Assembly: GCA_905236005.1 (NCBI GenBank)
Contig: CAJONJ010000035.1
Location: forward strand, 1-51,373
Length of the DNA stretch: 51,373 nucleotides
DNA from: an uncultured Alphaproteobacteria bacterium
GTDB taxonomy: Bacteria > Pseudomonadota > Alphaproteobacteria > Rs-D84
Direction of reading: 5' to 3'
In this document: positions 1 through 51,373 of the stretch, piece after piece
Numbering within the stretch: the first letter of the stretch is position 1
How the letters are laid out: every line of letters begins with the position of its first letter
Position numbers and translations under genes: made by a program
Notes under the pieces: model-generated
What the model was told of the DNA's origin: nothing
The model's database searches: none
Seen by the model: the letters and a program-made list of their open reading frames with translations, nothing else

Positions 1-16
1 CCGAATAACGCGACTT

Positions 17-45
17 ATAATAACCTTAAAATCCGCACAAGTCAA
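17..45 (-). promoter_or_regulatory. sigma70-type promoter firing leftward out of the window
   Basis: Minus strand TTGACT-17 nt-TATTAT followed by GC-rich AAGTCGCG; target lies outside the window. Confidence 0.6.
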
Positions 46-257
46 GGACTTTCTAAACATTTTGCAAAGAAAATTCATATACCGCAAAAATCCGCCTTTT
101 GCGGCAAAATTTGCCAGGGCGTGGACTTGATATGGACAGAAAAAATCAGGTAAAATCATAAACTGTTTGTGCAAAAATACCCTACATTATTCTTGGGAAA
201 TATAAAAAAAGAAAATATGGAATAGTAAATAGTTTTTTGCGTTTGAATAAAAACATA

Positions 258-286
258 TTGTTTTTTTTCGTAATTTATGGTACAAT
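258..286 (+). promoter_or_regulatory. sigma70 promoter of tail-fibre gene carrying shared spacer element TCGTAATTTATG
   Basis: TTGTTT-17 nt-TACAAT with extended -10 TG; 12-mer at 268-279 is identical to 49295-49306. Confidence 0.7.
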
Positions 287-295
287 ACAGTCACT

Positions 296-361
296 CAGCA
301 GACATATTCGTGTCAGCTGTTTTTTTTATTGCCTGCGTGTTTTTTTCTCGCAGTTTTTTTT
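296..361 (+). terminator. two tandem intrinsic terminator-like hairpins in tail-fibre leader
   Basis: CAGC-A-GACA/TGTC-A-GCTG + T8 (296-327); CTGCG/CGCAG + T8 (333-361), both between promoter and RBS. Confidence 0.6.
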
Positions 362-385
362 GTTATAACAAAAGGAGATAAATTT

Positions 386-1267
386 ATGCAAAAAGTATCA
401 TATATGGGAAACGGTTCTACAACCGAATTTGCTTTTAATTTTCCATATTTTGAAAATTCAAATATCATAGTGACTAAAAATAACGTAACCGCCACAGGAT
501 ACACAATTGTCGGTACATCAGCGGGTGCAGATGCAGATATTCCTTATACTGGGGGTAAAGTTGTTTTTGATGTTGCACCAACTGCATTAGATTGTATTTC
601 TATTGCACGTCAATTACCATTAACACGTATTGTTGATTATCAACCAACTGTTAAAATAGATCCTTGTGTGTTAAATCAAGATTTAAATTATTTAATGGAA
701 GTTATCAAAGACCGTCAAGATGAATTAGACGAACTGAGTACACAGTATGCAGAGATTGCAGATAAAGAATCTACAACAACACTGTTGGCACGTATTTCGG
801 CAATCCATGATGAAATTGTAGCTGTGTCAGCCCAAATTGCTGCACTGGGCGATATCAGTACACTGCGGACAGATGTGACAACAAATACGAATAACATTTC
901 AATACTGGATACCCGTACAACAAACCTAACAGATTATGTAATTATGTCCCAGACACCAACAGCAGAAAACAATTATACTTGGTATCGTAAATATAAATCT
1001 GGTTGGATTGAACAAGGCGGAATATGGACAGGAACAATTACAATACAATCAGATAATTCAGCAAACACAACAATCTATCTGCCTGTACAAATGTCTAACA
1101 CAAATTATTGTGTAAACGCAGTAAATAATTCTGGTGCAAACAGCGGAATCCCATGGGTTATGCTGTATGTTTGCGGTGTAACTGTATCATCCTTTATAGT
1201 AAGTATTGGTGCATACGGTAATACCAGAACCATAAACAGATTATCTTGGCAAGTATCTGGTATGTAG
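386..1267 (+). CDS. podophage-type tail fibre protein (T7 gp17-like N-terminal adaptor, coiled coil, gp53-like C-terminal domain)
   Basis: N-term Y-GNGSTTEFAFNFPY...RQLP...LNQDL; C-term WYRKYKSGWIEQGG...SWQVSG; AAGGAG RBS before ATG 386. Confidence 0.8.
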   Translation: MQKVSYMGNGSTTEFAFNFPYFENSNIIVTKNNVTATGYTIVGTSAGADADIPYTGGKVVFDVAPTALDCISIARQLPLTRIVDYQPTVKIDPCVLNQDLNYLMEVIKDRQDELDELSTQYAEIADKESTTTLLARISAIHDEIVAVSAQIAALGDISTLRTDVTTNTNNISILDTRTTNLTDYVIMSQTPTAENNYTWYRKYKSGWIEQGGIWTGTITIQSDNSANTTIYLPVQMSNTNYCVNAVNNSGANSGIPWVMLYVCGVTVSSFIVSIGAYGNTRTINRLSWQVSGM

Positions 1268-1269
1268 TA

Positions 1270-1298
1270 AAAAAATCCGGTTTTATACCGGATTTTTT
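1270..1298. terminator. bidirectional intrinsic terminator
   Basis: AAAAAATCCGG-TTTTATA-CCGGATTTTTT between convergent genes. Confidence 0.8.
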
Positions 1299-1714
1299 AT
1301 TTTTATAACTTTGGCAGGAATTCCTACAGCTATAGCATTATCGGGTACATCATTTATTACCACACTGTTTGCACCAATTGTTACATTTTTACCAATCTTA
1401 ACCGAACCAACTATTACAGCACCCGCATAAATTACAGTGTTTTCACCAATTGTTGGATAATGTTCTTTTGTCTTTCCATCACCAGTATCCAATGTTTTTG
1501 CACCTATAGTTACATTTGGATAAATCCAGCAATTATCACCAATAGTTGAAGGTCTTGCCACAACAATTCCAAACAAGTGCGGAAAATGAATTCCTCTTTT
1601 AATATAGTCATCGTAGTAACGAATATCACAACACGAATTCGGGTATCCTGGAAAAATTTCTTTATGTATGTTTTTATGATTAAAAATTTTACATGCTTTT
1701 TTTAATATAGTCAT
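1283..1714 (-). CDS. hexapeptide-repeat (serine acetyltransferase-like) O-acetyltransferase
   Basis: HFPHLFGIVV, IGDNCWIYPNVTIG, PTIGENTVIYAGAVIVG, VGIPAK; start 1714 preferred over 1723 from RBS spacing. Confidence 0.85.
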   Translation of the reverse strand: MTILKKACKIFNHKNIHKEIFPGYPNSCCDIRYYDDYIKRGIHFPHLFGIVVARPSTIGDNCWIYPNVTIGAKTLDTGDGKTKEHYPTIGENTVIYAGAVIVGSVKIGKNVTIGANSVVINDVPDNAIAVGIPAKVIKIKNPV

Positions 1715-2678
1715 ATTTATCATCCTTCGGTAAAACTAATAAATCTCCTAATTTTTTATTCCATTCCTCGGGCTCAAACTTTTCGTGTCCAGCTCCGTGA
1801 CAAAATGTCATTTCACCAAAATATATTTTATCGTCAACCATAAATAAATCTACTCTGACATGGGGAAAACCGCTACTTAATATTTTAGCTATTTTTTTCA
1901 TCGTTGAAAATCCAGCAGGCTTAACAATGTTTCCTTTATAAAGCGGATATAAAGTTGTAAACGGTTGTTTGTTAAATTCCATATCGTAAAAACAACGCTT
2001 ATGATCTGTAAATCTATCAATATCAATTTCACAATATTTTGGTACCCCATTAAAACAAAAAAATTTATAATCTAACAAATTTCCATCCATTTGTTCTATG
2101 TATTTTTCAGCGATAATTTTTGGTGGAATATCTTTGTATCCCCATTCAAAGAAATTGAAATAATGATTGCTTTCTGGACACATCCAATCAGTTAACTTCT
2201 GTTTTATATCTTTTACATCCATTTTAGATTTGTCTTTTATAATAATGTTTTGCCCAGATCCCCAGTTAATTTTTAAAACGAATTTGTCCGGCATGTTTTC
2301 AAAATCTATATCATCTGGACTATTATATACTCCAATGCAAGGAATTAAATATTGTGCACCGATTTTTTTTGCAATATAATCACGAACGGCTACTTTGTCT
2401 GCACATTGAGTCATTAACGGGTTACGATAATATAATTTTAACCATTGTAATTTTTCATTGAATGTTTCTGGATTTTCTATATGTAATCGACGACCCGTAT
2501 ACTTTTTAAATTGATATTTTAAACAATATTTCAATTCCGCATCCGTCAGTCCCTTAAAGCGGCGAGCATAAATTTTATCAAATTTTGAAACAAATTGTTT
2601 ATAATCGAAAATTTTTAAGCCAAACAAATAAACACCAATATGATTATTTGGTAATTTTTGTTTTTTTAATATTTTCAT
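1689..2678 (-). CDS. TupA-like ATP-grasp protein
   Basis: PETFNEKLQWLKL, ADKVAVRDY, DYKFFCFNG, HVRVDL, YFGEMTF motifs. Confidence 0.85.
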   Translation of the reverse strand: MKILKKQKLPNNHIGVYLFGLKIFDYKQFVSKFDKIYARRFKGLTDAELKYCLKYQFKKYTGRRLHIENPETFNEKLQWLKLYYRNPLMTQCADKVAVRDYIAKKIGAQYLIPCIGVYNSPDDIDFENMPDKFVLKINWGSGQNIIIKDKSKMDVKDIKQKLTDWMCPESNHYFNFFEWGYKDIPPKIIAEKYIEQMDGNLLDYKFFCFNGVPKYCEIDIDRFTDHKRCFYDMEFNKQPFTTLYPLYKGNIVKPAGFSTMKKIAKILSSGFPHVRVDLFMVDDKIYFGEMTFCHGAGHEKFEPEEWNKKLGDLLVLPKDDKYDYIKKSM

Positions 2679-3615
2679 TTTTCCAGCCTATAAATTTTTT
2701 TATACCTTGTTCAAAAGACGTTTTTGGATTGTATCCAAATAATCTTTTTGCTTTTGTGAAATCACAAACTGTTTTATCTACATCACCTGGTTGCATTGGT
2801 TTTTGATTTATAGTTGCTTTTTTGTTTAAAACCTTTTCTATGGTTTCAATCATGCGTGTTAATGTTATGGGTTCACCACCACCTAGGTTCACGATTTCAT
2901 AACCTGTTTTATTGTAATCTATGGCGGCACTTACACCAGAGATTATATCTTCTATGAATGTATAATCGCGTTTCGTTGTACCATCACCATACATATCAAT
3001 TGGTTCATCCTTTTCAATTTTTTCGACAAATTTACGAATAGCTAAATCAGGGCGTTGCCGTGGCCCATATACAGTGAAGAATCGTAAACATAACGCATTT
3101 ATATCATATAAATGATGATATGTATAGATTATCTGTTCACACGCTGATTTTGTCGCAGCATACGGGGATATAGGTTCTGTTACTTTTAAATCTTCATTAA
3201 AAGATTCTGCTTTGCAATTACCATATACTGAACTAGATGAAGCAAAAACAAGTTTTTTAATATTATGTGCTTTCATTTGCTCCAATATATTCACAGTTCC
3301 TAGTATGTTTGTTTCAACATATGCTATTGGGTTTTCTAAACTGGGACGAACACCCGCACGTGCTGCCAAATGGACAACAACATCAAATGCATTATCTGAA
3401 AAAACAGTACCCAAAGCGACCATATCACAGATATCACAACGATACAGTTTATAATTTGGATTGTTTATATTTGCACTGATATTTTTTTCTTTTAACCTTA
3501 CATCATAATAGTCATTAAAATTATCAACGACAACAATATGATGTCCCATCGATAATAATTTATCAGCCAAATTTGAACCAATAAAACCGGCACCACCGGT
3601 GATTAATATATTCAT
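2644..3615 (-). CDS. NAD-dependent nucleotide-sugar epimerase (UDP-glucuronate 4-epimerase-like)
   Basis: GGAGFIG, HLAARAGVRPS, ASSSSVYG, YAATK, RFFTVYGP, PGDV. Confidence 0.9.
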   Translation of the reverse strand: MNILITGGAGFIGSNLADKLLSMGHHIVVVDNFNDYYDVRLKEKNISANINNPNYKLYRCDICDMVALGTVFSDNAFDVVVHLAARAGVRPSLENPIAYVETNILGTVNILEQMKAHNIKKLVFASSSSVYGNCKAESFNEDLKVTEPISPYAATKSACEQIIYTYHHLYDINALCLRFFTVYGPRQRPDLAIRKFVEKIEKDEPIDMYGDGTTKRDYTFIEDIISGVSAAIDYNKTGYEIVNLGGGEPITLTRMIETIEKVLNKKATINQKPMQPGDVDKTVCDFTKAKRLFGYNPKTSFEQGIKKFIGWKNENIKKTKITK

Positions 3616-3624
3616 TTTCTACCC

Positions 3625-5640
3625 CTATGGTCGCATATATTTATCTTTGAATTTATGACGCATTTTACGATTTGGAATAAAGCAACATATTAATTTGCAA
3701 AACCATTTTGGTAAAACACGTGTCGATATTATTTTTGTCGGATCGTCTATGTGATGAATTATTTTCACAAATTCATCGTAAAACGGTGTCATTCTAGCAT
3801 AAAAAACAAAACTATCTACGATTTCTGACGGATATTCATTCGGATACATGTCAGGCTTGTTACCACAAAAATGTCGTATTAAAATACCATCCTTACCTAA
3901 ATTTTCATTTACATAGTTAGCTATTTCATTATTTCCAGACATTTGACTATATTCTCCAAACCAATTAAATCTATGCGGTAACCATTGATAATTCTGTTCA
4001 AAACATTTATTTATTGGATCCTGAGAGTTAAACAGTTTTAAATCTCGTATTTGTTTATCTGATTCTATAATTTTGGTTATAATATTCTGATTACGCCATT
4101 TTTCACAATCAATTAATAAAACCCCAGCATTAAAATATAAATGATTATTATCTATATATTTATATGCTTGATCCTGGATTGATTTATTAAATAACACATA
4201 CGAATCACCAATTGCACCAATTGTAAAATCATTTAGATTACTATCATATAATTCGCCGATATCGCCCCATACCAACAGATCAGTATCAATATATAAGGCA
4301 CGCTTTATATTTGGTAATAATCCAGGCATTAAAAAACGTGAATAATTAGCAATATTTTTTGTATAAACTGCATTTTTAGATTTAGCTACAAAATTATCTA
4401 CAATATATTGACGATTTTTATGTGATAAATTCAACCAATGAATATAACAATTTTTAAATATCTTACATAGTTTTGATACGGTCGTTTTGTTTTTCTTGGA
4501 TATATTATCAACCAAAATATAAAAATGACAATTGCGTTTTGTGTTATAACAAACACTAGCGACGGTTGTTGCCACATATCGCAAGTAATTAGTATCTGTT
4601 GTTAGGAATATATTTATTTTACTTTTTATGTATCTTTTAAACTTTATTTTTATACCAAGTATGCAAAATACTTTATATTTATCATCTTTTGAATGTTTGA
4701 TAGAAAATATATGCTCAATAAATTTATAATTATCATTTCCCCATAAACATTCTGAAAAAGTTTTTTTATTGTATTTGTGATACCGTTTATCGCATTTTTC
4801 TATAATTTTTGAATTATTAAATTCTTGTGCTAAATGTTTAGTGCATTGAATAATATTATTTGCCCATGTTTGAAATTGCAGTTTGTGTTTTTTGTATAAT
4901 TTATGTACAATTAAGTGATTATATACATTATCAACAATGTACAGAATATCGCCAAGTTTATCGCCTTTGTTTTCTTTATTTCCCATGATTGAATCATTAC
5001 GAATTAAGTAATTATAAAATTTATTTGGTATGAATATACCTCGGCGAACTTTGGTATTATAATACCAATTAAAACTTTCATCTTCATTGATTAAACCCAC
5101 ATCAAAACGTAAGTGGTATTTGTCAATAATACTCTTTTTATACAATTTTCCCCATGCTACAGCTGGTCCGGATATTACTTCTGATCCAGATAAATTTGTT
5201 GTTTGACTGTTTGTGTCGAAATACTGAACCTTACCATCAAAAGCATTTGGTTTATTTTTTCCGGTATAAAATGGTTTTACCCCAGCAATAACAATGTCTA
5301 TATCATCGCTACGCATTGTTTTTAGCATAGTTTCAATAGTCTCAGGTTCAATATAATCATCTGAATCTAAGAAATATATATATTGACCAGTTGCTATATC
5401 TAAACCTGTATTGCGTGCCGCAGATAAACCGCCGTTTGTTTGATGAACAACACGAATACGTTTATCTTTTTTCGCAAATTTATCACACATTTGCGGACAC
5501 TTATCAGGTGAACCATCATCTACAAGGATGATTTCTAAATTTGTGTACGTTTGACCAATTACAGATTTAACACATTGTCCCAAATAATCTTCAACTTTAT
5601 ACACAGGGATAATAATACTTATCAATTCTTTAGATTTCAT
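3625..5640 (-). CDS. GT2-GT8 fusion glycosyltransferase
   Basis: N-term IIPVYKVE, VDDGSPD, FLDSDD; C-term YSRF, YIDTD, YFNAGVLLI, SQD, HFCGNKP. Confidence 0.88.
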   Translation of the reverse strand: MKSKELISIIIPVYKVEDYLGQCVKSVIGQTYTNLEIILVDDGSPDKCPQMCDKFAKKDKRIRVVHQTNGGLSAARNTGLDIATGQYIYFLDSDDYIEPETIETMLKTMRSDDIDIVIAGVKPFYTGKNKPNAFDGKVQYFDTNSQTTNLSGSEVISGPAVAWGKLYKKSIIDKYHLRFDVGLINEDESFNWYYNTKVRRGIFIPNKFYNYLIRNDSIMGNKENKGDKLGDILYIVDNVYNHLIVHKLYKKHKLQFQTWANNIIQCTKHLAQEFNNSKIIEKCDKRYHKYNKKTFSECLWGNDNYKFIEHIFSIKHSKDDKYKVFCILGIKIKFKRYIKSKINIFLTTDTNYLRYVATTVASVCYNTKRNCHFYILVDNISKKNKTTVSKLCKIFKNCYIHWLNLSHKNRQYIVDNFVAKSKNAVYTKNIANYSRFLMPGLLPNIKRALYIDTDLLVWGDIGELYDSNLNDFTIGAIGDSYVLFNKSIQDQAYKYIDNNHLYFNAGVLLIDCEKWRNQNIITKIIESDKQIRDLKLFNSQDPINKCFEQNYQWLPHRFNWFGEYSQMSGNNEIANYVNENLGKDGILIRHFCGNKPDMYPNEYPSEIVDSFVFYARMTPFYDEFVKIIHHIDDPTKIISTRVLPKWFCKLICCFIPNRKMRHKFKDKYMRP

Positions 5641-5652
5641 ATCGTGCTGTCC

Positions 5653-6660
5653 TTATTTTAATTTATTTTTCATATCTGATTGTTTTTGTGTGTAATACTT
5701 TCTTGTGTGTCCAAATGTCAAATGTTTCAATATAGTAGATTTTATATATTGAAACTTATAGAATTTTAGCTTTCTTAGATTAAAATCAGAACAATTTTCA
5801 CTTTCTATAAAAAACCGAAAATCTATATCAAAATATTTTTTATATGGTGACTGTAATAATTTATATTTCTTAATAAATTGAATTAAAACTTCAGCAATAG
5901 AATTTCGTTGTTCTTCTGAAAAATTGACACTATACATTCTGTAAAAAGGTTCTACTCTTATAAAAGATAAAGCATGTAGTTTGTTTCTATCAATAACTTT
6001 GTATTTGTCATAAAAATTATTTAAAATATCAAACCATTTTTTTATATCTTTTGTTAATTGAACAGGATCTATTGTGTGTTCACTAGAATCTTTATGTTGT
6101 CTATAAAAATAATACGGATGTGGAACAAAACTTACATTATCAGTTAATGCTAGCAATTGATGTGAAAATAGACCGTCTTCACAAATTTGCAAGTGTTCGG
6201 GGTATCTTACATAAGGGTATTTATCTAAAAAACTTTTTTTGATACCGATAGCCATTGTTGGTAATGCACCAAGAACTTCTCTTTTTCTTTGATACCAATT
6301 ATAATTACCTATTACCAAAATATCTGGAAAGTTTTTTTGTTCTATATCTGCAACAATTTTTTCTACATAATCCGGCTCTATTGTGTCATCAGAATCTACA
6401 AAAATTATATAGTCACCTGTTGTTGCAGATATACCATCATTTCTAGCCATAGACACACCATCATTTTCTTTATCTATAATCTTTATCCTGCTATCTTGCT
6501 TTCCGTAATCATTTAATATATTCAACGAATTATCCTTAGAACCATCATTAATGCATATCACCTCTATATTTTTATAAGTTTGACACATAACACTATCAAT
6601 GCATTCGTGTAAATATTTTTCCATGTTATATACTGGAATTATTATAGAAACTTTAAGCAT
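5653..6660 (-). CDS. GT2 family glycosyltransferase
   Basis: IIPVYN, INDGSKD, FVDSDD, ED motif. Confidence 0.88.
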   Translation of the reverse strand: MLKVSIIIPVYNMEKYLHECIDSVMCQTYKNIEVICINDGSKDNSLNILNDYGKQDSRIKIIDKENDGVSMARNDGISATTGDYIIFVDSDDTIEPDYVEKIVADIEQKNFPDILVIGNYNWYQRKREVLGALPTMAIGIKKSFLDKYPYVRYPEHLQICEDGLFSHQLLALTDNVSFVPHPYYFYRQHKDSSEHTIDPVQLTKDIKKWFDILNNFYDKYKVIDRNKLHALSFIRVEPFYRMYSVNFSEEQRNSIAEVLIQFIKKYKLLQSPYKKYFDIDFRFFIESENCSDFNLRKLKFYKFQYIKSTILKHLTFGHTRKYYTQKQSDMKNKLK

Positions 6661-7588
6661 TATGCTTCCTTTTTATTTTTATATTTACACCACAAAGTGT
6701 GATTACTTTATACTTGCCATCTGATGAATTGGTTAAACAAAATATTTTCTGTAATACATGTTCCAGCTTTTTCATAAAACATATGTGTTCCACAGGATAT
6801 TTATTATGTTTCAACATATATATTTTTTCATCATCCCACCAAGTACTCTGATTCCAATGAATTGCCACGGTTTTCTCTGTAAAAGATTTATTTTGAAATA
6901 CACACCATGTCGGACAAAAATATTCACAAGGATAAATTGTTATTGTTTTAGATTTATCTTGCCATATACATTCGTGTGTATACAAATCATAATCATCTAA
7001 TTGTTTAGTTGGAACTAATGGATCAAAATATTTACCTGCTCTAGATTCTTGGCTTTTTGTTTTGAAAGATAGTCTCGTAAAACCATATTGTTCTTGTAAC
7101 AGTTTTTTCATTATCACATTGGCAATAAAATTATCTATAGAAAAGATATCTTCAGATTCGTATATTTTCATACATTCTTTAAATACTTTATGTCCAGCTA
7201 CACCACCCATAACAGCGGGCTCTGGAATGTTTTCTCCAAACAAAATATCGCCTTCGATACTAATAAAAAAATCGTTTTCTAAAAATTTATCAAAATTGCT
7301 TACAACTTCTACATCAGTATCTAAATATATACCACCATGTTTATATAAAGCATAATGTCTAATATAATCAGAAACAAAAGCCCATAATTTTAATTCATAC
7401 GCACGTTTTACAAACGGAGATTTGCTGATAATTTCTTGAAATTCTGGCATTTTATCATGCCATAACATTAATTTGTAATCTGGACAATGTTTCAACCATG
7501 AATTTATACACATCCGTACTTGTGATTTTTTGTCTTTTTGCCAAATATTAACGTCATCATAAAAATAATGTATTATTTTTGGTATCAC
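6653..7588 (-). CDS. GT32 (DXD, Och1-like) glycosyltransferase
   Basis: IPKIIHY, AFVSDYIR, GGIYLDTDVE; GTG start with GGGGG(T)G RBS. Confidence 0.85.
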   Translation of the reverse strand: MIPKIIHYFYDDVNIWQKDKKSQVRMCINSWLKHCPDYKLMLWHDKMPEFQEIISKSPFVKRAYELKLWAFVSDYIRHYALYKHGGIYLDTDVEVVSNFDKFLENDFFISIEGDILFGENIPEPAVMGGVAGHKVFKECMKIYESEDIFSIDNFIANVIMKKLLQEQYGFTRLSFKTKSQESRAGKYFDPLVPTKQLDDYDLYTHECIWQDKSKTITIYPCEYFCPTWCVFQNKSFTEKTVAIHWNQSTWWDDEKIYMLKHNKYPVEHICFMKKLEHVLQKIFCLTNSSDGKYKVITLCGVNIKIKRKHNA

Positions 7589-7605
7589 TATTTCACCCCC
7601 CGTTT

Positions 7606-7974
7606 TTATGAATTACGACCATACATATCTTCAAACCGAACAATATCTGTTTCATCTAATATATCGCCCATCTGAATTTCAACAATTTCAACAACTTCGT
7701 TTGTTAAATTTTCTAGTCTATGTCTGGTTTGTACAAGAATATCAATTGACTGTCCGAAACCATACGTCTTTGTTATATCCCCAACGGTTATTGTTGGATT
7801 CCCTTTGACAACAGTCCAATGTTCATCACGATGCAAATGTGTTTGTAACGACAATGATTGGTGCGGATTGACCGTAATAACCTTTGCAATATACTTATCA
7901 CCAACCGTAATACATTTCCATGTCCCCCACGGACGTGTTCCGATTTCATTCAGGTTGTATTTTATTTCGCTCAT
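7606..7974 (-). CDS. cupin, mannose-6-phosphate isomerase type II (ManC C-terminal domain)
   Basis: RPWG, SLSLQTHLHRDEHWTVV, HRLEN, DIVRFEDMYGR. Confidence 0.88.
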   Translation of the reverse strand: MSEIKYNLNEIGTRPWGTWKCITVGDKYIAKVITVNPHQSLSLQTHLHRDEHWTVVKGNPTITVGDITKTYGFGQSIDILVQTRHRLENLTNEVVEIVEIQMGDILDETDIVRFEDMYGRNS

Positions 7975-8114
7975 TTCTAACCTTTTATCAGTCGAAGCTA
8001 TGATTTTGTGTTTTGTTAACAGGTTTTCAGTTAATATTAAACCAATCCTTAGACCATAGTTTTCTCTACATATGATTCCATGCCATCGTATTGCAAAAGC
8101 ACGAACAAATCAAG

Positions 8115-9230
8115 TTAAAACTTATTGATGCGTTCTATCTTAAATTGAATTCCAAATAAATAATATTTAGCATAATTTAAAAAATATTTTATTTTATAAA
8201 CAGGTAATCCAATAACGTAAACCGTTTTAGAGTCAATGTCGTTTAGTATTGATAATATACCAAGCACATATTTTTTTACATGTTTAAACTTATTATTAGC
8301 AATCATATCCATAATTCGATTATTGTAGCCCCCTAAATCTTGCGGAATGTAATTTTTCTTTACAAAATCGTATGCTAATTTATTTATATCATTTTGATAA
8401 TTTTTACCTGCGTGCCAATGGGCATAATTAAAATATGTAACGAATATAGATGACCAAAAATATTTTGAATTATTGTCATATTTTTTATGCTTTTTCATAT
8501 AATCAAAACAAGCAATTGCTATTTTTAAATGATCAATCGCAGAATTATCACATTTTTTTAATGTTTGATTCATAATGGATCCAACCCTGCGACGATAATT
8601 ATACAATTGTTTGTCTATAAATGTTATATTTTTCGCCCATAACATGTACATTTTAAAAAAATATGCATCTTCATATTTCAATCCAACGGGATATTCCAAT
8701 TGATGCTCTTGTAATTTCGATTTTTTGTAAATCTTGTTCCATACATTAACATTGCAAGCATCTATAATGTCATTTGTCACATTATGAGTACCAGTATATT
8801 TAATGCTATAATTTGTAATATCACTTGTCCTAAATTCTTCATCTGCCTCATAAATAACATTTGTGCCACACATTGCAATATCTGAACCAGATTGTTCAAT
8901 CGCATTAAACATTTCTTGACACATTGTTGGATCATAGAAATCATCACTGTCACAGAACATCAAATATGGTGCTGAACTGTGTTCAATACCGGTGTTTCTA
9001 GAAGCAGACAGTCCAGAATTTTTTTTGTGTCGCACAATTTTTATACGATTGTCGGTTTTGGCATATTTCTCTACAATAGCCATAGAATTATCTGTACCAC
9101 AATCATCAACAACTATAATTTCAATGTCAGAAAAGGTTTGATTAACAACAGATCTAATACATTCGTCTACATAGGATTCAACATTATATACGGGTATAAC
9201 AATAGAAATCTTTGGGCTTTTTTTCTGCAT
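8115..9230 (-). CDS. GT2 family glycosyltransferase
   Basis: VIPVYNVE, VDDCGTD, FCDSDD, VWNKIY, YED. Confidence 0.88.
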   Translation of the reverse strand: MQKKSPKISIVIPVYNVESYVDECIRSVVNQTFSDIEIIVVDDCGTDNSMAIVEKYAKTDNRIKIVRHKKNSGLSASRNTGIEHSSAPYLMFCDSDDFYDPTMCQEMFNAIEQSGSDIAMCGTNVIYEADEEFRTSDITNYSIKYTGTHNVTNDIIDACNVNVWNKIYKKSKLQEHQLEYPVGLKYEDAYFFKMYMLWAKNITFIDKQLYNYRRRVGSIMNQTLKKCDNSAIDHLKIAIACFDYMKKHKKYDNNSKYFWSSIFVTYFNYAHWHAGKNYQNDINKLAYDFVKKNYIPQDLGGYNNRIMDMIANNKFKHVKKYVLGILSILNDIDSKTVYVIGLPVYKIKYFLNYAKYYLFGIQFKIERINKF

Positions 9231-9404
9231 GTTACGTTTCTTTGGTTTGTTGTAGCCTTGCTTGATATATTTTCCTTTAGGCTAGCATCGCACAACACAC
9301 AGGAAAAATCAAGTTGTATTTCTATTATTTTTGATACGTATTTAAATTATTTGATTTTGGTAAATTTAAAAATACCCACCTGGATTGGTGGGTAAATATT
9401 ATTT

Positions 9405-9644
9405 TTAGTTATCTTTATCATCAGTGATGTATTTAAAGAAATCTTGGGGACTGGAATTAGTAGCTGCCAGTATTTTAGCAATACTGTTAGTTGATGGCCA
9501 GCGTGGTTGTTCGTATTTAGAAAACCGTTTGCTTTTATTAAAAGTCGTTGGGTCCAGACCACTGCATTTTGCCAAACCAGAACAAGACATATTATGTTCT
9601 TTGGCAAATAATTCAATAGCCCGCCAGATTTGATTGTGATTCAT
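9405..9644 (-). CDS. XRE/Cro-type HTH regulator (alphaproteobacterial GLDPTTFNKSKR family) without S24 peptidase domain
   Basis: IWRAI...SGLAK.SGLDPTTFNKSKR...RWPST.SIAKIL; AAGGAG RBS before ATG 9644; 79 aa. Confidence 0.85.
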   Translation of the reverse strand: MNHNQIWRAIELFAKEHNMSCSGLAKCSGLDPTTFNKSKRFSKYEQPRWPSTNSIAKILAATNSSPQDFFKYITDDKDN

Positions 9645-9669
9645 GTTTTTTCTCCTTTGGTTATACATA

Positions 9670-9774
9670 ACGAATATTATCATAAGATAGAATTAAATCA
9701 AACAATACAATCATAAATAGAAAACGTTCCTATAATATACAGGATTTTTATCATTTTTGTAGGAATTTGAACAT
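9670..9774. promoter_or_regulatory. four related 14-bp boxes, putative autoregulatory operators
   Basis: ACGAATATTATCAT 9670, AGGAACGTTTTCTA (minus, 9718-9731), AGGATTTTTATCAT 9741, AGGAATTTGAACAT 9761. Confidence 0.45.
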
Positions 9775-9792
9775 AGTGATAATTCAAAATAC

Positions 9793-9820
9793 TTGAAATA
9801 GGATTTTTTTGTCCTATACT
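9793..9820 (+). promoter_or_regulatory. sigma70 promoter for T-box/aspS transcript
   Basis: TTGAAA-16 nt-TATACT ending 13 nt before stem I. Confidence 0.7.
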
Positions 9821-9833
9821 ACAAAGTAGCAAA

Positions 9834-10102
9834 GCCGATAATCCACTAACAATGGGGAGGCGGAAGAAGAACGGTGTTGGTTTAATCCGCACTTACTAGA
9901 ACTTCCCGGGATTGCCCGTCACAGCAAAAGACTCTTTTATGGTATGGCGAATCCAGCGAGAGTTAAAAAGGTAACATTGGTGACAATGTTACAAAACAAG
10001 GTGGCACCACGTTGGTGTTATGTCTATCTGAAAACGATATGCATAATTATTTAACGTCCTTGTGTTCTTATTATAAACAATAATAACAAAACACAAAGGA
10101 GG
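9834..10102 (+). ncRNA. translational T-box riboswitch, ultrashort stem I, specifier AAC (Asn)
   Basis: Stem I 9834-9861; stem II GGAAG/CTTCC 9862-9906; IIA/B pseudoknot 9907-9927; stem III 9971-9992; ACAAGG-TGGCACC-ACGTT pairing with AACGT-CCTTGT; sequestrator covering the GGAGG RBS. Confidence 0.92.
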
Positions 10103-10107
10103 TTAAA

Positions 10108-11424
10108 ATGTCTAAAATAAGAACGCATATCGCCGAAATTCCACAAAAAATTGGCGAAATAATAACTGTCAAAGGTCACGTGCAAACATTGCGGTTGCAA
10201 TCCTGTATTGCTTTCATTGTTTTGCGTGAAATAACAGGAACTGTTCAATGTGTGGTTGAAAAGGGAACACCAGCATTTGAAACAGTTAAACAAATCACAA
10301 CTGAATCTGTTATATCAGTAACAGGAAAAGCTGTAAAAACCAAAAGTACAGAATCAGGATTTGAAATTCAGGTTTCAGAGATAAAAATAATATCTTTGGC
10401 AGAATCAACCCCGATACCTGTTACAACCAAAGGCAGCACCGAAGTAACGTCAGAAAAATCACAAGATTGGCGATTTTTATCGTTACGTTCACCACGCAGT
10501 GCAACAATAATGCGTGCGTTTTCTGCTATGATGTCAGGATATCAAGAATACTTGTCAAAACAAGGTTTTATTGGTATCCAGACACCCAAAATTATGGCAA
10601 CACCGTCTGAATCACGTGCTGAATTATTCAAAATAGAATATTTTGGACAAACAGCATATCTTGCACAATCACCACAATTGTTTAAACAAATGGCAATAGC
10701 CAGTGGTTTGGAACGGGTGTTTGAAATAGCACCTGCATTCAGAGCAGATAAATCTTTTACAACACGTCACGCAACAGAATTTACTTCTTTTGACGGTGAA
10801 ATGGCATACATTGAAAGTTTTGAAGAAGTAATGACAGAATTGGAAAAAACAATCGGTTATATGCTGACATCTATCAAGAAAGCATGTGGTAAAGAAATAG
10901 AGAAATATTTTGGTATTTCAGAATTTCAATTAAAAAAACCGATTCCACGTATCACTATGGCACGTGCAAAAGAAATATTGCGTGAAATGGGGTGTGCTTC
11001 AGAACAACCAGATATTACTACCGCAGAAGAGAAAGCTTTGGGTGATTATGTCAAAGAACATTTTGGTTCAGATTTTGTGTATATCACTGAATGGCCATGG
11101 GAAACACGTCCGTTTTATCACAAGAAAGGCACAGGCGAACATGGTGAACCAATATCTGTATCGGCTGACTTGTTATACAAAGGTGTTGAAATTGTGACAT
11201 GTGCTCAACGTGAAGAATCTTATGCTAAACTGTGTGAACAATTAAAAGAAAAAGGTTTGCACCAAGAAGGTTTGCAATGGTACCTAGATTGTTTCCGTTA
11301 TGGCATGCCGCCACATGGTGGATGGGGAATGGGGGGTGCACGTGTTATAAAACAACTGTTGGAATTGCCAACAATTCGTGAAGCTGTGTTTTTATTCCGT
11401 GGCCCATCACGTTTAATGCCTTAA
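10108..11424 (+). CDS. aspS: aspartate--tRNA ligase, archaeal/Deinococcus AspRS2 type, probably non-discriminating
   Basis: OB-fold N-term, AYLAQSPQLFKQ, FRAD..TTRHATEF, PPHGGWGMG; 438 aa with no GAD insertion. Confidence 0.9.
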   Translation: MSKIRTHIAEIPQKIGEIITVKGHVQTLRLQSCIAFIVLREITGTVQCVVEKGTPAFETVKQITTESVISVTGKAVKTKSTESGFEIQVSEIKIISLAESTPIPVTTKGSTEVTSEKSQDWRFLSLRSPRSATIMRAFSAMMSGYQEYLSKQGFIGIQTPKIMATPSESRAELFKIEYFGQTAYLAQSPQLFKQMAIASGLERVFEIAPAFRADKSFTTRHATEFTSFDGEMAYIESFEEVMTELEKTIGYMLTSIKKACGKEIEKYFGISEFQLKKPIPRITMARAKEILREMGCASEQPDITTAEEKALGDYVKEHFGSDFVYITEWPWETRPFYHKKGTGEHGEPISVSADLLYKGVEIVTCAQREESYAKLCEQLKEKGLHQEGLQWYLDCFRYGMPPHGGWGMGGARVIKQLLELPTIREAVFLFRGPSRLMP

Positions 11425-11429
11425 AAATA

Positions 11430-11457
11430 AAAAACCGTCCGTTTGGGCGGTTTTTTA
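11430..11457 (+). terminator. intrinsic terminator after aspS
   Basis: AAAAACCGTCC-GTTT-GGGCGGTTTTTT. Confidence 0.8.
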
Positions 11458-11514
11458 ATACTTGCAGTTTGGAATACTTATGGTTTTATCTTGCAAAAAA
11501 GAGGTAAAATCAAC

Positions 11515-12681
11515 ATGACACAAAAATCTATCACAGAACATGAAAATGCATTATTTGTATATGAAACAGAATTGATTAAATTGGGACGAAAATTGTATAA
11601 ACAACAACAAATGTTAACCGAAATAATAAAACAATTCTCGAATCAGATAAATATAAATTCAACAATAAATTGTACAGTGCCAACCATAGGAGATATGTTA
11701 AACCGTTTTGTTATCAAAAATGGCAAAAACAAAGAAGAAACTTTGCGAAAATACAAGGTGATATGCAAATATATGTATGCAGTTGGGTTAAAATCCAAAG
11801 ATAAATATTCAAAATTTCATAATGAATCTATGTTATTAAAAATTACAGATATAATTACAAATCGTGCTGATATCCAAGGTGACCAAAAAATTCGTCATAT
11901 GCGATGGATTATCAGTCTGGTAAAATTTGCAGTTGTTGCATATCCTGATTTATACAAACCAGATGTTTTGATTGGATTGCCAAATATCAAAAAAACACCT
12001 AAAAGTGCAAAACATCCGCATATTCCATACAATGATGAACAACTGAAAAAGATATTTAATCCCAGATATCAATTTTTTCATAAAAATCCTGATATATTTT
12101 GGGGATGTTTAATTGCATTATTTACAGGTTCCAGAAAAAATGCTGTGTTCACATTACAATACAAAGATATTATTCAACAAGACGGGATTTGGTGCATAAA
12201 TTTCATAGAAGATTACCCCGGTATAAAAAAATTAAAGACAGAAGATTCAGAACGTGTGGTGCCTATTCATTCAACACTGATAAAAATGGGCTTTCTGGAT
12301 TATATCAATCGGAAACCGCATATATCAGACACAGATTTTGTGTTTAAAACAACGTGTCTGACCCCAAAAGGATGTTTAAATTGCCATATGTCCAGTAATT
12401 TTTTTAGATTTTTGAAACAAATAGGAATAAAACATTCTAATTCCGAAAGATATGATTTTCACTCTTTTCGCAAAAATGCAAATATAGCAATGGAACAAAG
12501 TGGTATTATACGTACTTATATAGATAAAATCATTGGTTGGATGAGCAGGGGCAGTGAAGGTGAACGTTCGTATTCAAATTATACAATCACACAAATATCA
12601 CAACAATTAGAATTATTGCATTACGATTGTTTAAAAAATGAATTCAGACAATGGAAAAAAATAATGGCTGAACTGTCTTGA
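11515..12681 (+). CDS. tyrosine recombinase/integrase
   Basis: LFTGSR, KLKT...R.VPIH, FHSFR, IIGW, SY catalytic set; GAGGT RBS before ATG 11515. Confidence 0.85.
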   Translation: MTQKSITEHENALFVYETELIKLGRKLYKQQQMLTEIIKQFSNQININSTINCTVPTIGDMLNRFVIKNGKNKEETLRKYKVICKYMYAVGLKSKDKYSKFHNESMLLKITDIITNRADIQGDQKIRHMRWIISLVKFAVVAYPDLYKPDVLIGLPNIKKTPKSAKHPHIPYNDEQLKKIFNPRYQFFHKNPDIFWGCLIALFTGSRKNAVFTLQYKDIIQQDGIWCINFIEDYPGIKKLKTEDSERVVPIHSTLIKMGFLDYINRKPHISDTDFVFKTTCLTPKGCLNCHMSSNFFRFLKQIGIKHSNSERYDFHSFRKNANIAMEQSGIIRTYIDKIIGWMSRGSEGERSYSNYTITQISQQLELLHYDCLKNEFRQWKKIMAELS

Positions 12682-12736
12682 TATTTCTGATTGGTTTGGT
12701 TACAATGTCTATGCGATATATCAAGGTGGACAGCCC

Positions 12737-13780
12737 ATGTATAAAGATAATAATGATTTGATTAACGACAAAGCCAATACTGATATTGTTAAAAATGTAC
12801 AACAAATTTTAAATGTTTTACATGATTCAACAGTTGGTTTTTTTAGATTACAAAACTTTGTCCACAAAACAGTCCAAAGTTTGCCGGATGAACAACAAAA
12901 CAGGATATTACGATCACAAGATTCTTTCAAAAGAATTATTTATAGACACATCTGTCTGGAAATACAAAAAAATGTGTCACTAAAAGATTTAGACAAATCT
13001 GTTGTAAACAAAATACATGAAATATTAGAAAATCCACGTAGCTTAAATTTACAATGGCAAGATATTCAAGATGACGATAACAAAAATCACAGATTGATGC
13101 TGGACGAATTAAAATTCGGCATCAGTGCAGAAAATATAATGAAATATGGATTTCAGTTTTCTTGTGGAAACAAAGCAAAGGCATTTCAGTATGTAAATGC
13201 ACACCCAGAAAAATATCCGAATTTCCCATTTAAAACAATTCCTGATGTAAAAATTATAACGACAACGTGTTGGAATAATTTGGATGATGGTATGTCTGGG
13301 CATACTGTGCCATGTGTTAAAATGGCAGATGGAAATTATTATGCTGTTGATCCAGTAAACCAAGATGCAATATTTATCGTTTCTAAAATACAACAGGGCA
13401 ATACAATATATCATTTATTAAATTCTATGCAGAATACACCATACAGAATCATGCAAATTACCGATACAGAATTTGATGATTGGCATGATTTTATAAAAGT
13501 ATCCAAAATAAATAAAAATACTGCGGAACGTTTTTTGGACGGTGAAGAAATAAAACATGTTGTGGGGGCAGATGCTATACAAGAATATCTGACTGCTTGG
13601 AATCAAGGAACAAATGCTTTAAATACGTATCATAAAAAACAATGTGATATAATACGCCAAAGACGCAATTTACAACAATATAAACGGACAGCATCAAATT
13701 TAAAAAAACAAATATCAAAACAATCAAAAATATCGGTGGTATCTAACAAAGATGTATTTAAAGATTGTGGTCTATCTTGA
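12737..13780 (+). CDS. hypothetical protein with possible Cys-His-Asp (transglutaminase/papain-like) triad
   Basis: SCGNKAKAF...GHTV...YAVDP; 347-aa ORF with AAGGTGG RBS. Confidence 0.5.
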   Translation: MYKDNNDLINDKANTDIVKNVQQILNVLHDSTVGFFRLQNFVHKTVQSLPDEQQNRILRSQDSFKRIIYRHICLEIQKNVSLKDLDKSVVNKIHEILENPRSLNLQWQDIQDDDNKNHRLMLDELKFGISAENIMKYGFQFSCGNKAKAFQYVNAHPEKYPNFPFKTIPDVKIITTTCWNNLDDGMSGHTVPCVKMADGNYYAVDPVNQDAIFIVSKIQQGNTIYHLLNSMQNTPYRIMQITDTEFDDWHDFIKVSKINKNTAERFLDGEEIKHVVGADAIQEYLTAWNQGTNALNTYHKKQCDIIRQRRNLQQYKRTASNLKKQISKQSKISVVSNKDVFKDCGLS

Positions 13781-14012
13781 CATTTTACAGAAATATTTTA
13801 TGCATAAACAGTCCGGGTTGCAAACAAGCCCGTAAAGTTGTGTCCAAAAACGTTCAAAATGTTCGTCGTGTGATGGGGTTAAATTACTTTGAAAATAATA
13901 CTATCTTGGACGAATATAAAATAAAATACGAAAAATAAAATGAGATTAAACATACCACAATACAAAGGTCTTGACAATTGATTGTAGTGGTGTACACTGA
14001 AATCAGTTGGAT

Positions 14013-15014
14013 ATGAATAGTGGATGTATAATTTCTACCAAAGATGCAGTGCCGTCTTTTGTAATGTCGGACGGTGGCGGGTGTTCCTTGGTCGTTTATC
14101 CACGTATACATGCGTTTAGTTTAGATTTGTCTGTTCTTTGTGGTATTATAAAGCACGGTGCGTTCGGTTTTTCTTTAACAGATTTTCCTATTTATGTAAA
14201 TACACGGATAAATTCAAACGGCAAAGATCGTATTGTAAGTTGTGGTTGCAATGTATCGGTCTTAGATTATGATTTTAATTTAGACTTATTAAGAAAATTT
14301 ATAGGTGTAGAAGATTTTTATGATATAGAGATAAAAGTCAGTAAAAATGTGCGTGAACATATTGGACTTGGCTGTTCTACACAGATTTATAGTGCTGTGC
14401 TGTTGTGTTGTGCTAAGAATTCTGGAATAAATTTGAATATTCAAGATTTGTTTTCGCTTGGGGTTGGTCACAGTTCTACTCTCGGTTTAAATCTAGTATT
14501 TAATCCTGGTTATATAATAGAAACGGGAGTTGTGTTTGAAAACAAAGTGGAAACAGTGTCAAATTGTATTTATAAATTCAATGATTTTCCTTTCTATTCT
14601 ATTGTCGGAATACCAAAAACAGCAAACAGTATATCTGGTAGTTTAGAAAATGATTTCTGGGATAATTTATTACCAGATAAACCAGAAGAATCTTTGAAAA
14701 TTGCTTATCAAGTATTTCAAAATATGGTGCCAGGTATAGTCACAAAAAATTTTGATCAATTTATTAGTTCGTTGTCAAATATAGTTTCTATGGGGACTAA
14801 ACCGTTTGAAACCAGAATACAACCCCAACGAACTATAAATCTATTACAATACTTAAAACAAGAATTTGGATTTGCTGCGGTTAGCTCTATGGGGCCTTCT
14901 GTCTACACTTTTTCAGATAAAAATCCTAGGAATCTTGTGGAAAAGTTAAATGAATATTTTGCAGATTTCAATTTTATCATTATAAAACCAAAGGTTGAGC
15001 ATGCGACAATATAA
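14013..15014 (+). CDS. beta-RFAP synthase-like GHMP-fold protein (C-glycoside synthase family)
   Basis: PRIHAFSLDL, GAFGFSL, HIGLGCSTQ, LGVGHSSTLG...GYIIETG, SSMGPSVY match the family motifs; start 14007 (TTG) also possible. Confidence 0.78.
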   Translation: MNSGCIISTKDAVPSFVMSDGGGCSLVVYPRIHAFSLDLSVLCGIIKHGAFGFSLTDFPIYVNTRINSNGKDRIVSCGCNVSVLDYDFNLDLLRKFIGVEDFYDIEIKVSKNVREHIGLGCSTQIYSAVLLCCAKNSGINLNIQDLFSLGVGHSSTLGLNLVFNPGYIIETGVVFENKVETVSNCIYKFNDFPFYSIVGIPKTANSISGSLENDFWDNLLPDKPEESLKIAYQVFQNMVPGIVTKNFDQFISSLSNIVSMGTKPFETRIQPQRTINLLQYLKQEFGFAAVSSMGPSVYTFSDKNPRNLVEKLNEYFADFNFIIIKPKVEHATI

Positions 15015-16143
15015 ATTTGATACAAAAATTATAGCTGCTTGGGGTTGTTTAGGAAAAACCACATTTGCAAAAAAATATCCTAGTATAGCACTAGATTTAG
15101 AATCTGTGCAGTACAATTATAAGTATGATTTTAGAGAGTTAACCGATGAAATAGCAAAATTCAACCCATGCTTAGGACAATTTATCCATGAATTATATCC
15201 GTATAATTATGTAGGAGCAATATTATCTAATTTAGGAAGATATAGATACATTTTTATTACTTTAGCTAGAGAAATACTGCGTGAACTAGATAATTTGGGC
15301 TTGCCATATACAATAGTTTACCCATCTGTAACAAGAAAAGAGAAAATATTAAAAGATGCAGAAAAACGTGGTAATACCAAAGTGTTTTTGAATGTTATCA
15401 ATGAAATTTTGAGTTCTAATGAGGAATATGCTAGTTTAACTCAGCATTTCAATTATCAAAACTTTGATATTATACGTGATGATGAATATATTGAAGATTA
15501 TTTGAAACGTAAACATAATTTTATGTGTTCAGATGTTTTCTTTATACATGGAGCGCCAGGAGCAGGTAAGGATACGTTATCACAAAAATATATTCAAGAG
15601 CATCCTTTGTGTGGTCACATATCTATGGGGGACATTTATAGACAAATAGGAACAAATACTTTTGTGTCTCAATTTAGAGATGTATTATTTGAAGATGTAA
15701 AAAATAATAGACTTTCTAAGGCTGAAACCACGGGTGGGGTTTTGTTTGAAGCTGTTGCACATAAGTTATTTGATACATATTTGATATCTGGGTTTCCACA
15801 TCATGTATCAGAAATAGATTTTTTTAAAACACATTCTGTGGAATATAACATAAATACATCTAATATAGTGTTTTTACGTGTTTCTAGAAATCAAGCTATC
15901 CAAAGGATGATTAATAGGGGGCTCCGAGTGCTAGAAAATCTTAAAATGTATCAAAATGAAACCGTATCAGATTATTATGCTAGAAGATATCAAGAATACG
16001 TTGCACAACAGCCAACGTTATTAAATACACTTCAAAAATTAACAGATATTAAATATATCAATGCTGATAACGAATTTAGTATAGTATATGATGATTTCTG
16101 TAAAGTTGTGGATTTAAGTAATAAATTACAAAAGTTGAGATAA
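15001..16143 (+). CDS. tandem two-domain P-loop nucleotide kinase (C-terminal adenylate-kinase-like)
   Basis: AAWGCLGKTT..ALDLES and HGAPGAGKDT..HISMGDIYR..SGFP. Confidence 0.75.
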   Translation: MRQYKFDTKIIAAWGCLGKTTFAKKYPSIALDLESVQYNYKYDFRELTDEIAKFNPCLGQFIHELYPYNYVGAILSNLGRYRYIFITLAREILRELDNLGLPYTIVYPSVTRKEKILKDAEKRGNTKVFLNVINEILSSNEEYASLTQHFNYQNFDIIRDDEYIEDYLKRKHNFMCSDVFFIHGAPGAGKDTLSQKYIQEHPLCGHISMGDIYRQIGTNTFVSQFRDVLFEDVKNNRLSKAETTGGVLFEAVAHKLFDTYLISGFPHHVSEIDFFKTHSVEYNINTSNIVFLRVSRNQAIQRMINRGLRVLENLKMYQNETVSDYYARRYQEYVAQQPTLLNTLQKLTDIKYINADNEFSIVYDDFCKVVDLSNKLQKLR

Positions 16144-17183
16144 TGTCAGTAGATGTATCCATTATAATTGCTAATTATAACAATGAAAAATACATAGAAG
16201 ATTGTTTGCGTTCTGTTCAACAACAAAATTTTAATAATCTGGAAATTGTGATAGTTGATGATGGTAGCACAGATGATTCTGTCAAAAAAATCAAGCAGTT
16301 TATACATAAGGATTCCAGATTTGTTTTGGTTCAACTTGAAAAAAACCGGGGTGTCAGTGTTGCCAGAAACACAGGCTTACAAAGGGCTAAGGGAAAATAT
16401 ATAACGTTTTTAGATTCTGACGATTGTATGACCCCGGATGCCATAAGTATTTTATATGATATTGCATGTAAACATGATGCTGATGCTGTAAAAGCACAAA
16501 GAATTAAAGTATTAGAAAATTTTAAGTTAGATAAAATACCTAAAAATAAACATGCTATATACAAAGAAACGGTCGTCTTAAACCCGGCTAAACAAATGGA
16601 TGCATGGTTTTCTGATCCAATGTTTGTATGGTTATATTTGTGTAAAAAATCTATATTATTAAAACAAAAATTTATAAAAAATATGCGTCCTTGTGAAGAT
16701 GTAAATTTTATTATAAAATTAATTCCGTATATTAATAAGTTAATATTAGTTGATTATATATCGGTATTTTACAGATTGTCCGATAATAGTATTATGCAAA
16801 ATTATGTTGTGTCAAACAAGACAATCAAATCCAAGTTAATTTCTTTTATAGATATCAATAATTTTTTTGATGCAAACAAAAACGACTGTTCTGTTAATTA
16901 TCAATATATATCAAATAAGTTAATGTGTGATTTATTATTAATAGATATTTTTTATATACCATTAATAGAAAGACAAAATTTATTAAGTGTTGGAAGTAAA
17001 ATTATGCAATTCATATGCAGAAAATATTCTATATACAAATATTATAACATGCGTACTCGTCTAGCAATATGGGCTTTTAAGAATAAATGGTATAAATTAG
17101 CACGTTTCTGGCTAGACAACGATTATTTTAGCAAATATACCAGATTAAAAAAGGAGAATATATATGAGGACACAAACTGTTAG
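16143..17183 (+). CDS. GT2 family glycosyltransferase
   Basis: IIANYN, VDDGSTD, FLDSDD, CED; TAATG coupling to upstream gene. Confidence 0.85.
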   Translation: MSVDVSIIIANYNNEKYIEDCLRSVQQQNFNNLEIVIVDDGSTDDSVKKIKQFIHKDSRFVLVQLEKNRGVSVARNTGLQRAKGKYITFLDSDDCMTPDAISILYDIACKHDADAVKAQRIKVLENFKLDKIPKNKHAIYKETVVLNPAKQMDAWFSDPMFVWLYLCKKSILLKQKFIKNMRPCEDVNFIIKLIPYINKLILVDYISVFYRLSDNSIMQNYVVSNKTIKSKLISFIDINNFFDANKNDCSVNYQYISNKLMCDLLLIDIFYIPLIERQNLLSVGSKIMQFICRKYSIYKYYNMRTRLAIWAFKNKWYKLARFWLDNDYFSKYTRLKKENIYEDTNC

Positions 17184-17571
17184 CCGTTGTTTGATTATAC
17201 AGGAAGATAATATCATTTTATGTAAAAATATTGCAGGTGATTATTATTTTTTGCCGGGGGGCGGATTAGAAATAGGTGAAACATTAAATCAATGTATAAC
17301 TCGTGAATTAAATGAAGAAATGGGGATTCTAGAAACTGATATACATATTCATGATGGAATAATTTTGGCTGTTGAAAATCAGGGGTATGACTCAAATGGG
17401 CGGTTTATGTATGGTATAGAACTTGTAAAGCGGGTAGATATAAATGTTACCGATATACACAGTCAAGAAGATTTAATAGATTTTGAAAAAATCAAAATAT
17501 CTGATTTACCTAACACTCGTTTATATCCAGAAGTTATTAAAAATTGGGTGATAAAACACGTGTCGGTTTAA
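17164..17571 (+). CDS. NUDIX hydrolase
   Basis: PGGGLEIGETLNQCITRELNEEMG Nudix box. Confidence 0.9.
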   Translation: MRTQTVSRCLIIQEDNIILCKNIAGDYYFLPGGGLEIGETLNQCITRELNEEMGILETDIHIHDGIILAVENQGYDSNGRFMYGIELVKRVDINVTDIHSQEDLIDFEKIKISDLPNTRLYPEVIKNWVIKHVSV

Positions 17572-17593
17572 ATAATAATGTGAGTTTCTACCT

Positions 17594-18337
17594 ATGTTAG
17601 ATATTAACAAATATAACTTTTTTGTTTTTGATTTAGATGGAACTTTAATAGATTCTCATGGTTTTTATGATATTATGGACAGTGTATATGTCCAACATCT
17701 ATATAATAAAACTGTTTCAGTCAAGTTTCTAGCGGATTTAGAGATGCTGTTCAGGAAACGTTTAAACACAGCTTATTCTATGGATTATTATATGTTGTTA
17801 GATAAATATTATGGTAAAGGAAATTTAAATGAAAATCAGATATTGCAAAAATTGCGTTTTGTAAAAGAAAATTTTATACTGCCAAAGATTAAATTTAAGA
17901 AATGGGCTGTGGATACCCTAACAGAATTAAAAAACATATATAATGTTAAGAAATTTGCACTGGTAACGGGCTCTAATAAACAAGAAATAGATTTCTTTTC
18001 TAATGATAGTAGGTCTGATTTAAAAAACAGTTTAAATATCAATTCCTTTTTTGATGTGATTATTACTAGGGATGATGTAACTAATTTAAAACCAAACCCA
18101 GAATCATACAATTTAGTTTTAAAAAAATTGCATATACAGAATTCAGCAGAAATGTTGGTTTTTGAAGATTCTTTAGATGGAATATTAGCAGCTAAAGCCA
18201 GCAAGGCTTGTGTTATCGGAATAAGAAATGATTATATGTTGAGAGATAGGTTTAAAATACAAGCATTGTCAGATTATTACTATAATGATTGGTATAGTGT
18301 TTTAAAGACAATAAGGTATAAGCATGCAACAAGATAA
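17594..18337 (+). CDS. HAD-family phosphatase
   Basis: FDLDGTLIDS, VTGS, KPNP, FEDS. Confidence 0.9.
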   Translation: MLDINKYNFFVFDLDGTLIDSHGFYDIMDSVYVQHLYNKTVSVKFLADLEMLFRKRLNTAYSMDYYMLLDKYYGKGNLNENQILQKLRFVKENFILPKIKFKKWAVDTLTELKNIYNVKKFALVTGSNKQEIDFFSNDSRSDLKNSLNINSFFDVIITRDDVTNLKPNPESYNLVLKKLHIQNSAEMLVFEDSLDGILAAKASKACVIGIRNDYMLRDRFKIQALSDYYYNDWYSVLKTIRYKHATR

Positions 18338-19229
18338 AGATTTTATTATTCAGGAAGGTTTTATACCTGTATCTGATATACATACTATATATTTTGCAAC
18401 ATATGGCAACCCAAAAGGGATTCCTTTGTTAGGTTTTCATGGCGGACCGGGCGGTGGTTTTTCTACTAGATACTTGAATATGATAGATTTAACCAAATTT
18501 TATGTTGTTTTTTTTGATCAACGGGGATGTGGGAAATCTACACCAGAAGGTGAAATTAAAAACAATACATGCCAAAATGCTATAGATGATGCAAAACTTG
18601 TGTTGAATCGTTTAAATATTAAAAAGTGTGTTGTTTCTGGGTATTCTTATGGGGGGGTATTGGCTTTGGCATTTGCAATGAAATTTAAACCAATGGTCAT
18701 ATCAATATATGTATCGTCTGTGTGTATCCCAGCAAATTTAAACAAAGTGTTTTTTGAACAGGATAACTCATTATATCAAGAATATAAGGATTTTTTGAAT
18801 GTTATAAAGACAACAGATTCTAATTTATTATTTTATGAATATGAAAATTGTTCTTTAGCAAGAAAAAAAGAAATAGTGGTAGCAATTGTTAATTGGGAAT
18901 TAGCATTATTTCAATTAGATAACAAACAAGAGATAACTATAGAACAGGTTGATAACAGATTAATTTATGCTAAAAGATTATTTTTAAGTTATGTAGCTCA
19001 AAACTATTTTAATTTAGGTAAATGGATGTTACAAAAGATAAATAACTTATCAGATATTCCGATTAATATCGTACAAGGGGCAAGGGATAAATTGACCCCA
19101 GTGTCTAGTGCATACGAGATACAAAAAATATTACCGCATTCTAACATAGTTATAACCCCAAATGCAGGACATGTAGGACGGGTTATTACCAGAAGATTTT
19201 ATGATGAAGTAAATACGTTCACAAGATAA
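18324..19229 (+). CDS. proline iminopeptidase-like alpha/beta hydrolase
   Basis: HGGPGGG, FDQRGCGKSTP, GYSYGG, QGARD, AGH. Confidence 0.85.
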   Translation: MQQDKDFIIQEGFIPVSDIHTIYFATYGNPKGIPLLGFHGGPGGGFSTRYLNMIDLTKFYVVFFDQRGCGKSTPEGEIKNNTCQNAIDDAKLVLNRLNIKKCVVSGYSYGGVLALAFAMKFKPMVISIYVSSVCIPANLNKVFFEQDNSLYQEYKDFLNVIKTTDSNLLFYEYENCSLARKKEIVVAIVNWELALFQLDNKQEITIEQVDNRLIYAKRLFLSYVAQNYFNLGKWMLQKINNLSDIPINIVQGARDKLTPVSSAYEIQKILPHSNIVITPNAGHVGRVITRRFYDEVNTFTR

Positions 19230-19234
19230 CAACC

Positions 19235-20806
19235 TTATTTGATTGCATCTGTTATCATTTGTTGGGTTTTATTTATACCATAAATCAAAATGAAATTCGG
19301 TAAACGTGGACCAGTTTCCTGACCCAACAAGACATTATAAAACATACCAAAGAAATCTCTTAATTTTTCTTCGCTATAATATTTTTTACCGATATCATAG
19401 CAATACGTTTCCAAATCTTTTTCAATACCAGTTTTGCCAACAAACTGAGACAGACCGTTTGCCAAATCTTGTAAAACCACTTTTTCTTGGTCAGTTGGTT
19501 CACGATAATTTTTGTTTGGTTTCACAAAATCGTGATAATATTGCACAGCACGTTCCGCCATCATATTTAAATCGGGATTGTTTTCAGGTGTTAAACCTGG
19601 ATTATAAGCAGTTATATAGCCCCACATATCATCAATACTTTCGGTATTTGCGGCACTGGCCAGATTCAATAACAAATTATATGATATCGGCATACGACCA
19701 GCTGGAACACCATGTTCACGATGTATATAAACAACAGGATTAGACATTTTTGCCAAATCATCTTGTTTATCATAAGCGTTCAAATATTGATAGTATTCAT
19801 CAACATTACGTGGAATAACATCAAAATACAACCGTTTACTGGTAGCTGGTTTCGTATACATAAACAAAGCTAAACTTTCTGGGTTAGCATACGATAACCA
19901 TTGTTCAATGCTGATACCATTACCTTTAGTTTTTGAAATTTTTTGACCCTGTTCGTCAACGAATAATTGATAGGTTAAATTTTCTGGTGCATTACCACCC
20001 AGTAAACGCACAATGCGACCTGATAATTTATAAGAATCAGTCAAATCGGCACCACACATTTCATAATCAACGTCCAAAGCATACCAACGCATAGCCCAAT
20101 CAGCTTTCCATTGCAATTTTGCCATGCCATTTAATACAGATTGTTCAACACGTGTGCCATCTTCATCTTCAAATACAATGGTTCCAGCCTGTGCATTTAC
20201 AGATATAATAGGTACCTGTAATACCCGACCTGTTTTGGGTGATATAGGCATAATAGGGCTGTAAGTTTTGCGTCTTTCTTCACCCAAAGACGGCAACATA
20301 ATTTCCATAATTTTATCGTAATTCTGCAACACTTTCATCAATGCATCATTAAATGCACCGGATTTGTACATTTGTGTGGAACTTCTGAATTCATAATCAA
20401 AACCATATCTATCCAGAAATTCACATAACATCGCATTATTATGATTTGCAAAGCTGTCATATTGATTAAATGGATCCGGCACCGCAGTCAGTGGAAATCC
20501 CAAATATTTTTCGGTTTCAGACTGGTTTGGAATATTTGTTGGAACTTTGCGTAAACCGTCCATATCATCAGAAAACGCAATTAAACGTGTCGGAATATCA
20601 GATATTTTTGAAAATGCCCAACGAACCATACTGGTACGAGCAACTTCGCCAAATGTGCCAATATGTGGCAGACCCGATGGTCCATATCCTGTTTCAAATA
20701 AAACATAACCCTTTTTGGGAACTTTGTTTCCAATACGTGCCAAAATCTTGCGGGCTTCTTGAAAAGGCCAAGTGTTTACCTGATTATAATCTATATTTTC
20801 TGACAT
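19235..20806 (-). CDS. lysS: lysine--tRNA ligase, class I
   Basis: FETGYGPSGLPHIG, DDMDGLRKVP, KLQWK, KISKTKGN, GPRL. Confidence 0.95.
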   Translation of the reverse strand: MSENIDYNQVNTWPFQEARKILARIGNKVPKKGYVLFETGYGPSGLPHIGTFGEVARTSMVRWAFSKISDIPTRLIAFSDDMDGLRKVPTNIPNQSETEKYLGFPLTAVPDPFNQYDSFANHNNAMLCEFLDRYGFDYEFRSSTQMYKSGAFNDALMKVLQNYDKIMEIMLPSLGEERRKTYSPIMPISPKTGRVLQVPIISVNAQAGTIVFEDEDGTRVEQSVLNGMAKLQWKADWAMRWYALDVDYEMCGADLTDSYKLSGRIVRLLGGNAPENLTYQLFVDEQGQKISKTKGNGISIEQWLSYANPESLALFMYTKPATSKRLYFDVIPRNVDEYYQYLNAYDKQDDLAKMSNPVVYIHREHGVPAGRMPISYNLLLNLASAANTESIDDMWGYITAYNPGLTPENNPDLNMMAERAVQYYHDFVKPNKNYREPTDQEKVVLQDLANGLSQFVGKTGIEKDLETYCYDIGKKYYSEEKLRDFFGMFYNVLLGQETGPRLPNFILIYGINKTQQMITDAIK

Positions 20807-21017
20807 TATAAACTCCTGAAATGCTTACAAAGCAATATTATATACAGACTTTGTAAAAAAACAATCAAAAGGGGAAATCGTTTTCTTTGATACCCACAGT
20901 ATACCAATAAAATCACAAAAATCAAGTACTTTTTTTTGTAAAACGGTGGAAAAAAATGACATTTTTTTATTTTATAATGATAATATTCCCATGACGAATC
21001 GTTAACAGGGGCAAATC

Positions 21018-22793
21018 ATGAATATAAAACTGGACAATTTTCCAAAGACTTGGCAGGGTTTTTATTTATTGATTATCAAACAATTTCCTTGGTTGTTTGG
21101 TATCAGTTTTGTTATAAGGGTGTTGCAATGGGGAATGCCATTGATAACTAGTCCTTTGGCAATGAAGTGGCGTATGACTATTTTTGAAAATGCAGTTAAT
21201 ACAGATTGGGAATTAGTATACAGGTCGTTTTTATATATTATTTGCATCTATGTATATTATTTATTTATGGGACACAACAGTATAATTCCATCTATAATAT
21301 CTGGAAAATATGGCCGCAAAATCAAAGCATATACAAATTATGTTCTGAATTACAGGGTATATAATAATGATACATCTTTTTTTATTGATACACCCGGTGC
21401 AGAAATAACCACATATACTTCCAAAATAACAGGCGAATTGGGGCATATGACAATAAATATTTGGGGCAGGTTAATTGGAACCATTTTTGGTTTTGTGGCG
21501 GTATGTATAGGAATGGCTGTGCTGAATTGGCGTTTTTTATTGCTGATGGTTGTTTACGGTATAATAAGAATCTCGTGGCAATGGATAATCCAAAAGAAAG
21601 TAACCGCTCATTCAGTTACCGTTCAAACAGAACAAGCAAAATATTCTGGCAGAATCATGGACAGCTTGTCTCATGCTTTGGTAGCAAAATTATTCGCAAA
21701 CACAGAATATGAAAACCATATAATATACAAAAGTGCAAATAATTTAAAAAACAAAGAACGTAAGCAAGAATTTTTAAGACGTTGTCGACATGTTCCTTTG
21801 AATGTATTGTGGTATGTTGTGATGATTGTATGCTTTATTATGTGCTTTATATTTATCAAAGATGGCACGTTATCAATACCAAATGCAGTGTTTGTTGTAT
21901 CGGCAGTGGGCAGATTAGAGGAAGCAATTGGTTCTTTGAATAATGTATTGATGGATTACAGTGAATCTAAGGCAAAGATTAAAAAAGCATACGACAAAAT
22001 TATCAAAGACAGAACGATTGTTGATAAACCGCATGCCAGAATATTGCGGGACAAAAATCCCGATATTGCCTTTGATAATGTCAGTTTTGGATATGGCGAT
22101 AAAAAGATACTGAAAAATTTATCTTTGCGTGTTGCATCAAAAGAAAAAGTCGGTATTGTTGGATTATCAGGGGCGGGTAAAACCACACTGTGCAATTTGT
22201 TAATGCGTATGTACGAAGTGGGTTCTGGTTCTATTAAAATTGGTGGAATGGATATACGTGATATCAAACATGAATCTTTGTTGAAAAATATTTCCTATGT
22301 GCCACAGGAAACAGAATTGTTTAATCGCAGTGTTATGGATAATATTAAATACGCAAAGCCACACACATCAGATGCTGCGGTTGTCAAAGCAGCAAAAGCA
22401 GCACATATACATGAAAAAATATCTAAATTACCAAATGGTTATGAAACATTGGTTGGTAATAATGGGTACAAATTTTCAGGTGGTGAACGTCAACGTATAT
22501 CTATTGCACGTGCTTTGTTAAAAGATGCACCGATTGTGATTTTAGACGAAGCAACATCTGCGATGGATTCCCAAAACGAATTGGCAATTCAGAAATCTTT
22601 GCAGACTGCTATGCATGGGAAAACCGCATTGGTTATCGCACACAGATTGTCCACGTTGCGTAATATGGATAAAATTATCGTATTGAAAAATGGACAGATA
22701 GTAGAAATCGGTTCGCACAAACAATTATCACACAAGAAAGACGGTGTTTATAAAAAATTGTGGGATGCTCAAACTGGCGGTTTTATTGCGTAA
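21018..22793 (+). CDS. ABC exporter, fused TMD-ATPase
   Basis: Hydrophobic N-half; GLSGAGKT, FSGGERQR, ILDEATS, IAHRLST. Confidence 0.92.
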   Translation: MNIKLDNFPKTWQGFYLLIIKQFPWLFGISFVIRVLQWGMPLITSPLAMKWRMTIFENAVNTDWELVYRSFLYIICIYVYYLFMGHNSIIPSIISGKYGRKIKAYTNYVLNYRVYNNDTSFFIDTPGAEITTYTSKITGELGHMTINIWGRLIGTIFGFVAVCIGMAVLNWRFLLLMVVYGIIRISWQWIIQKKVTAHSVTVQTEQAKYSGRIMDSLSHALVAKLFANTEYENHIIYKSANNLKNKERKQEFLRRCRHVPLNVLWYVVMIVCFIMCFIFIKDGTLSIPNAVFVVSAVGRLEEAIGSLNNVLMDYSESKAKIKKAYDKIIKDRTIVDKPHARILRDKNPDIAFDNVSFGYGDKKILKNLSLRVASKEKVGIVGLSGAGKTTLCNLLMRMYEVGSGSIKIGGMDIRDIKHESLLKNISYVPQETELFNRSVMDNIKYAKPHTSDAAVVKAAKAAHIHEKISKLPNGYETLVGNNGYKFSGGERQRISIARALLKDAPIVILDEATSAMDSQNELAIQKSLQTAMHGKTALVIAHRLSTLRNMDKIIVLKNGQIVEIGSHKQLSHKKDGVYKKLWDAQTGGFIA

Positions 22794-22814
22794 ATAAAAA
22801 GAACCCCAAAGTTT

Positions 22815-23261
22815 TTATTTGGGGTTTTGTCTTTGATTAGCCATAATTTGATTTATTTTATCTGTGGTGGTGGCATACAGGTTATCCAGTATTTGAAAAA
22901 ATATATCCTGATTGTTCCGCCACATTTGTTTTATAAACATTTGAATTTTTACAATTGGTTTTGGTGTGTTTATATTGTCTGGTGCCAGCATTGAACAATC
23001 GGTCATTCTAAAACGACATGAACAGTTCTGATACACGACAGCAAAAAACGATTCCAAAGGCTTATCTTTTACTAATTCAAATTGAATTTTTACACGTGGT
23101 GCAGTTCGTTTTGTTACTTTTAATCCCATCAGTTTTGTTATTAAACTGTTTTTGTCAATAACGTGTTTGCGTGGTTTTTCAATACCATTATCAACCAGTA
23201 TTTCGTCTATGCTTTCTGCCATTTTTTCTGTCCAAAAAACATTATCAGGTTTCATAAGCAT
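22815..23261 (-). CDS. hypothetical protein, tandem paralog 4
   Basis: IDEILVDNGIEKPR motif shared with three upstream ORFs. Confidence 0.7.
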   Translation of the reverse strand: MLMKPDNVFWTEKMAESIDEILVDNGIEKPRKHVIDKNSLITKLMGLKVTKRTAPRVKIQFELVKDKPLESFFAVVYQNCSCRFRMTDCSMLAPDNINTPKPIVKIQMFIKQMWRNNQDIFFQILDNLYATTTDKINQIMANQRQNPK

Positions 23262-23265
23262 TTTT

Positions 23266-23871
23266 TTATTTTGAATTAGTTGTGGTATAAATACCTTTGG
23301 TAATCAATGCGGTACGTAAATCTGTATAGTGTTCCACATGATTGCGTAAATGATAGTTATACGGTGTTGTTGGATTGCTTATCATTACAACAGGAATGTT
23401 TGCTTTGATGCAATCAGATATAACATGTGGTGAATCATCAAAATGTAAATCTGTTTTTAATTCAGCTAAAATGTCAGATTTTTTACCTTCTTTGTCATAG
23501 ATTGATTTATATGAACAATGTATAGAATTATTCCGTAATTGTTTAAATGTTTTGAACGGCTGTTTTAATAATCTTTGTGTAACAAACAAAACTTCTATAT
23601 CTGGTCGTTGTATCAAAGTATTTAATATATCAGGTATTGTATTGTCTATTACGGACATGTTGTACACTAAATCACTTTTAAACAATTTATACAGATTATC
23701 ACAAACCTTTTCATCATAACAAGCATGTAAATTCCAATTGGTTGGATATTGTGTAAATGTCTGACCAGCTTGTTTAAAAGCCAGTTCATATAACGGAATT
23801 GTATTAAAAATAACATCATCTAAATCTAATGTAATTCTCACAGAAAAATCCCTTGTTATTTTTCTCTCCAT
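23266..23871 (-). CDS. HAD 5'(3')-deoxyribonucleotidase (NT5C)-like protein
   Basis: LDLDDV, FVTQR, K, FDDSP, PYN motifs. Confidence 0.78.
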   Translation of the reverse strand: MERKITRDFSVRITLDLDDVIFNTIPLYELAFKQAGQTFTQYPTNWNLHACYDEKVCDNLYKLFKSDLVYNMSVIDNTIPDILNTLIQRPDIEVLFVTQRLLKQPFKTFKQLRNNSIHCSYKSIYDKEGKKSDILAELKTDLHFDDSPHVISDCIKANIPVVMISNPTTPYNYHLRNHVEHYTDLRTALITKGIYTTTNSK

Positions 23872-24320
23872 TTACGACGTCTGGCACCCAATTTATGTGC
23901 GGGGCTGACATACATACCATCACAAGGTAACTTGTCATCATCTTCGTCTTCGTCGTTATTTGCCAGTTGTAATCCCATTTTGGTTTTGCATACTTGGATG
24001 ATTTCTTCACGTTTTTCAATCCACATTTGTGCAACGAATCTTAAAATATGTAACATTTTTAATGGCAGTTTGCTTTTTAATGGACTGCCGTCTATCAAAG
24101 AAAAACTGCAATCAGCATCTTTGTATGTAACTGTAAAATGGGGTGTAATTCTTGGATTATCTGAAACAACAAAACGAACTTTGATGCGGGCAGGGGTTGT
24201 CCAACGCAAAGAACCGTCTGGTTTGCCAGTTGGAACTTGGCGTCTAGGGTTTTCAATTTCAGCATCCACTAATAAACTGTCTAGATATTCAGATAAATCA
24301 CGTTCCATAGAAATAGCCAT
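23856..24320 (-). CDS. hypothetical protein, tandem paralog 3 (DUF4160-like)
   Basis: LDSLLVDAEIENPR; PHFTVTYKDADCSFSLIDG.PL..KLP...W. Confidence 0.7.
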   Translation of the reverse strand: MAISMERDLSEYLDSLLVDAEIENPRRQVPTGKPDGSLRWTTPARIKVRFVVSDNPRITPHFTVTYKDADCSFSLIDGSPLKSKLPLKMLHILRFVAQMWIEKREEIIQVCKTKMGLQLANNDEDEDDDKLPCDGMYVSPAHKLGARRRKWREK

Positions 24321-24334
24321 TTTTATAACCCTTT

Positions 24335-24748
24335 TTATTTGTTGTGTTGTTTAAAGAATTCTTCAGCTGATACAGATTTCCAGTCTTTGTATTGTTCATA
24401 TTTTTTACGTTGTTGTGCAATTTCGCTTTGGAATCTTCGTATGCATTGTTGAATATATGGGAAAATTTTACAAAAAACGTCTGGCATTTTTGCAGAACTG
24501 GGTTCGGATTTACCAGATTGTAAATTAAAACACCAACATAAACTATCATATTTAACCACAGCACAGTTAAATTCAAAATTTATGTCCACTGTCAAACGTG
24601 CTGGTGATTTGACCCGGATATAATCCTGTATGTAATAATAATCTTTACCAGGAAAAGCCTTTATAAATCTGCGAGGTTTTTCAATTTTATTAGAAACCAG
24701 CAATTTATCTATATACAGTGCCATTTTGTGTTCTAATTCGTGTAACAT
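24335..24748 (-). CDS. hypothetical protein, tandem paralog 2
   Basis: IDKLLVSNKIEKPR; AAGGA RBS. Confidence 0.7.
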   Translation of the reverse strand: MLHELEHKMALYIDKLLVSNKIEKPRRFIKAFPGKDYYYIQDYIRVKSPARLTVDINFEFNCAVVKYDSLCWCFNLQSGKSEPSSAKMPDVFCKIFPYIQQCIRRFQSEIAQQRKKYEQYKDWKSVSAEEFFKQHNK

Positions 24749-24767
24749 GTTATATAATTCCTTGTGT

Positions 24768-25415
24768 TTATTTGTATTTTATACGTTGTCTGGCCAATAG
24801 TTTTAACGCAGGTTTTATATTTTGTCTTACAGGTTCATTGTCTGGTACATGCATGCTGGATGAAGAAACGTGTATATTGTTTGATCCGTAATCAATGCTT
24901 GTATCAGGCATGAAACTATCATCTAAATCTTCTTCTTTTTTTTCAATTTTCCAATTTTTAAATTCTTCATAATCTGCATGTGCGTTGTCAATATCAGTCC
25001 GTAATGCTTGAATTGTTTGAAAAATAAATGGTGTGATTTGCTGAACAGGACTTGGATTCTCTTCAGACAGTGATTTAAATATCAATTTATCAGATGTTAA
25101 ATCAAAACAGCAAGTAGAATCTTTGTATGTAATAAATATATGATTGCTGGCAAAATCCACCTTTGCATCTACCCTTGGCATGTGTTTTCGTATGTTTTTA
25201 TATGGTTTTTCCATAGCAAAACGCAACAGGCGTTGCCGATTTGTCATCTTAGAATCTATATCTTTTATAGTTGATGTTTCAAAATCACTGAAATCTGGGC
25301 GTGGTGATTCTATTTTATTAGCAACCAACAAATCATCTAGATGTGTGGCTATTTGGGATGATAAAACCGATGTTAACATAATCATATTGTAATCCTTTGG
25401 TTCTATGACATTCAA
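24768..25415 (-). CDS. hypothetical protein, tandem paralog 1
   Basis: LDDLLVANKIESPR; start uncertain (TTG 25415 or a downstream ATG). Confidence 0.65.
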   Translation of the reverse strand: MNVIEPKDYNMIMLTSVLSSQIATHLDDLLVANKIESPRPDFSDFETSTIKDIDSKMTNRQRLLRFAMEKPYKNIRKHMPRVDAKVDFASNHIFITYKDSTCCFDLTSDKLIFKSLSEENPSPVQQITPFIFQTIQALRTDIDNAHADYEEFKNWKIEKKEEDLDDSFMPDTSIDYGSNNIHVSSSSMHVPDNEPVRQNIKPALKLLARQRIKYK

Positions 25416-25547
25416 ATCTTGGAAATTATAGCAAGTATTTTTGACAATACAAGAAAAAAGTGTAGGTTTTTTTACGTGCTTGACTTTTAATGTGTTGTTG
25501 GCCTATACTTGACTCCGTTTGCGTAAAAAACAGTAAGGATTAACAAA

Positions 25548-26132
25548 ATGAATAATAAGGAATCAGACAGTAATAATACAAATTTAGAATTGAATAATTT
25601 ATATGCACACTATTTTATGCGTCCAGAAAATATAAACGAAGTATACGATAAACCAAAAGGTAGACCTGATTATGCAGGTTTTATTGGTGGTTTTATGTAT
25701 GATGCTAAAAATACATGCATGTATAACAAAGAAGTAACTATACGCAGCATATATTACAGCATACCAAATTTAGCTTTATCTACATTTTTTGATGTCCAAC
25801 GTATGCGACCAGATTTGATGGAAAGCAGAAAACAGGAAGTTGCTGAAATATTATATGCATCCAGTGTCATTTTATCTGACGTAGATAAATTGAAAGATGT
25901 TGCTACTAAAAAACGTATTTTGTATTATTTTAAACAGTTAGCAAAAGAAACCAAAGATTGTGAATTTTCAAAAGATATAGCTGTTTTAGTTGCAGCAACA
26001 GCCGTAAAAAATAATATTGCCACACTGCAAGATATTCAAATAGCGGTTGCAAATAAAAATTTGGCACTGGTAAAAGATGCTACTTTTGATAAAATATGCA
26101 CAGAATTAGGCAAAACCAGTAACGTAAAATAA
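25548..26132 (+). CDS. hypothetical protein
   Basis: 194-aa ORF, TTGACT/TATACT promoter, AAGGA RBS, terminator hairpin at about 26138-26162. Confidence 0.7.
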   Translation: MNNKESDSNNTNLELNNLYAHYFMRPENINEVYDKPKGRPDYAGFIGGFMYDAKNTCMYNKEVTIRSIYYSIPNLALSTFFDVQRMRPDLMESRKQEVAEILYASSVILSDVDKLKDVATKKRILYYFKQLAKETKDCEFSKDIAVLVAATAVKNNIATLQDIQIAVANKNLALVKDATFDKICTELGKTSNVK

Positions 26133-26217
26133 ACATGTCGCCCTGCGGGGCGATTTTTTTTCTGATTGTAATATGTTACAATAATGTTTATACTGTCTTT
26201 CAAAAGGGGAGGTAATC

Positions 26218-26964
26218 ATGAAAATCACAGAAAAAATGAAATCTAAACCTGTTTTATTTGGTTTTATATTGGCAATTGGTATCGCGTTGGGTGGCTTTTT
26301 TATTGGTAATGGAATATTTCAATCTTTGAATCGCAGAACTGTTACGGTTAAAGGCTTGGCAGAAATGGACGTAGTTGCGGATACCGCCGTTTGGAATATA
26401 AAATTTAATCGTGTTGGTGGTGATTTGACACGTGTTCAATCTGATATAGATAAAGATATTCAAAAAACACGTCAATTTTTAATGGATAATGGTTTTAATG
26501 AATCTGAATTGCAGAATCTGCGTGTGCAGGTACGTGATAAATTTGCGGGTTATTCAGATGCACAACGCAAAGACGAAAATTCTAACGACAGATATGTTGT
26601 AGAAACAGGGGTTATGGTGCGTTCATCATCTGTTGATTTGGTTGATGCCGCTTCACGTAAAATGGGCGATTTGGTGCGTCAGGGTGTAACAGTCACAGAA
26701 GATTATGCGGGTCCAATATATTTATTCAATGGATTGAATGATATCAAAATCAAAATGATAGAAACAGCAACCAAAAACGCTACTGCGGCAGGCGAACAAT
26801 TTGCCAAAGATGCAAATGCAAAACTGGGTGAAATTCAATCTGCCAATCAGGGATTGTTCAGTATATCTGCACGTGACCAAACAGATGCATGGTCTGATAA
26901 TGAAAAACAGGCGATAAACAAACGGGTTCGTGTTGTATCAACGATAACGTTTTATCTGAAATAA
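26218..26964 (+). CDS. SIMPL (DUF541) domain protein
   Basis: N-term TM, RTVTVKGLAE..V.AD...W, A..FAKD....LG.I..ANQG.F.I, K.VRVVST. Confidence 0.88.
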   Translation: MKITEKMKSKPVLFGFILAIGIALGGFFIGNGIFQSLNRRTVTVKGLAEMDVVADTAVWNIKFNRVGGDLTRVQSDIDKDIQKTRQFLMDNGFNESELQNLRVQVRDKFAGYSDAQRKDENSNDRYVVETGVMVRSSSVDLVDAASRKMGDLVRQGVTVTEDYAGPIYLFNGLNDIKIKMIETATKNATAAGEQFAKDANAKLGEIQSANQGLFSISARDQTDAWSDNEKQAINKRVRVVSTITFYLK

Positions 26965-26980
26965 TTATATTCTAAACAAG

Positions 26981-27011
26981 AAACACCGCTAAATCTAGCG
27001 GTGTTTTTTTT
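26981..27011 (+). terminator. intrinsic terminator
   Basis: AAACACCGCTA-AATC-TAGCGGTGTTTTTTTT. Confidence 0.8.
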
Positions 27012-27072
27012 GTTGATTTTACGTGACAAACCAATTTTTTGGGTTATAGTTTCTAAAAAAGGAGTATAACAT

Positions 27073-27390
27073 ATGGTAGATATAGAAAATATAACAGAGG
27101 AATACATTGATCAAATTCTGAAAAACAAAGTTATTACAGCAGAAGATATTTATGCAATTAAAAGAACTAAAAAAAATCGTCAACAAAATATTAACAGGAT
27201 TTGTCTAGCTTTTGCTGATAATGATATGCATCTGAAATCCACAAATGATTGGGAAGCTTTCTATAATGTAATCTATAGATTATCCAGTTTTAGTGATGAA
27301 ATTAAATACAAAGCTTATTCTAATGCTTATAATAATCAGATAAAAAGATTGCGTGACAGACGCAATACCAAAACCAATGAAGGCAGATAA
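27073..27390 (+). CDS. hypothetical protein
   Basis: 105-aa ORF with AAGGAG RBS. Confidence 0.6.
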   Translation: MVDIENITEEYIDQILKNKVITAEDIYAIKRTKKNRQQNINRICLAFADNDMHLKSTNDWEAFYNVIYRLSSFSDEIKYKAYSNAYNNQIKRLRDRRNTKTNEGR

Positions 27391-27397
27391 ACATTAG

Positions 27398-29458
<2,061 letters not shown>

Positions 29459-29473
29459 TCGTGGGGGACGATT

Positions 29474-31240
29474 ATGCAAAACAATAATACACGTCAAAAC
29501 AACAAAAAATCAGACAAAAAGCGGTCTGTTAAATCATATATTTTTGCCTTTTTCTTTAATGTTGGGTTAATAGGAATAGCTTTGGTTGGCTTGTATGTGT
29601 TATTTGTGTTTTTGCAGATGCCATCACTGGATGCGATTTTACATGAAACACGTGAACCAGCGATAATATTTCTGGATAAAAATGGTGCAGAAATTCGTTC
29701 AAATGGGCGAATAATGGGAATGCCTGTGTCTGTGGATACTTTACCACCACATGTATATCAGGCTATATTAGCCATCGAAGATAAAAATTTCTATAAACAT
29801 GGTGCGTTATCATATCGTGGGACATTTCGTGCTTTGTTTGTGAATTTGTTTCACAGAAAATTTGCAGCAGGTGGTTCAACTATAACACAACAAACCGCAA
29901 AGAATATATTTTTGTCACGTGAAAAGAAAGTGTCACGCAAAGTGCAAGAATTGATATTATCTTATTGGCTGGAAAACAGATTTACAAAAAATCAAATTTT
30001 AGATTTGTATATGAACAGGATATCTTTGGTTGGTGGGTTGCGTGGCATAGATGCTGCATCGTCTTTGTTGTTTGGCCATGGTGCAAATAAAATGTCTGTT
30101 GCAGAATCAGCACAAATTGCAGCTATGTTAAAAGCCCCCACTACATACAGCCCTTTTAAAAATCCAGAACGCAATATCAAACGTGCCAGAGCTGTGTTGA
30201 TTGAAATGGTGAAACAAGGCTATATAACTGTGAAAACAGCACAAAAGGCAGCCAAAGAATTGAAAGCTGTAACACCAAAATCAGATAAAAATATATATCG
30301 TTATTGGACTGATTTTGTTATGGATGAAATAGAATCTCGTATTGGAAATATAAATCAAGATTTATATGTGTATACTACTATGGATACAAAACTGCAAGCA
30401 CGAGTTGCCGCAAATTTATCTGATAAAATTGGTGAATATCAGGGGGCAATTGTTGCATTGGCACGTGATGGTGCGATATTTGCGATGGTTGGTGGTGATG
30501 ATTATCAAATCAGTCAATTTAATCGTGTTCTGGCTTTACGTCAGCCGGGGTCTGCGTTTAAACCAGTTGTGTATTTGGTTGCATTGGAACATGGTATGAC
30601 CCCAGAATCTTATGTTAATGATTCCCCATTTGCAATCGGTGATTATAACCCAAAAAATTATAATGACCATTATTATGGTGATATTACTTTGGCAACCGCT
30701 TTTGCCAGAAGTGTTAATTCTGTTCCTTTGAAATTAACAAAACAATATGGCATAGATTCTGTGTTAAATATGGCATCGCGTTTAGGAGTTGGAAACAAAT
30801 TAAAACGTGAATATTCAACTGTTCTGGGTGCATCAGAAATGAATTTATTGGATTTAACGACAATATATTCGGTTATTTGGAATGATGGCAAATCGGTCAG
30901 ACCATATTCAATTACAAAAATCACAGATGCAAAGGGTAACGTGATTTATGAACGTAATCCGTCTGATGAAATAACAATTTTGTCTGATACAACCGTAGAA
31001 TATATGAAACAGTTGTTGTACGATGTTGTTGTAAACGGAACAGGCAAACGTGCATATACTACCAACGTATTTGGTGGTAAAACAGGAACCAGCAATAATA
31101 ACAGGGACGCTTGGTTTGTGGGGGCAACATCTGATTATGTAATGGGGGTTTGGGTCGGTAAAGATGATTTTACACCTATGTCTTCAAAGATAACGGGTGG
31201 GGTATTACCTGCAACAATTTTCCATGATATTGTAAAATAA
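29474..31240 (+). CDS. class A penicillin-binding protein (PBP1A family)
   Basis: EDKNFYKHG, GGSTITQQ, RKVQE; SAFK, SVN, KTG. Confidence 0.93.
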   Translation: MQNNNTRQNNKKSDKKRSVKSYIFAFFFNVGLIGIALVGLYVLFVFLQMPSLDAILHETREPAIIFLDKNGAEIRSNGRIMGMPVSVDTLPPHVYQAILAIEDKNFYKHGALSYRGTFRALFVNLFHRKFAAGGSTITQQTAKNIFLSREKKVSRKVQELILSYWLENRFTKNQILDLYMNRISLVGGLRGIDAASSLLFGHGANKMSVAESAQIAAMLKAPTTYSPFKNPERNIKRARAVLIEMVKQGYITVKTAQKAAKELKAVTPKSDKNIYRYWTDFVMDEIESRIGNINQDLYVYTTMDTKLQARVAANLSDKIGEYQGAIVALARDGAIFAMVGGDDYQISQFNRVLALRQPGSAFKPVVYLVALEHGMTPESYVNDSPFAIGDYNPKNYNDHYYGDITLATAFARSVNSVPLKLTKQYGIDSVLNMASRLGVGNKLKREYSTVLGASEMNLLDLTTIYSVIWNDGKSVRPYSITKITDAKGNVIYERNPSDEITILSDTTVEYMKQLLYDVVVNGTGKRAYTTNVFGGKTGTSNNNRDAWFVGATSDYVMGVWVGKDDFTPMSSKITGGVLPATIFHDIVK

Positions 31241-31324
31241 TTGAAAATAGCGGGATTTTATTCTTGACAAAAAATTCACAGTATTATAGGATGTACACTA
31301 TCAACCACTTGGGAATTTTTTCCA

Positions 31325-31360
31325 ATGTATATGTTTGCGTTTAGTTTGAAAACAATTTAA
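31325..31360 (+). CDS. putative leader peptide MYMFAFSLKTI
   Basis: uORF within the structured ~130-nt leader downstream of TTGACA-17-TAGGAT (31264-31292). Confidence 0.3.
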   Translation: MYMFAFSLKTI

Positions 31361-31431
31361 CCATGGCAATCTGTCGGTGGACGGTTTGTCACAAGGATTT
31401 TTATATAAACACATATAAAAAAGGATTAAAG

Positions 31432-33222
31432 ATGCGAGTAAAAACTAAAAAACCAACCGGAACGTTGGTATTGCCTTCATCGCTGTGGTCTTTTTATAGA
31501 CAATATATGTTAAAACCATTTTTGGGTGTGCTGGTATCGTTTTTTCTAATAGATTTAATGGCCAACGGTGCGGGAATAATTTTTCCGTATATCCAAAAAT
31601 TAGTTGTCGGTATGTTTGAAGAGACTGTCCCAGAGGGTATGACGTTACTGCAATATTGTATGCCTACAATTTGGTTGATAGTATTTCTAAATATATTCAT
31701 ATCAGTGACAGAGTTTTTAGACAATGCCACTTGGTTTAATAATGAACCAAAAATTAGAAGAAAAATATCAGAAACATTGACCAATTATGTGCATAAACAA
31801 TCAATGTCTTTCTGGACTGGTAAAATGTCGGGGTCTATTAACGCTAAAATTGGTTATATTAGCGATGGTGTTATGATATTTGAAATGTGTTCAGATATTA
31901 TCGGCAGAATAATGATTGTATTGGTCAATGCTGGTATGTTGTTTACATTGAATAAAAATATCGCATACATATTTTCTATTGCATTTATATTGCGAGCTAT
32001 TTACATGTGGTCATTAAGAAACCGTATTAAAAAAACCAGTGCAGATGCATCTGATGCTAGAAGTTTTTTGAACGGCCAATTAGTGGACAGTTTTTCTAAT
32101 TATGCCATAGTTAAGTATTTTTCAGGTGCTAAAAAAGAAGAACAATCATTAAAAGAACCAAGAGATAAAGCTGTTAAAACCAGCGTTTTATCTTCTCGTA
32201 TGCAAAGATTATCTTGGGCATTACCCAGCATTTTGTGGGATATATTGTTCGGGACAATGATTGTATTGTGTGTGATATTGTATCAGCGTGGACAAATGCA
32301 GATTAAAGATATTGTATACAGTGTTTTTGTATATTTCTGGGTGATGGGTGCAATCAACGGAATCATTAATTTAATACCAGATATCATAAGCAAGATTGCG
32401 GATGCTAAAAAGGCATATAAAGATTTGGTTGTGCCTATTTCTGTAATGGATAAACCAAACGCCAAAGATTTGGTTGTAAAGAAAGGTATGATTGAATTGA
32501 AACATGTTGCGTTTGGTTATCGTAATCGTCCTGTGTTAACTGATTTAATGTTGCGTATTAAACCTGGTGAACGTGTTGGGGTTGTGGGACCATCTGGTGC
32601 AGGAAAATCAACATTAGTAAATCTGGTGATGCGTTTTTATGATCCAAAACATGGTCAGATTTTGATAGATGGACAAGATATCGCAAATGTTAAACAGGAT
32701 TCTTTGCGTTCGCAAATTGCATTTATACCACAAGATCCATCTATGTTTAACCGCACGATTGGTGAAAACATTGGATATGGTAAATTTGGTGCCAGTTTGG
32801 CTGAAATACGTCGTGCAGCAAAAAATGCGTCTGCTGATGAATTTATTATGGCAACCGAAAAGAAATATAATTCTTTGGTTGGTGACAGGGGAATCAAATT
32901 ATCTGGTGGTCAAAGACAGCGTATTGCGATTGCACGGGCTTTCTTGAAAGATGCCCCGATATTGATTTTAGACGAAGCGACATCTGCACTGGACAGTGAA
33001 ACAGAGATTACAATTCAAGAATCATTTGAAAAATTGTCAAAGGGCAGAACAACAATTGCGATTGCACATCGTTTATCAACTTTACGTAACATGGACAGGA
33101 TTATTGTTCTGGACCATGGTCAAATCGTAGAGCAAGGAACACATCAACAATTGCTGCGTCGCAAAGGTAAATATTATCAACTTTGGCAAATGCAATCTGG
33201 TGGATTTTTAACAACAAAATAA
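31432..33222 (+). CDS. ABC exporter, fused TMD-ATPase
   Basis: GPSGAGKST, LSGGQRQR, ILDEATS; AAGGA RBS before ATG 31432. Confidence 0.92.
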   Translation: MRVKTKKPTGTLVLPSSLWSFYRQYMLKPFLGVLVSFFLIDLMANGAGIIFPYIQKLVVGMFEETVPEGMTLLQYCMPTIWLIVFLNIFISVTEFLDNATWFNNEPKIRRKISETLTNYVHKQSMSFWTGKMSGSINAKIGYISDGVMIFEMCSDIIGRIMIVLVNAGMLFTLNKNIAYIFSIAFILRAIYMWSLRNRIKKTSADASDARSFLNGQLVDSFSNYAIVKYFSGAKKEEQSLKEPRDKAVKTSVLSSRMQRLSWALPSILWDILFGTMIVLCVILYQRGQMQIKDIVYSVFVYFWVMGAINGIINLIPDIISKIADAKKAYKDLVVPISVMDKPNAKDLVVKKGMIELKHVAFGYRNRPVLTDLMLRIKPGERVGVVGPSGAGKSTLVNLVMRFYDPKHGQILIDGQDIANVKQDSLRSQIAFIPQDPSMFNRTIGENIGYGKFGASLAEIRRAAKNASADEFIMATEKKYNSLVGDRGIKLSGGQRQRIAIARAFLKDAPILILDEATSALDSETEITIQESFEKLSKGRTTIAIAHRLSTLRNMDRIIVLDHGQIVEQGTHQQLLRRKGKYYQLWQMQSGGFLTTK

Positions 33223-33248
33223 AAAAACACCCATTTGGGTGTTTTTTT
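33222..33248. terminator. bidirectional terminator
   Basis: AAAAAACACCCA-TT-TGGGTGTTTTTT between convergent genes. Confidence 0.75.
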
Positions 33249-33519
33249 ATTTGCCACGAACTTTATCAAGTGTGTCTAAAATTTTTGTTTTCAGTTTTGT
33301 CCATTTACCGCCACTGAATAAACCGGGTTCAAACATCTTTATTTCATCTAATAAATCACGTAACATTAAATTCTGAGAGGTTAATAATTGAATAGTAAAA
33401 TTTTGTCCACGAATTTTATTTTCTTGGGTGGACATAATATCTTCTAACATCTTTAATTTTTTCAGCAGTTCTTCTCTGGATAATGTTTCGTCTTTTTTGC
33501 CAATTGGTTGATTTGCCAT
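33247..33519 (-). CDS. hypothetical coiled-coil protein
   Basis: ORF with AAGGTG RBS and heptad-like leucines. Confidence 0.6.
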   Translation of the reverse strand: MANQPIGKKDETLSREELLKKLKMLEDIMSTQENKIRGQNFTIQLLTSQNLMLRDLLDEIKMFEPGLFSGGKWTKLKTKILDTLDKVRGK

Positions 33520-33659
33520 AGTATGCACCTTTCGTTGTTATTATATTCAAATTAGCAATTTTTTTAGTAATATCAAGATTTTTTTATTTTTATTTATTTA
33601 ATTTGCTTTTTTGGTTTTATATTGCTATGCTATTGCCCACAAGAGAGTGAAATTTATAT

Positions 33660-34673
33660 ATGTCTATCAAAGCAAGACGTTTATTTAAAAAAATTATAAG
33701 TTACGCAGGCCTGTTTTTCTTTGTGTTGGCGGCAGGCATGCTGTATTGGCAATTAAAGAAATATTCTTTGCATGATATTGTACACGCATTGTGGAATATC
33801 CCACTGCATGATTTGTTCTTTGCGTGCGTATCTTGTTTTTGTGGGTATTTAGCTTTGTCTTTGTATGATTATTTGGCACTGGATTACGTGGACAGAAAAG
33901 TTTCGTGGTGGAAATGGATGCTGGCTGGTATGCTGGGGTTTGCAATCAGTAATAACGCAGGCAGTGCACTGGTCAGTGGCGGTGCAATTCGGTATCGTTT
34001 GTATACTCGTTGGCGTGTTCCAGGCAGTGATATTATCAAAATGTTGACTTTTTCTGGTATAACATATTTTTTGGGTGCCGCAGCAATTGCTATTATTGGT
34101 TTTTTCTTGATACCACAGGATATAATGGCTAATTCTATCGGTATGAGTGGTTTGTTTGCGACCTGTGTGGTATTGGTGTTGGTTTACTTTGGGCTAACCC
34201 TGTTTTTTAGAAATAAAAGCATTAAAATCGGGCAAATTTTATTCAAAGTTCCAACAACTAAAACAGCAATTATTCAAATGATACTTGGTATTTTGGATTC
34301 TGTATGTGCGGGTTTGGTGCTGTATTTCTGTATTCGCACATATATAGATATGCCGTTTCCTGTATTTATCGGATTGTATGTAATTGCAATGGTGGCTGGT
34401 ATTTTCAGTCAGGTGCCTGGCGGTATAGGTGTCTTTGAATCTATATTTATGGTGGTTTTACCAGATGATATTGACAAAGCCAATATTTTCGGCGCGTTGT
34501 TAGCATACAGAATCATATATTATGTGTTGCCTTTGATTGGTGCAGGCAGTTTGTTCTTTGTTTATGAACGTTGGTTGCGGGCTCGTATGAAGCGTTGGTT
34601 GGCAGAAGCAAAACAGAAATTACCAAATCTGTCATTTCCGCATAAAAAGCACAAATTGCAAAATAACGAATAA
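33660..34673 (+). CDS. lysylphosphatidylglycerol synthase TM (MprF flippase-like) domain protein
   Basis: YDYLAL, SGGAIRYRLY, SQVPGGIGVFE, LLAYRIIYY. Confidence 0.85.
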   Translation: MSIKARRLFKKIISYAGLFFFVLAAGMLYWQLKKYSLHDIVHALWNIPLHDLFFACVSCFCGYLALSLYDYLALDYVDRKVSWWKWMLAGMLGFAISNNAGSALVSGGAIRYRLYTRWRVPGSDIIKMLTFSGITYFLGAAAIAIIGFFLIPQDIMANSIGMSGLFATCVVLVLVYFGLTLFFRNKSIKIGQILFKVPTTKTAIIQMILGILDSVCAGLVLYFCIRTYIDMPFPVFIGLYVIAMVAGIFSQVPGGIGVFESIFMVVLPDDIDKANIFGALLAYRIIYYVLPLIGAGSLFFVYERWLRARMKRWLAEAKQKLPNLSFPHKKHKLQNNE

Positions 34674-34881
34674 AAACACCTTGCCTTTGCATATATCGTC
34701 TGCTATTCTTTTATGTGCTGTATAAAATGGGGTGAATAGTTGATATTTTTATTCTCGCTGTTTTCTTTAATACGAATTATGCCTTTGATTATTGCGGCAT
34801 ATTTCCTTGGCATGGGCTGGACGGCCCCATGGGAACGTATTATTTCCATTTCATACGCCTATAAAATAAAAGGATTATTAA

Positions 34882-36681
34882 ATGTCAAAAAAGATATATG
34901 TGGATGGTGTTCATCCAGAAGAAACACGGGTGGTGGTGGTAGATACCGCTACGAATCGTGTGTCTGATTTTGACGTAGAAACAACCACAAAACCGCAGAT
35001 AAAAGGAAATATCTATCTGGCAAAGGTTATACGTGTGGAACCGTCGCTTCAGGCAGCGTTTGTGGATTACGGAACTGGTAAAAATGGATTTTTGCCATTT
35101 TCTGAAATTCATCCGGATTATTATCAGGTAACACCTGAACAAAAGAAAAAATTAATTGAATTAGCACATGCGAACATCGTTGATGACGATGACGATCCAA
35201 ATGATGAAGAAGACGAAATTGCAGAATATGATGATCACAGTGCTGGCGAAGATAACAAAGAATTTTTGAAACGTGCAAACGAATTTAAAATTCAAGACGT
35301 TATCAAACCTAAGCAAATTTTATTGGTCCAAGGTGTCAAAGAAGAACGTGGACAAAAGGGTGCATCTATGACAACGTATTTGTCATTGGCTGGCCGTTTT
35401 GCTGTGTTGATGCCTAATTCCAGAAAACGTAACAGTTATGGTATTTCAAAGAAAATATCTGACAAAACGGAACGTGCCAGATTGCGTGAAATACTGCATG
35501 CTTTGAAAATACCAAAGGGTATGACGGTGGTTTTAAGAACTGCTGCTCAGGATGCAGGTTCGGATGAAATTACCAAAGATTACGAATATTTGACTACTTT
35601 GTGGAATGAAATTCGTAAAACGACTTTGGAATCTGTTGCCCCGGTTACAATTCATACAGAAGATTCTTTGTTACGTCGTGTTGTTCGGGATTTTATATCC
35701 GACAAAGAAGACGTGATGTATGTCCAAGGTGAAGAAGCTTTTGATGAAGCTAAATCATATTTTCAACAAATGTATGGTCGGGCACCACGTAAACAACTGG
35801 TTCAATACAAAGATACAGCTGTTCCTTTGATGACCAAAGCGGGCATTGAAAAACAACTAGAAGGGTTGCATGGGCCATACGTAACATTGCCATCTGGTGG
35901 TTCTATTGTTATCAACCAGACAGAAGCAATGGTTACAATTGACGTTAATTCTTCACGTGCAATCAAAGAAAAAGACATTGAACAAACCGCATTGAATACT
36001 AATTTAGAAGCAGCAGAAGAAATCGCACTGCAATTACGTTTGCGTGATTTAGCTGGGATTGTTGCAATTGATTTCATTGACATGGAAGACGAAAAAAACA
36101 ATCGTAAATTGGAACAGAAAATGCGTGAAGTCATGAAACATGACAGAGCACGTACCCAAGTTGCGAAAATCAATCCATTTGGTGTGTTGATGTTATCTCG
36201 TCAAAGATTACGCAGCAGTTTTATTGAATCTTCGTATGTCGTTTGTCCGCATTGTATGGGGGCAGGTGTGGTTCCAAGTATTCAGACGGCTTCTATTATA
36301 TTGTTCCGTCATTTACAGGAAAAATTACTAGCAAAAGCGGCACAGAAAATTATTATGACTGTACCAACTGATGTTGCGATTTATTTGTTAAATCAAAAAC
36401 GTGCTGAATTAGCTGCTATGGAAAAAGAATTTGAAACAGAGATTGTCATTGTTGGTGATGACAGTTTAATGAACATAGATCAGTATTCAATTCAACGTGT
36501 TGCAACAGAAAATGTTAAAACAGATGATGTGTTATCTGCACATGAACCATCAACAGATGCAAAAAAGAAAAGTGCAGAACATACGGAAGCAAAACGTATA
36601 ACAACGACTGCATCACGTCATCGTAAGCCAATCAAAAAAGCACAAAAGAAAAAATCTTTGTGGAAAAAATTGGTTGGATAA
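34882..36681 (+). CDS. rne: ribonuclease E (Rne/Rng family)
   Basis: HPEETRVVV, RVEPSLQAAFVDYG, KEERGQKGA, IDVNS, LRLRDLAG..IDFIDM, CPHC. Confidence 0.93.
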   Translation: MSKKIYVDGVHPEETRVVVVDTATNRVSDFDVETTTKPQIKGNIYLAKVIRVEPSLQAAFVDYGTGKNGFLPFSEIHPDYYQVTPEQKKKLIELAHANIVDDDDDPNDEEDEIAEYDDHSAGEDNKEFLKRANEFKIQDVIKPKQILLVQGVKEERGQKGASMTTYLSLAGRFAVLMPNSRKRNSYGISKKISDKTERARLREILHALKIPKGMTVVLRTAAQDAGSDEITKDYEYLTTLWNEIRKTTLESVAPVTIHTEDSLLRRVVRDFISDKEDVMYVQGEEAFDEAKSYFQQMYGRAPRKQLVQYKDTAVPLMTKAGIEKQLEGLHGPYVTLPSGGSIVINQTEAMVTIDVNSSRAIKEKDIEQTALNTNLEAAEEIALQLRLRDLAGIVAIDFIDMEDEKNNRKLEQKMREVMKHDRARTQVAKINPFGVLMLSRQRLRSSFIESSYVVCPHCMGAGVVPSIQTASIILFRHLQEKLLAKAAQKIIMTVPTDVAIYLLNQKRAELAAMEKEFETEIVIVGDDSLMNIDQYSIQRVATENVKTDDVLSAHEPSTDAKKKSAEHTEAKRITTTASRHRKPIKKAQKKKSLWKKLVG

Positions 36682-36790
36682 CAATCAAAAAAACACCGTC
36701 AAAAAATGGCGGTGTTTTTTTGATATCTGTCACATACATGATATAAAAAATACCCACAATTGTGGGTATTTTATAACTGTTATGTATATA

Positions 36791-36934
36791 TTATCTGCCA
36801 CAGCTACCAATCCATTTAGAAATGGAAATGTCTTTGTGTAACAAGAAATCATATTCACAGTTGCCAGATTTATAAGAACCTGTGCAAGCAGCCAATGTCA
36901 AAACAGCAAACAATGCTAATAATACTTTTTTCAT
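36791..36934 (-). CDS. small lipoprotein, YhfL/DUF4223-like (47 aa, absent from ORF track)
   Basis: MKKVLLALFAVLTLAAC lipobox; NCEYDFLLHKDISISKWIGSCG; AAGGAG RBS; terminator at 36746-36772. Confidence 0.85.
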   Translation of the reverse strand: MKKVLLALFAVLTLAACTGSYKSGNCEYDFLLHKDISISKWIGSCGR

Positions 36935-37000
36935 ATTTTCTCCTTTTAGGTTTTTACCCGGAACACATTATGATATAAATCCTAATAATTTTCAAGTTTT

Positions 37001-38299
37001 TTATTTCTTTAATATATCACCAGATTTTATATATTCCGGAGAATCTTTTTTTGCTTTTTTACGTGCCAATTTTGCATATTTTTTTGCGTTTTTTTCATCG
37101 TTGTTCATTTTGTAAAATTCCGCCATTGCCCAATCTGATGTTGAACCATCAGTAACACGTGCCAAAATCCAATAAGCCAACGGGGATGGTTCTGTTAAAA
37201 TAACACGCTTGCATAATTCTTTTGCACGTTCTGTATCACCATTTTTATTACGTTCAGCCAATACCACAGCCAAAGCGGTTTCAATTTGTGGGGCATTATT
37301 TGATAATTTTAAACTGTGTTCGTATGCTTCAACACTGTCGTCATAATGACCATATTGATATTCTATATCACCCAAGACTTCATAAAAATACGGTGATTCA
37401 GAATTACGTTTTATCAGTGTTTGAATACCTGTTTTTGCCATATCCAGATTACCTGCACGCATATTAGCAATTGCACGTGCATAAACAGCAGCATCTGATT
37501 TATCTTTGTATGGATACAAAGTAATTACATTTTTATCGTTATTTAAATATCCAATCAATTTAGCTCGCAATATTTCATAATTTGCGTTTTCTTTTGAAAT
37601 TTGATTTTTTGATTTTGTTGGAATGTTTTTTATTTTTGCAATCTTAGTTTTTGCATTATTTAATCGTTCGCTGGTCAAAGGGTGGTTGATTCTGTTTGGG
37701 TTAACACGTGTTTCAAATGCGTTTTGCATTTCGTGCATTTGTTCAAAAACTTCTATCAATCCATTTGGATTTTCGTCTGCCTTTACCATCAAATCAACAG
37801 CCAAATCATCAGCCATACGTTCTTCATCTCGTGAAAAAGAAAGCATGGATTGCTGAGCAATTCCAGCAGAACCAGCCAATACACCTGCACCCGCAGACGG
37901 ATTGCCGCCTGCAACCATCAATCCTATACCCAGTGCTTGAATAATCATGGTGCGTATCATTTCAGATTGCATTCTGTCTGCAATTTGAATTATATGTCCA
38001 CCGATTGTATGTCCTAATTCGTGTGCCACAACCGCACGCAAAGCATTAGGTGATTTTATGCGTTTTAATAATCCTGTATAAATAAATACATCTTCACCGC
38101 CACGCACAAAGGCATTAAAATTATCATCATTTATAATGTATATTTTTAAACGATTTTCTGGAATCTTAGCGGCTTTTGCGATTGGTTTGATAATTTCTGT
38201 AATGCCAGATTCTATTTCTGTGTCGTTTATCAATGTTGCTGCGTTCACATTAAACACAGATATAACAGATATTAAAACAGCAAATATTATACGTTTCAT
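37001..38299 (-). CDS. M48 family metalloprotease with TPR (BepA/YfgC-like)
   Basis: Signal peptide, NAF, AHELGH, FSRDEE..AD, HP. Confidence 0.88.
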   Translation of the reverse strand: MKRIIFAVLISVISVFNVNAATLINDTEIESGITEIIKPIAKAAKIPENRLKIYIINDDNFNAFVRGGEDVFIYTGLLKRIKSPNALRAVVAHELGHTIGGHIIQIADRMQSEMIRTMIIQALGIGLMVAGGNPSAGAGVLAGSAGIAQQSMLSFSRDEERMADDLAVDLMVKADENPNGLIEVFEQMHEMQNAFETRVNPNRINHPLTSERLNNAKTKIAKIKNIPTKSKNQISKENANYEILRAKLIGYLNNDKNVITLYPYKDKSDAAVYARAIANMRAGNLDMAKTGIQTLIKRNSESPYFYEVLGDIEYQYGHYDDSVEAYEHSLKLSNNAPQIETALAVVLAERNKNGDTERAKELCKRVILTEPSPLAYWILARVTDGSTSDWAMAEFYKMNNDEKNAKKYAKLARKKAKKDSPEYIKSGDILKK

Positions 38300-38300
38300 T

Positions 38301-40367
38301 TTATGCACCTGCTGTTACAGCACAATCAAAAATCTGACGCAACTGTGCAGCCCAATTTTCATCATCACTATTATTATTCATCGCAGCAGTTTGAGCCAAC
38401 CGGAATAAATCCCGATGTTCACGATAATTTACAAAATGATATTGAATCCAGCCACTTTGTTTTGTCCCCAACAATTCGCCCACACCACGCATCATCAAAT
38501 CTTGTTCGGCAATTACGAACCCGTCTTCTGTTTCGCATAATACATCCAAGCGTTTTAAACCATCGGGTGTTATGTTGTTTCCGTAAAGTAATATACAATA
38601 AGATTGCAAAGCCCCACGTCCAACACGTCCACGTAATTGATGCAAAGCCGCCAATCCAAATCTTTCTGCGTTTTCAATAACCATTATCGTCGCAGATGGC
38701 ACATCTATACCGACTTCTATGACAGTGGTAGAAACCAAAATTCGCATATCAGAATCAGGATTTGCAAATTCTGCCATTACTTTGTCACGTTCTTTTTTAT
38801 CCATTTGCCCATGGCATAACCCGACATGTGAAAATCTTTTGTTTAATTCTTCATATCTGGATTGGGCAGCAGTCATATCAGAAATCTCTGATTCAGAAAC
38901 CAATGGACATACCCAAAACACTTTTGCACCATTTTCAATTTGCGGGGCAATTCTTTCAATCAAATCATTTGTCCGTAATACAGGAATTTTAGATGTTTTA
39001 ATTGGAATACGACCAGCAGGTTTTTCGTTTATAATCGATATATCCATATCACCATAAATTGTCATAGACAAAGTGCGTGGAATAGGGGTTGCAGACAAAG
39101 CTAACATATCAGGATTATTGCCTTTTGCACGCATAGCGTTTCTTTGTGCCACACCAAATCTGTGTTGTTCATCAATTATAACCAGACCCAAATCTTTGTA
39201 TTCTACATCATCTGAAAACAAAGCATGTGTTCCAATAGCTATTTTCGTCCGACCTGATTTCAAAGAAATCAATTTTTGATTGCGTCCTGCACCTTTGTCT
39301 CGCCCTGTCAAAACATCACACACCAAACCCAGTTTTTCGCACAAGGGTGCTAATTTATTAAAATGTTGTTGTGCCAATGTATCTGTTGGTGCCAGTAATA
39401 CTGTTTGAGCCCCAGTTTCAGCCATTTTTACAGCCGCAGCCATAGCAACCATCGTTTTGCCTGAACCCACGTCACCTTGAACCAAACGCATCATTGGGAC
39501 AGGTTTTTTGAAATCAGCAAATATTTCATCAATCGTTCGTTGTTGAGCACCAGTCAAATGAAATGGCAAAATCTCATAAAATTTATCTAATAAATCATAT
39601 TTTTTCGCACGCACAGGTCGTTGGTTCTTTAAAGTTTTGCGATTGCGTCTGTTGATTGCAATAGCTGTCTGGTGTGCCAGTAATTCACAGTAAGCCAGCT
39701 TTGCCATGTAAATTCCATTCGGAGCCAAATCATCATTTGTTTCTGGATAATGAACATGTTCCAAAGCATCCAAAAATTCTAGCATTCTGTCAGATAAAAC
39801 ATGTGCGGTAATACGTTCGTGTATTATATTGAAAATTTGGTCACGAATATTAGAAAATGTTTTCTGAGTTAATCCTTCGCCTGATGGGTAAATTGCCTGA
39901 TGTTTTGGAATCTTGTATGCGTTTTCAGGTGTTTCTATAAATTCAGGGTGATTGATAATTGCACCGTTTTTATTTGAAAAATCTAAACGTCCACTGACAA
40001 TTCGCCATTGACCGACTGGTAATTTTTCAGTCCAATAATCTAAATAATTCACATTGAAAAATTGTATAGTAACAGGTGCAGCAAATTTATCATTACAAAT
40101 AATCTGGGTTGGTAATCTGCGGCCACGAAACATGCCACCACGTTTATGCGATTTTACCATCAAAGATATAGTAATCGTATCCCCAGGTTGTGCATTTGTC
40201 ACAGAATCTAGAATTTCACGTGGGCGAACATAAGACGGTGCATGTAACAAAAAATCCAGAACCCTGCGACCATCTAAAACATCATTGAATTTAGACGCCA
40301 ACACAGGTCCCACACCATGTATAAATTGCAAATCAGTATTAAAAAAATCCAAGATTTCTTTGTCCAT
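38301..40367 (-). CDS. recG: ATP-dependent DNA helicase RecG
   Basis: QGDVGSGKT, DEQHRFG, SATPIPRT, LHQLRGRVGRG. Confidence 0.96.
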   Translation of the reverse strand: MDKEILDFFNTDLQFIHGVGPVLASKFNDVLDGRRVLDFLLHAPSYVRPREILDSVTNAQPGDTITISLMVKSHKRGGMFRGRRLPTQIICNDKFAAPVTIQFFNVNYLDYWTEKLPVGQWRIVSGRLDFSNKNGAIINHPEFIETPENAYKIPKHQAIYPSGEGLTQKTFSNIRDQIFNIIHERITAHVLSDRMLEFLDALEHVHYPETNDDLAPNGIYMAKLAYCELLAHQTAIAINRRNRKTLKNQRPVRAKKYDLLDKFYEILPFHLTGAQQRTIDEIFADFKKPVPMMRLVQGDVGSGKTMVAMAAAVKMAETGAQTVLLAPTDTLAQQHFNKLAPLCEKLGLVCDVLTGRDKGAGRNQKLISLKSGRTKIAIGTHALFSDDVEYKDLGLVIIDEQHRFGVAQRNAMRAKGNNPDMLALSATPIPRTLSMTIYGDMDISIINEKPAGRIPIKTSKIPVLRTNDLIERIAPQIENGAKVFWVCPLVSESEISDMTAAQSRYEELNKRFSHVGLCHGQMDKKERDKVMAEFANPDSDMRILVSTTVIEVGIDVPSATIMVIENAERFGLAALHQLRGRVGRGALQSYCILLYGNNITPDGLKRLDVLCETEDGFVIAEQDLMMRGVGELLGTKQSGWIQYHFVNYREHRDLFRLAQTAAMNNNSDDENWAAQLRQIFDCAVTAGA

Positions 40368-40406
40368 ACTGTATATGCTAGCAGAAAAAAGGTATCATGT
40401 TCAATA

Positions 40407-40438
40407 AAAAAACTGGCGGTAAACCGCCAGTAATTTTT
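40407..40438 (-). terminator. intrinsic terminator after ackA
   Basis: ACTGGCGG-TAAA-CCGCCAGT with A-run on the plus strand. Confidence 0.75.
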
Positions 40439-40453
40439 GCCGAAACCAGACAA

Positions 40454-41704
40454 TTATTTTGCGAACGAATAATCCATTTTTAAATGATCTGGATTATATG
40501 TGCCATTCATAATTGCCAAAGTATCTTCTACGATTACCAATTCTTCATTTGTAGCAATCATCATAATTTTAACTTTGCTGTCGTCTGTGCTGATAATCGC
40601 TTCGTCAACACCTTTGCGTGCCACAGCATCTTCGTTTTTCTGTGGGTCTAATTTGATACCAAATCCTTCTAATCCTTTGCAGTATTGAGCACGCAAATAA
40701 GAATCATTTTCACCCACACCAGCCGTAAACACAATAGCATCAACATTATCTGTGCCGCCTAAATCAGCCATAAATGCACCGATATATCTGCGAACCATGT
40801 GTGCTTCCATTTCAATAGCCAATTGGCATGCAGCATTTGTATCTTTGTGAGCTTCCACATCACGACGGTCAGAAAAGCATTGTGTAATACCCATCAAACC
40901 AGAATCTTTGTTCAAGTGTTTTTGCATTTGTTCAGGTGTTAAGCCTAATTTTTGCATTACATACAATACAACACCGGCATCTATATCGCCACAACGTGTT
41001 CCCATGACCAAACCAGCTACAGGTGTCATACCCAAAGAAGTGTCAATGGCTTGACCGTTTTTAATAGCAGCAGCAGAAGCCCCAGAACCGATGTGCAAAG
41101 TAATCAAATTGCATTTATCGGCTGGTTTACCAAGCAGGGCAGCTGCACGTTTAGAAACATACAAATGAGATGTTCCATGATAGCCATATCTGCGAACCTT
41201 TAAATTTTTATACCATGCTTCTGGAATAGCATATCTGTATGCTGTTTCTGGCATAGTATAGTAAAAAGCTGTATCAAACACTGCAACCTGTTTAGCAGAT
41301 GGAATCAATTGTTGTGCCGCAACGATACCAGTCAAAGCAGCTGGATTATGTAACGGTGCAATTTCTGATAATTCATCAATACTTTTTAATACTTCATCAG
41401 TTATTTCCACAGAAGAATTAAATTTTTCACCGCCCAACACAACACGATGACCAACACCACGTATAGCAGTGATATCAACAGAAGCACCTTGTAACATACC
41501 AATTACGACATTTAATGCTTCTTTGTGGTCTTTCATAGAAACTTCTTTTTTATCTTTTTTGCCATCAGGATATTTCTGGGTAATAGAAGAATCAGGCAAA
41601 CCGATTTTTTCAACCAAGCCACCCACAACAACTTTTTTTGTATCAGCATCAAACACCTGATATTTCAGGGAAGAAGAACCACAATTCAAAGCAAGTATGT
41701 ACAT
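40454..41704 (-). CDS. ackA: acetate kinase
   Basis: LNCGSSSLK, GHRVV, APLHNP, VFDTAF, RRYGYHGTSH, FTAGVGEN, TNEE. Confidence 0.96.
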   Translation of the reverse strand: MYILALNCGSSSLKYQVFDADTKKVVVGGLVEKIGLPDSSITQKYPDGKKDKKEVSMKDHKEALNVVIGMLQGASVDITAIRGVGHRVVLGGEKFNSSVEITDEVLKSIDELSEIAPLHNPAALTGIVAAQQLIPSAKQVAVFDTAFYYTMPETAYRYAIPEAWYKNLKVRRYGYHGTSHLYVSKRAAALLGKPADKCNLITLHIGSGASAAAIKNGQAIDTSLGMTPVAGLVMGTRCGDIDAGVVLYVMQKLGLTPEQMQKHLNKDSGLMGITQCFSDRRDVEAHKDTNAACQLAIEMEAHMVRRYIGAFMADLGGTDNVDAIVFTAGVGENDSYLRAQYCKGLEGFGIKLDPQKNEDAVARKGVDEAIISTDDSKVKIMMIATNEELVIVEDTLAIMNGTYNPDHLKMDYSFAK

Positions 41705-41865
41705 AATTTTATCCTTTTATTTTTTGTTAAACAGTTTTCCTTTGATGGCCACAGAATAGCAAACAATTTTGTCAGTTTCAATAATAAACTGATATTTTTA
41801 GTAATTGATTCTTAAAATAAAAAATGCCACCGCAACAGCAATGGCATTTTTTTGTTTTGAATTGC

Positions 41866-44800
41866 TTAGGCAGCCAAATCACCGTAATGATGACTTGTTT
41901 TCCAAGCTTCAAATTTTTGTTGCATCAAGGTTTTTCCGTCAGCATTTTTTTCATCCATTTTTTCTTGCAACTTTTTGACACTAAGATGGAATAATGTTTT
42001 GGTCTTTCCTGTTTGCAAGAAATCCCAATAAGCCATCAATTCCGCATAACCATTTTTGTTCTTCGTTTCCCATTCAGCAATTTTAGTTTGACGGGATGTT
42101 TTCGCATCTTCTAGTGTTTTTTTCTGTTCCACAATATTTTCATACTGTGCGATATTTGCAGATAATTTATTTAATTTATCCTTTTGTTCCTGATATGTTG
42201 CTTGTTTTTCCACAGCATCTTTATACGGTGTTTTACCAGTATTAGCATCAGTTTTTTTAAAGGTGTTTTCGTACTCTGTTTTGATATTGCTCCATTCTTT
42301 GCCTGCCAGTAATTGTGCACGTTCATCCTGTAACGATTTCAACGTTGCTGTGTCTTCCTGTTTTTCCGCTTTAATTAACACTTCTTCATCCAGCATAGGA
42401 TTATCTTTTATATCTTTGTCTAATCTGTTTTTATCAGCACTCAATTGTCTGTATTGTTGTACCAATTGTGATGAAAGCATACTTTCCTGGGTTTCGTTAC
42501 CAACATCTTTGAAACGAGGGTCTTCTAATGGCTTGCCATTTGCATCCAACAGAGGTTTTTCTAACGATGGTTTTTTGTTTTTATCTGATAATTTTTTGTA
42601 TGTTTGACCCCATTTCAGCATATCAGGTCTCATTTTGGCTATTTTTGTGTTTACATCAGCCAATTGTTCCTGTCGTGTTTTTTTAGAATCATATTCTTTC
42701 AGTTGTTGATTAACACGTTGCTGTTGTGCGTCATTTTTTATCAAATCAATATATTGCTTCTCCAAAGCAGTATATTCAACAACCTTTTTAAGTGGTTCAC
42801 TGAAAGTTAAATCCAAACGTTCCTGCATAATTTTTAACAACTGTTTTTGGACTTCTAAATTATCGGCACTTACCGCATAATCTATATCTACACTATCGTT
42901 ACCTATTGCAAATTTATCTGGGTTTGCTATGCTTAATTGCTTCAACTCTTCGTCTAATGCATAAAGTCTATCTTTATCATCTGGATTGGTGACATTATTG
43001 TTGTTTGTTTTTGTTAATTTATCTGTTTTTGTTGTGTTTTTTAACTCCGTCAACTTGGCATCCAAAGCTGCAATTTGTTGGTTGTCACGTTCATCGTCAA
43101 TTTTATTCTTAGCAATATTATCTGCCTTAGCAAGATCTAATCTGGCTTGTTCCTCTTTAATTTTGTCTTGCATTTTGCCAGAATGATTAAATTTTTTGCC
43201 AACACGACGAATAATTCTATTCATACCAGCAGTTGCAGCATATCCGGCGACCACCGAACCAACTTTAATTGTTTTATCCAATGCACCAGTTACAAAACGA
43301 ATACCGGCATTTTTATTCCATGACAATTTATCATCTGAAAACAGACTGAAATCTGTTCCTTTGATGGCATCCATGGTTCTGCCAGTAAATGTGCCGTATT
43401 GCATAACTGCCAACACTTCCAAAGCTGTTTTTGCTTCATCTATTTTTTGTGGTGATGCTTTGACAGCTTTCTCAGCTAAACTTTCAACGATAGTTTGCAT
43501 TTGGCCACCGTTATGTGTTGCGTTGGCAAATGCTTTTTTTACCTCTGGTTTCATATCATTCATGGCTGTAATAAACCATTCAAAATGCTTTACTGCCAAT
43601 GCGTGGTCTTTTCTGACAGCCTTTTTTATGGCTTCTGCATTTTTAATAATTGCACCAATACCATCTTTCGGGGTAATTTTGATTGGTTTACCATCGTCAT
43701 CTTTTAATTTATCAATAGCTTTCATGATAAATTGGGCTTCTTTTGAAATATACAGGTGATCACGATGTAAATGTGCTAAAGATTTAATAGAATCTTTATA
43801 AGTGTCTTCAATTTTGTCTTTTATTTCATCAACAAAATCTTTTGAATCATAAGATGCAGCAGGCACTTCGTCTTCAGCGTCAGTTTTACCAGTATAATCA
43901 GTTAGTGCTTTTGCTTTGTCCAAAGATTCAGAAATGTCCGTATCAGGATATTCACATTTTTTAAATTCTCTGTATACATTTGAATTATCGTGAATTCTGG
44001 TCAATATAGCCTGATAATATGGCAATTTTTCTTTTTGTGTTGGTGACACAAAATATTCAGCTTGTGCATTTTCACCATTTGCAATACCTCTAAACCTTTT
44101 TAATTGTTCTTCGGTAACTTCTGCTGGTTTACGCAATTCTTCCAGCAAGTTCTTTACACCCAATGGTGCAGCCTGCGTAAATAAACGTTGTCCAGATTCA
44201 TCAATTATAGATCCGCTGTAAAACCTTTTATTTTCCCATGTGTCCAAAACATCTAACAGTTTATCTCTGACTTTTGCATCTGTCAGATATTTTTTGTTTT
44301 TCATATCATTTTTAAAATTATCAAAATCGTTTTGGGCTTTCTGACTACGTTTATCACCAAAAGAATCCATAACGATTTGGTCAGCATTATCATCCATCAA
44401 AATCTGCGTAAATTTATCAATTCTGGCTTCTATGTCTGGACTGATAGATTTCAATGAAAACAGTTTGCCGTCTGCTGGATTTGGACTGTAAAAATCTAAA
44501 ACAAAGTTTCTTGCAGCAGTAGCACCAGGTTCTTCAAACTTATCTTTTTGGCGATTGGTATCCATACGGATGAAAATTTCTTGTAATTTATTGAACAATT
44601 CCTTCCAATCTTTTTCGGTCAGTTCTTTGGAAACCTGTTTATCTGTTTTTGCAGAATCCAGAAGTTTTGTCCATTTAAATTCTTTGTTTCCATCAGGTAA
44701 TTCGTTTCTAACCCAATTGCCGCTGCCTGCTGGATCTTCGTGTAACAAATCCTTTTTCCACCGTTCCATGTGACCACGAAGTCCCTTGTTTTGTACATAT

Positions 44801-44889
44801 TTTACAAATGTCTGCCAATTAGCCTCTGGCATTTTATTAATATGTCTTTGACGATAAAATAATGTTAAATAATCTGTAATTGCTGACAT
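41866..44889 (-). CDS. large hypothetical alpha-helical/coiled-coil protein
   Basis: 1007-aa ORF, GAGGTG RBS, K/E/Q-rich C-half, downstream terminator. Confidence 0.75.
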   Translation of the reverse strand: MSAITDYLTLFYRQRHINKMPEANWQTFVKYVQNKGLRGHMERWKKDLLHEDPAGSGNWVRNELPDGNKEFKWTKLLDSAKTDKQVSKELTEKDWKELFNKLQEIFIRMDTNRQKDKFEEPGATAARNFVLDFYSPNPADGKLFSLKSISPDIEARIDKFTQILMDDNADQIVMDSFGDKRSQKAQNDFDNFKNDMKNKKYLTDAKVRDKLLDVLDTWENKRFYSGSIIDESGQRLFTQAAPLGVKNLLEELRKPAEVTEEQLKRFRGIANGENAQAEYFVSPTQKEKLPYYQAILTRIHDNSNVYREFKKCEYPDTDISESLDKAKALTDYTGKTDAEDEVPAASYDSKDFVDEIKDKIEDTYKDSIKSLAHLHRDHLYISKEAQFIMKAIDKLKDDDGKPIKITPKDGIGAIIKNAEAIKKAVRKDHALAVKHFEWFITAMNDMKPEVKKAFANATHNGGQMQTIVESLAEKAVKASPQKIDEAKTALEVLAVMQYGTFTGRTMDAIKGTDFSLFSDDKLSWNKNAGIRFVTGALDKTIKVGSVVAGYAATAGMNRIIRRVGKKFNHSGKMQDKIKEEQARLDLAKADNIAKNKIDDERDNQQIAALDAKLTELKNTTKTDKLTKTNNNNVTNPDDKDRLYALDEELKQLSIANPDKFAIGNDSVDIDYAVSADNLEVQKQLLKIMQERLDLTFSEPLKKVVEYTALEKQYIDLIKNDAQQQRVNQQLKEYDSKKTRQEQLADVNTKIAKMRPDMLKWGQTYKKLSDKNKKPSLEKPLLDANGKPLEDPRFKDVGNETQESMLSSQLVQQYRQLSADKNRLDKDIKDNPMLDEEVLIKAEKQEDTATLKSLQDERAQLLAGKEWSNIKTEYENTFKKTDANTGKTPYKDAVEKQATYQEQKDKLNKLSANIAQYENIVEQKKTLEDAKTSRQTKIAEWETKNKNGYAELMAYWDFLQTGKTKTLFHLSVKKLQEKMDEKNADGKTLMQQKFEAWKTSHHYGDLAA

Positions 44890-45042
44890 TGCGACACCTC
44901 TTGGTTACATACCTATCCCCTTGCCCTACATATTATAGTATCTTTATGGTGTCTTTTCAAGGTTTTTGTCAAATTTTATTTGTTTTTTACTAGGTTTTTG
45001 TTCTTGTATGCAAATCAGCTGTGTCGTTTTATAATCAATAGT

Positions 45043-45654
45043 ATGAATTTTATACATGTTTTTTTGAAAACAATTCCGTATGTTTTATCCATAGCTGGTG
45101 GCACGATAGTCTTTGATGTTTCGCAGAAATACATGCACACAGCGGGTTTAAAAGATTTGTTGGATAATATATCTGCATCATTATTGGCAATACCGCTAGT
45201 GTTTCTGTTTTATGATTATTCAAATTTTCTGATAACACGACGTATGCATAAACATCAGCATACTAACATTATCAACGCAGTAGATAATCATTTAATGAAA
45301 ATTTTGAACATTTTGAAAGTGATCACAGGTCAGCCACATATTACAATTCCTATGCAGGATTTAAATTTAAATTATAAAAAAATCAAATGTGATGCAAAAC
45401 ATTGTCGGACATTACGAAAATATCTGAATGAACTGGAAGATTTGCTGTATAAATCAGACAAAATAGAGGTTCTGGATTCTCAGCATACACAAATTCTGGC
45501 GTTCATAGTCCAAGAATTAAACCAGATTTTAAACGAATTTAAATATCATAACCCACCCAAAGAAATCGCCAGATATCTGGAAACAACATTGTCTATGATA
45601 GAAGATTGGTTTTATTTCACTGGATATAAAGCTCGTAAAAAATCATCAAAATAA
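45043..45654 (+). CDS. hypothetical membrane protein
   Basis: Two N-terminal hydrophobic segments; ATG 7 nt after TATAAT. Confidence 0.7.
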   Translation: MNFIHVFLKTIPYVLSIAGGTIVFDVSQKYMHTAGLKDLLDNISASLLAIPLVFLFYDYSNFLITRRMHKHQHTNIINAVDNHLMKILNILKVITGQPHITIPMQDLNLNYKKIKCDAKHCRTLRKYLNELEDLLYKSDKIEVLDSQHTQILAFIVQELNQILNEFKYHNPPKEIARYLETTLSMIEDWFYFTGYKARKKSSK

Positions 45655-45702
45655 AATACATAATTTAAAAAAATAAACGACCAAAATGGTCGTTAATCTT
45701 TG

Positions 45703-45778
45703 TGGTGGAGGCACAGAGACTCGAACTCTGGACCCAATGATTAAAAGTCATTTGCTCTACCAACTGAGCTATGCCTCC
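45703..45778 (-). tRNA. tRNA-Lys (UUU)
   Basis: 76-nt cloverleaf: GGAGGCA/TGCCTCC acceptor, AATGA-CTTTTAA-TCATT anticodon arm, TTCGA T-loop, encoded CCA. Confidence 0.97.
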
Positions 45779-45952
45779 ATGAACTTTAATGCATTTCTGC
45801 GTTGGTTCGGGCAACATTTTGACACATAAAAAATAAAAAATCAAGAGTTTTTTGCAAAAAAAATTGTGGAATAAAAAAATACATTTCTTATTGCGTTACT
45901 GGATTAATGCGGCCATAATGACGACTGATATAATAAAACAAGGAAACAAACA

Positions 45953-46528
45953 ATGACAGATATTAAAAAAAATACACCAGAAATTTGTGCAATCACAGCA
46001 GTTGGACCCAAAAATGTTATCGGATTAAACGGAACTATGCCATGGCATTCTCGTCAGGATTTTTACCATTTCATAAAACTGACCACCGGTTATCCTGTAA
46101 TATTTGGTAAAAATACGTTTTTCAATTTACCTAAATATCCGTTACCAAAACGTTTGAACATAGTATGCAGTTCTGCATACAAAAATGAAAATCTTGGTGA
46201 TTTTGTGTGTGTTCCGTCTTTGGAAGCAGCATTTGAATATTGCAAAGGTTTTGATAAATTGTTTATTTGTGGCGGGGCAGGGCTGTATAAATATGCTTTG
46301 GACAAAGATTATATAGATACTATGTATTTTACCAGATTGACAGAACCAACATTATCTGCACAAATCATAAAGAATCCGACAGAATTTATTTGTTTTCCGA
46401 TTGATACAAAGGTGCTGTTCAGTTCTCCAAAATGGTCTTGTGAACGAATTTTTTATCCACCAGATGTGTTACCACTGGAACAAAGTGACATAGTAGTAGA
46501 ATTTTTCAAGTTCACCAGAATCAGATAA
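45953..46528 (+). CDS. folA: dihydrofolate reductase
   Basis: VIGLNGTMPWH..QD..HF...T, GKNTF, PLPKRLNIV, ICGGAGLY. Confidence 0.92.
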   Translation: MTDIKKNTPEICAITAVGPKNVIGLNGTMPWHSRQDFYHFIKLTTGYPVIFGKNTFFNLPKYPLPKRLNIVCSSAYKNENLGDFVCVPSLEAAFEYCKGFDKLFICGGAGLYKYALDKDYIDTMYFTRLTEPTLSAQIIKNPTEFICFPIDTKVLFSSPKWSCERIFYPPDVLPLEQSDIVVEFFKFTRIR

Positions 46529-46604
46529 TCGTGATTTTTTCTTGATTTTATAAGGTATTGTTGTAATATCTGCGAGTGTTTTGCGTAATCAAAGGGCCGT
46601 ACAC

Positions 46605-47378
46605 ATGAATTTTAATTGGTATTTATTTTTTCACAATGTTTTAAATAATCCAGGTGGTTGGATGTATCTTAGATACTGGGATTTTTCGCAATATCAAAAC
46701 TTTGTTCGAATTCCAGCAGAATGGAAAAATGCAGATTTATCTTTTTCATATGGATTGCCTGAAAATATAGATTGTTCGTTTTGTGAACGTATAAATTTTT
46801 CTAATGTTGTTTTTAAAACAGGAACGTCTATAAAATTGAATCAGTATTCAACAGAAGTCAATTTGTCTAATACCACAGGATTATACGGTGCTTTTGAATG
46901 TGGTGGTATGGGCAAAGTCAGTTTTCGTGGGGCTGATATGAGCAACATTTTCAGATTTCAGGGTGCAAAAAGAACTGATTTGACCGGGGCGACTGGGTTA
47001 TTTGGTTTGTTTGATTTCAGATTCACAGATTATTTAAATATGACAAATACAGATGTCAGCCATGCACAGATTTATTTTAATCCAAATGCTAAAAAAATCA
47101 ATTTAACCAACGTCAAAGGATTGTCTGGTGTTCTTGATTTTGGCAATGCTGAACATGTTGTGTTGTTTGGTGCAGATTTATCACGTGTTACAAAAATTAT
47201 ATGTGGCCCAAATACTGATTTGCAGGGTGCGGTTAATTTTGACGGTAAAATTGAATATTCAACCAGTAAACAGCTCAGCCAGAAAATCGCAGGCACTAAA
47301 CATGTTTACAGAAATTGTGCCAAAGCACAAGTTCGTAGATATCGCCGTATGGGCTTTTGTGGCAGGGGCAGCCGTTAA
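46605..47378 (+). CDS. beta-solenoid (pentapeptide/LRR-like) repeat protein
   Basis: Three ~35-40 aa repeats: vNLsnttGLyG..GADMS, tDLtgatGLfG..NTDVS, iNLtnvkGLsG..GADLS. Confidence 0.6.
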   Translation: MNFNWYLFFHNVLNNPGGWMYLRYWDFSQYQNFVRIPAEWKNADLSFSYGLPENIDCSFCERINFSNVVFKTGTSIKLNQYSTEVNLSNTTGLYGAFECGGMGKVSFRGADMSNIFRFQGAKRTDLTGATGLFGLFDFRFTDYLNMTNTDVSHAQIYFNPNAKKINLTNVKGLSGVLDFGNAEHVVLFGADLSRVTKIICGPNTDLQGAVNFDGKIEYSTSKQLSQKIAGTKHVYRNCAKAQVRRYRRMGFCGRGSR

Positions 47379-47426
47379 AATAAAATCTTATAGCATTGCA
47401 TACGTAAAAATTGTATAATTACGTGC

Positions 47427-48353
47427 ATGTTAATGAATTTGGTTTTATTATTGGTTGGTTTTGTATTATTGACATACGGTGCCAATATGTTCATAGATGG
47501 TTCATCTGCGATTGCCAGACGTTTCCACATTCATGAAATTGTAATTGGTTTAACAATTGTTGCCTTTGGAACCAGTTTATCAGAAGCATCTGTTTCAATT
47601 GCATCTGTGTTACATGGTGCAAATGGGGTGGCTGTTGGAAATATTATTGGTTCTAACATAGCAAATATATTATTAGTATTGGGAATTACCGCAACTATAT
47701 CTGCATTAAAAATTCAGAAAAACACAATCCGATATGAAATACCGTTTGTGTGTTTTATAACTTTGTTGTTGTTGTGGATTGGTGCGTTTTATGGAATGAT
47801 TTCTCGTTCAGCAGCTGGTATATTGTTGGGGTTATTTGGTGTGTTTTTGGCATATTTATTAACCAAAGGCAGGGCGGAAATAACCGCAGAAACCTCAGAT
47901 GTTCAACAAATGTCTGGACTGAAAATATTGTTATATGTTGTGTTGGGTATCACAGGGGTAATTTACGGCAGTAATTTAATAGTAGATTCATCGGTCAATA
48001 TAGCCCGCATAATGAATGTATCTGAACGAATCATCGGTTTAACAATTATCGCCTTTGGAACCAGTTTGCCTGAATTGGTAACATGTATAGTGGCAGTTTT
48101 GAAAAAACGTTCTGATTTAGCAGTCGGTAACATAATTGGTTCAAACATAGTAAATATATTATTTGTATTGGGTGTAACTGGATTGATAAGACCAATACCA
48201 TTTGAATATGCATTTATCAAAGATTGTGCAGTTGCCGTCATAGCGGCAGTAATGCTGTGGTTTTTTGTTGTACCACAACATAAATTGTCTCGTACAGCAG
48301 GAATAATGTTTTTATTATCTTATTTTGTTTATGTTGGATACTTGTTTATGTAA
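47427..48353 (+). CDS. calcium/sodium antiporter (YrbG family)
   Basis: Duplicated GLTIVAFGTSL.E and GNIIGSNI motifs. Confidence 0.92.
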   Translation: MLMNLVLLLVGFVLLTYGANMFIDGSSAIARRFHIHEIVIGLTIVAFGTSLSEASVSIASVLHGANGVAVGNIIGSNIANILLVLGITATISALKIQKNTIRYEIPFVCFITLLLLWIGAFYGMISRSAAGILLGLFGVFLAYLLTKGRAEITAETSDVQQMSGLKILLYVVLGITGVIYGSNLIVDSSVNIARIMNVSERIIGLTIIAFGTSLPELVTCIVAVLKKRSDLAVGNIIGSNIVNILFVLGVTGLIRPIPFEYAFIKDCAVAVIAAVMLWFFVVPQHKLSRTAGIMFLLSYFVYVGYLFM

Positions 48354-48475
48354 TATTGAAAATAAAATTTAAAATCCTAGGAAAAAATGTGTTGATTTCA
48401 AATTTGCTTTGTTTTATACTTGTAAACGTGAAGTAGGAAGTGTTCACAAAAAAAAACAAACAAGGGAGAAAATCA

Positions 48476-49201
48476 ATGAAAAAAACAGTTTTAACAAGCA
48501 TTGTTGCATTGATGATGTCAACGGTTGCTGCAACTGCTGCAGAAACATGCAAAACATGTGGTTCTAATTTTAAGGTATTCTTTGGTGCAAGTGCTGGTAT
48601 GCAGGGCTTGAATTATGATACCGCATTTAGTATGGTTACAGAAAATATGGGACATTTATTCGGGTGGGGAGATGCGAGTGATCCTACAAGTATGTACAAT
48701 TTTGCTTTGAAATTTCCAAAACGTAACACGGTTGTTGGTATGGAAGCGGGTGTCCGTTTTGGTGAATACAAAAGTGTTTGGAATGGCGGTGTAACATTAT
48801 CTGCAGATAAAACATTGGGTAAAAAACCAGGTATGGTATTACCAGAAAAATTTGGTGAAACCGCTAAAACTTTTATACCAAGTTTAGCTGTGAAAGATAT
48901 CAGAGTAAATTCAGATGTATTCGCAATAACATTTGATAACTATATTCGCTTAAATAAATCTATGGAAAATCGTGTAGATTTGGTTGTTGGTGTTGGTGCG
49001 GCAGATATTGAAACAAACATTAGTTTGTTCGGTGTAGGTTTATCATTAGACGCACACGCAGCAGTATTCAAAGCTGGATTGGAAATACAATTAACAGATG
49101 TTATTTCTATGACAATGGGTACACGTATGTATATGCCAATTGCGGCACAATACTTTGATACATCTTATGCATTAAAGGGTGGATTTAAATTCTCATTCTA
49201 A
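48476..49201 (+). CDS. outer membrane beta-barrel protein
   Basis: Signal peptide, alternating beta strands, C-terminal FKFSF. Confidence 0.7.
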   Translation: MKKTVLTSIVALMMSTVAATAAETCKTCGSNFKVFFGASAGMQGLNYDTAFSMVTENMGHLFGWGDASDPTSMYNFALKFPKRNTVVGMEAGVRFGEYKSVWNGGVTLSADKTLGKKPGMVLPEKFGETAKTFIPSLAVKDIRVNSDVFAITFDNYIRLNKSMENRVDLVVGVGAADIETNISLFGVGLSLDAHAAVFKAGLEIQLTDVISMTMGTRMYMPIAAQYFDTSYALKGGFKFSF

Positions 49202-49223
49202 TCAGCAAAGAATATATCAAATT

Positions 49224-49256
49224 AAAAACGTCACGCGGTTGTGTGACGTTTTTTTA
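49224..49256 (+). terminator. intrinsic terminator
   Basis: AAAAACGTCACGC-GGTT-GTGTGACGTTTTTTT. Confidence 0.8.
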
Positions 49257-49284
49257 TAAAAAATCAAATCACAAATAAAACGAC

Positions 49285-49313
49285 TTGACTTTTATCGTAA
49301 TTTATGATATTAT
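49285..49313 (+). promoter_or_regulatory. sigma70 promoter of lysis/head module carrying shared spacer element TCGTAATTTATG
   Basis: TTGACT-17 nt-TATTAT with extended -10 TG; 12-mer at 49295-49306. Confidence 0.75.
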
Positions 49314-49338
49314 AAGAAGCATCAAGAATAGAAATTAT

Positions 49339-49408
49339 ATCCACATTTGACGGTGGATTTTTTTTTTATTCTTGTTTTTGTCCGCACATATTCTGTGCGG
49401 TTTTTTTT
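49339..49408 (+). terminator. two tandem intrinsic terminators in leader
   Basis: ATCCAC/GTGGAT + T-run; CCGCACA-TATTC-TGTGCGG + T8. Confidence 0.7.
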
Positions 49409-49446
49409 ATTGCGACAAAATAAAAAAACAACGGAGAGAACCAATC

Positions 49447-49857
49447 ATGCAATTTACATTGATACAAAATCCCGATGAAACACAATCAGTGGTGTATAAA
49501 TTGGCACGTATAGTTTTTGCAGAAACAATGGCAACATCTTTGCCAATCACAGAAGCTTTTGCATCTATGATTTATAATTTACATGTTAAACGTGGAAAAT
49601 CATTTGATGATATTGCAAATGATTCAGAATTATTTGATTCTTTAAATTCAAAATCTTTACGTCACGAATACTTAAATGTAAATGCTGATGATAAAAAATT
49701 TCAAATGTGTTTACGTGTCGTGCAAAAAATGATTAACGGTAATTTACCAGATTCGGTTTTTGGTGCCACAACATTTCATCATACAGATGTTATGCCCAAA
49801 TGGGCTGTTGCACGTGGTTATATTGCAGAATATGGTGACATGTTGTTTTATCTGTGA
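49447..49857 (+). CDS. SleB/Hydrolase_2-like cell wall hydrolase
   Basis: LARIVFAE catalytic Glu motif; D..FGATTFH...PKWA.......GDMLFY. Confidence 0.75.
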   Translation: MQFTLIQNPDETQSVVYKLARIVFAETMATSLPITEAFASMIYNLHVKRGKSFDDIANDSELFDSLNSKSLRHEYLNVNADDKKFQMCLRVVQKMINGNLPDSVFGATTFHHTDVMPKWAVARGYIAEYGDMLFYL

Positions 49858-49875
49858 TGAACAAAAGGATTTTTT

Positions 49876-50094
49876 ATGAATAAATTTATCAAAGGTGGAT
49901 ATTTAAATGGTCGTAAAACATACGTGATTTCTGCTGTGGGTATTGTATCTGCAATAGGTGCGTATTTAATAGGCGAACAAGATATTTTTACAACATTACA
50001 AACAATGTTTACATTGGGTGGAATTTATTTTTTAAAACAAGAATCTGTAACCAAAGGAAAAAACAATGGAACAAATTCCAGAAAAATTTCTTGA
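49876..50094 (+). CDS. small membrane protein, holin-like
   Basis: LNGRKTY followed by two hydrophobic segments, adjacent to the hydrolase. Confidence 0.55.
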   Translation: MNKFIKGGYLNGRKTYVISAVGIVSAIGAYLIGEQDIFTTLQTMFTLGGIYFLKQESVTKGKNNGTNSRKIS

Positions 50095-50722
50095 TGAAAA
50101 TGGACAATTGAATACATCTGCATTAGTTAAATCATATTGTGAACTGGAAAAAAAGATTGGTACTATGGTTTCTGTTCCAAATGCAGACAGTGACGAATCA
50201 ACAAAACAAAAATTTAATCATGCAATTGGTGTGCCTGATGATGCAAATGAATATCCAAATAATTCTTTGTTTGATGACGAATCGGTTCGTAAAAAATTTC
50301 ATGAAATTGGTTTAACAAAAAAGCAAGTTGAAGAAATTTATAACATCGCTGACGAATTTTTACAACCAACATTAAAAAATTTTTTTCAAATGCAAACAGA
50401 AACAAATGCAATAAATGAATTAAAAAATTTTTTTGGTGGAACAGAAAAAATGAACGAAGCAATGAAAGAAATAAATGCATTTGGTGAAAGATTTTTACCA
50501 CATGATGCGTTTGATGAATTATGCTCTACCCCCCAGGGAATCCAAGGCATCTACAAAATGATGCAATCGTTTGAACCTGATGTTTTCACAGATAAAAATG
50601 TAACAAAAAATTTAACTGACAGCGATTTAAGAACAATGATGCAAGATCCAAAATATTGGCGTGATCATGATGAAGAATATATAAGAAAAATAGAAAACGG
50701 TTTTAAAAAATTATATTCATAA
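50066..50722 (+). CDS. podophage-type capsid assembly (scaffolding) protein
   Basis: PEKF...L.KSY.ELEKK.G N-term; M.DPKYWRD.D......GF..LY C-term. Confidence 0.8.
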   Translation: MEQIPEKFLDENGQLNTSALVKSYCELEKKIGTMVSVPNADSDESTKQKFNHAIGVPDDANEYPNNSLFDDESVRKKFHEIGLTKKQVEEIYNIADEFLQPTLKNFFQMQTETNAINELKNFFGGTEKMNEAMKEINAFGERFLPHDAFDELCSTPQGIQGIYKMMQSFEPDVFTDKNVTKNLTDSDLRTMMQDPKYWRDHDEEYIRKIENGFKKLYS

Positions 50723-50821
50723 ATTTTATTTTTATTCTTTACTATTTGATTTGATTCGTATAAAATATAAATTAAGAACAAAATAATTTTGTTCTATCCA
50801 AAACTTTGAAAGGAGAGAATC

Positions 50822-51088
50822 ATGGGATTATTCACAAAGAAAAAATGCACAGCTGCAAAACCAGCAGCAAAAAAAGTAGCTGTTAAAAAAGTAGCAGCTA
50901 AAAAACCAGCAGCAAAAAAACCAGTTGCTAAAAAAGCTCCTGCAAAAAAAGTAGCAGCAAAAAAACCAGTTGCTAAAAAAGCTCCTGCAAAAAAAGTAGC
51001 AGCTAAAAAACCAGTTGCTAAAAAAGTAGTTGCTAAAAAAGCTCCTGCAAAAAAACCAGCTGCTAAGAAAGTAGTAAAGAAAAAATAA
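50822..51088 (+). CDS. histone H1-like Lys/Ala/Pro-rich DNA-binding protein
   Basis: (P/V/A)xxKK pentamer repeats with 45-bp DNA repeats; AAGGAG RBS; own TTTACT-17-TAAAAT promoter. Confidence 0.85.
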
Positions 51089-51107
51089 TAAACCATAATG
51101 TTATTTT

Positions 51108-51184
51108 ATCCCCAGAATCCTAGATTTTGGGGATTTTTTTATGATAAATCTTTCAGTCAGATTTTATGTCTGACTGAATTTTTT
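51108..51184 (+). terminator. two terminator-like hairpins between H1-like gene and capsid gene
   Basis: ATCCCCAGAATC/GATTTTGGGGAT + T-run; TTCAGTCAG/CTGACTGAA + T-run. Confidence 0.7.
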
Positions 51185-51308
51185 ATTTGGATAATCCGTT
51201 TGTGGACCCGGTTTGTTTTGTGTAATGGCGTAATTTATTTACATAACCATTTATCAAAATTGTGTCGCCCGTATGGGTAATATTAAATTTTTAACAAAAG
51301 GATTTTTT

Positions 51309-51373
51309 ATGTCTTTATCTGTAGATCAAGTGTTTATAAAACAATTTGAAGCAGATGTTCATTTGGCTTATCA
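51309..51373 (+). CDS. phage major capsid protein, 5' fragment (truncated by window end)
   Basis: MSLSVDQVFIKQFEADVHLAY(Q) resembles the N-terminus of alphaproteobacterial podophage-type capsid proteins; AAGGA RBS; follows scaffold gene. Confidence 0.75.
   Translation, partial: MSLSVDQVFIKQFEADVHLAY

Follow-up and report, generated by a model that had tools for sequence, protein, structure and literature searches.

Terminator-bearing promoter leaders ahead of domesticated T7-like virion and lysis genes suggest a read-through-gated regulon in Ca. Enterousia

What controls phage-type virion and lysis genes whose promoters run into tandem terminators before the first ribosome-binding site (RBS)? 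This question is raised by the window, the whole stretch of 51,373 nt analysed here, which is an entire chromosomal contig of a reduced gut alphaproteobacterium, Ca. Enterousia (order Rs-D84; assembly of 881 kb). Part of a virion and lysis gene set, domesticated and T7-like (short-tailed), lies on this contig. The two virion modules headed by promoters P1 and P2 had been described as 49 kb apart; this distance separates the head of a remote accessory fibre gene from the head of the main cluster, itself truncated at the contig end. The remote tail-fibre unit comprises the following features:

258..286, + strand: P1, sigma70-type extended -10 promoter, TTGTTT-17-TG-G-TACAAT, read from the sequence; heads the remote tail-fibre gene
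296..327, + strand: P1 leader terminator 1 (T1), hairpin 296-319 (one A.A mismatch) and T8 320-327; RNAfold -10.2 kcal/mol, z -3.0
333..361, + strand: P1 leader terminator 2 (T2), 5-bp GC stem, 11-nt loop and T8 (hairpin 333-353, T-run 354-361); RNAfold -6.7 kcal/mol, the weaker of the P1 pair
386..1267, + strand: tail-fibre gene, 293 aa, T7-type N-terminal adaptor domain (phrog_1640 tail, 6.5e-17; weak PF03906 and PF21882 matches; tblastn matches to podophage tail fibres)
1270..1298, + strand: terminator ending the fibre transcription unit (consensus scan, 12-pair stem)

The main virion and lysis cluster, with the end of the gene upstream of it, is laid out as follows:

49224..49253, + strand: own terminator of the upstream outer-membrane beta-barrel gene, 5' of P2 (-16.9 kcal/mol; listed by the consensus scan)
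49285..49313, + strand: P2, near-consensus extended -10 promoter, TTGACT-17-TG-A-TATTAT (consensus scan 10/12, with TG)
49339..49367, + strand: P2 leader terminator 1, hairpin 49339-49358, T-run to 49367 (RNAfold -7.0 kcal/mol)
49382..49408, + strand: P2 leader terminator 2, hairpin 49382-49400, T-run 49401-49408 (RNAfold -10.8 kcal/mol, z -5.2)
49438..49857, + strand: cell-wall hydrolase/endolysin, 139 aa (phrog_938 endolysin, 2e-8; PF07486 match under cut-off)
49876..50071, + strand: conserved 65-aa small ORF containing hydrophobic stretches; only its position is holin-like (homologues in relatives; no family match)
50066..50722, + strand: T7-type capsid assembly (scaffold) protein (PF05396, 2e-8)
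50822..51088, + strand: Lys/Ala-rich histone H1-like gene within the cluster (PF07382, 2.2e-13; also in G003)
51108..51184, + strand: two tandem intrinsic terminators inside the cluster, 5' of the capsid gene (-35 kcal/mol over 91 nt; consensus scan)
51213..51245, + strand: conserved palindrome-bearing stretch before the capsid gene, TTGTGT-16-TACATA with GCGTAATTTATT (genome comparison)
51309..51373, + strand: start of the major capsid gene, 21 codons up to the contig end (encoded N-terminus 90% identical to that of the G075 capsid); the remainder is absent from the assembly

The phage-derived virion genes are fixed and vertically inherited in the host clade, as expected of a gene transfer agent (GTA; viriform). 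The scaffold gene is present in 37 of 41 related genomes, in 24/24 other genomes of the genus and in 8 of 10 genera, the gene order is constant, and portal identity is 79-95% across 80 loci. In single comparisons the portal exceeds DnaB in conservation (76 vs 69% for G003; 82 vs 75% for G075). The set is also dispersed and has no replication or lysogeny module of its own, another GTA (viriform) trait: in G075 the main cluster lies at 788-801 kb, the fibres at 137 and 902 kb and the lysins at 656 and 787 kb, and, apart from dnaB-xre-p214, all genes of the main cluster are of structural, lysis or packaging type. A tblastn search with the proteins of one podophage as queries, which is a weak test, gave no phage RNA polymerase, primase or SSB.

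We then examined the promoters. P1 (TTGTTT-tttttcgtaatttatgg-TACAAT, 258-286) and P2 (TTGACT-tttatcgtaatttatga-TATTAT, 49285-49313) both carry TGn one base 5' of TAnnnT and a -35 element at 17 +/- 1, and are thus extended -10 sigma70 promoters. As originally noted, they share TCGTAATTTATG at the same offset from -10 and agree at 15/17 spacer positions, which makes them the most alike of 11,628 pairs among 153 promoter-like spacers of the assembly (runner-up, 13/17; chance of about 0.003 per pair against the TRTGn profile). The near-palindrome ascribed to this spacer does pair in part, but weakly (5/6 in P2, 4/6 in P1). Could a Q- or GafZ-like antiterminator load at this spacer, which would then define the regulon? 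The close P1/P2 match speaks for this, as does the position of the GafZ-binding palindrome of Caulobacter, which is described as GC-rich, lying between -10 and -35 and occurring at a single target promoter (PMC11150451). Several observations nevertheless make such a role very unlikely. The P2 promoters of relatives have other spacers (e.g., TGTCAATT, TTGCGATT, GGCAAAAA, and TGTAAAAA), so that the conservation in relatives by which the original prediction was to be judged is absent; in the 14/14 genus genomes, TTGACTTT and T..TG.TA...T are invariant, whereas the spacers vary freely outside the -35, the T-run and the extended -10, and neither a conserved palindrome nor a conserved operator was seen in these 14 promoters. 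Within single genomes the P1/P2 spacers agree at only 8 to 14 of 17 positions (G002, 10/17; G009, 14/17; G004, 8/17; G003, 8/17), and a third cassette of the window's own genome (contig C9) has a different spacer (11/17). The assembly of 881 kb has three exact copies of the 12-mer, of which the one besides P1 and P2 (C39:101902) is out of promoter register, and an 11/12 copy stands in register before a non-phage trypsin-like peptidase gene that has no leader terminators (C28:25790). In addition, the TATG(R) within it corresponds to TRTGn, the extended -10 element general to promoters of this genome (among the 153 promoters, 35 have TGn and 15 have TRTGn). The shared 12-mer is therefore best explained as the organism's general strong-promoter consensus (a T-run after -35, AATTTRTGA before -10) together with within-genome sharing among cassettes, rather than as a factor-binding site. 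Promoters of the same TRTGn/AATTTRTGA flavour drive ordinary and housekeeping genes without terminators, and thus the terminators are the distinguishing part of the cassettes.

The proteins expected to load at such a site were also absent from the genomes searched. DUF6456 (PF20057), the GafZ-type family, had no match in the window's genome (0/1), in the order (0/61 genomes) or among the high-quality genomes (0/50), while Caulobacter matched as the control. Of the Q families PF06530, PF03589, and PF06323, the first two were used in six-frame searches of G000, G075, G041, G003, and G067, which gave 0/5 genomes over the cut-off for each family, with best scores of 13.9 and 14.9 bits. The window's genome encodes a single NusG with no paralogue, and its only sigma factors are RpoD and an RpoH-like protein, with no small sigma-like or extra sigma region-4 gene of the kind that had been anticipated.

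The two intrinsic terminators noted before the first RBS at each promoter were confirmed by reading the hairpins and T-runs and by RNAfold. They have the GC-containing hairpin followed by a U-tract of intrinsic (Rho-independent) terminators, and may be classed as such, the P1 pair only under looser criteria. The consensus scan lists P2 and both P2 terminators and omits the P1 elements, because the -35 of P1 matches only 3/6, its T1 has an internal mismatch and its T2 an 11-nt loop; that the P1 terminators are modest and missed by the stricter scan counts against a gating role. The sequence noted as common to P1-T1 and P2-T2 is present in loop and tail (ACATATTC(G)TGT ... T8-ATTGC). RNAalifold recovered P2 terminator 2, with compensatory, both-side changes at 4 of 6 pairs. 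The beta-barrel gene upstream of P2 has its own terminator, and hence the P2 leader terminators are not simply its stop signal in this genome. Another possibility is that the cassettes serve to make small RNAs, namely the short terminated leaders, or that the hairpins are 5' stability elements, with the downstream genes transcribed otherwise. Conservation of the P2 5' leader, in which C36, A37, T38, A40, and A43 are invariant in 14 genomes, would fit this idea, yet the conserved segment is complementary to the T1 U-tract and is hence explained as part of an extended terminator stem: the A-rich leader (49323-49335) can pair with that U-tract. Moreover, the 25-30 nt between the last terminator and the RBS hold no promoter-like site at P1 or P2, the leaders of the other cassettes are not conserved in sequence, and the leaders have no Rfam match, which together render this possibility extremely improbable. 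The P2 leaders have A/T-rich -ATTAT- strings preceding T1; these might correspond to the -10-like, sigma-dependent pause element that Q systems have close to the promoter in the initial transcribed region, or equally to the terminator's A-tract arm. By eye, we had the impression of a boxA-like string in the C9 leader of the window's genome.

Comparison with relatives indicates that the promoter-to-leader-terminator layout is kept across the whole bacterial order. By eye, the main-cluster promoter is present at 12/12 genus loci, with two leader terminators at all of them except G001, which lacks T1; with G003 and G075 included, the counts are 14/14 for the promoter and 13/14 for both terminators. 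For 12 loci of other genera, a scan of the sequence 5' of the cluster start gave one or more terminators at 9 loci and two or more at 4 of them, the remaining 3 loci not containing the cluster start. Remote fibre loci have a same-type promoter and at least two hairpin/T-run sites in 8/8 cases (by eye), and the two G075 fibres have one terminator each. A further cassette of the window's genome, before a Phage_Mu_F protein (C9:10948), recurs in 6/6 orthologues of that locus (by eye), and GH108/MuF-lysin loci carry a cassette in 8/12. Inside the cluster, the 400 nt preceding the capsid gene contain at least one terminator-like site in 63/63 loci (at least two in 58/63), and a terminator separates p76 from tail gene A in 42/68; the corresponding counts at control junctions are 0/66 (capsid-p76), 0/69 (tailA-tailB), 0/69 (tailB-p115), and 5/78 (terLC-portal). 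The palindrome before the capsid gene varies on both sides (by eye), reading GTAA..TTAC in the window, GCATA..TATGC in G075, and GCAT..ATGC in G003.

Many relatives lack a separate terminator for the gene preceding P2 (BirA-like by eye), whose transcripts may thus end at the leader terminators as well. This bears on an explanation by passive attenuation or insulation, in which the terminators damp very strong promoters and block upstream read-through, giving fixed low virion expression with no dedicated factor. It agrees with the co-directional upstream gene ending 15-40 nt before P2 without its own terminator in most relatives, with the lack of any antitermination factor in our searches, and with moderate hairpin strengths (-6.7 to -10.8 kcal/mol). 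On the other hand, a conserved near-consensus promoter 5' of terminators would be wasteful if low output were the aim, the window's genome retains both P2 leader terminators despite the upstream gene's own terminator, a constitutively leaky endolysin/holin unit would come at a cost, and a processive mechanism accounts better for the intra-operon terminators ahead of the capsid gene. We consider passive attenuation conceivable but unlikely.

To assess specificity, whole assemblies were scanned. The window's genome has 620 terminator-like sites forming 20 tandem pairs, and only two of the 20 have a promoter-like string 5' and an RBS and start codon 3', namely P1 and P2. In the complete genome G075 (958,618 bp; 790 terminator-like sites, 27 tandem-pair rows), three promoter-flagged pairs were found, one at the main cluster, one at a GH108 lysozyme gene, and one at an EcoRI-type adenine methylase gene. 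The methylase, one candidate for the regulon, is not obviously virion-related. The layout is not exclusive, since a promoter-like string with one terminator behind it was likewise seen at a TrpRS gene (C22:3009) and at several loci without annotation. Overall, the promoter-into-terminator architecture is largely specific to phage-type genes; this specificity, with its conservation, makes a co-ordinated, read-through-gated regulon a reasonable reading.

We therefore retain one part of the original prediction of an antitermination regulon, the shared and conserved terminator-gated cis-architecture of the scattered virion genes, and set aside the spacer as a loading element and the assignment to Q or GafZ. 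We propose that P1 and P2 belong to a family of promoter-leader cassettes heading virion and lysis transcription units in Ca. Enterousia, each with a near-consensus sigma70 extended -10 promoter and, after 10-45 nt, one to three putative intrinsic terminators before the RBS, the main cluster itself having extra terminators ahead of both the capsid gene and the tail genes. Because the cassette promoters run into terminators, RNA polymerase should mostly yield short terminated leaders there, and expression of the lysis and virion genes would have to wait until polymerase becomes terminator-resistant; an endolysin as the first product encoded behind P2 speaks for a tight off-state. The most likely means would be a trans-acting processive antitermination factor acting on all cassettes at once, with the logic of lambda PR'-tR'/Q. 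This proposal takes the promoters to be active, termination to be efficient, and read-through to come from a dedicated factor rather than from leakiness. In our judgement, the terminator-gated cis-architecture is very probably real and functional, whereas the chance that a dedicated antitermination factor is the switch is a shade under even. The sequence comparisons leave roughly balanced odds for the reading as a whole, a terminator-gated regulon that needs read-through, probably via an antiterminator, with no Q or GafZ family membership. The layout suggests a read-through switch acting on domesticated phage genes, with the shared spacer motif not its key.

Alternatively, the main switch might act at initiation, through a repressor or cell-cycle control (e.g., the cluster XRE protein or methylation-dependent control), with the terminators as a secondary safety catch. 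The cluster indeed encodes a 348-aa XRE protein with two XRE-type HTH domains in 73/73 loci carrying all five genes, and the genomes also contain an adenine methylase and, judged by eye only, a GcrA-like protein. But the promoters show no conserved operator, their spacers vary freely, and same-flavour promoters drive housekeeping genes; we regard initiation control as quite unlikely to be the main switch. Searches for family and fold matches were uninformative for the XRE protein and p214, conserved non-structural genes of the cluster, and for p115R, an orphan that is also conserved.

Finally, we compared the proposed terminator-gated regulon with known systems. In lambdoid PR'-tR'-Q, polymerase leaving a strong and apparently constitutive sigma70 promoter meets one or more intrinsic terminators within tens of bases, directly 5' of the lysis and virion genes. 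The cassettes resemble this arrangement in having a strong promoter and close intrinsic terminators 5' of lysis/virion genes, conserved in relatives, and the further intra-operon terminators would imply processive polymerase modification. They differ in the absence of a Q protein (PF06530 and PF03589, 0/5 over the cut-off) and of a conserved element between -35 and -10, in having several dispersed cassettes instead of one late promoter, and in serving chromosomal, vertically inherited genes and not a prophage. In HK022 put, N/nut, and rrn boxA, a signal in the early transcript leads to read-through of several successive terminators; passage of successive terminators would be common to both, whereas no leader motif common to all cassettes was seen here.

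Another comparison is with the GTA of Caulobacter, where GafY and GafZ are described as acting on a main cluster that needs terminator read-through, with accessory genes elsewhere in the genome and, behind the first gene, a terminator that consists of three GC-rich direct repeats of 150 bp (PMC11150451). Both cases involve an alphaproteobacterium, a domesticated phage gene set, and dispersed accessory genes. In contrast to that description, several loci here have ordinary hairpin/T-run terminators, placed in the 5' leader instead of behind the first gene; neither a conserved palindrome nor a DUF6456 gene (0/61 genomes) was found, and the particle genes are T7-like and not HK97/RcGTA-like. FpGTA of Faecalibacterium prausnitzii is described as a GTA-like element of probable short-tailed morphology, encoded at more than one locus, whose packaging was shown experimentally (PMC12946183); the available part of that account makes no mention of leader terminators. 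FpGTA belongs to another phylum, and its experimentally shown packaging sets it apart from the present set. By description, both are GTA-like sets of probable short-tailed morphology spread over multiple loci in a gut bacterium.

Two promoters in the window, P1 of a remote tail-fibre gene and P2 of the main virion and lysis cluster, were found in the sequence where the original prediction had placed them, and each is followed by two hairpin and T-run sites (the leader terminators T1 and T2) before the ribosome-binding site (RBS). Promoter, leader terminator(s) and RBS are together referred to as a cassette:

258-286 (+), P1, TTGTTT-17-TACAAT
296-327, T1 behind P1
333-361, T2 behind P1
49285-49313 (+), P2, TTGACT-17-TATTAT
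49339-49367, T1 behind P2
49382-49408, T2 behind P2

The hairpins fold at -10.2 and -6.7 kcal/mol behind P1 and at -7.0 and -10.8 kcal/mol behind P2 (z = -2.8 to -5.2 against shuffled sequence). A consensus scan recovered P2 (10/12, with TG) along with its two terminators, and listed 8 terminator-like sites in 48400-51373 where 1.1 were expected. The scan missed P1, whose -35 element matches at 3/6 positions, and both P1 terminators, which depart from the scan model by a stem mismatch in one and an 11-nt loop in the other; the case for P1 thus depends on looser criteria and on conservation. As also predicted, TCGTAATTTATG is common to P1 and P2 at an equal offset, and the spacers match at 15 of 17 positions. 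A rival reading is that the leaders themselves act as small RNAs; at the gathering threshold, the sole Rfam match in the whole window was the tRNA at 45706-45778 (-).

Contig C35 of an 881-kb assembly of 46 contigs (79% complete) makes up the entire window. Terminal repeats or circularity were not detected; the contig is chromosomal, and ordinary chromosomal genes separate P1 from P2 (glycosyltransferases, two aminoacyl-tRNA synthetases, acetate kinase, DHFR, a Na/Ca exchanger and an outer-membrane beta-barrel protein). Downstream of P1 is a gene for a tail fibre whose N-terminal domain is of T7 type. From P2, the order runs endolysin, small hydrophobic ORF, T7-type scaffold protein, Lys/Ala-rich protein, two terminators and capsid, the last truncated at the contig end after its first 21 codons; the remainder of the cluster (p76, tail tubular A and B, p115, terminase and portal) lies on contig C18. 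Further features of the window are as follows:

1283-9230 (-), surface-glycan block adjoining the remote tail-fibre gene (hexapeptide transferase, TupA-like ATP-grasp, epimerase/dehydratase, five glycosyltransferases)
10108-11424, class II aminoacyl-tRNA synthetase gene
11443-12681, integrase-family gene adjoining the synthetase gene
12737-13780 (+), 41866-44889 (-), 44980-45654 (+) and 46581-47378 (+), four ORFs of 224-1007 aa with no Pfam/NCBIfam match
50822-51088 (+), the Lys/Ala-rich, histone H1-like gene between scaffold and capsid, kept in relatives G003 and G075
51108-51184, the two terminators ahead of the capsid gene

We further compared the cluster across Ca. Enterousia, to which the window's genome belongs, and its order Rs-D84, gut alphaproteobacteria with genomes below ~1 Mb. 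Of 41 related genomes, 37 had the scaffold gene, which was present in 8 of 10 genera and in every other genome of the genus (24 genomes, 61-80% identity); portal identity was 79-95% across the best 80 loci and exceeded that of DnaB (76 vs 69% in G003; 82 vs 75% in G075). Cluster gene order was unchanging among the loci compared, and the T7-like set (endolysin, scaffold, capsid, tail tubular A/B, split terminase and portal) is fixed in the genus and in most of Rs-D84, in genomes of 0.6-1.1 Mb with scattered fibre and lysin genes. In the complete relative G075 (958,618 bp), the main cluster spans ~12.5 kb and the fibre and lysin genes lie at least 100 kb off, so the window's fibre gene is a remote accessory locus; the distance from fibre to cluster is 30 kb in G003 and 95 kb in G004. 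These comparisons argue for a domesticated element rather than a passing prophage, and the set is a candidate for a gene transfer agent (GTA) of podovirus type. A phage-derived particle system appears to be kept by selection in the genomes below 1 Mb of this order; since such genomes lose nearly all dispensable genes, the particles probably have a role in gut DNA exchange or competition. No published description of phage-derived genes in Enterousia or Rs-D84 was found in a literature covered mostly by titles and abstracts, and PMC12306168 mentions neither phage, prophage, capsid nor gene transfer; a podovirus-like GTA-like element is reported from Faecalibacterium (PMC12946183). A T7-like RNA polymerase was considered as transcriber of the particle genes and rejected (HTVC011P RNAP query, tblastn, no match), the promoters being of sigma70 type. 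In about half of the genus loci (L032, L035 and others in L031-L110), a further gene of ~185 aa, encoding the T7 fibre N-terminal domain, stands between p115 and the N-terminal terminase part; the window's genome and G075 have no such gene at that place.

The large terminase gene (terL) is cleanly split (C18:14606-19337, equivalent to L030:12315-17046; G075 790218-794983) into an N-terminal ATPase part of 199 aa, which aligns with phage TerL residues 15-196, and a C-terminal part of ~282-307 aa with lid and nuclease. Between the halves, on the opposite strand, are dnaB, an XRE gene with two HTH domains and the orphan p214, with the start codons of dnaB and the C-terminal part overlapping head to head. 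This arrangement was found in 73/73 loci having all five genes (portal loci among L031-L110), and dnaB has one tblastn match in the complete G075 genome. Direct repeats of at least 11 nt were absent from the two edges of the insert.

The P2 promoter was present in 14/14 genus genomes and both leader terminators in 13/14, with G001 lacking T1. RNAalifold recovered T2, in which 4 of 6 pairs had changed on both sides; covariation was counted for T2 only because MAFFT left T1 unaligned. Upstream of the cluster start in 12 loci of other genera, three of which do not have that start in the sequence, terminator scanning found at least one site in 9 and at least two in 4, and a TGT-ATAGT -10 element was visible in six. 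At the remote fibre, a promoter and at least two hairpin/T-run sites were seen by eye at 8/8 loci. Within the assembly, 2 of 20 tandem terminator pairs had a promoter-like string upstream and an RBS and start downstream, namely P1 and P2; in G075, the three flagged with a promoter among 27 belong to the main cluster, a GH108 lysozyme and an EcoRI-type adenine methylase. The methylase gene (845742-846539 (+); L169:5742-6539) thus has a promoter and two terminators like the virion genes, and its T1 is nearly identical to the terminator of the G075 MuF-lysin gene. Single-terminator cassettes precede both fibres and a MuF+GH108 lysin beside the cluster end in G075, as well as a Phage_Mu_F protein gene in the window's genome (C9:10948), whose orthologues were all headed by such a cassette (6/6, by eye). 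Among GH108-family loci, 8/12 carried a cassette, one was unclear and three lay within operons or were mis-started.

Terminator-like sites also occur inside the cluster, with at least two within 400 nt upstream of the capsid in 58/63 loci and one at the junction of p76 and tail gene A in 42/68, against 0/66, 0/69, 0/69 and 5/78 at control junctions. Of the strict extended -10 promoters, 5/171 in the assembly had a terminator within 60 nt, and the three looked at were all of phage type; in G075 the count was 8/123, three belonging to the regulon and the remainder including unannotated genes as well as a repeat family that lies ahead of Cys-rich proteins. Moreover, a TrpRS gene has a promoter-terminator leader, and the layout is not perfectly specific to phage-type genes. 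Taken over these loci, the leader terminators are the conserved and largely specific feature of the cassettes. Their retention at cluster, fibre and MuF/GH108 loci lends support to the predicted regulon. Passive attenuation or insulation by the leader terminators is a rival account, favoured by the lack of a separate terminator behind the upstream gene in many relatives. In G075, a ~150-nt repeat (ATGCCTAATCTAAACCACCGTTTATAATGGCG...) stands upstream of two Cys/Gly-rich secreted proteins (595370 (+) and 769032 (-)).

The original prediction had also taken the shared spacer element for the mark of the regulon and the loading site of its factor. In the assembly, CGTAATTTATGNTANNNT occurs three times (P1, P2 and C28:25790), the third copy being in register with TTGTTT-17-TATAAT before a secreted trypsin-like peptidase gene and free of leader terminators; a near variant precedes a lipoprotein-like gene (C19:85897). 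Promoter-like sites upstream of ORFs numbered 153, with TGn in 35 and TRTGn in 15. Spacer positions 9-12 of the latter 15 are A-A/T-T-T, and AATTTRTGA ahead of the -10 is thus the general strong-promoter flavour of this genome, which also precedes adenylate kinase and many envelope genes. P1 and P2 are the most alike spacer pair (15/17; next best 13), the chance of at least 15 matches against the TRTGn profile is ~0.003 per pair, and their excess similarity is real within this genome. The 13 other P2 promoters retain TTGACTTT and T.TG.TA...T with varying sequence between, and P1/P2 spacer identity within a genome ranges widely (G002, 10; G009, 14; G004, 8; G003, 8 of 17). This variation in relatives, together with the terminator-free copy at the peptidase gene, tells against the spacer as regulon mark. 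Terminator sequence is likewise common to cassette pairs inside one genome, as in P1-T1 and P2-T2 here; the G075 methylase and MuF-lysin leaders share GACGAC-ATTRG-GTCGTC-T7-ATT, a hairpin that also heads the MuF genes of G019 and G024. From these patterns we read the shared spacer as a probable product of the common descent of cassettes and of exchange of sequence between them, not as a binding site, although it might conceivably be a species-specific one.

Homology of the read-through factor to Q or GafZ, as predicted, was not borne out: DUF6456 (GafZ) gave no match in the window's genome and matched in 0/61 genomes of the order (Caulobacter control positive), and two Q families gave nothing above cut-off in 5 genomes. 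A sigma4-like gene was likewise sought, and sigma region 4 was found only in RpoD and an RpoH-like protein; NusG is present in one copy. The conserved non-structural cluster genes encode the DnaB helicase, a 348-aa protein with two XRE HTH domains and p214. The last has no Pfam, PHROG or NCBIfam match, and a role as regulator or recombinase was rejected (TM 0.28-0.40 to unrelated or recombinase models, no usable feature match). Away from the cluster, the orphan p115R (113-123 aa, all-helical) is single-copy in 30/31 genus genomes:

C13:23035-23340 (-) (L214:442-792), p115R in the window's assembly
G075 31992-32339 (L128:11992-12339), p115R in the complete relative

Its promoter region is rich in conserved GANTC palindromes (GAATCGG-N4-CCGATTC, CAACC-N4-GGTTG), and the 'terminator' upstream probably belongs to the preceding gene. 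No Pfam/PHROG match was obtained; the best Foldseek PDB match had E = 2.2, and the AlphaFold model has pLDDT 72 and pTM 0.62. None of the XRE protein, p214, p115R and DnaB can be named as the factor.

A near-consensus promoter stands directly ahead of terminators, which are followed by endolysin and virion genes with further terminators inside the operon, and processive antitermination acting on all cassettes would most simply explain this layout. From sequence we infer active promoters, hairpins that stop transcription efficiently and a factor for read-through; alternatively, the switch may act when transcription starts, and the terminators may be a back-up. The layout resembles the lambdoid late promoter (PR'-tR'/Q) and is alike in spirit to GafZ in the Caulobacter GTA, but its cis features differ from those given in PMC11150451, where GafZ has one target promoter with a GC-rich palindrome and the terminator, which follows the first gene, consists of three 150-bp repeats. 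Processive antitermination here would be a new variation on a known logic, with a putative factor. Tentatively, and with clearly less than even confidence, we propose that Enterousia and Rs-D84 carry an undescribed podovirus-derived GTA-like particle, whose dispersed genes are under a new processive antitermination, neither Q nor GafZ, with constitutive promoters locked by leader terminators, a conserved orphan as key (e.g., the XRE/p214 pair or the 115-aa orphan with the GANTC-rich promoter) and a terminase permanently split around the cell's only dnaB. If confirmed, read-through control would be a second, independent case of a domesticated phage particle silenced by terminators, after lambda-type Q/Caulobacter GafZ, and would offer a simple, portable cis-module plus a new factor to find. 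The cassette (extended -10 promoter, hairpin and T-run, RBS) may allow the members of the regulon to be listed in uncultured genomes from sequence alone. The domesticated T7-like particle system in which it sits extends across the order and is of wider interest.

We also found a conserved leader, TTGGTTCCCC..GGGGCGGGCTG..AAGTCGGGG..CTGAATGTAC..GAACCAATCAAA, at four loci (L184, L188, L189 and L194) upstream of secreted proteins of 238-255 aa, which are paralogues with an N-terminal domain in common with the C9 MuF protein; this structured-looking leader may be a riboswitch-like element.

Follow-up and report, generated by a model that had tools for sequence, protein, structure and literature searches.

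The window analysed here is the whole stretch of 51,373 nucleotides. It comes from a Candidatus Enterousia MAG (79% complete) of a small-genome gut alphaproteobacterium with a low-GC, reduced genome. An alphaproteobacterium had been guessed in the initial annotation, and the records of its relatives, which are titled Candidatus Enterousia or Alphaproteobacteria MAGs, bear this out. The region of interest comprises the gene for an aspartyl-tRNA synthetase (AspRS2), its upstream leader, and an integrase-family gene. The features are as follows.

9793..9820, + strand: promoter-like site TTGAAA-16-TATACT (consensus match only, 10/12)
9834..9861, + strand: ultrashort stem I, 28 nt, GCC-GAUAA-UCCA-[CUAACAA]-UGGG-GA-GGC (direct reading, 40-leader alignment), composed of the base helix GCC/GGC, a K-turn-like GAUAA...GGAG, a short upper helix and the terminal specifier loop
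9846..9852, + strand: specifier loop CUAACAA, 7 nt, with AAC (Asn) at 9848-9850 followed by the conserved purine A
9862..9906, + strand: stem II, GGAAG...CUUCC, with the S-turn-type internal loop GAAGAAC / UAGAAC
9907..9928, + strand: stem IIA hairpin CGGG-AUUG-CCCG; the IIA/B element CGGGAUUGCCCGUCACAGCAA begins at 9907
within 9907..9928, + strand: IIB pseudoknot, loop 9911-9914 with 9925-9928
9930..9964, + strand: extra conserved hairpin in the interval from the pseudoknot to stem III, absent from the Rfam consensus and an insertion in the Rfam alignment; no role assigned
9971..9992, + strand: stem III, perfect 9-bp hairpin with loop GUGA, aligned to stem III of RF00230
9996..10013, + strand: T-box ACAAGG-UGGCACC-ACGUU, 5′ strand of the antisequestrator, with the 7-nt bulge UGGCACC
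10002-10005, + strand: UGGC of the T-box bulge, which would pair with the G73-C-C-A end of tRNA
10017..10047, + strand: variable hairpin atop the discriminator helix A2; the sequence varies and the hairpin is kept in three printed folds
10053..10063, + strand: 3′ strand of the antisequestrator, AACGU-CCUUGU (AACGUCCUUGU), common to the sequestrator
10050..10107, + strand: sequestrator helix (OFF state; minimum-free-energy fold) pairing the Shine-Dalgarno (SD) sequence AAGGAGG (10096-10102)
10108, + strand: start codon of AspRS2
10108..11424, + strand: AspRS2, archaeal-type aspartyl-tRNA synthetase of the non-discriminating type, 438 aa
11443..12681, + strand: tyrosine-recombinase (phage integrase family) gene directly after AspRS2 (PF00589, 34.2 bits)

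AspRS2 matches NF003483 with 456.6 bits (cut-off 353), and its score against TIGR00458 (360.3 bits) is just under the cut-off of 368.4. It contains the tRNA-synt_2 and OB anticodon domains. Its best PDB matches are archaeal AspRS (3nel and 1b8a) and the non-discriminating AspRS2 of T. thermophilus (1n9w, 257 bits). The non-discriminating activity, that is, charging of tRNA-Asn, is inferred from the family model only. The gene had been called aspS; it does encode an AspRS, but it is a second, archaeal-type gene and not the housekeeping aspS. The bacterial aspS is located on another contig, with a T-box of its own. AspRS2 was found in only 12 of the 61 genus genomes; the other 49 are without it, and therefore the T-box element described below is accessory. 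The gene order in G048 is similar, with the 3′ half of a tRNA-Asn between AspRS2 and the integrase. No tRNA-Asn fragment was matched in the window.

Positions 9829-10107 are best explained as the 5′ leader of the AspRS2 mRNA, forming a short-stem-I T-box riboswitch that controls translation. We consider this reading, mechanism included, to be likely; tRNA binding and translational control are inferred. The parts of a T-box are complete in 9834-10107: stem I, stem II, the IIA/B pseudoknot, stem III, the T-box with the UGGC bulge, and a helix burying the ribosome-binding site. By direct reading, the leader features lie where the initial annotation had placed them. If the promoter-like site is used, transcription would start near 9827-9830, but this rests on a consensus match only; two such sites occur in the region, against 2.8 expected in shuffles. 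No terminator-like site was detected on the + strand in 9600-10200, and the U-tract terminator is thus absent, as had been claimed. A transcriptional attenuator was rejected because of this absence. A leader peptide was also rejected, since no ORF fits.

Nine RNA-labelled runs were found, in each of which only 4-6% of the sampled words were present. Contigs from four RNA runs (four studies), 85-99% alike, span 9831-10188, and one of 271 nt bridges 9930-10188. It should be mentioned that these data are contigs only and that DNA carry-over is not excluded. They therefore cannot show the start or the level of a transcript, and no claim on habitat is made from them. No RNA-run contig covers the DNA upstream of 9831, which may merely reflect divergence of the relatives there. 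When RNA and DNA contigs were aligned at 85% likeness, the leader was more conserved than the coding sequence.

The search with the Rfam T-box model (RF00230), which had been proposed earlier, gave a divided answer. The model aligned end to end with 9829-10030, but the score of 22.3 bits (E 0.0061, 501-base search) is far below the gathering score of 93. This shortfall is caused by deletion of 78 stem I model positions. Hits were obtained in 63 of 101 related genomes, all below the gathering score. The 297-nt leader folds with a z value of -4.20, and none of 200 shuffles folded equally well. Among 40 distinct homologous leaders, 96.0% of the cells pair and 11 pairs show a compensatory change, which was reached in none of 500 shuffles. 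In slid controls of the same alignment, only 37.7-49.7% of the cells pair, with at most three two-sided pair changes. A chance hit is ruled out by this conservation and covariation. Excluded from alignment A2 were L069 and L101 as too divergent, L058 and L060, which lack upstream DNA, and exact duplicates; alignment A3 leaves out L196 and L227, which have an intermediate stem I.

In stem I, the base helix is GC/CG/CG in all 40 leaders, and there is little or no variation at the two central C-G pairs. For the K-turn strand, 24 leaders, including the present one, have GAUAA...GAG and 16 have the canonical GAUGA...GAG. In a canonical K-turn the first sheared G·A pair needs G, and GAUAA has A there. 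The base helix of stem II pairs in 39 of 39 rows, and one distal pair is CG in 22, UG in 10 and UA in 8. Stem IIA is likewise paired in all 39 rows. At 9912-9927, a pseudoknot pair, UA (22 rows) and CG (15) both occur, which is a compensatory change; the outermost pseudoknot pair is unpaired in the window (A-A). The extra hairpin has an invariant 7-bp base helix and one inner pair that is UA in 38 rows and AU in 2. In stem III, seven of the nine pairs change on both sides, and 96.4% of the cells pair. The antisequestrator helix A1 is invariant (40/40), and one pair of helix A2 is AU in 31 rows and GU in 9. According to the part of a review that was available, hairpin insertions on helix A2 are frequent in translational T-boxes.

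The initial annotation had pointed to two concordant determinants of tRNA identity, and the survey of related leaders that it suggested supports both. The AAC specifier is invariant in 40 of 40 leaders and is followed by a purine (AAC-A) in every one; the loop is CUAACAA in 39 and CCAACAA in one. The T-box string is GGUGGCACC in 39 leaders and GGUGGCAUC in one. The UGGC bulge occurs in all aspS leaders examined and matches tRNAs with G-CCA ends. In five relatives, six of six tRNA-Asn(GUU) genes end in G-CCA (G73), and so do five of five tRNA-Asp(GUC) genes. The tRNA match rests on these relatives because no tRNA-Asn or tRNA-Asp gene was found in the window's own MAG by aragorn (circular default, some wrap-around artefacts; MAG 79% complete).

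The following mechanism is proposed. In the OFF state, without bound uncharged tRNA, the 3′ part of the leader would fold into the helix 10050-10107; since this helix pairs the SD sequence, AspRS2 would be poorly translated. In the ON state, the anticodon GUU of uncharged tRNA-Asn would pair with AAC in the terminal loop of stem I. The S-turn of stem II and the IIA/B pseudoknot may brace this three-base-pair contact, in place of the absent distal part of stem I, by which the tRNA elbow is normally gripped. The tRNA's free G73-C-C-A end would then pair with UGGC, so as to stabilize the antisequestrator (9996-10013 with 10053-10063). This would consume one strand of the sequestrator and free the ribosome-binding site. 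On a charged tRNA, the pairing of G73-C-C-A would be prevented by the amino acid. More AspRS2 would lead to more Asp-tRNA-Asn, which GatCAB would convert to Asn-tRNA-Asn. That uncharged tRNA-Asn opens the ribosome-binding site of AspRS2 seems probable to us, in the absence of biochemical data; binding of the tRNA, discrimination against its charged form, and action at translation are inferred, the last from structure alone.

The two exclusive pairings described in the initial annotation, that of the T-box and that of the helix covering the ribosome-binding site, were both found among the predicted folds, 10053-10063 being common to them. The minimum-free-energy fold pairs five to six of the seven SD bases in all 40 leaders. 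No covariation of the sequestrator was seen in the 40-leader alignment because the helix is nearly invariant; its support is therefore pairing potential only. Of the apparent mismatches in the sequestrator alignment, 16 are a register shift in one clade. When the antisequestrator was forced, the SD sequence was freed in 33 of 40 leaders; in the remaining seven, the ON fold still pairs five SD bases. The ON fold is predicted to cost 2.0-13.3 kcal/mol (mean 9.5; 40 leaders), which would be the deficit that tRNA binding needs to pay. Since the mean fold energy over the 40 rows (-41.6 kcal/mol) is below the three printed examples, only differences and SD counts were used.

A tRNA-Asn T-box might instead act on the yield of transcript through Rho-dependent termination, RNase access or mRNA stability. 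An untranslated leader-proximal coding sequence is a classic Rho target, and a long, stable OFF helix could also change decay; in addition, the present data include no measurement of translation, and the RNA contigs give no ends. Nevertheless, there is no intrinsic terminator on the + strand, and in all 40 leaders the 3′ flank of the helix, AAGGAGGUUAAA(A/G)(A)UG, is free of U-runs. In every one of them the SD sequence itself is paired by the helix, and the available parts of the reviews describe ileS-type relatives sharing this scaffold as translational. Control of the transcript is thus unlikely, though it is the alternative that survives best, and opening of the ribosome-binding site is retained as the preferred reading.

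The leader is one of a set of short Asp/Asn T-boxes that extends across the lineage and occurs on both AspRS genes. In the genus, the corresponding loop position of 58 bacterial-aspS leaders holds GAC (48) or AAC (10) and nothing else, with flanking bases varying between CU, UU and CC and between AA, GA, GC and AC. For five of the 58 (G000, G003, G021, G047 and G055), the assignment was made by eye from the usual spacing of 44-50 nt, and it agrees with alignment A4. Outside the genus, the AspRS2 leaders of G081, G072 and the termite-gut MAG L069 carry GAC, AAC precedes the bacterial aspS in G061 and G195, and G063, of the same order, has AspRS2 without a T-box. G012 and G041 have AAC on both AspRS leaders, which blurs a simple division of labour. 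GAC (Asp) and AAC (Asn) correspond precisely to the pair of tRNAs that a non-discriminating AspRS charges. The bacterial-aspS leaders (of Enterousia, e.g. G000 contig C34, and of G061, G064, G068 and G195) share the short stem I, the UGGC bulge, the lack of a terminator and the loop format NN-NAC-purine-N with the present leader; in G064 and G068, the loop is of 6 nt, N-NAC-A between flanking G and C. Those of Enterousia differ from the present leader in being only about 150 nt long, without stem II, pseudoknot and stem III, in having a different, relay-like expression platform, and in reading GAC in 48 of 58 cases and AAC in only 10.

This interchange bears on whether the loop is read otherwise, either by tRNA-Asp as well, with an A-C mismatch tolerated, or in a shifted frame (CUA, UAA, ACA or CAA). 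tRNA-Asp has the same G73 and is one anticodon base apart from tRNA-Asn, GAC and AAC interchange freely among the sister leaders, and a two-codon Asn/Glu T-box is described for C. acetobutylicum in the part of a review available. However, only the NAC triplet is conserved across homologs: the bases that form the other frames vary, with CU, CC or UU on its 5′ side and AA, GA, GC or AC on its 3′ side. Furthermore, AAC is kept in 40 of 40 AspRS2 leaders of the genus although one A-to-G change gives GAC, which argues for selection on Asn. We regard another reading of the loop as improbable, and more so than control of the transcript; reading of AAC by tRNA-Asn is preferred. That the leader resembles a T-box by chance, or is a decaying or non-functional remnant that came with an AspRS2 cassette by horizontal transfer, hardly deserves belief. 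In favour of this, the Rfam score is sub-threshold, AspRS2 is patchy with an integrase adjoining, and in G063 it has no T-box; against it, the core motifs do not vary and 40 distinct leaders show compensatory changes, the leader is conserved above the coding sequence (contigs at 85% likeness), and specifier and bulge match concordantly.

The absence of asnS and the presence of gatCAB, which the initial annotation had named as a check, agree with sensing of tRNA-Asn. No AsnRS gene (asnS) scored over the cut-off in the 61 genus genomes, and gatB did so in 94 of 101 genomes; that of G000 is a contig-end fragment (302.9 bits). Neither asnA nor asnB was found in the five genomes searched. Conversion of Asp-tRNA-Asn by GatCAB is the only route to Asn-tRNA-Asn found in these genomes. 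The order Rs-D84 is reported to be without amino-acid biosynthesis, as far as the available part of the source goes (PMC12306168). Without AsnRS or asparagine synthetase, the supply of Asn-tRNA-Asn appears to be tuned by sensing of tRNA-Asn at the AspRS step.

A metagenome scan with the stem II/pseudoknot signature of the leader gave at least 116 stretches, and 80 loci were examined. Among the matches listed, the ultrashort hairpin carries AUC in 61 of these 80, with UGGU in 58 of the 61, and ileS lies downstream in three of three loci sampled. Among the ultrashort leaders listed in the metagenome sample, only one of 62 is non-Ile, and it is of the Asn type found in the window. Model R1, a covariance model of 59 metagenomic ileS decoding domains, matched 9834-9930 full length (36.0 bits, E 7e-7), stem I of the leader being aligned with stem I of the model. 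The test has some circularity, since the fishing pattern accounts for 22 of the 95 positions of the model. The UCACAGC tail, which the window and the ileS leaders share, is not part of that pattern. Since the scan yielded mostly AUC/UGGU ultrashort leaders, and those sampled precede ileS, the scaffold is of the ileS type, as the initial annotation had held. Re-specification from ileS is an inference from likeness; descent is not shown.

No published description of an Asn-sensing ultrashort T-box was found in the literature, consistent with the earlier statement that no non-Ile example is described; supplements of TBDB may list non-Ile class II entries. In the parts of the reviews available, work on truncated-stem-I T-boxes is confined to isoleucine sensors of Actinobacteria. 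The translational model of the public catalogue (TBDB) was built from ileS leaders and only Actinobacteria were searched, and earlier surveys found T-boxes in 2 of 125 proteobacterial genomes, both deltaproteobacteria, as far as those sources could be consulted. The present leader would extend T-boxes into Alphaproteobacteria.

Reduced-genome gut Alphaproteobacteria, namely the order Rs-D84 and at least one other family, may carry a radiation of short T-boxes of the ileS class that were gained by horizontal transfer and redirected to tRNA-Asn or tRNA-Asp through changes in little beyond the specifier and a single bulge base. Exchange of GAC and AAC by G-to-A flips would be ongoing, natural minimal forms would be included, and the module of AspRS2 and T-box may travel on an integrase-bearing island targeting a tRNA-Asn gene. 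This joint reading is tentative, and we hold it to be possible rather than probable. The same decoding scaffold would be set to another tRNA by joint change of the codon and the discriminator-pairing base, with sisters flipping between Asp and Asn. This gives a natural test of how little re-aims a T-box, which might be useful for engineering tRNA sensors. If the minimal Enterousia leaders still sense tRNA, a 7-nt specifier hairpin and the discriminator would suffice. This would contradict the current view, as given in the accessible part of a review, that a leader with a truncated stem I cannot do without stem II. Stem-II-less leaders, if active, would thus revise the minimal requirements of the T-box mechanism.

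The leader and its gene can also be compared with known systems outside this lineage. Deinococcus and Thermus also encode a second, non-discriminating AspRS. Like the present organism, Thermus thermophilus has a second archaeal-type AspRS (1n9w) of about 430 aa beside the bacterial-type one; the specificity of the present enzyme, unlike that of T. thermophilus, is inferred from the family model only. We know of no T-box on the T. thermophilus gene. The T-box of Clostridium acetobutylicum for Asn and Glu presumably has a full-length stem I, and the present leader differs from it in its short stem I, its single codon and the lack of a terminator. In the available part of a review, the C. acetobutylicum element is described as a transcriptional T-box of a Firmicute, with two overlapping codons, on a transamidation operon. 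In both cases, uncharged tRNA-Asn would activate the machinery of indirect Asn-tRNA-Asn formation. The canonical transcriptional T-box (RF00230) aligns with the present leader in the specifier and its following purine, stem II, IIA/B, stem III and the UGGN-bulged T-box, whereas 78 stem I model positions and the terminator are missing from the present leader (22.3 bits, gathering score 93).

The remaining comparison is with the ileS T-boxes of Actinobacteria (Mycobacterium and Nocardia; TBDB class II), which was based on 59 metagenomic ileS leaders directly and on class descriptions from the available parts of reviews. In both, stem I ends in the specifier hairpin, without the distal platform for the tRNA elbow, and a K-turn region, in the present leader K-turn-like by sequence, lies at its base. 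The GAAGAAC/UAGAAC motifs of stem II, stem III, the IIA/B pseudoknot CGGG-NNN-GCCCG-U(C/U)ACAGC, the 7-nt T-box bulge and the insertion on helix A2 are also shared. Furthermore, the SD sequence is sequestered and no terminator is formed, which for the present leader is a structural prediction. The two differ in that the present leader has AAC instead of AUC as specifier and UGGC instead of UGGU in the bulge, a 7-nt loop closed by A-U, the K-turn strand GAUAA, and the extra conserved hairpin at 9930-9964. In addition, the gene that follows encodes an archaeal-type AspRS, not ileS, and the host belongs to the Alphaproteobacteria, with a reduced genome of low GC, and not to the Actinobacteria.

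It is quite probable that the leader is a T-box that senses tRNA-Asn and gates AspRS2, most likely at translation initiation; both the sensing and the control are inferred. Each motif listed in the initial annotation was found in its place by direct reading of the sequence. The leader and its neighbours are arranged as follows.

7606–7974, mannose-6-phosphate isomerase C-terminal domain
8115–9230, GT2 family glycosyltransferase gene
9405–9683, minus strand, HTH gene (PF13443, Pfam), divergent from AspRS2
9793–9820, promoter-like TTGAAA-16-TATACT (consensus match)
9829–10107, plus strand, leader region between the minus-strand HTH gene and the 438-aa ORF (sequence read directly)
9834–9861, stem I hairpin with the loop CUAACAA; AAC is 9848–9850
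9862–9906, stem II (sequence reading)
9907–9928, CGGG-AUUG-CCCG hairpin and the tail UCACAGCAA (sequence reading)
9930–9964, extra hairpin between the pseudoknot and stem III, conserved in relatives
9971–9992, stem III, perfect, 9 bp (sequence reading)
9996–10013, T-box ACAAGG-UGGCACC-ACGUU, pairing with AACGUCCUUGU at 10053–10063
10017–10047, hairpin inserted on helix A2
10050–10107, long alternative helix, pairing AAGGAGG (10096–10102) immediately 5' of ATG
10108–11424, 438-aa ORF, predicted archaeal-type AspRS (AspRS2)
11443–12681, tyrosine-recombinase gene directly 3' of AspRS2
14007–15014, GHMP-kinase-like ORF
16143–17183, GT2 family glycosyltransferase gene

At the Rfam gathering thresholds, the sole match in the window was a tRNA-Lys. 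Under relaxed thresholds, RF00230 aligned end to end with 9829–10030 (22.3 bits, E 0.0061, 501 bases searched), a score below its gathering score of 93. In this alignment stem II, IIA/B, stem III, and the T-box were matched, and 78 positions of stem I were deleted. Furthermore, the fold of the leader was better than those of all 200 shuffles (z = -4.20). The T-box reading of the initial annotation is thus supported: its score leaves the leader outside RF00230 at the Rfam cut-off, and its parts make it a T-box whose stem I is truncated. It should be mentioned that the extra hairpin at 9930–9964, which had not been named before, is nearly invariant (GACUCUU...GAGAGUU with an inner UGG/CCA helix) and has no counterpart in the Rfam consensus.

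When 101 relatives were searched at the DNA level, the leader was present in 12 of the 61 genomes of the genus Enterousia, that of the window (G000) included, at 76–89% identity. An archaeal-type AspRS was detected in 11 of them, again including G000; in the remaining one, G021, the contig stops within the leader. Structure was counted on an alignment of 40 distinct AspRS2 leaders from the genus genomes and from named MAG contigs, using the antisequestrator (ON) state with the pseudoknot, derived from the window sequence. The bases could pair in 96.0% of the cells, and 11 pairs were changed on both sides (47 cells); none of 500 shuffles reached any of the three measures. Controls slid by 1–3 columns paired in 37.7–49.7% of the cells, with at most three doubly changed pairs. 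The structure was taken from one row of the alignment and is therefore favoured over the slid controls, so that the pair-counting measure is the robust one. Stem III holds seven of the 11 compensatory pairs. For the pseudoknot pair 9912–9927, 22 rows have U-A and 15 have C-G. One stem II pair is CG in 22, UG in 10, and UA in 8, and one pair of the extra hairpin is flipped from U-A to A-U in two rows. The putative K-turn strand is GAUAA in 24 rows, the window included, and the canonical GAUGA in 16.

The specifier loop is CUAACAA in 39 of these leaders and CCAACAA in one. The assignment of AAC as an Asn specifier is upheld by its invariance (40/40), though a single transition would yield GAC; none of the alternative frames in the loop is conserved. 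G000 itself, at 79% completeness, yielded neither a tRNA-Asn nor a tRNA-Asp gene. In five relatives (G003, G035, G041, G048, and G056), the tRNA-Asn(GUU) genes (n = 6) and tRNA-Asp(GUC) genes (n = 5) all end in G-CCA. Because these tRNAs have G73 and an encoded CCA, the UGGC bulge would pair with the acceptor end, as had been proposed for tRNA-Asn.

In a survey of related aspS leaders, AAC is kept in the AspRS2 leaders of the genus, and the sister leaders carry either GAC or AAC. On contig C34 of G000, a second RF00230 match (26.1 bits) precedes the bacterial-type aspS. This minimal T-box of about 150 nt (19890–20042, minus strand) has a short stem I whose loop, CUGACAA, keeps the format of the AspRS2 leader and holds the Asp codon GAC, and its bulge is UGGC. 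It also occurs in 55 of the 60 other genus genomes, the number in which RF00230 matched at E ≤ 0.05, almost always at the bacterial-aspS position. The 58 aligned leaders of this kind consist of a short specifier hairpin and a UGGC T-box, without stem II, pseudoknot, or stem III. At 44–50 nt before the T-box they carry GAC in 48 cases, AAC in 10, and no other triplet (five were placed by eye), and the loop bases flanking the specifier vary. Their platform looks relay-like: the downstream GGGUGCC could pair with either GGCACC of the T-box or a GCGCCC segment; when not paired to GGGUGCC, this segment could mask the ribosome-binding site AAGGG.

Beyond the genus, GAC is carried by the AspRS2 leaders of G081, where stem II is absent, of G072, and of a termite-gut MAG. 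Among the bacterial-aspS leaders with stem II and pseudoknot, that of G061 and probably that of G064 have AAC, and that of G068 has GAC. As only GAC and AAC occur, the toggling is limited to codons of the two tRNAs charged by a non-discriminating AspRS. In addition, a 1.1-Mb alphaproteobacterium of a different family (G195) has a short T-box at C51:5417–5581 (plus strand, L300; RF00230, 55.9 bits) before a bacterial-type aspS, with the loop CAAACAA (AAC), stem II, pseudoknot, and UGGC. This leader type is therefore not confined to Enterousia and its near relatives. A separate T-box was observed in G068, from another Rs-D84 family: it is near-canonical, with a long stem I and a UGGU bulge (L088, C19:3851–4083, minus strand; RF00230, 90.4 bits), and precedes an archaeal/eukaryal-type tyrosyl-tRNA synthetase (NF006330, 390.9 bits), with an HTH gene upstream.

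The absence of a U-tract terminator was borne out: no terminator-like site was found on the plus strand around the leader, and in all 40 leaders the OFF helix, which is the sequestrator over the Shine-Dalgarno (SD) sequence, is flanked on its 3' side by AAGGAGGUUAAA(A/G)(A)UG, without a U-run. In the unconstrained fold of the platform, five or six of the seven SD bases were paired in 40/40 leaders. When the antisequestrator was enforced, the SD was free in 33/40, at a cost of 2.0–13.3 kcal/mol (mean 9.5). No covariation of the sequestrator was found across the aligned AspRS2 leaders, because this helix hardly varies. The hairpin inserted on helix A2 at 10017–10047 agrees with a review that notes such insertions for translational T-boxes. 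Action at the level of translation is the best-supported reading, inferred from these modelled folds.

The initial annotation had placed the leader upstream of aspS. An AspRS gene does follow, but it is the archaeal-type AspRS2, and the bacterial-type aspS is that on C34. Profile matches assign the ORF to the non-discriminating, archaeal-type AspRS enzymes: it scored 456.6 bits against NF003483 (cut-off 353) and 360.3 bits against TIGR00458, under the cut-off of 368.4, and has the Pfam tRNA-synt_2 and OB anticodon-binding domains. Its best relatives of solved structure are the archaeal AspRS 3nel and 1b8a; the T. thermophilus AspRS2 structure 1n9w, whose entry names it non-discriminating, gave 257 bits. 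Its nearest non-alphaproteobacterial relatives in a pattern scan are AspRS of Methanomassiliicoccales and Thermoplasmata (37–40% identity, L074–L079), a hint that the gene might have come from gut archaea.

The alphaproteobacterial host was confirmed as Candidatus Enterousia, placed in Alphaproteobacteria by NCBI. G000, a MAG, comprises 881 kb in 46 contigs (35% GC), the window being C35, and related contigs come from Candidatus Enterousia or Alphaproteobacteria MAGs of ruminant, horse, and other guts. Enterousia has been assigned to GTDB order Rs-D84, with genomes reported to be smaller than about 1 Mb and devoid of amino-acid biosynthesis (PMC12306168); the accessible text of that paper does not mention T-boxes or riboswitches. 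The gene content fits the expected lack of asnS alongside gatCAB: asnS (TIGR00457) exceeded its cut-off in 2/101 genomes, both outside the genus (0/61 within), and gatB in 94/101, that of G000 being a fragment at a contig end. AspRS2 genomes gave about 228–257 bits against TIGR00457, as a paralogue would. Neither asnB nor asnA was found in the five genomes searched, G000 included. Asn-tRNA-Asn must therefore come from AspRS and GatCAB, and asparagine itself would apparently have the same origin. Bacterial AspRS was present in every genus genome searched and AspRS2 in only 12/61; AspRS2 is thus an accessory enzyme, under the inferred control of tRNA-Asn. The bacterial-aspS leader carries GAC in most of these 12, the exceptions with AAC being G021, G041, and one of the two copies in G012. 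A clean division of labour, with an Asp sensor on the bacterial AspRS and an Asn sensor on AspRS2, fits most of the 12, not all.

AspRS2 and the integrase that follows it are surrounded by sugar-nucleotide and glycosyltransferase genes (6653–9230 and 14007–17183), which would fit insertion into a polysaccharide locus. In G048 (L166, C4) the leader and AspRS2 are followed by a tRNA-Asn 3' half that runs from its anticodon loop through CCA, and then by an integrase carrying an Arm DNA-binding domain; on the opposite side is an ART-PolyVal "polyvalent" protein. Another such tRNA-Asn half is present in G056 (L168, C17), and no tRNA-Asn fragment was found in the window. The gene order suggests that the AspRS2 and T-box module may lie at the edge of an island integrating into a tRNA-Asn gene.

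The proposed ileS-type scaffold was likewise supported. Metagenomes were scanned for GAAGAAC, 8–38 nt, UAGAAC, 4 nt, CGGG, 3 nt, and GCCCG; at least 116 stretches matched and 80 loci were examined. AUC was in the loop of an ultrashort hairpin in 61, with UGGU in 58, UGGA in one, and no T-box motif within 260 nt in two; ileS lay downstream in all three sampled (TIGR00392, 804–820 bits). At one locus, a 438-aa AspRS2 was preceded by a CUAACAA/UGGC leader of the Enterousia type, and 18 had longer or unclear stem I forms, several with GUC, the sole sampled one being before valS. For the decoding domain, a covariance model of 95 positions was built exclusively from 59 ileS leaders; it matched 9834–9930 in full length (36.0 bits, E 7e-7) and the stem-II-bearing sister leaders (18.7–50.3 bits), and no sister leader without stem II. 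This test is partly circular, as the scan signature itself accounts for 22 of the 95 positions; stem I, the loop format, and the UCACAGC tail do not belong to that signature. Between stem I of the G068 aspS leader (GAUCCGG-CUGACA-CCGGGGAGC) and the form common in ileS leaders (GAUCCGG-CCAUCA-CCGGGGAGC), only the loop differs.

T-boxes have been reported from 2 of 125 proteobacterial genomes (Geobacter and Pelobacter leuA). Among 151 alphaproteobacterial genomes sampled at family level, RF00230 at E ≤ 0.001 matched only G000, one further Enterousia, and G195. No alphaproteobacterial T-box, Asn or Asp short-stem-I T-box, or Enterousia riboswitch was found in the literature, subscription papers and TBDB supplements being outside the scope. 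The claim of novelty stands in part: no Asn or Asp short-stem-I example appeared in the literature searched, but in C. acetobutylicum, according to a review, tRNA-Asn is known to act through a T-box on the indirect Asn pathway. As far as the accessible text of reviews and the TBDB paper goes, the short-stem-I class consists of Ile translational T-boxes of Actinobacteria, and the TBDB class II model is based on ileS leaders and was run on Actinobacteria and on class I matches with a truncated stem I. The window leader shares the truncated stem I and the decoding domain with this class, whereas its specifier is AAC instead of AUC and its bulge UGGC instead of UGGU.
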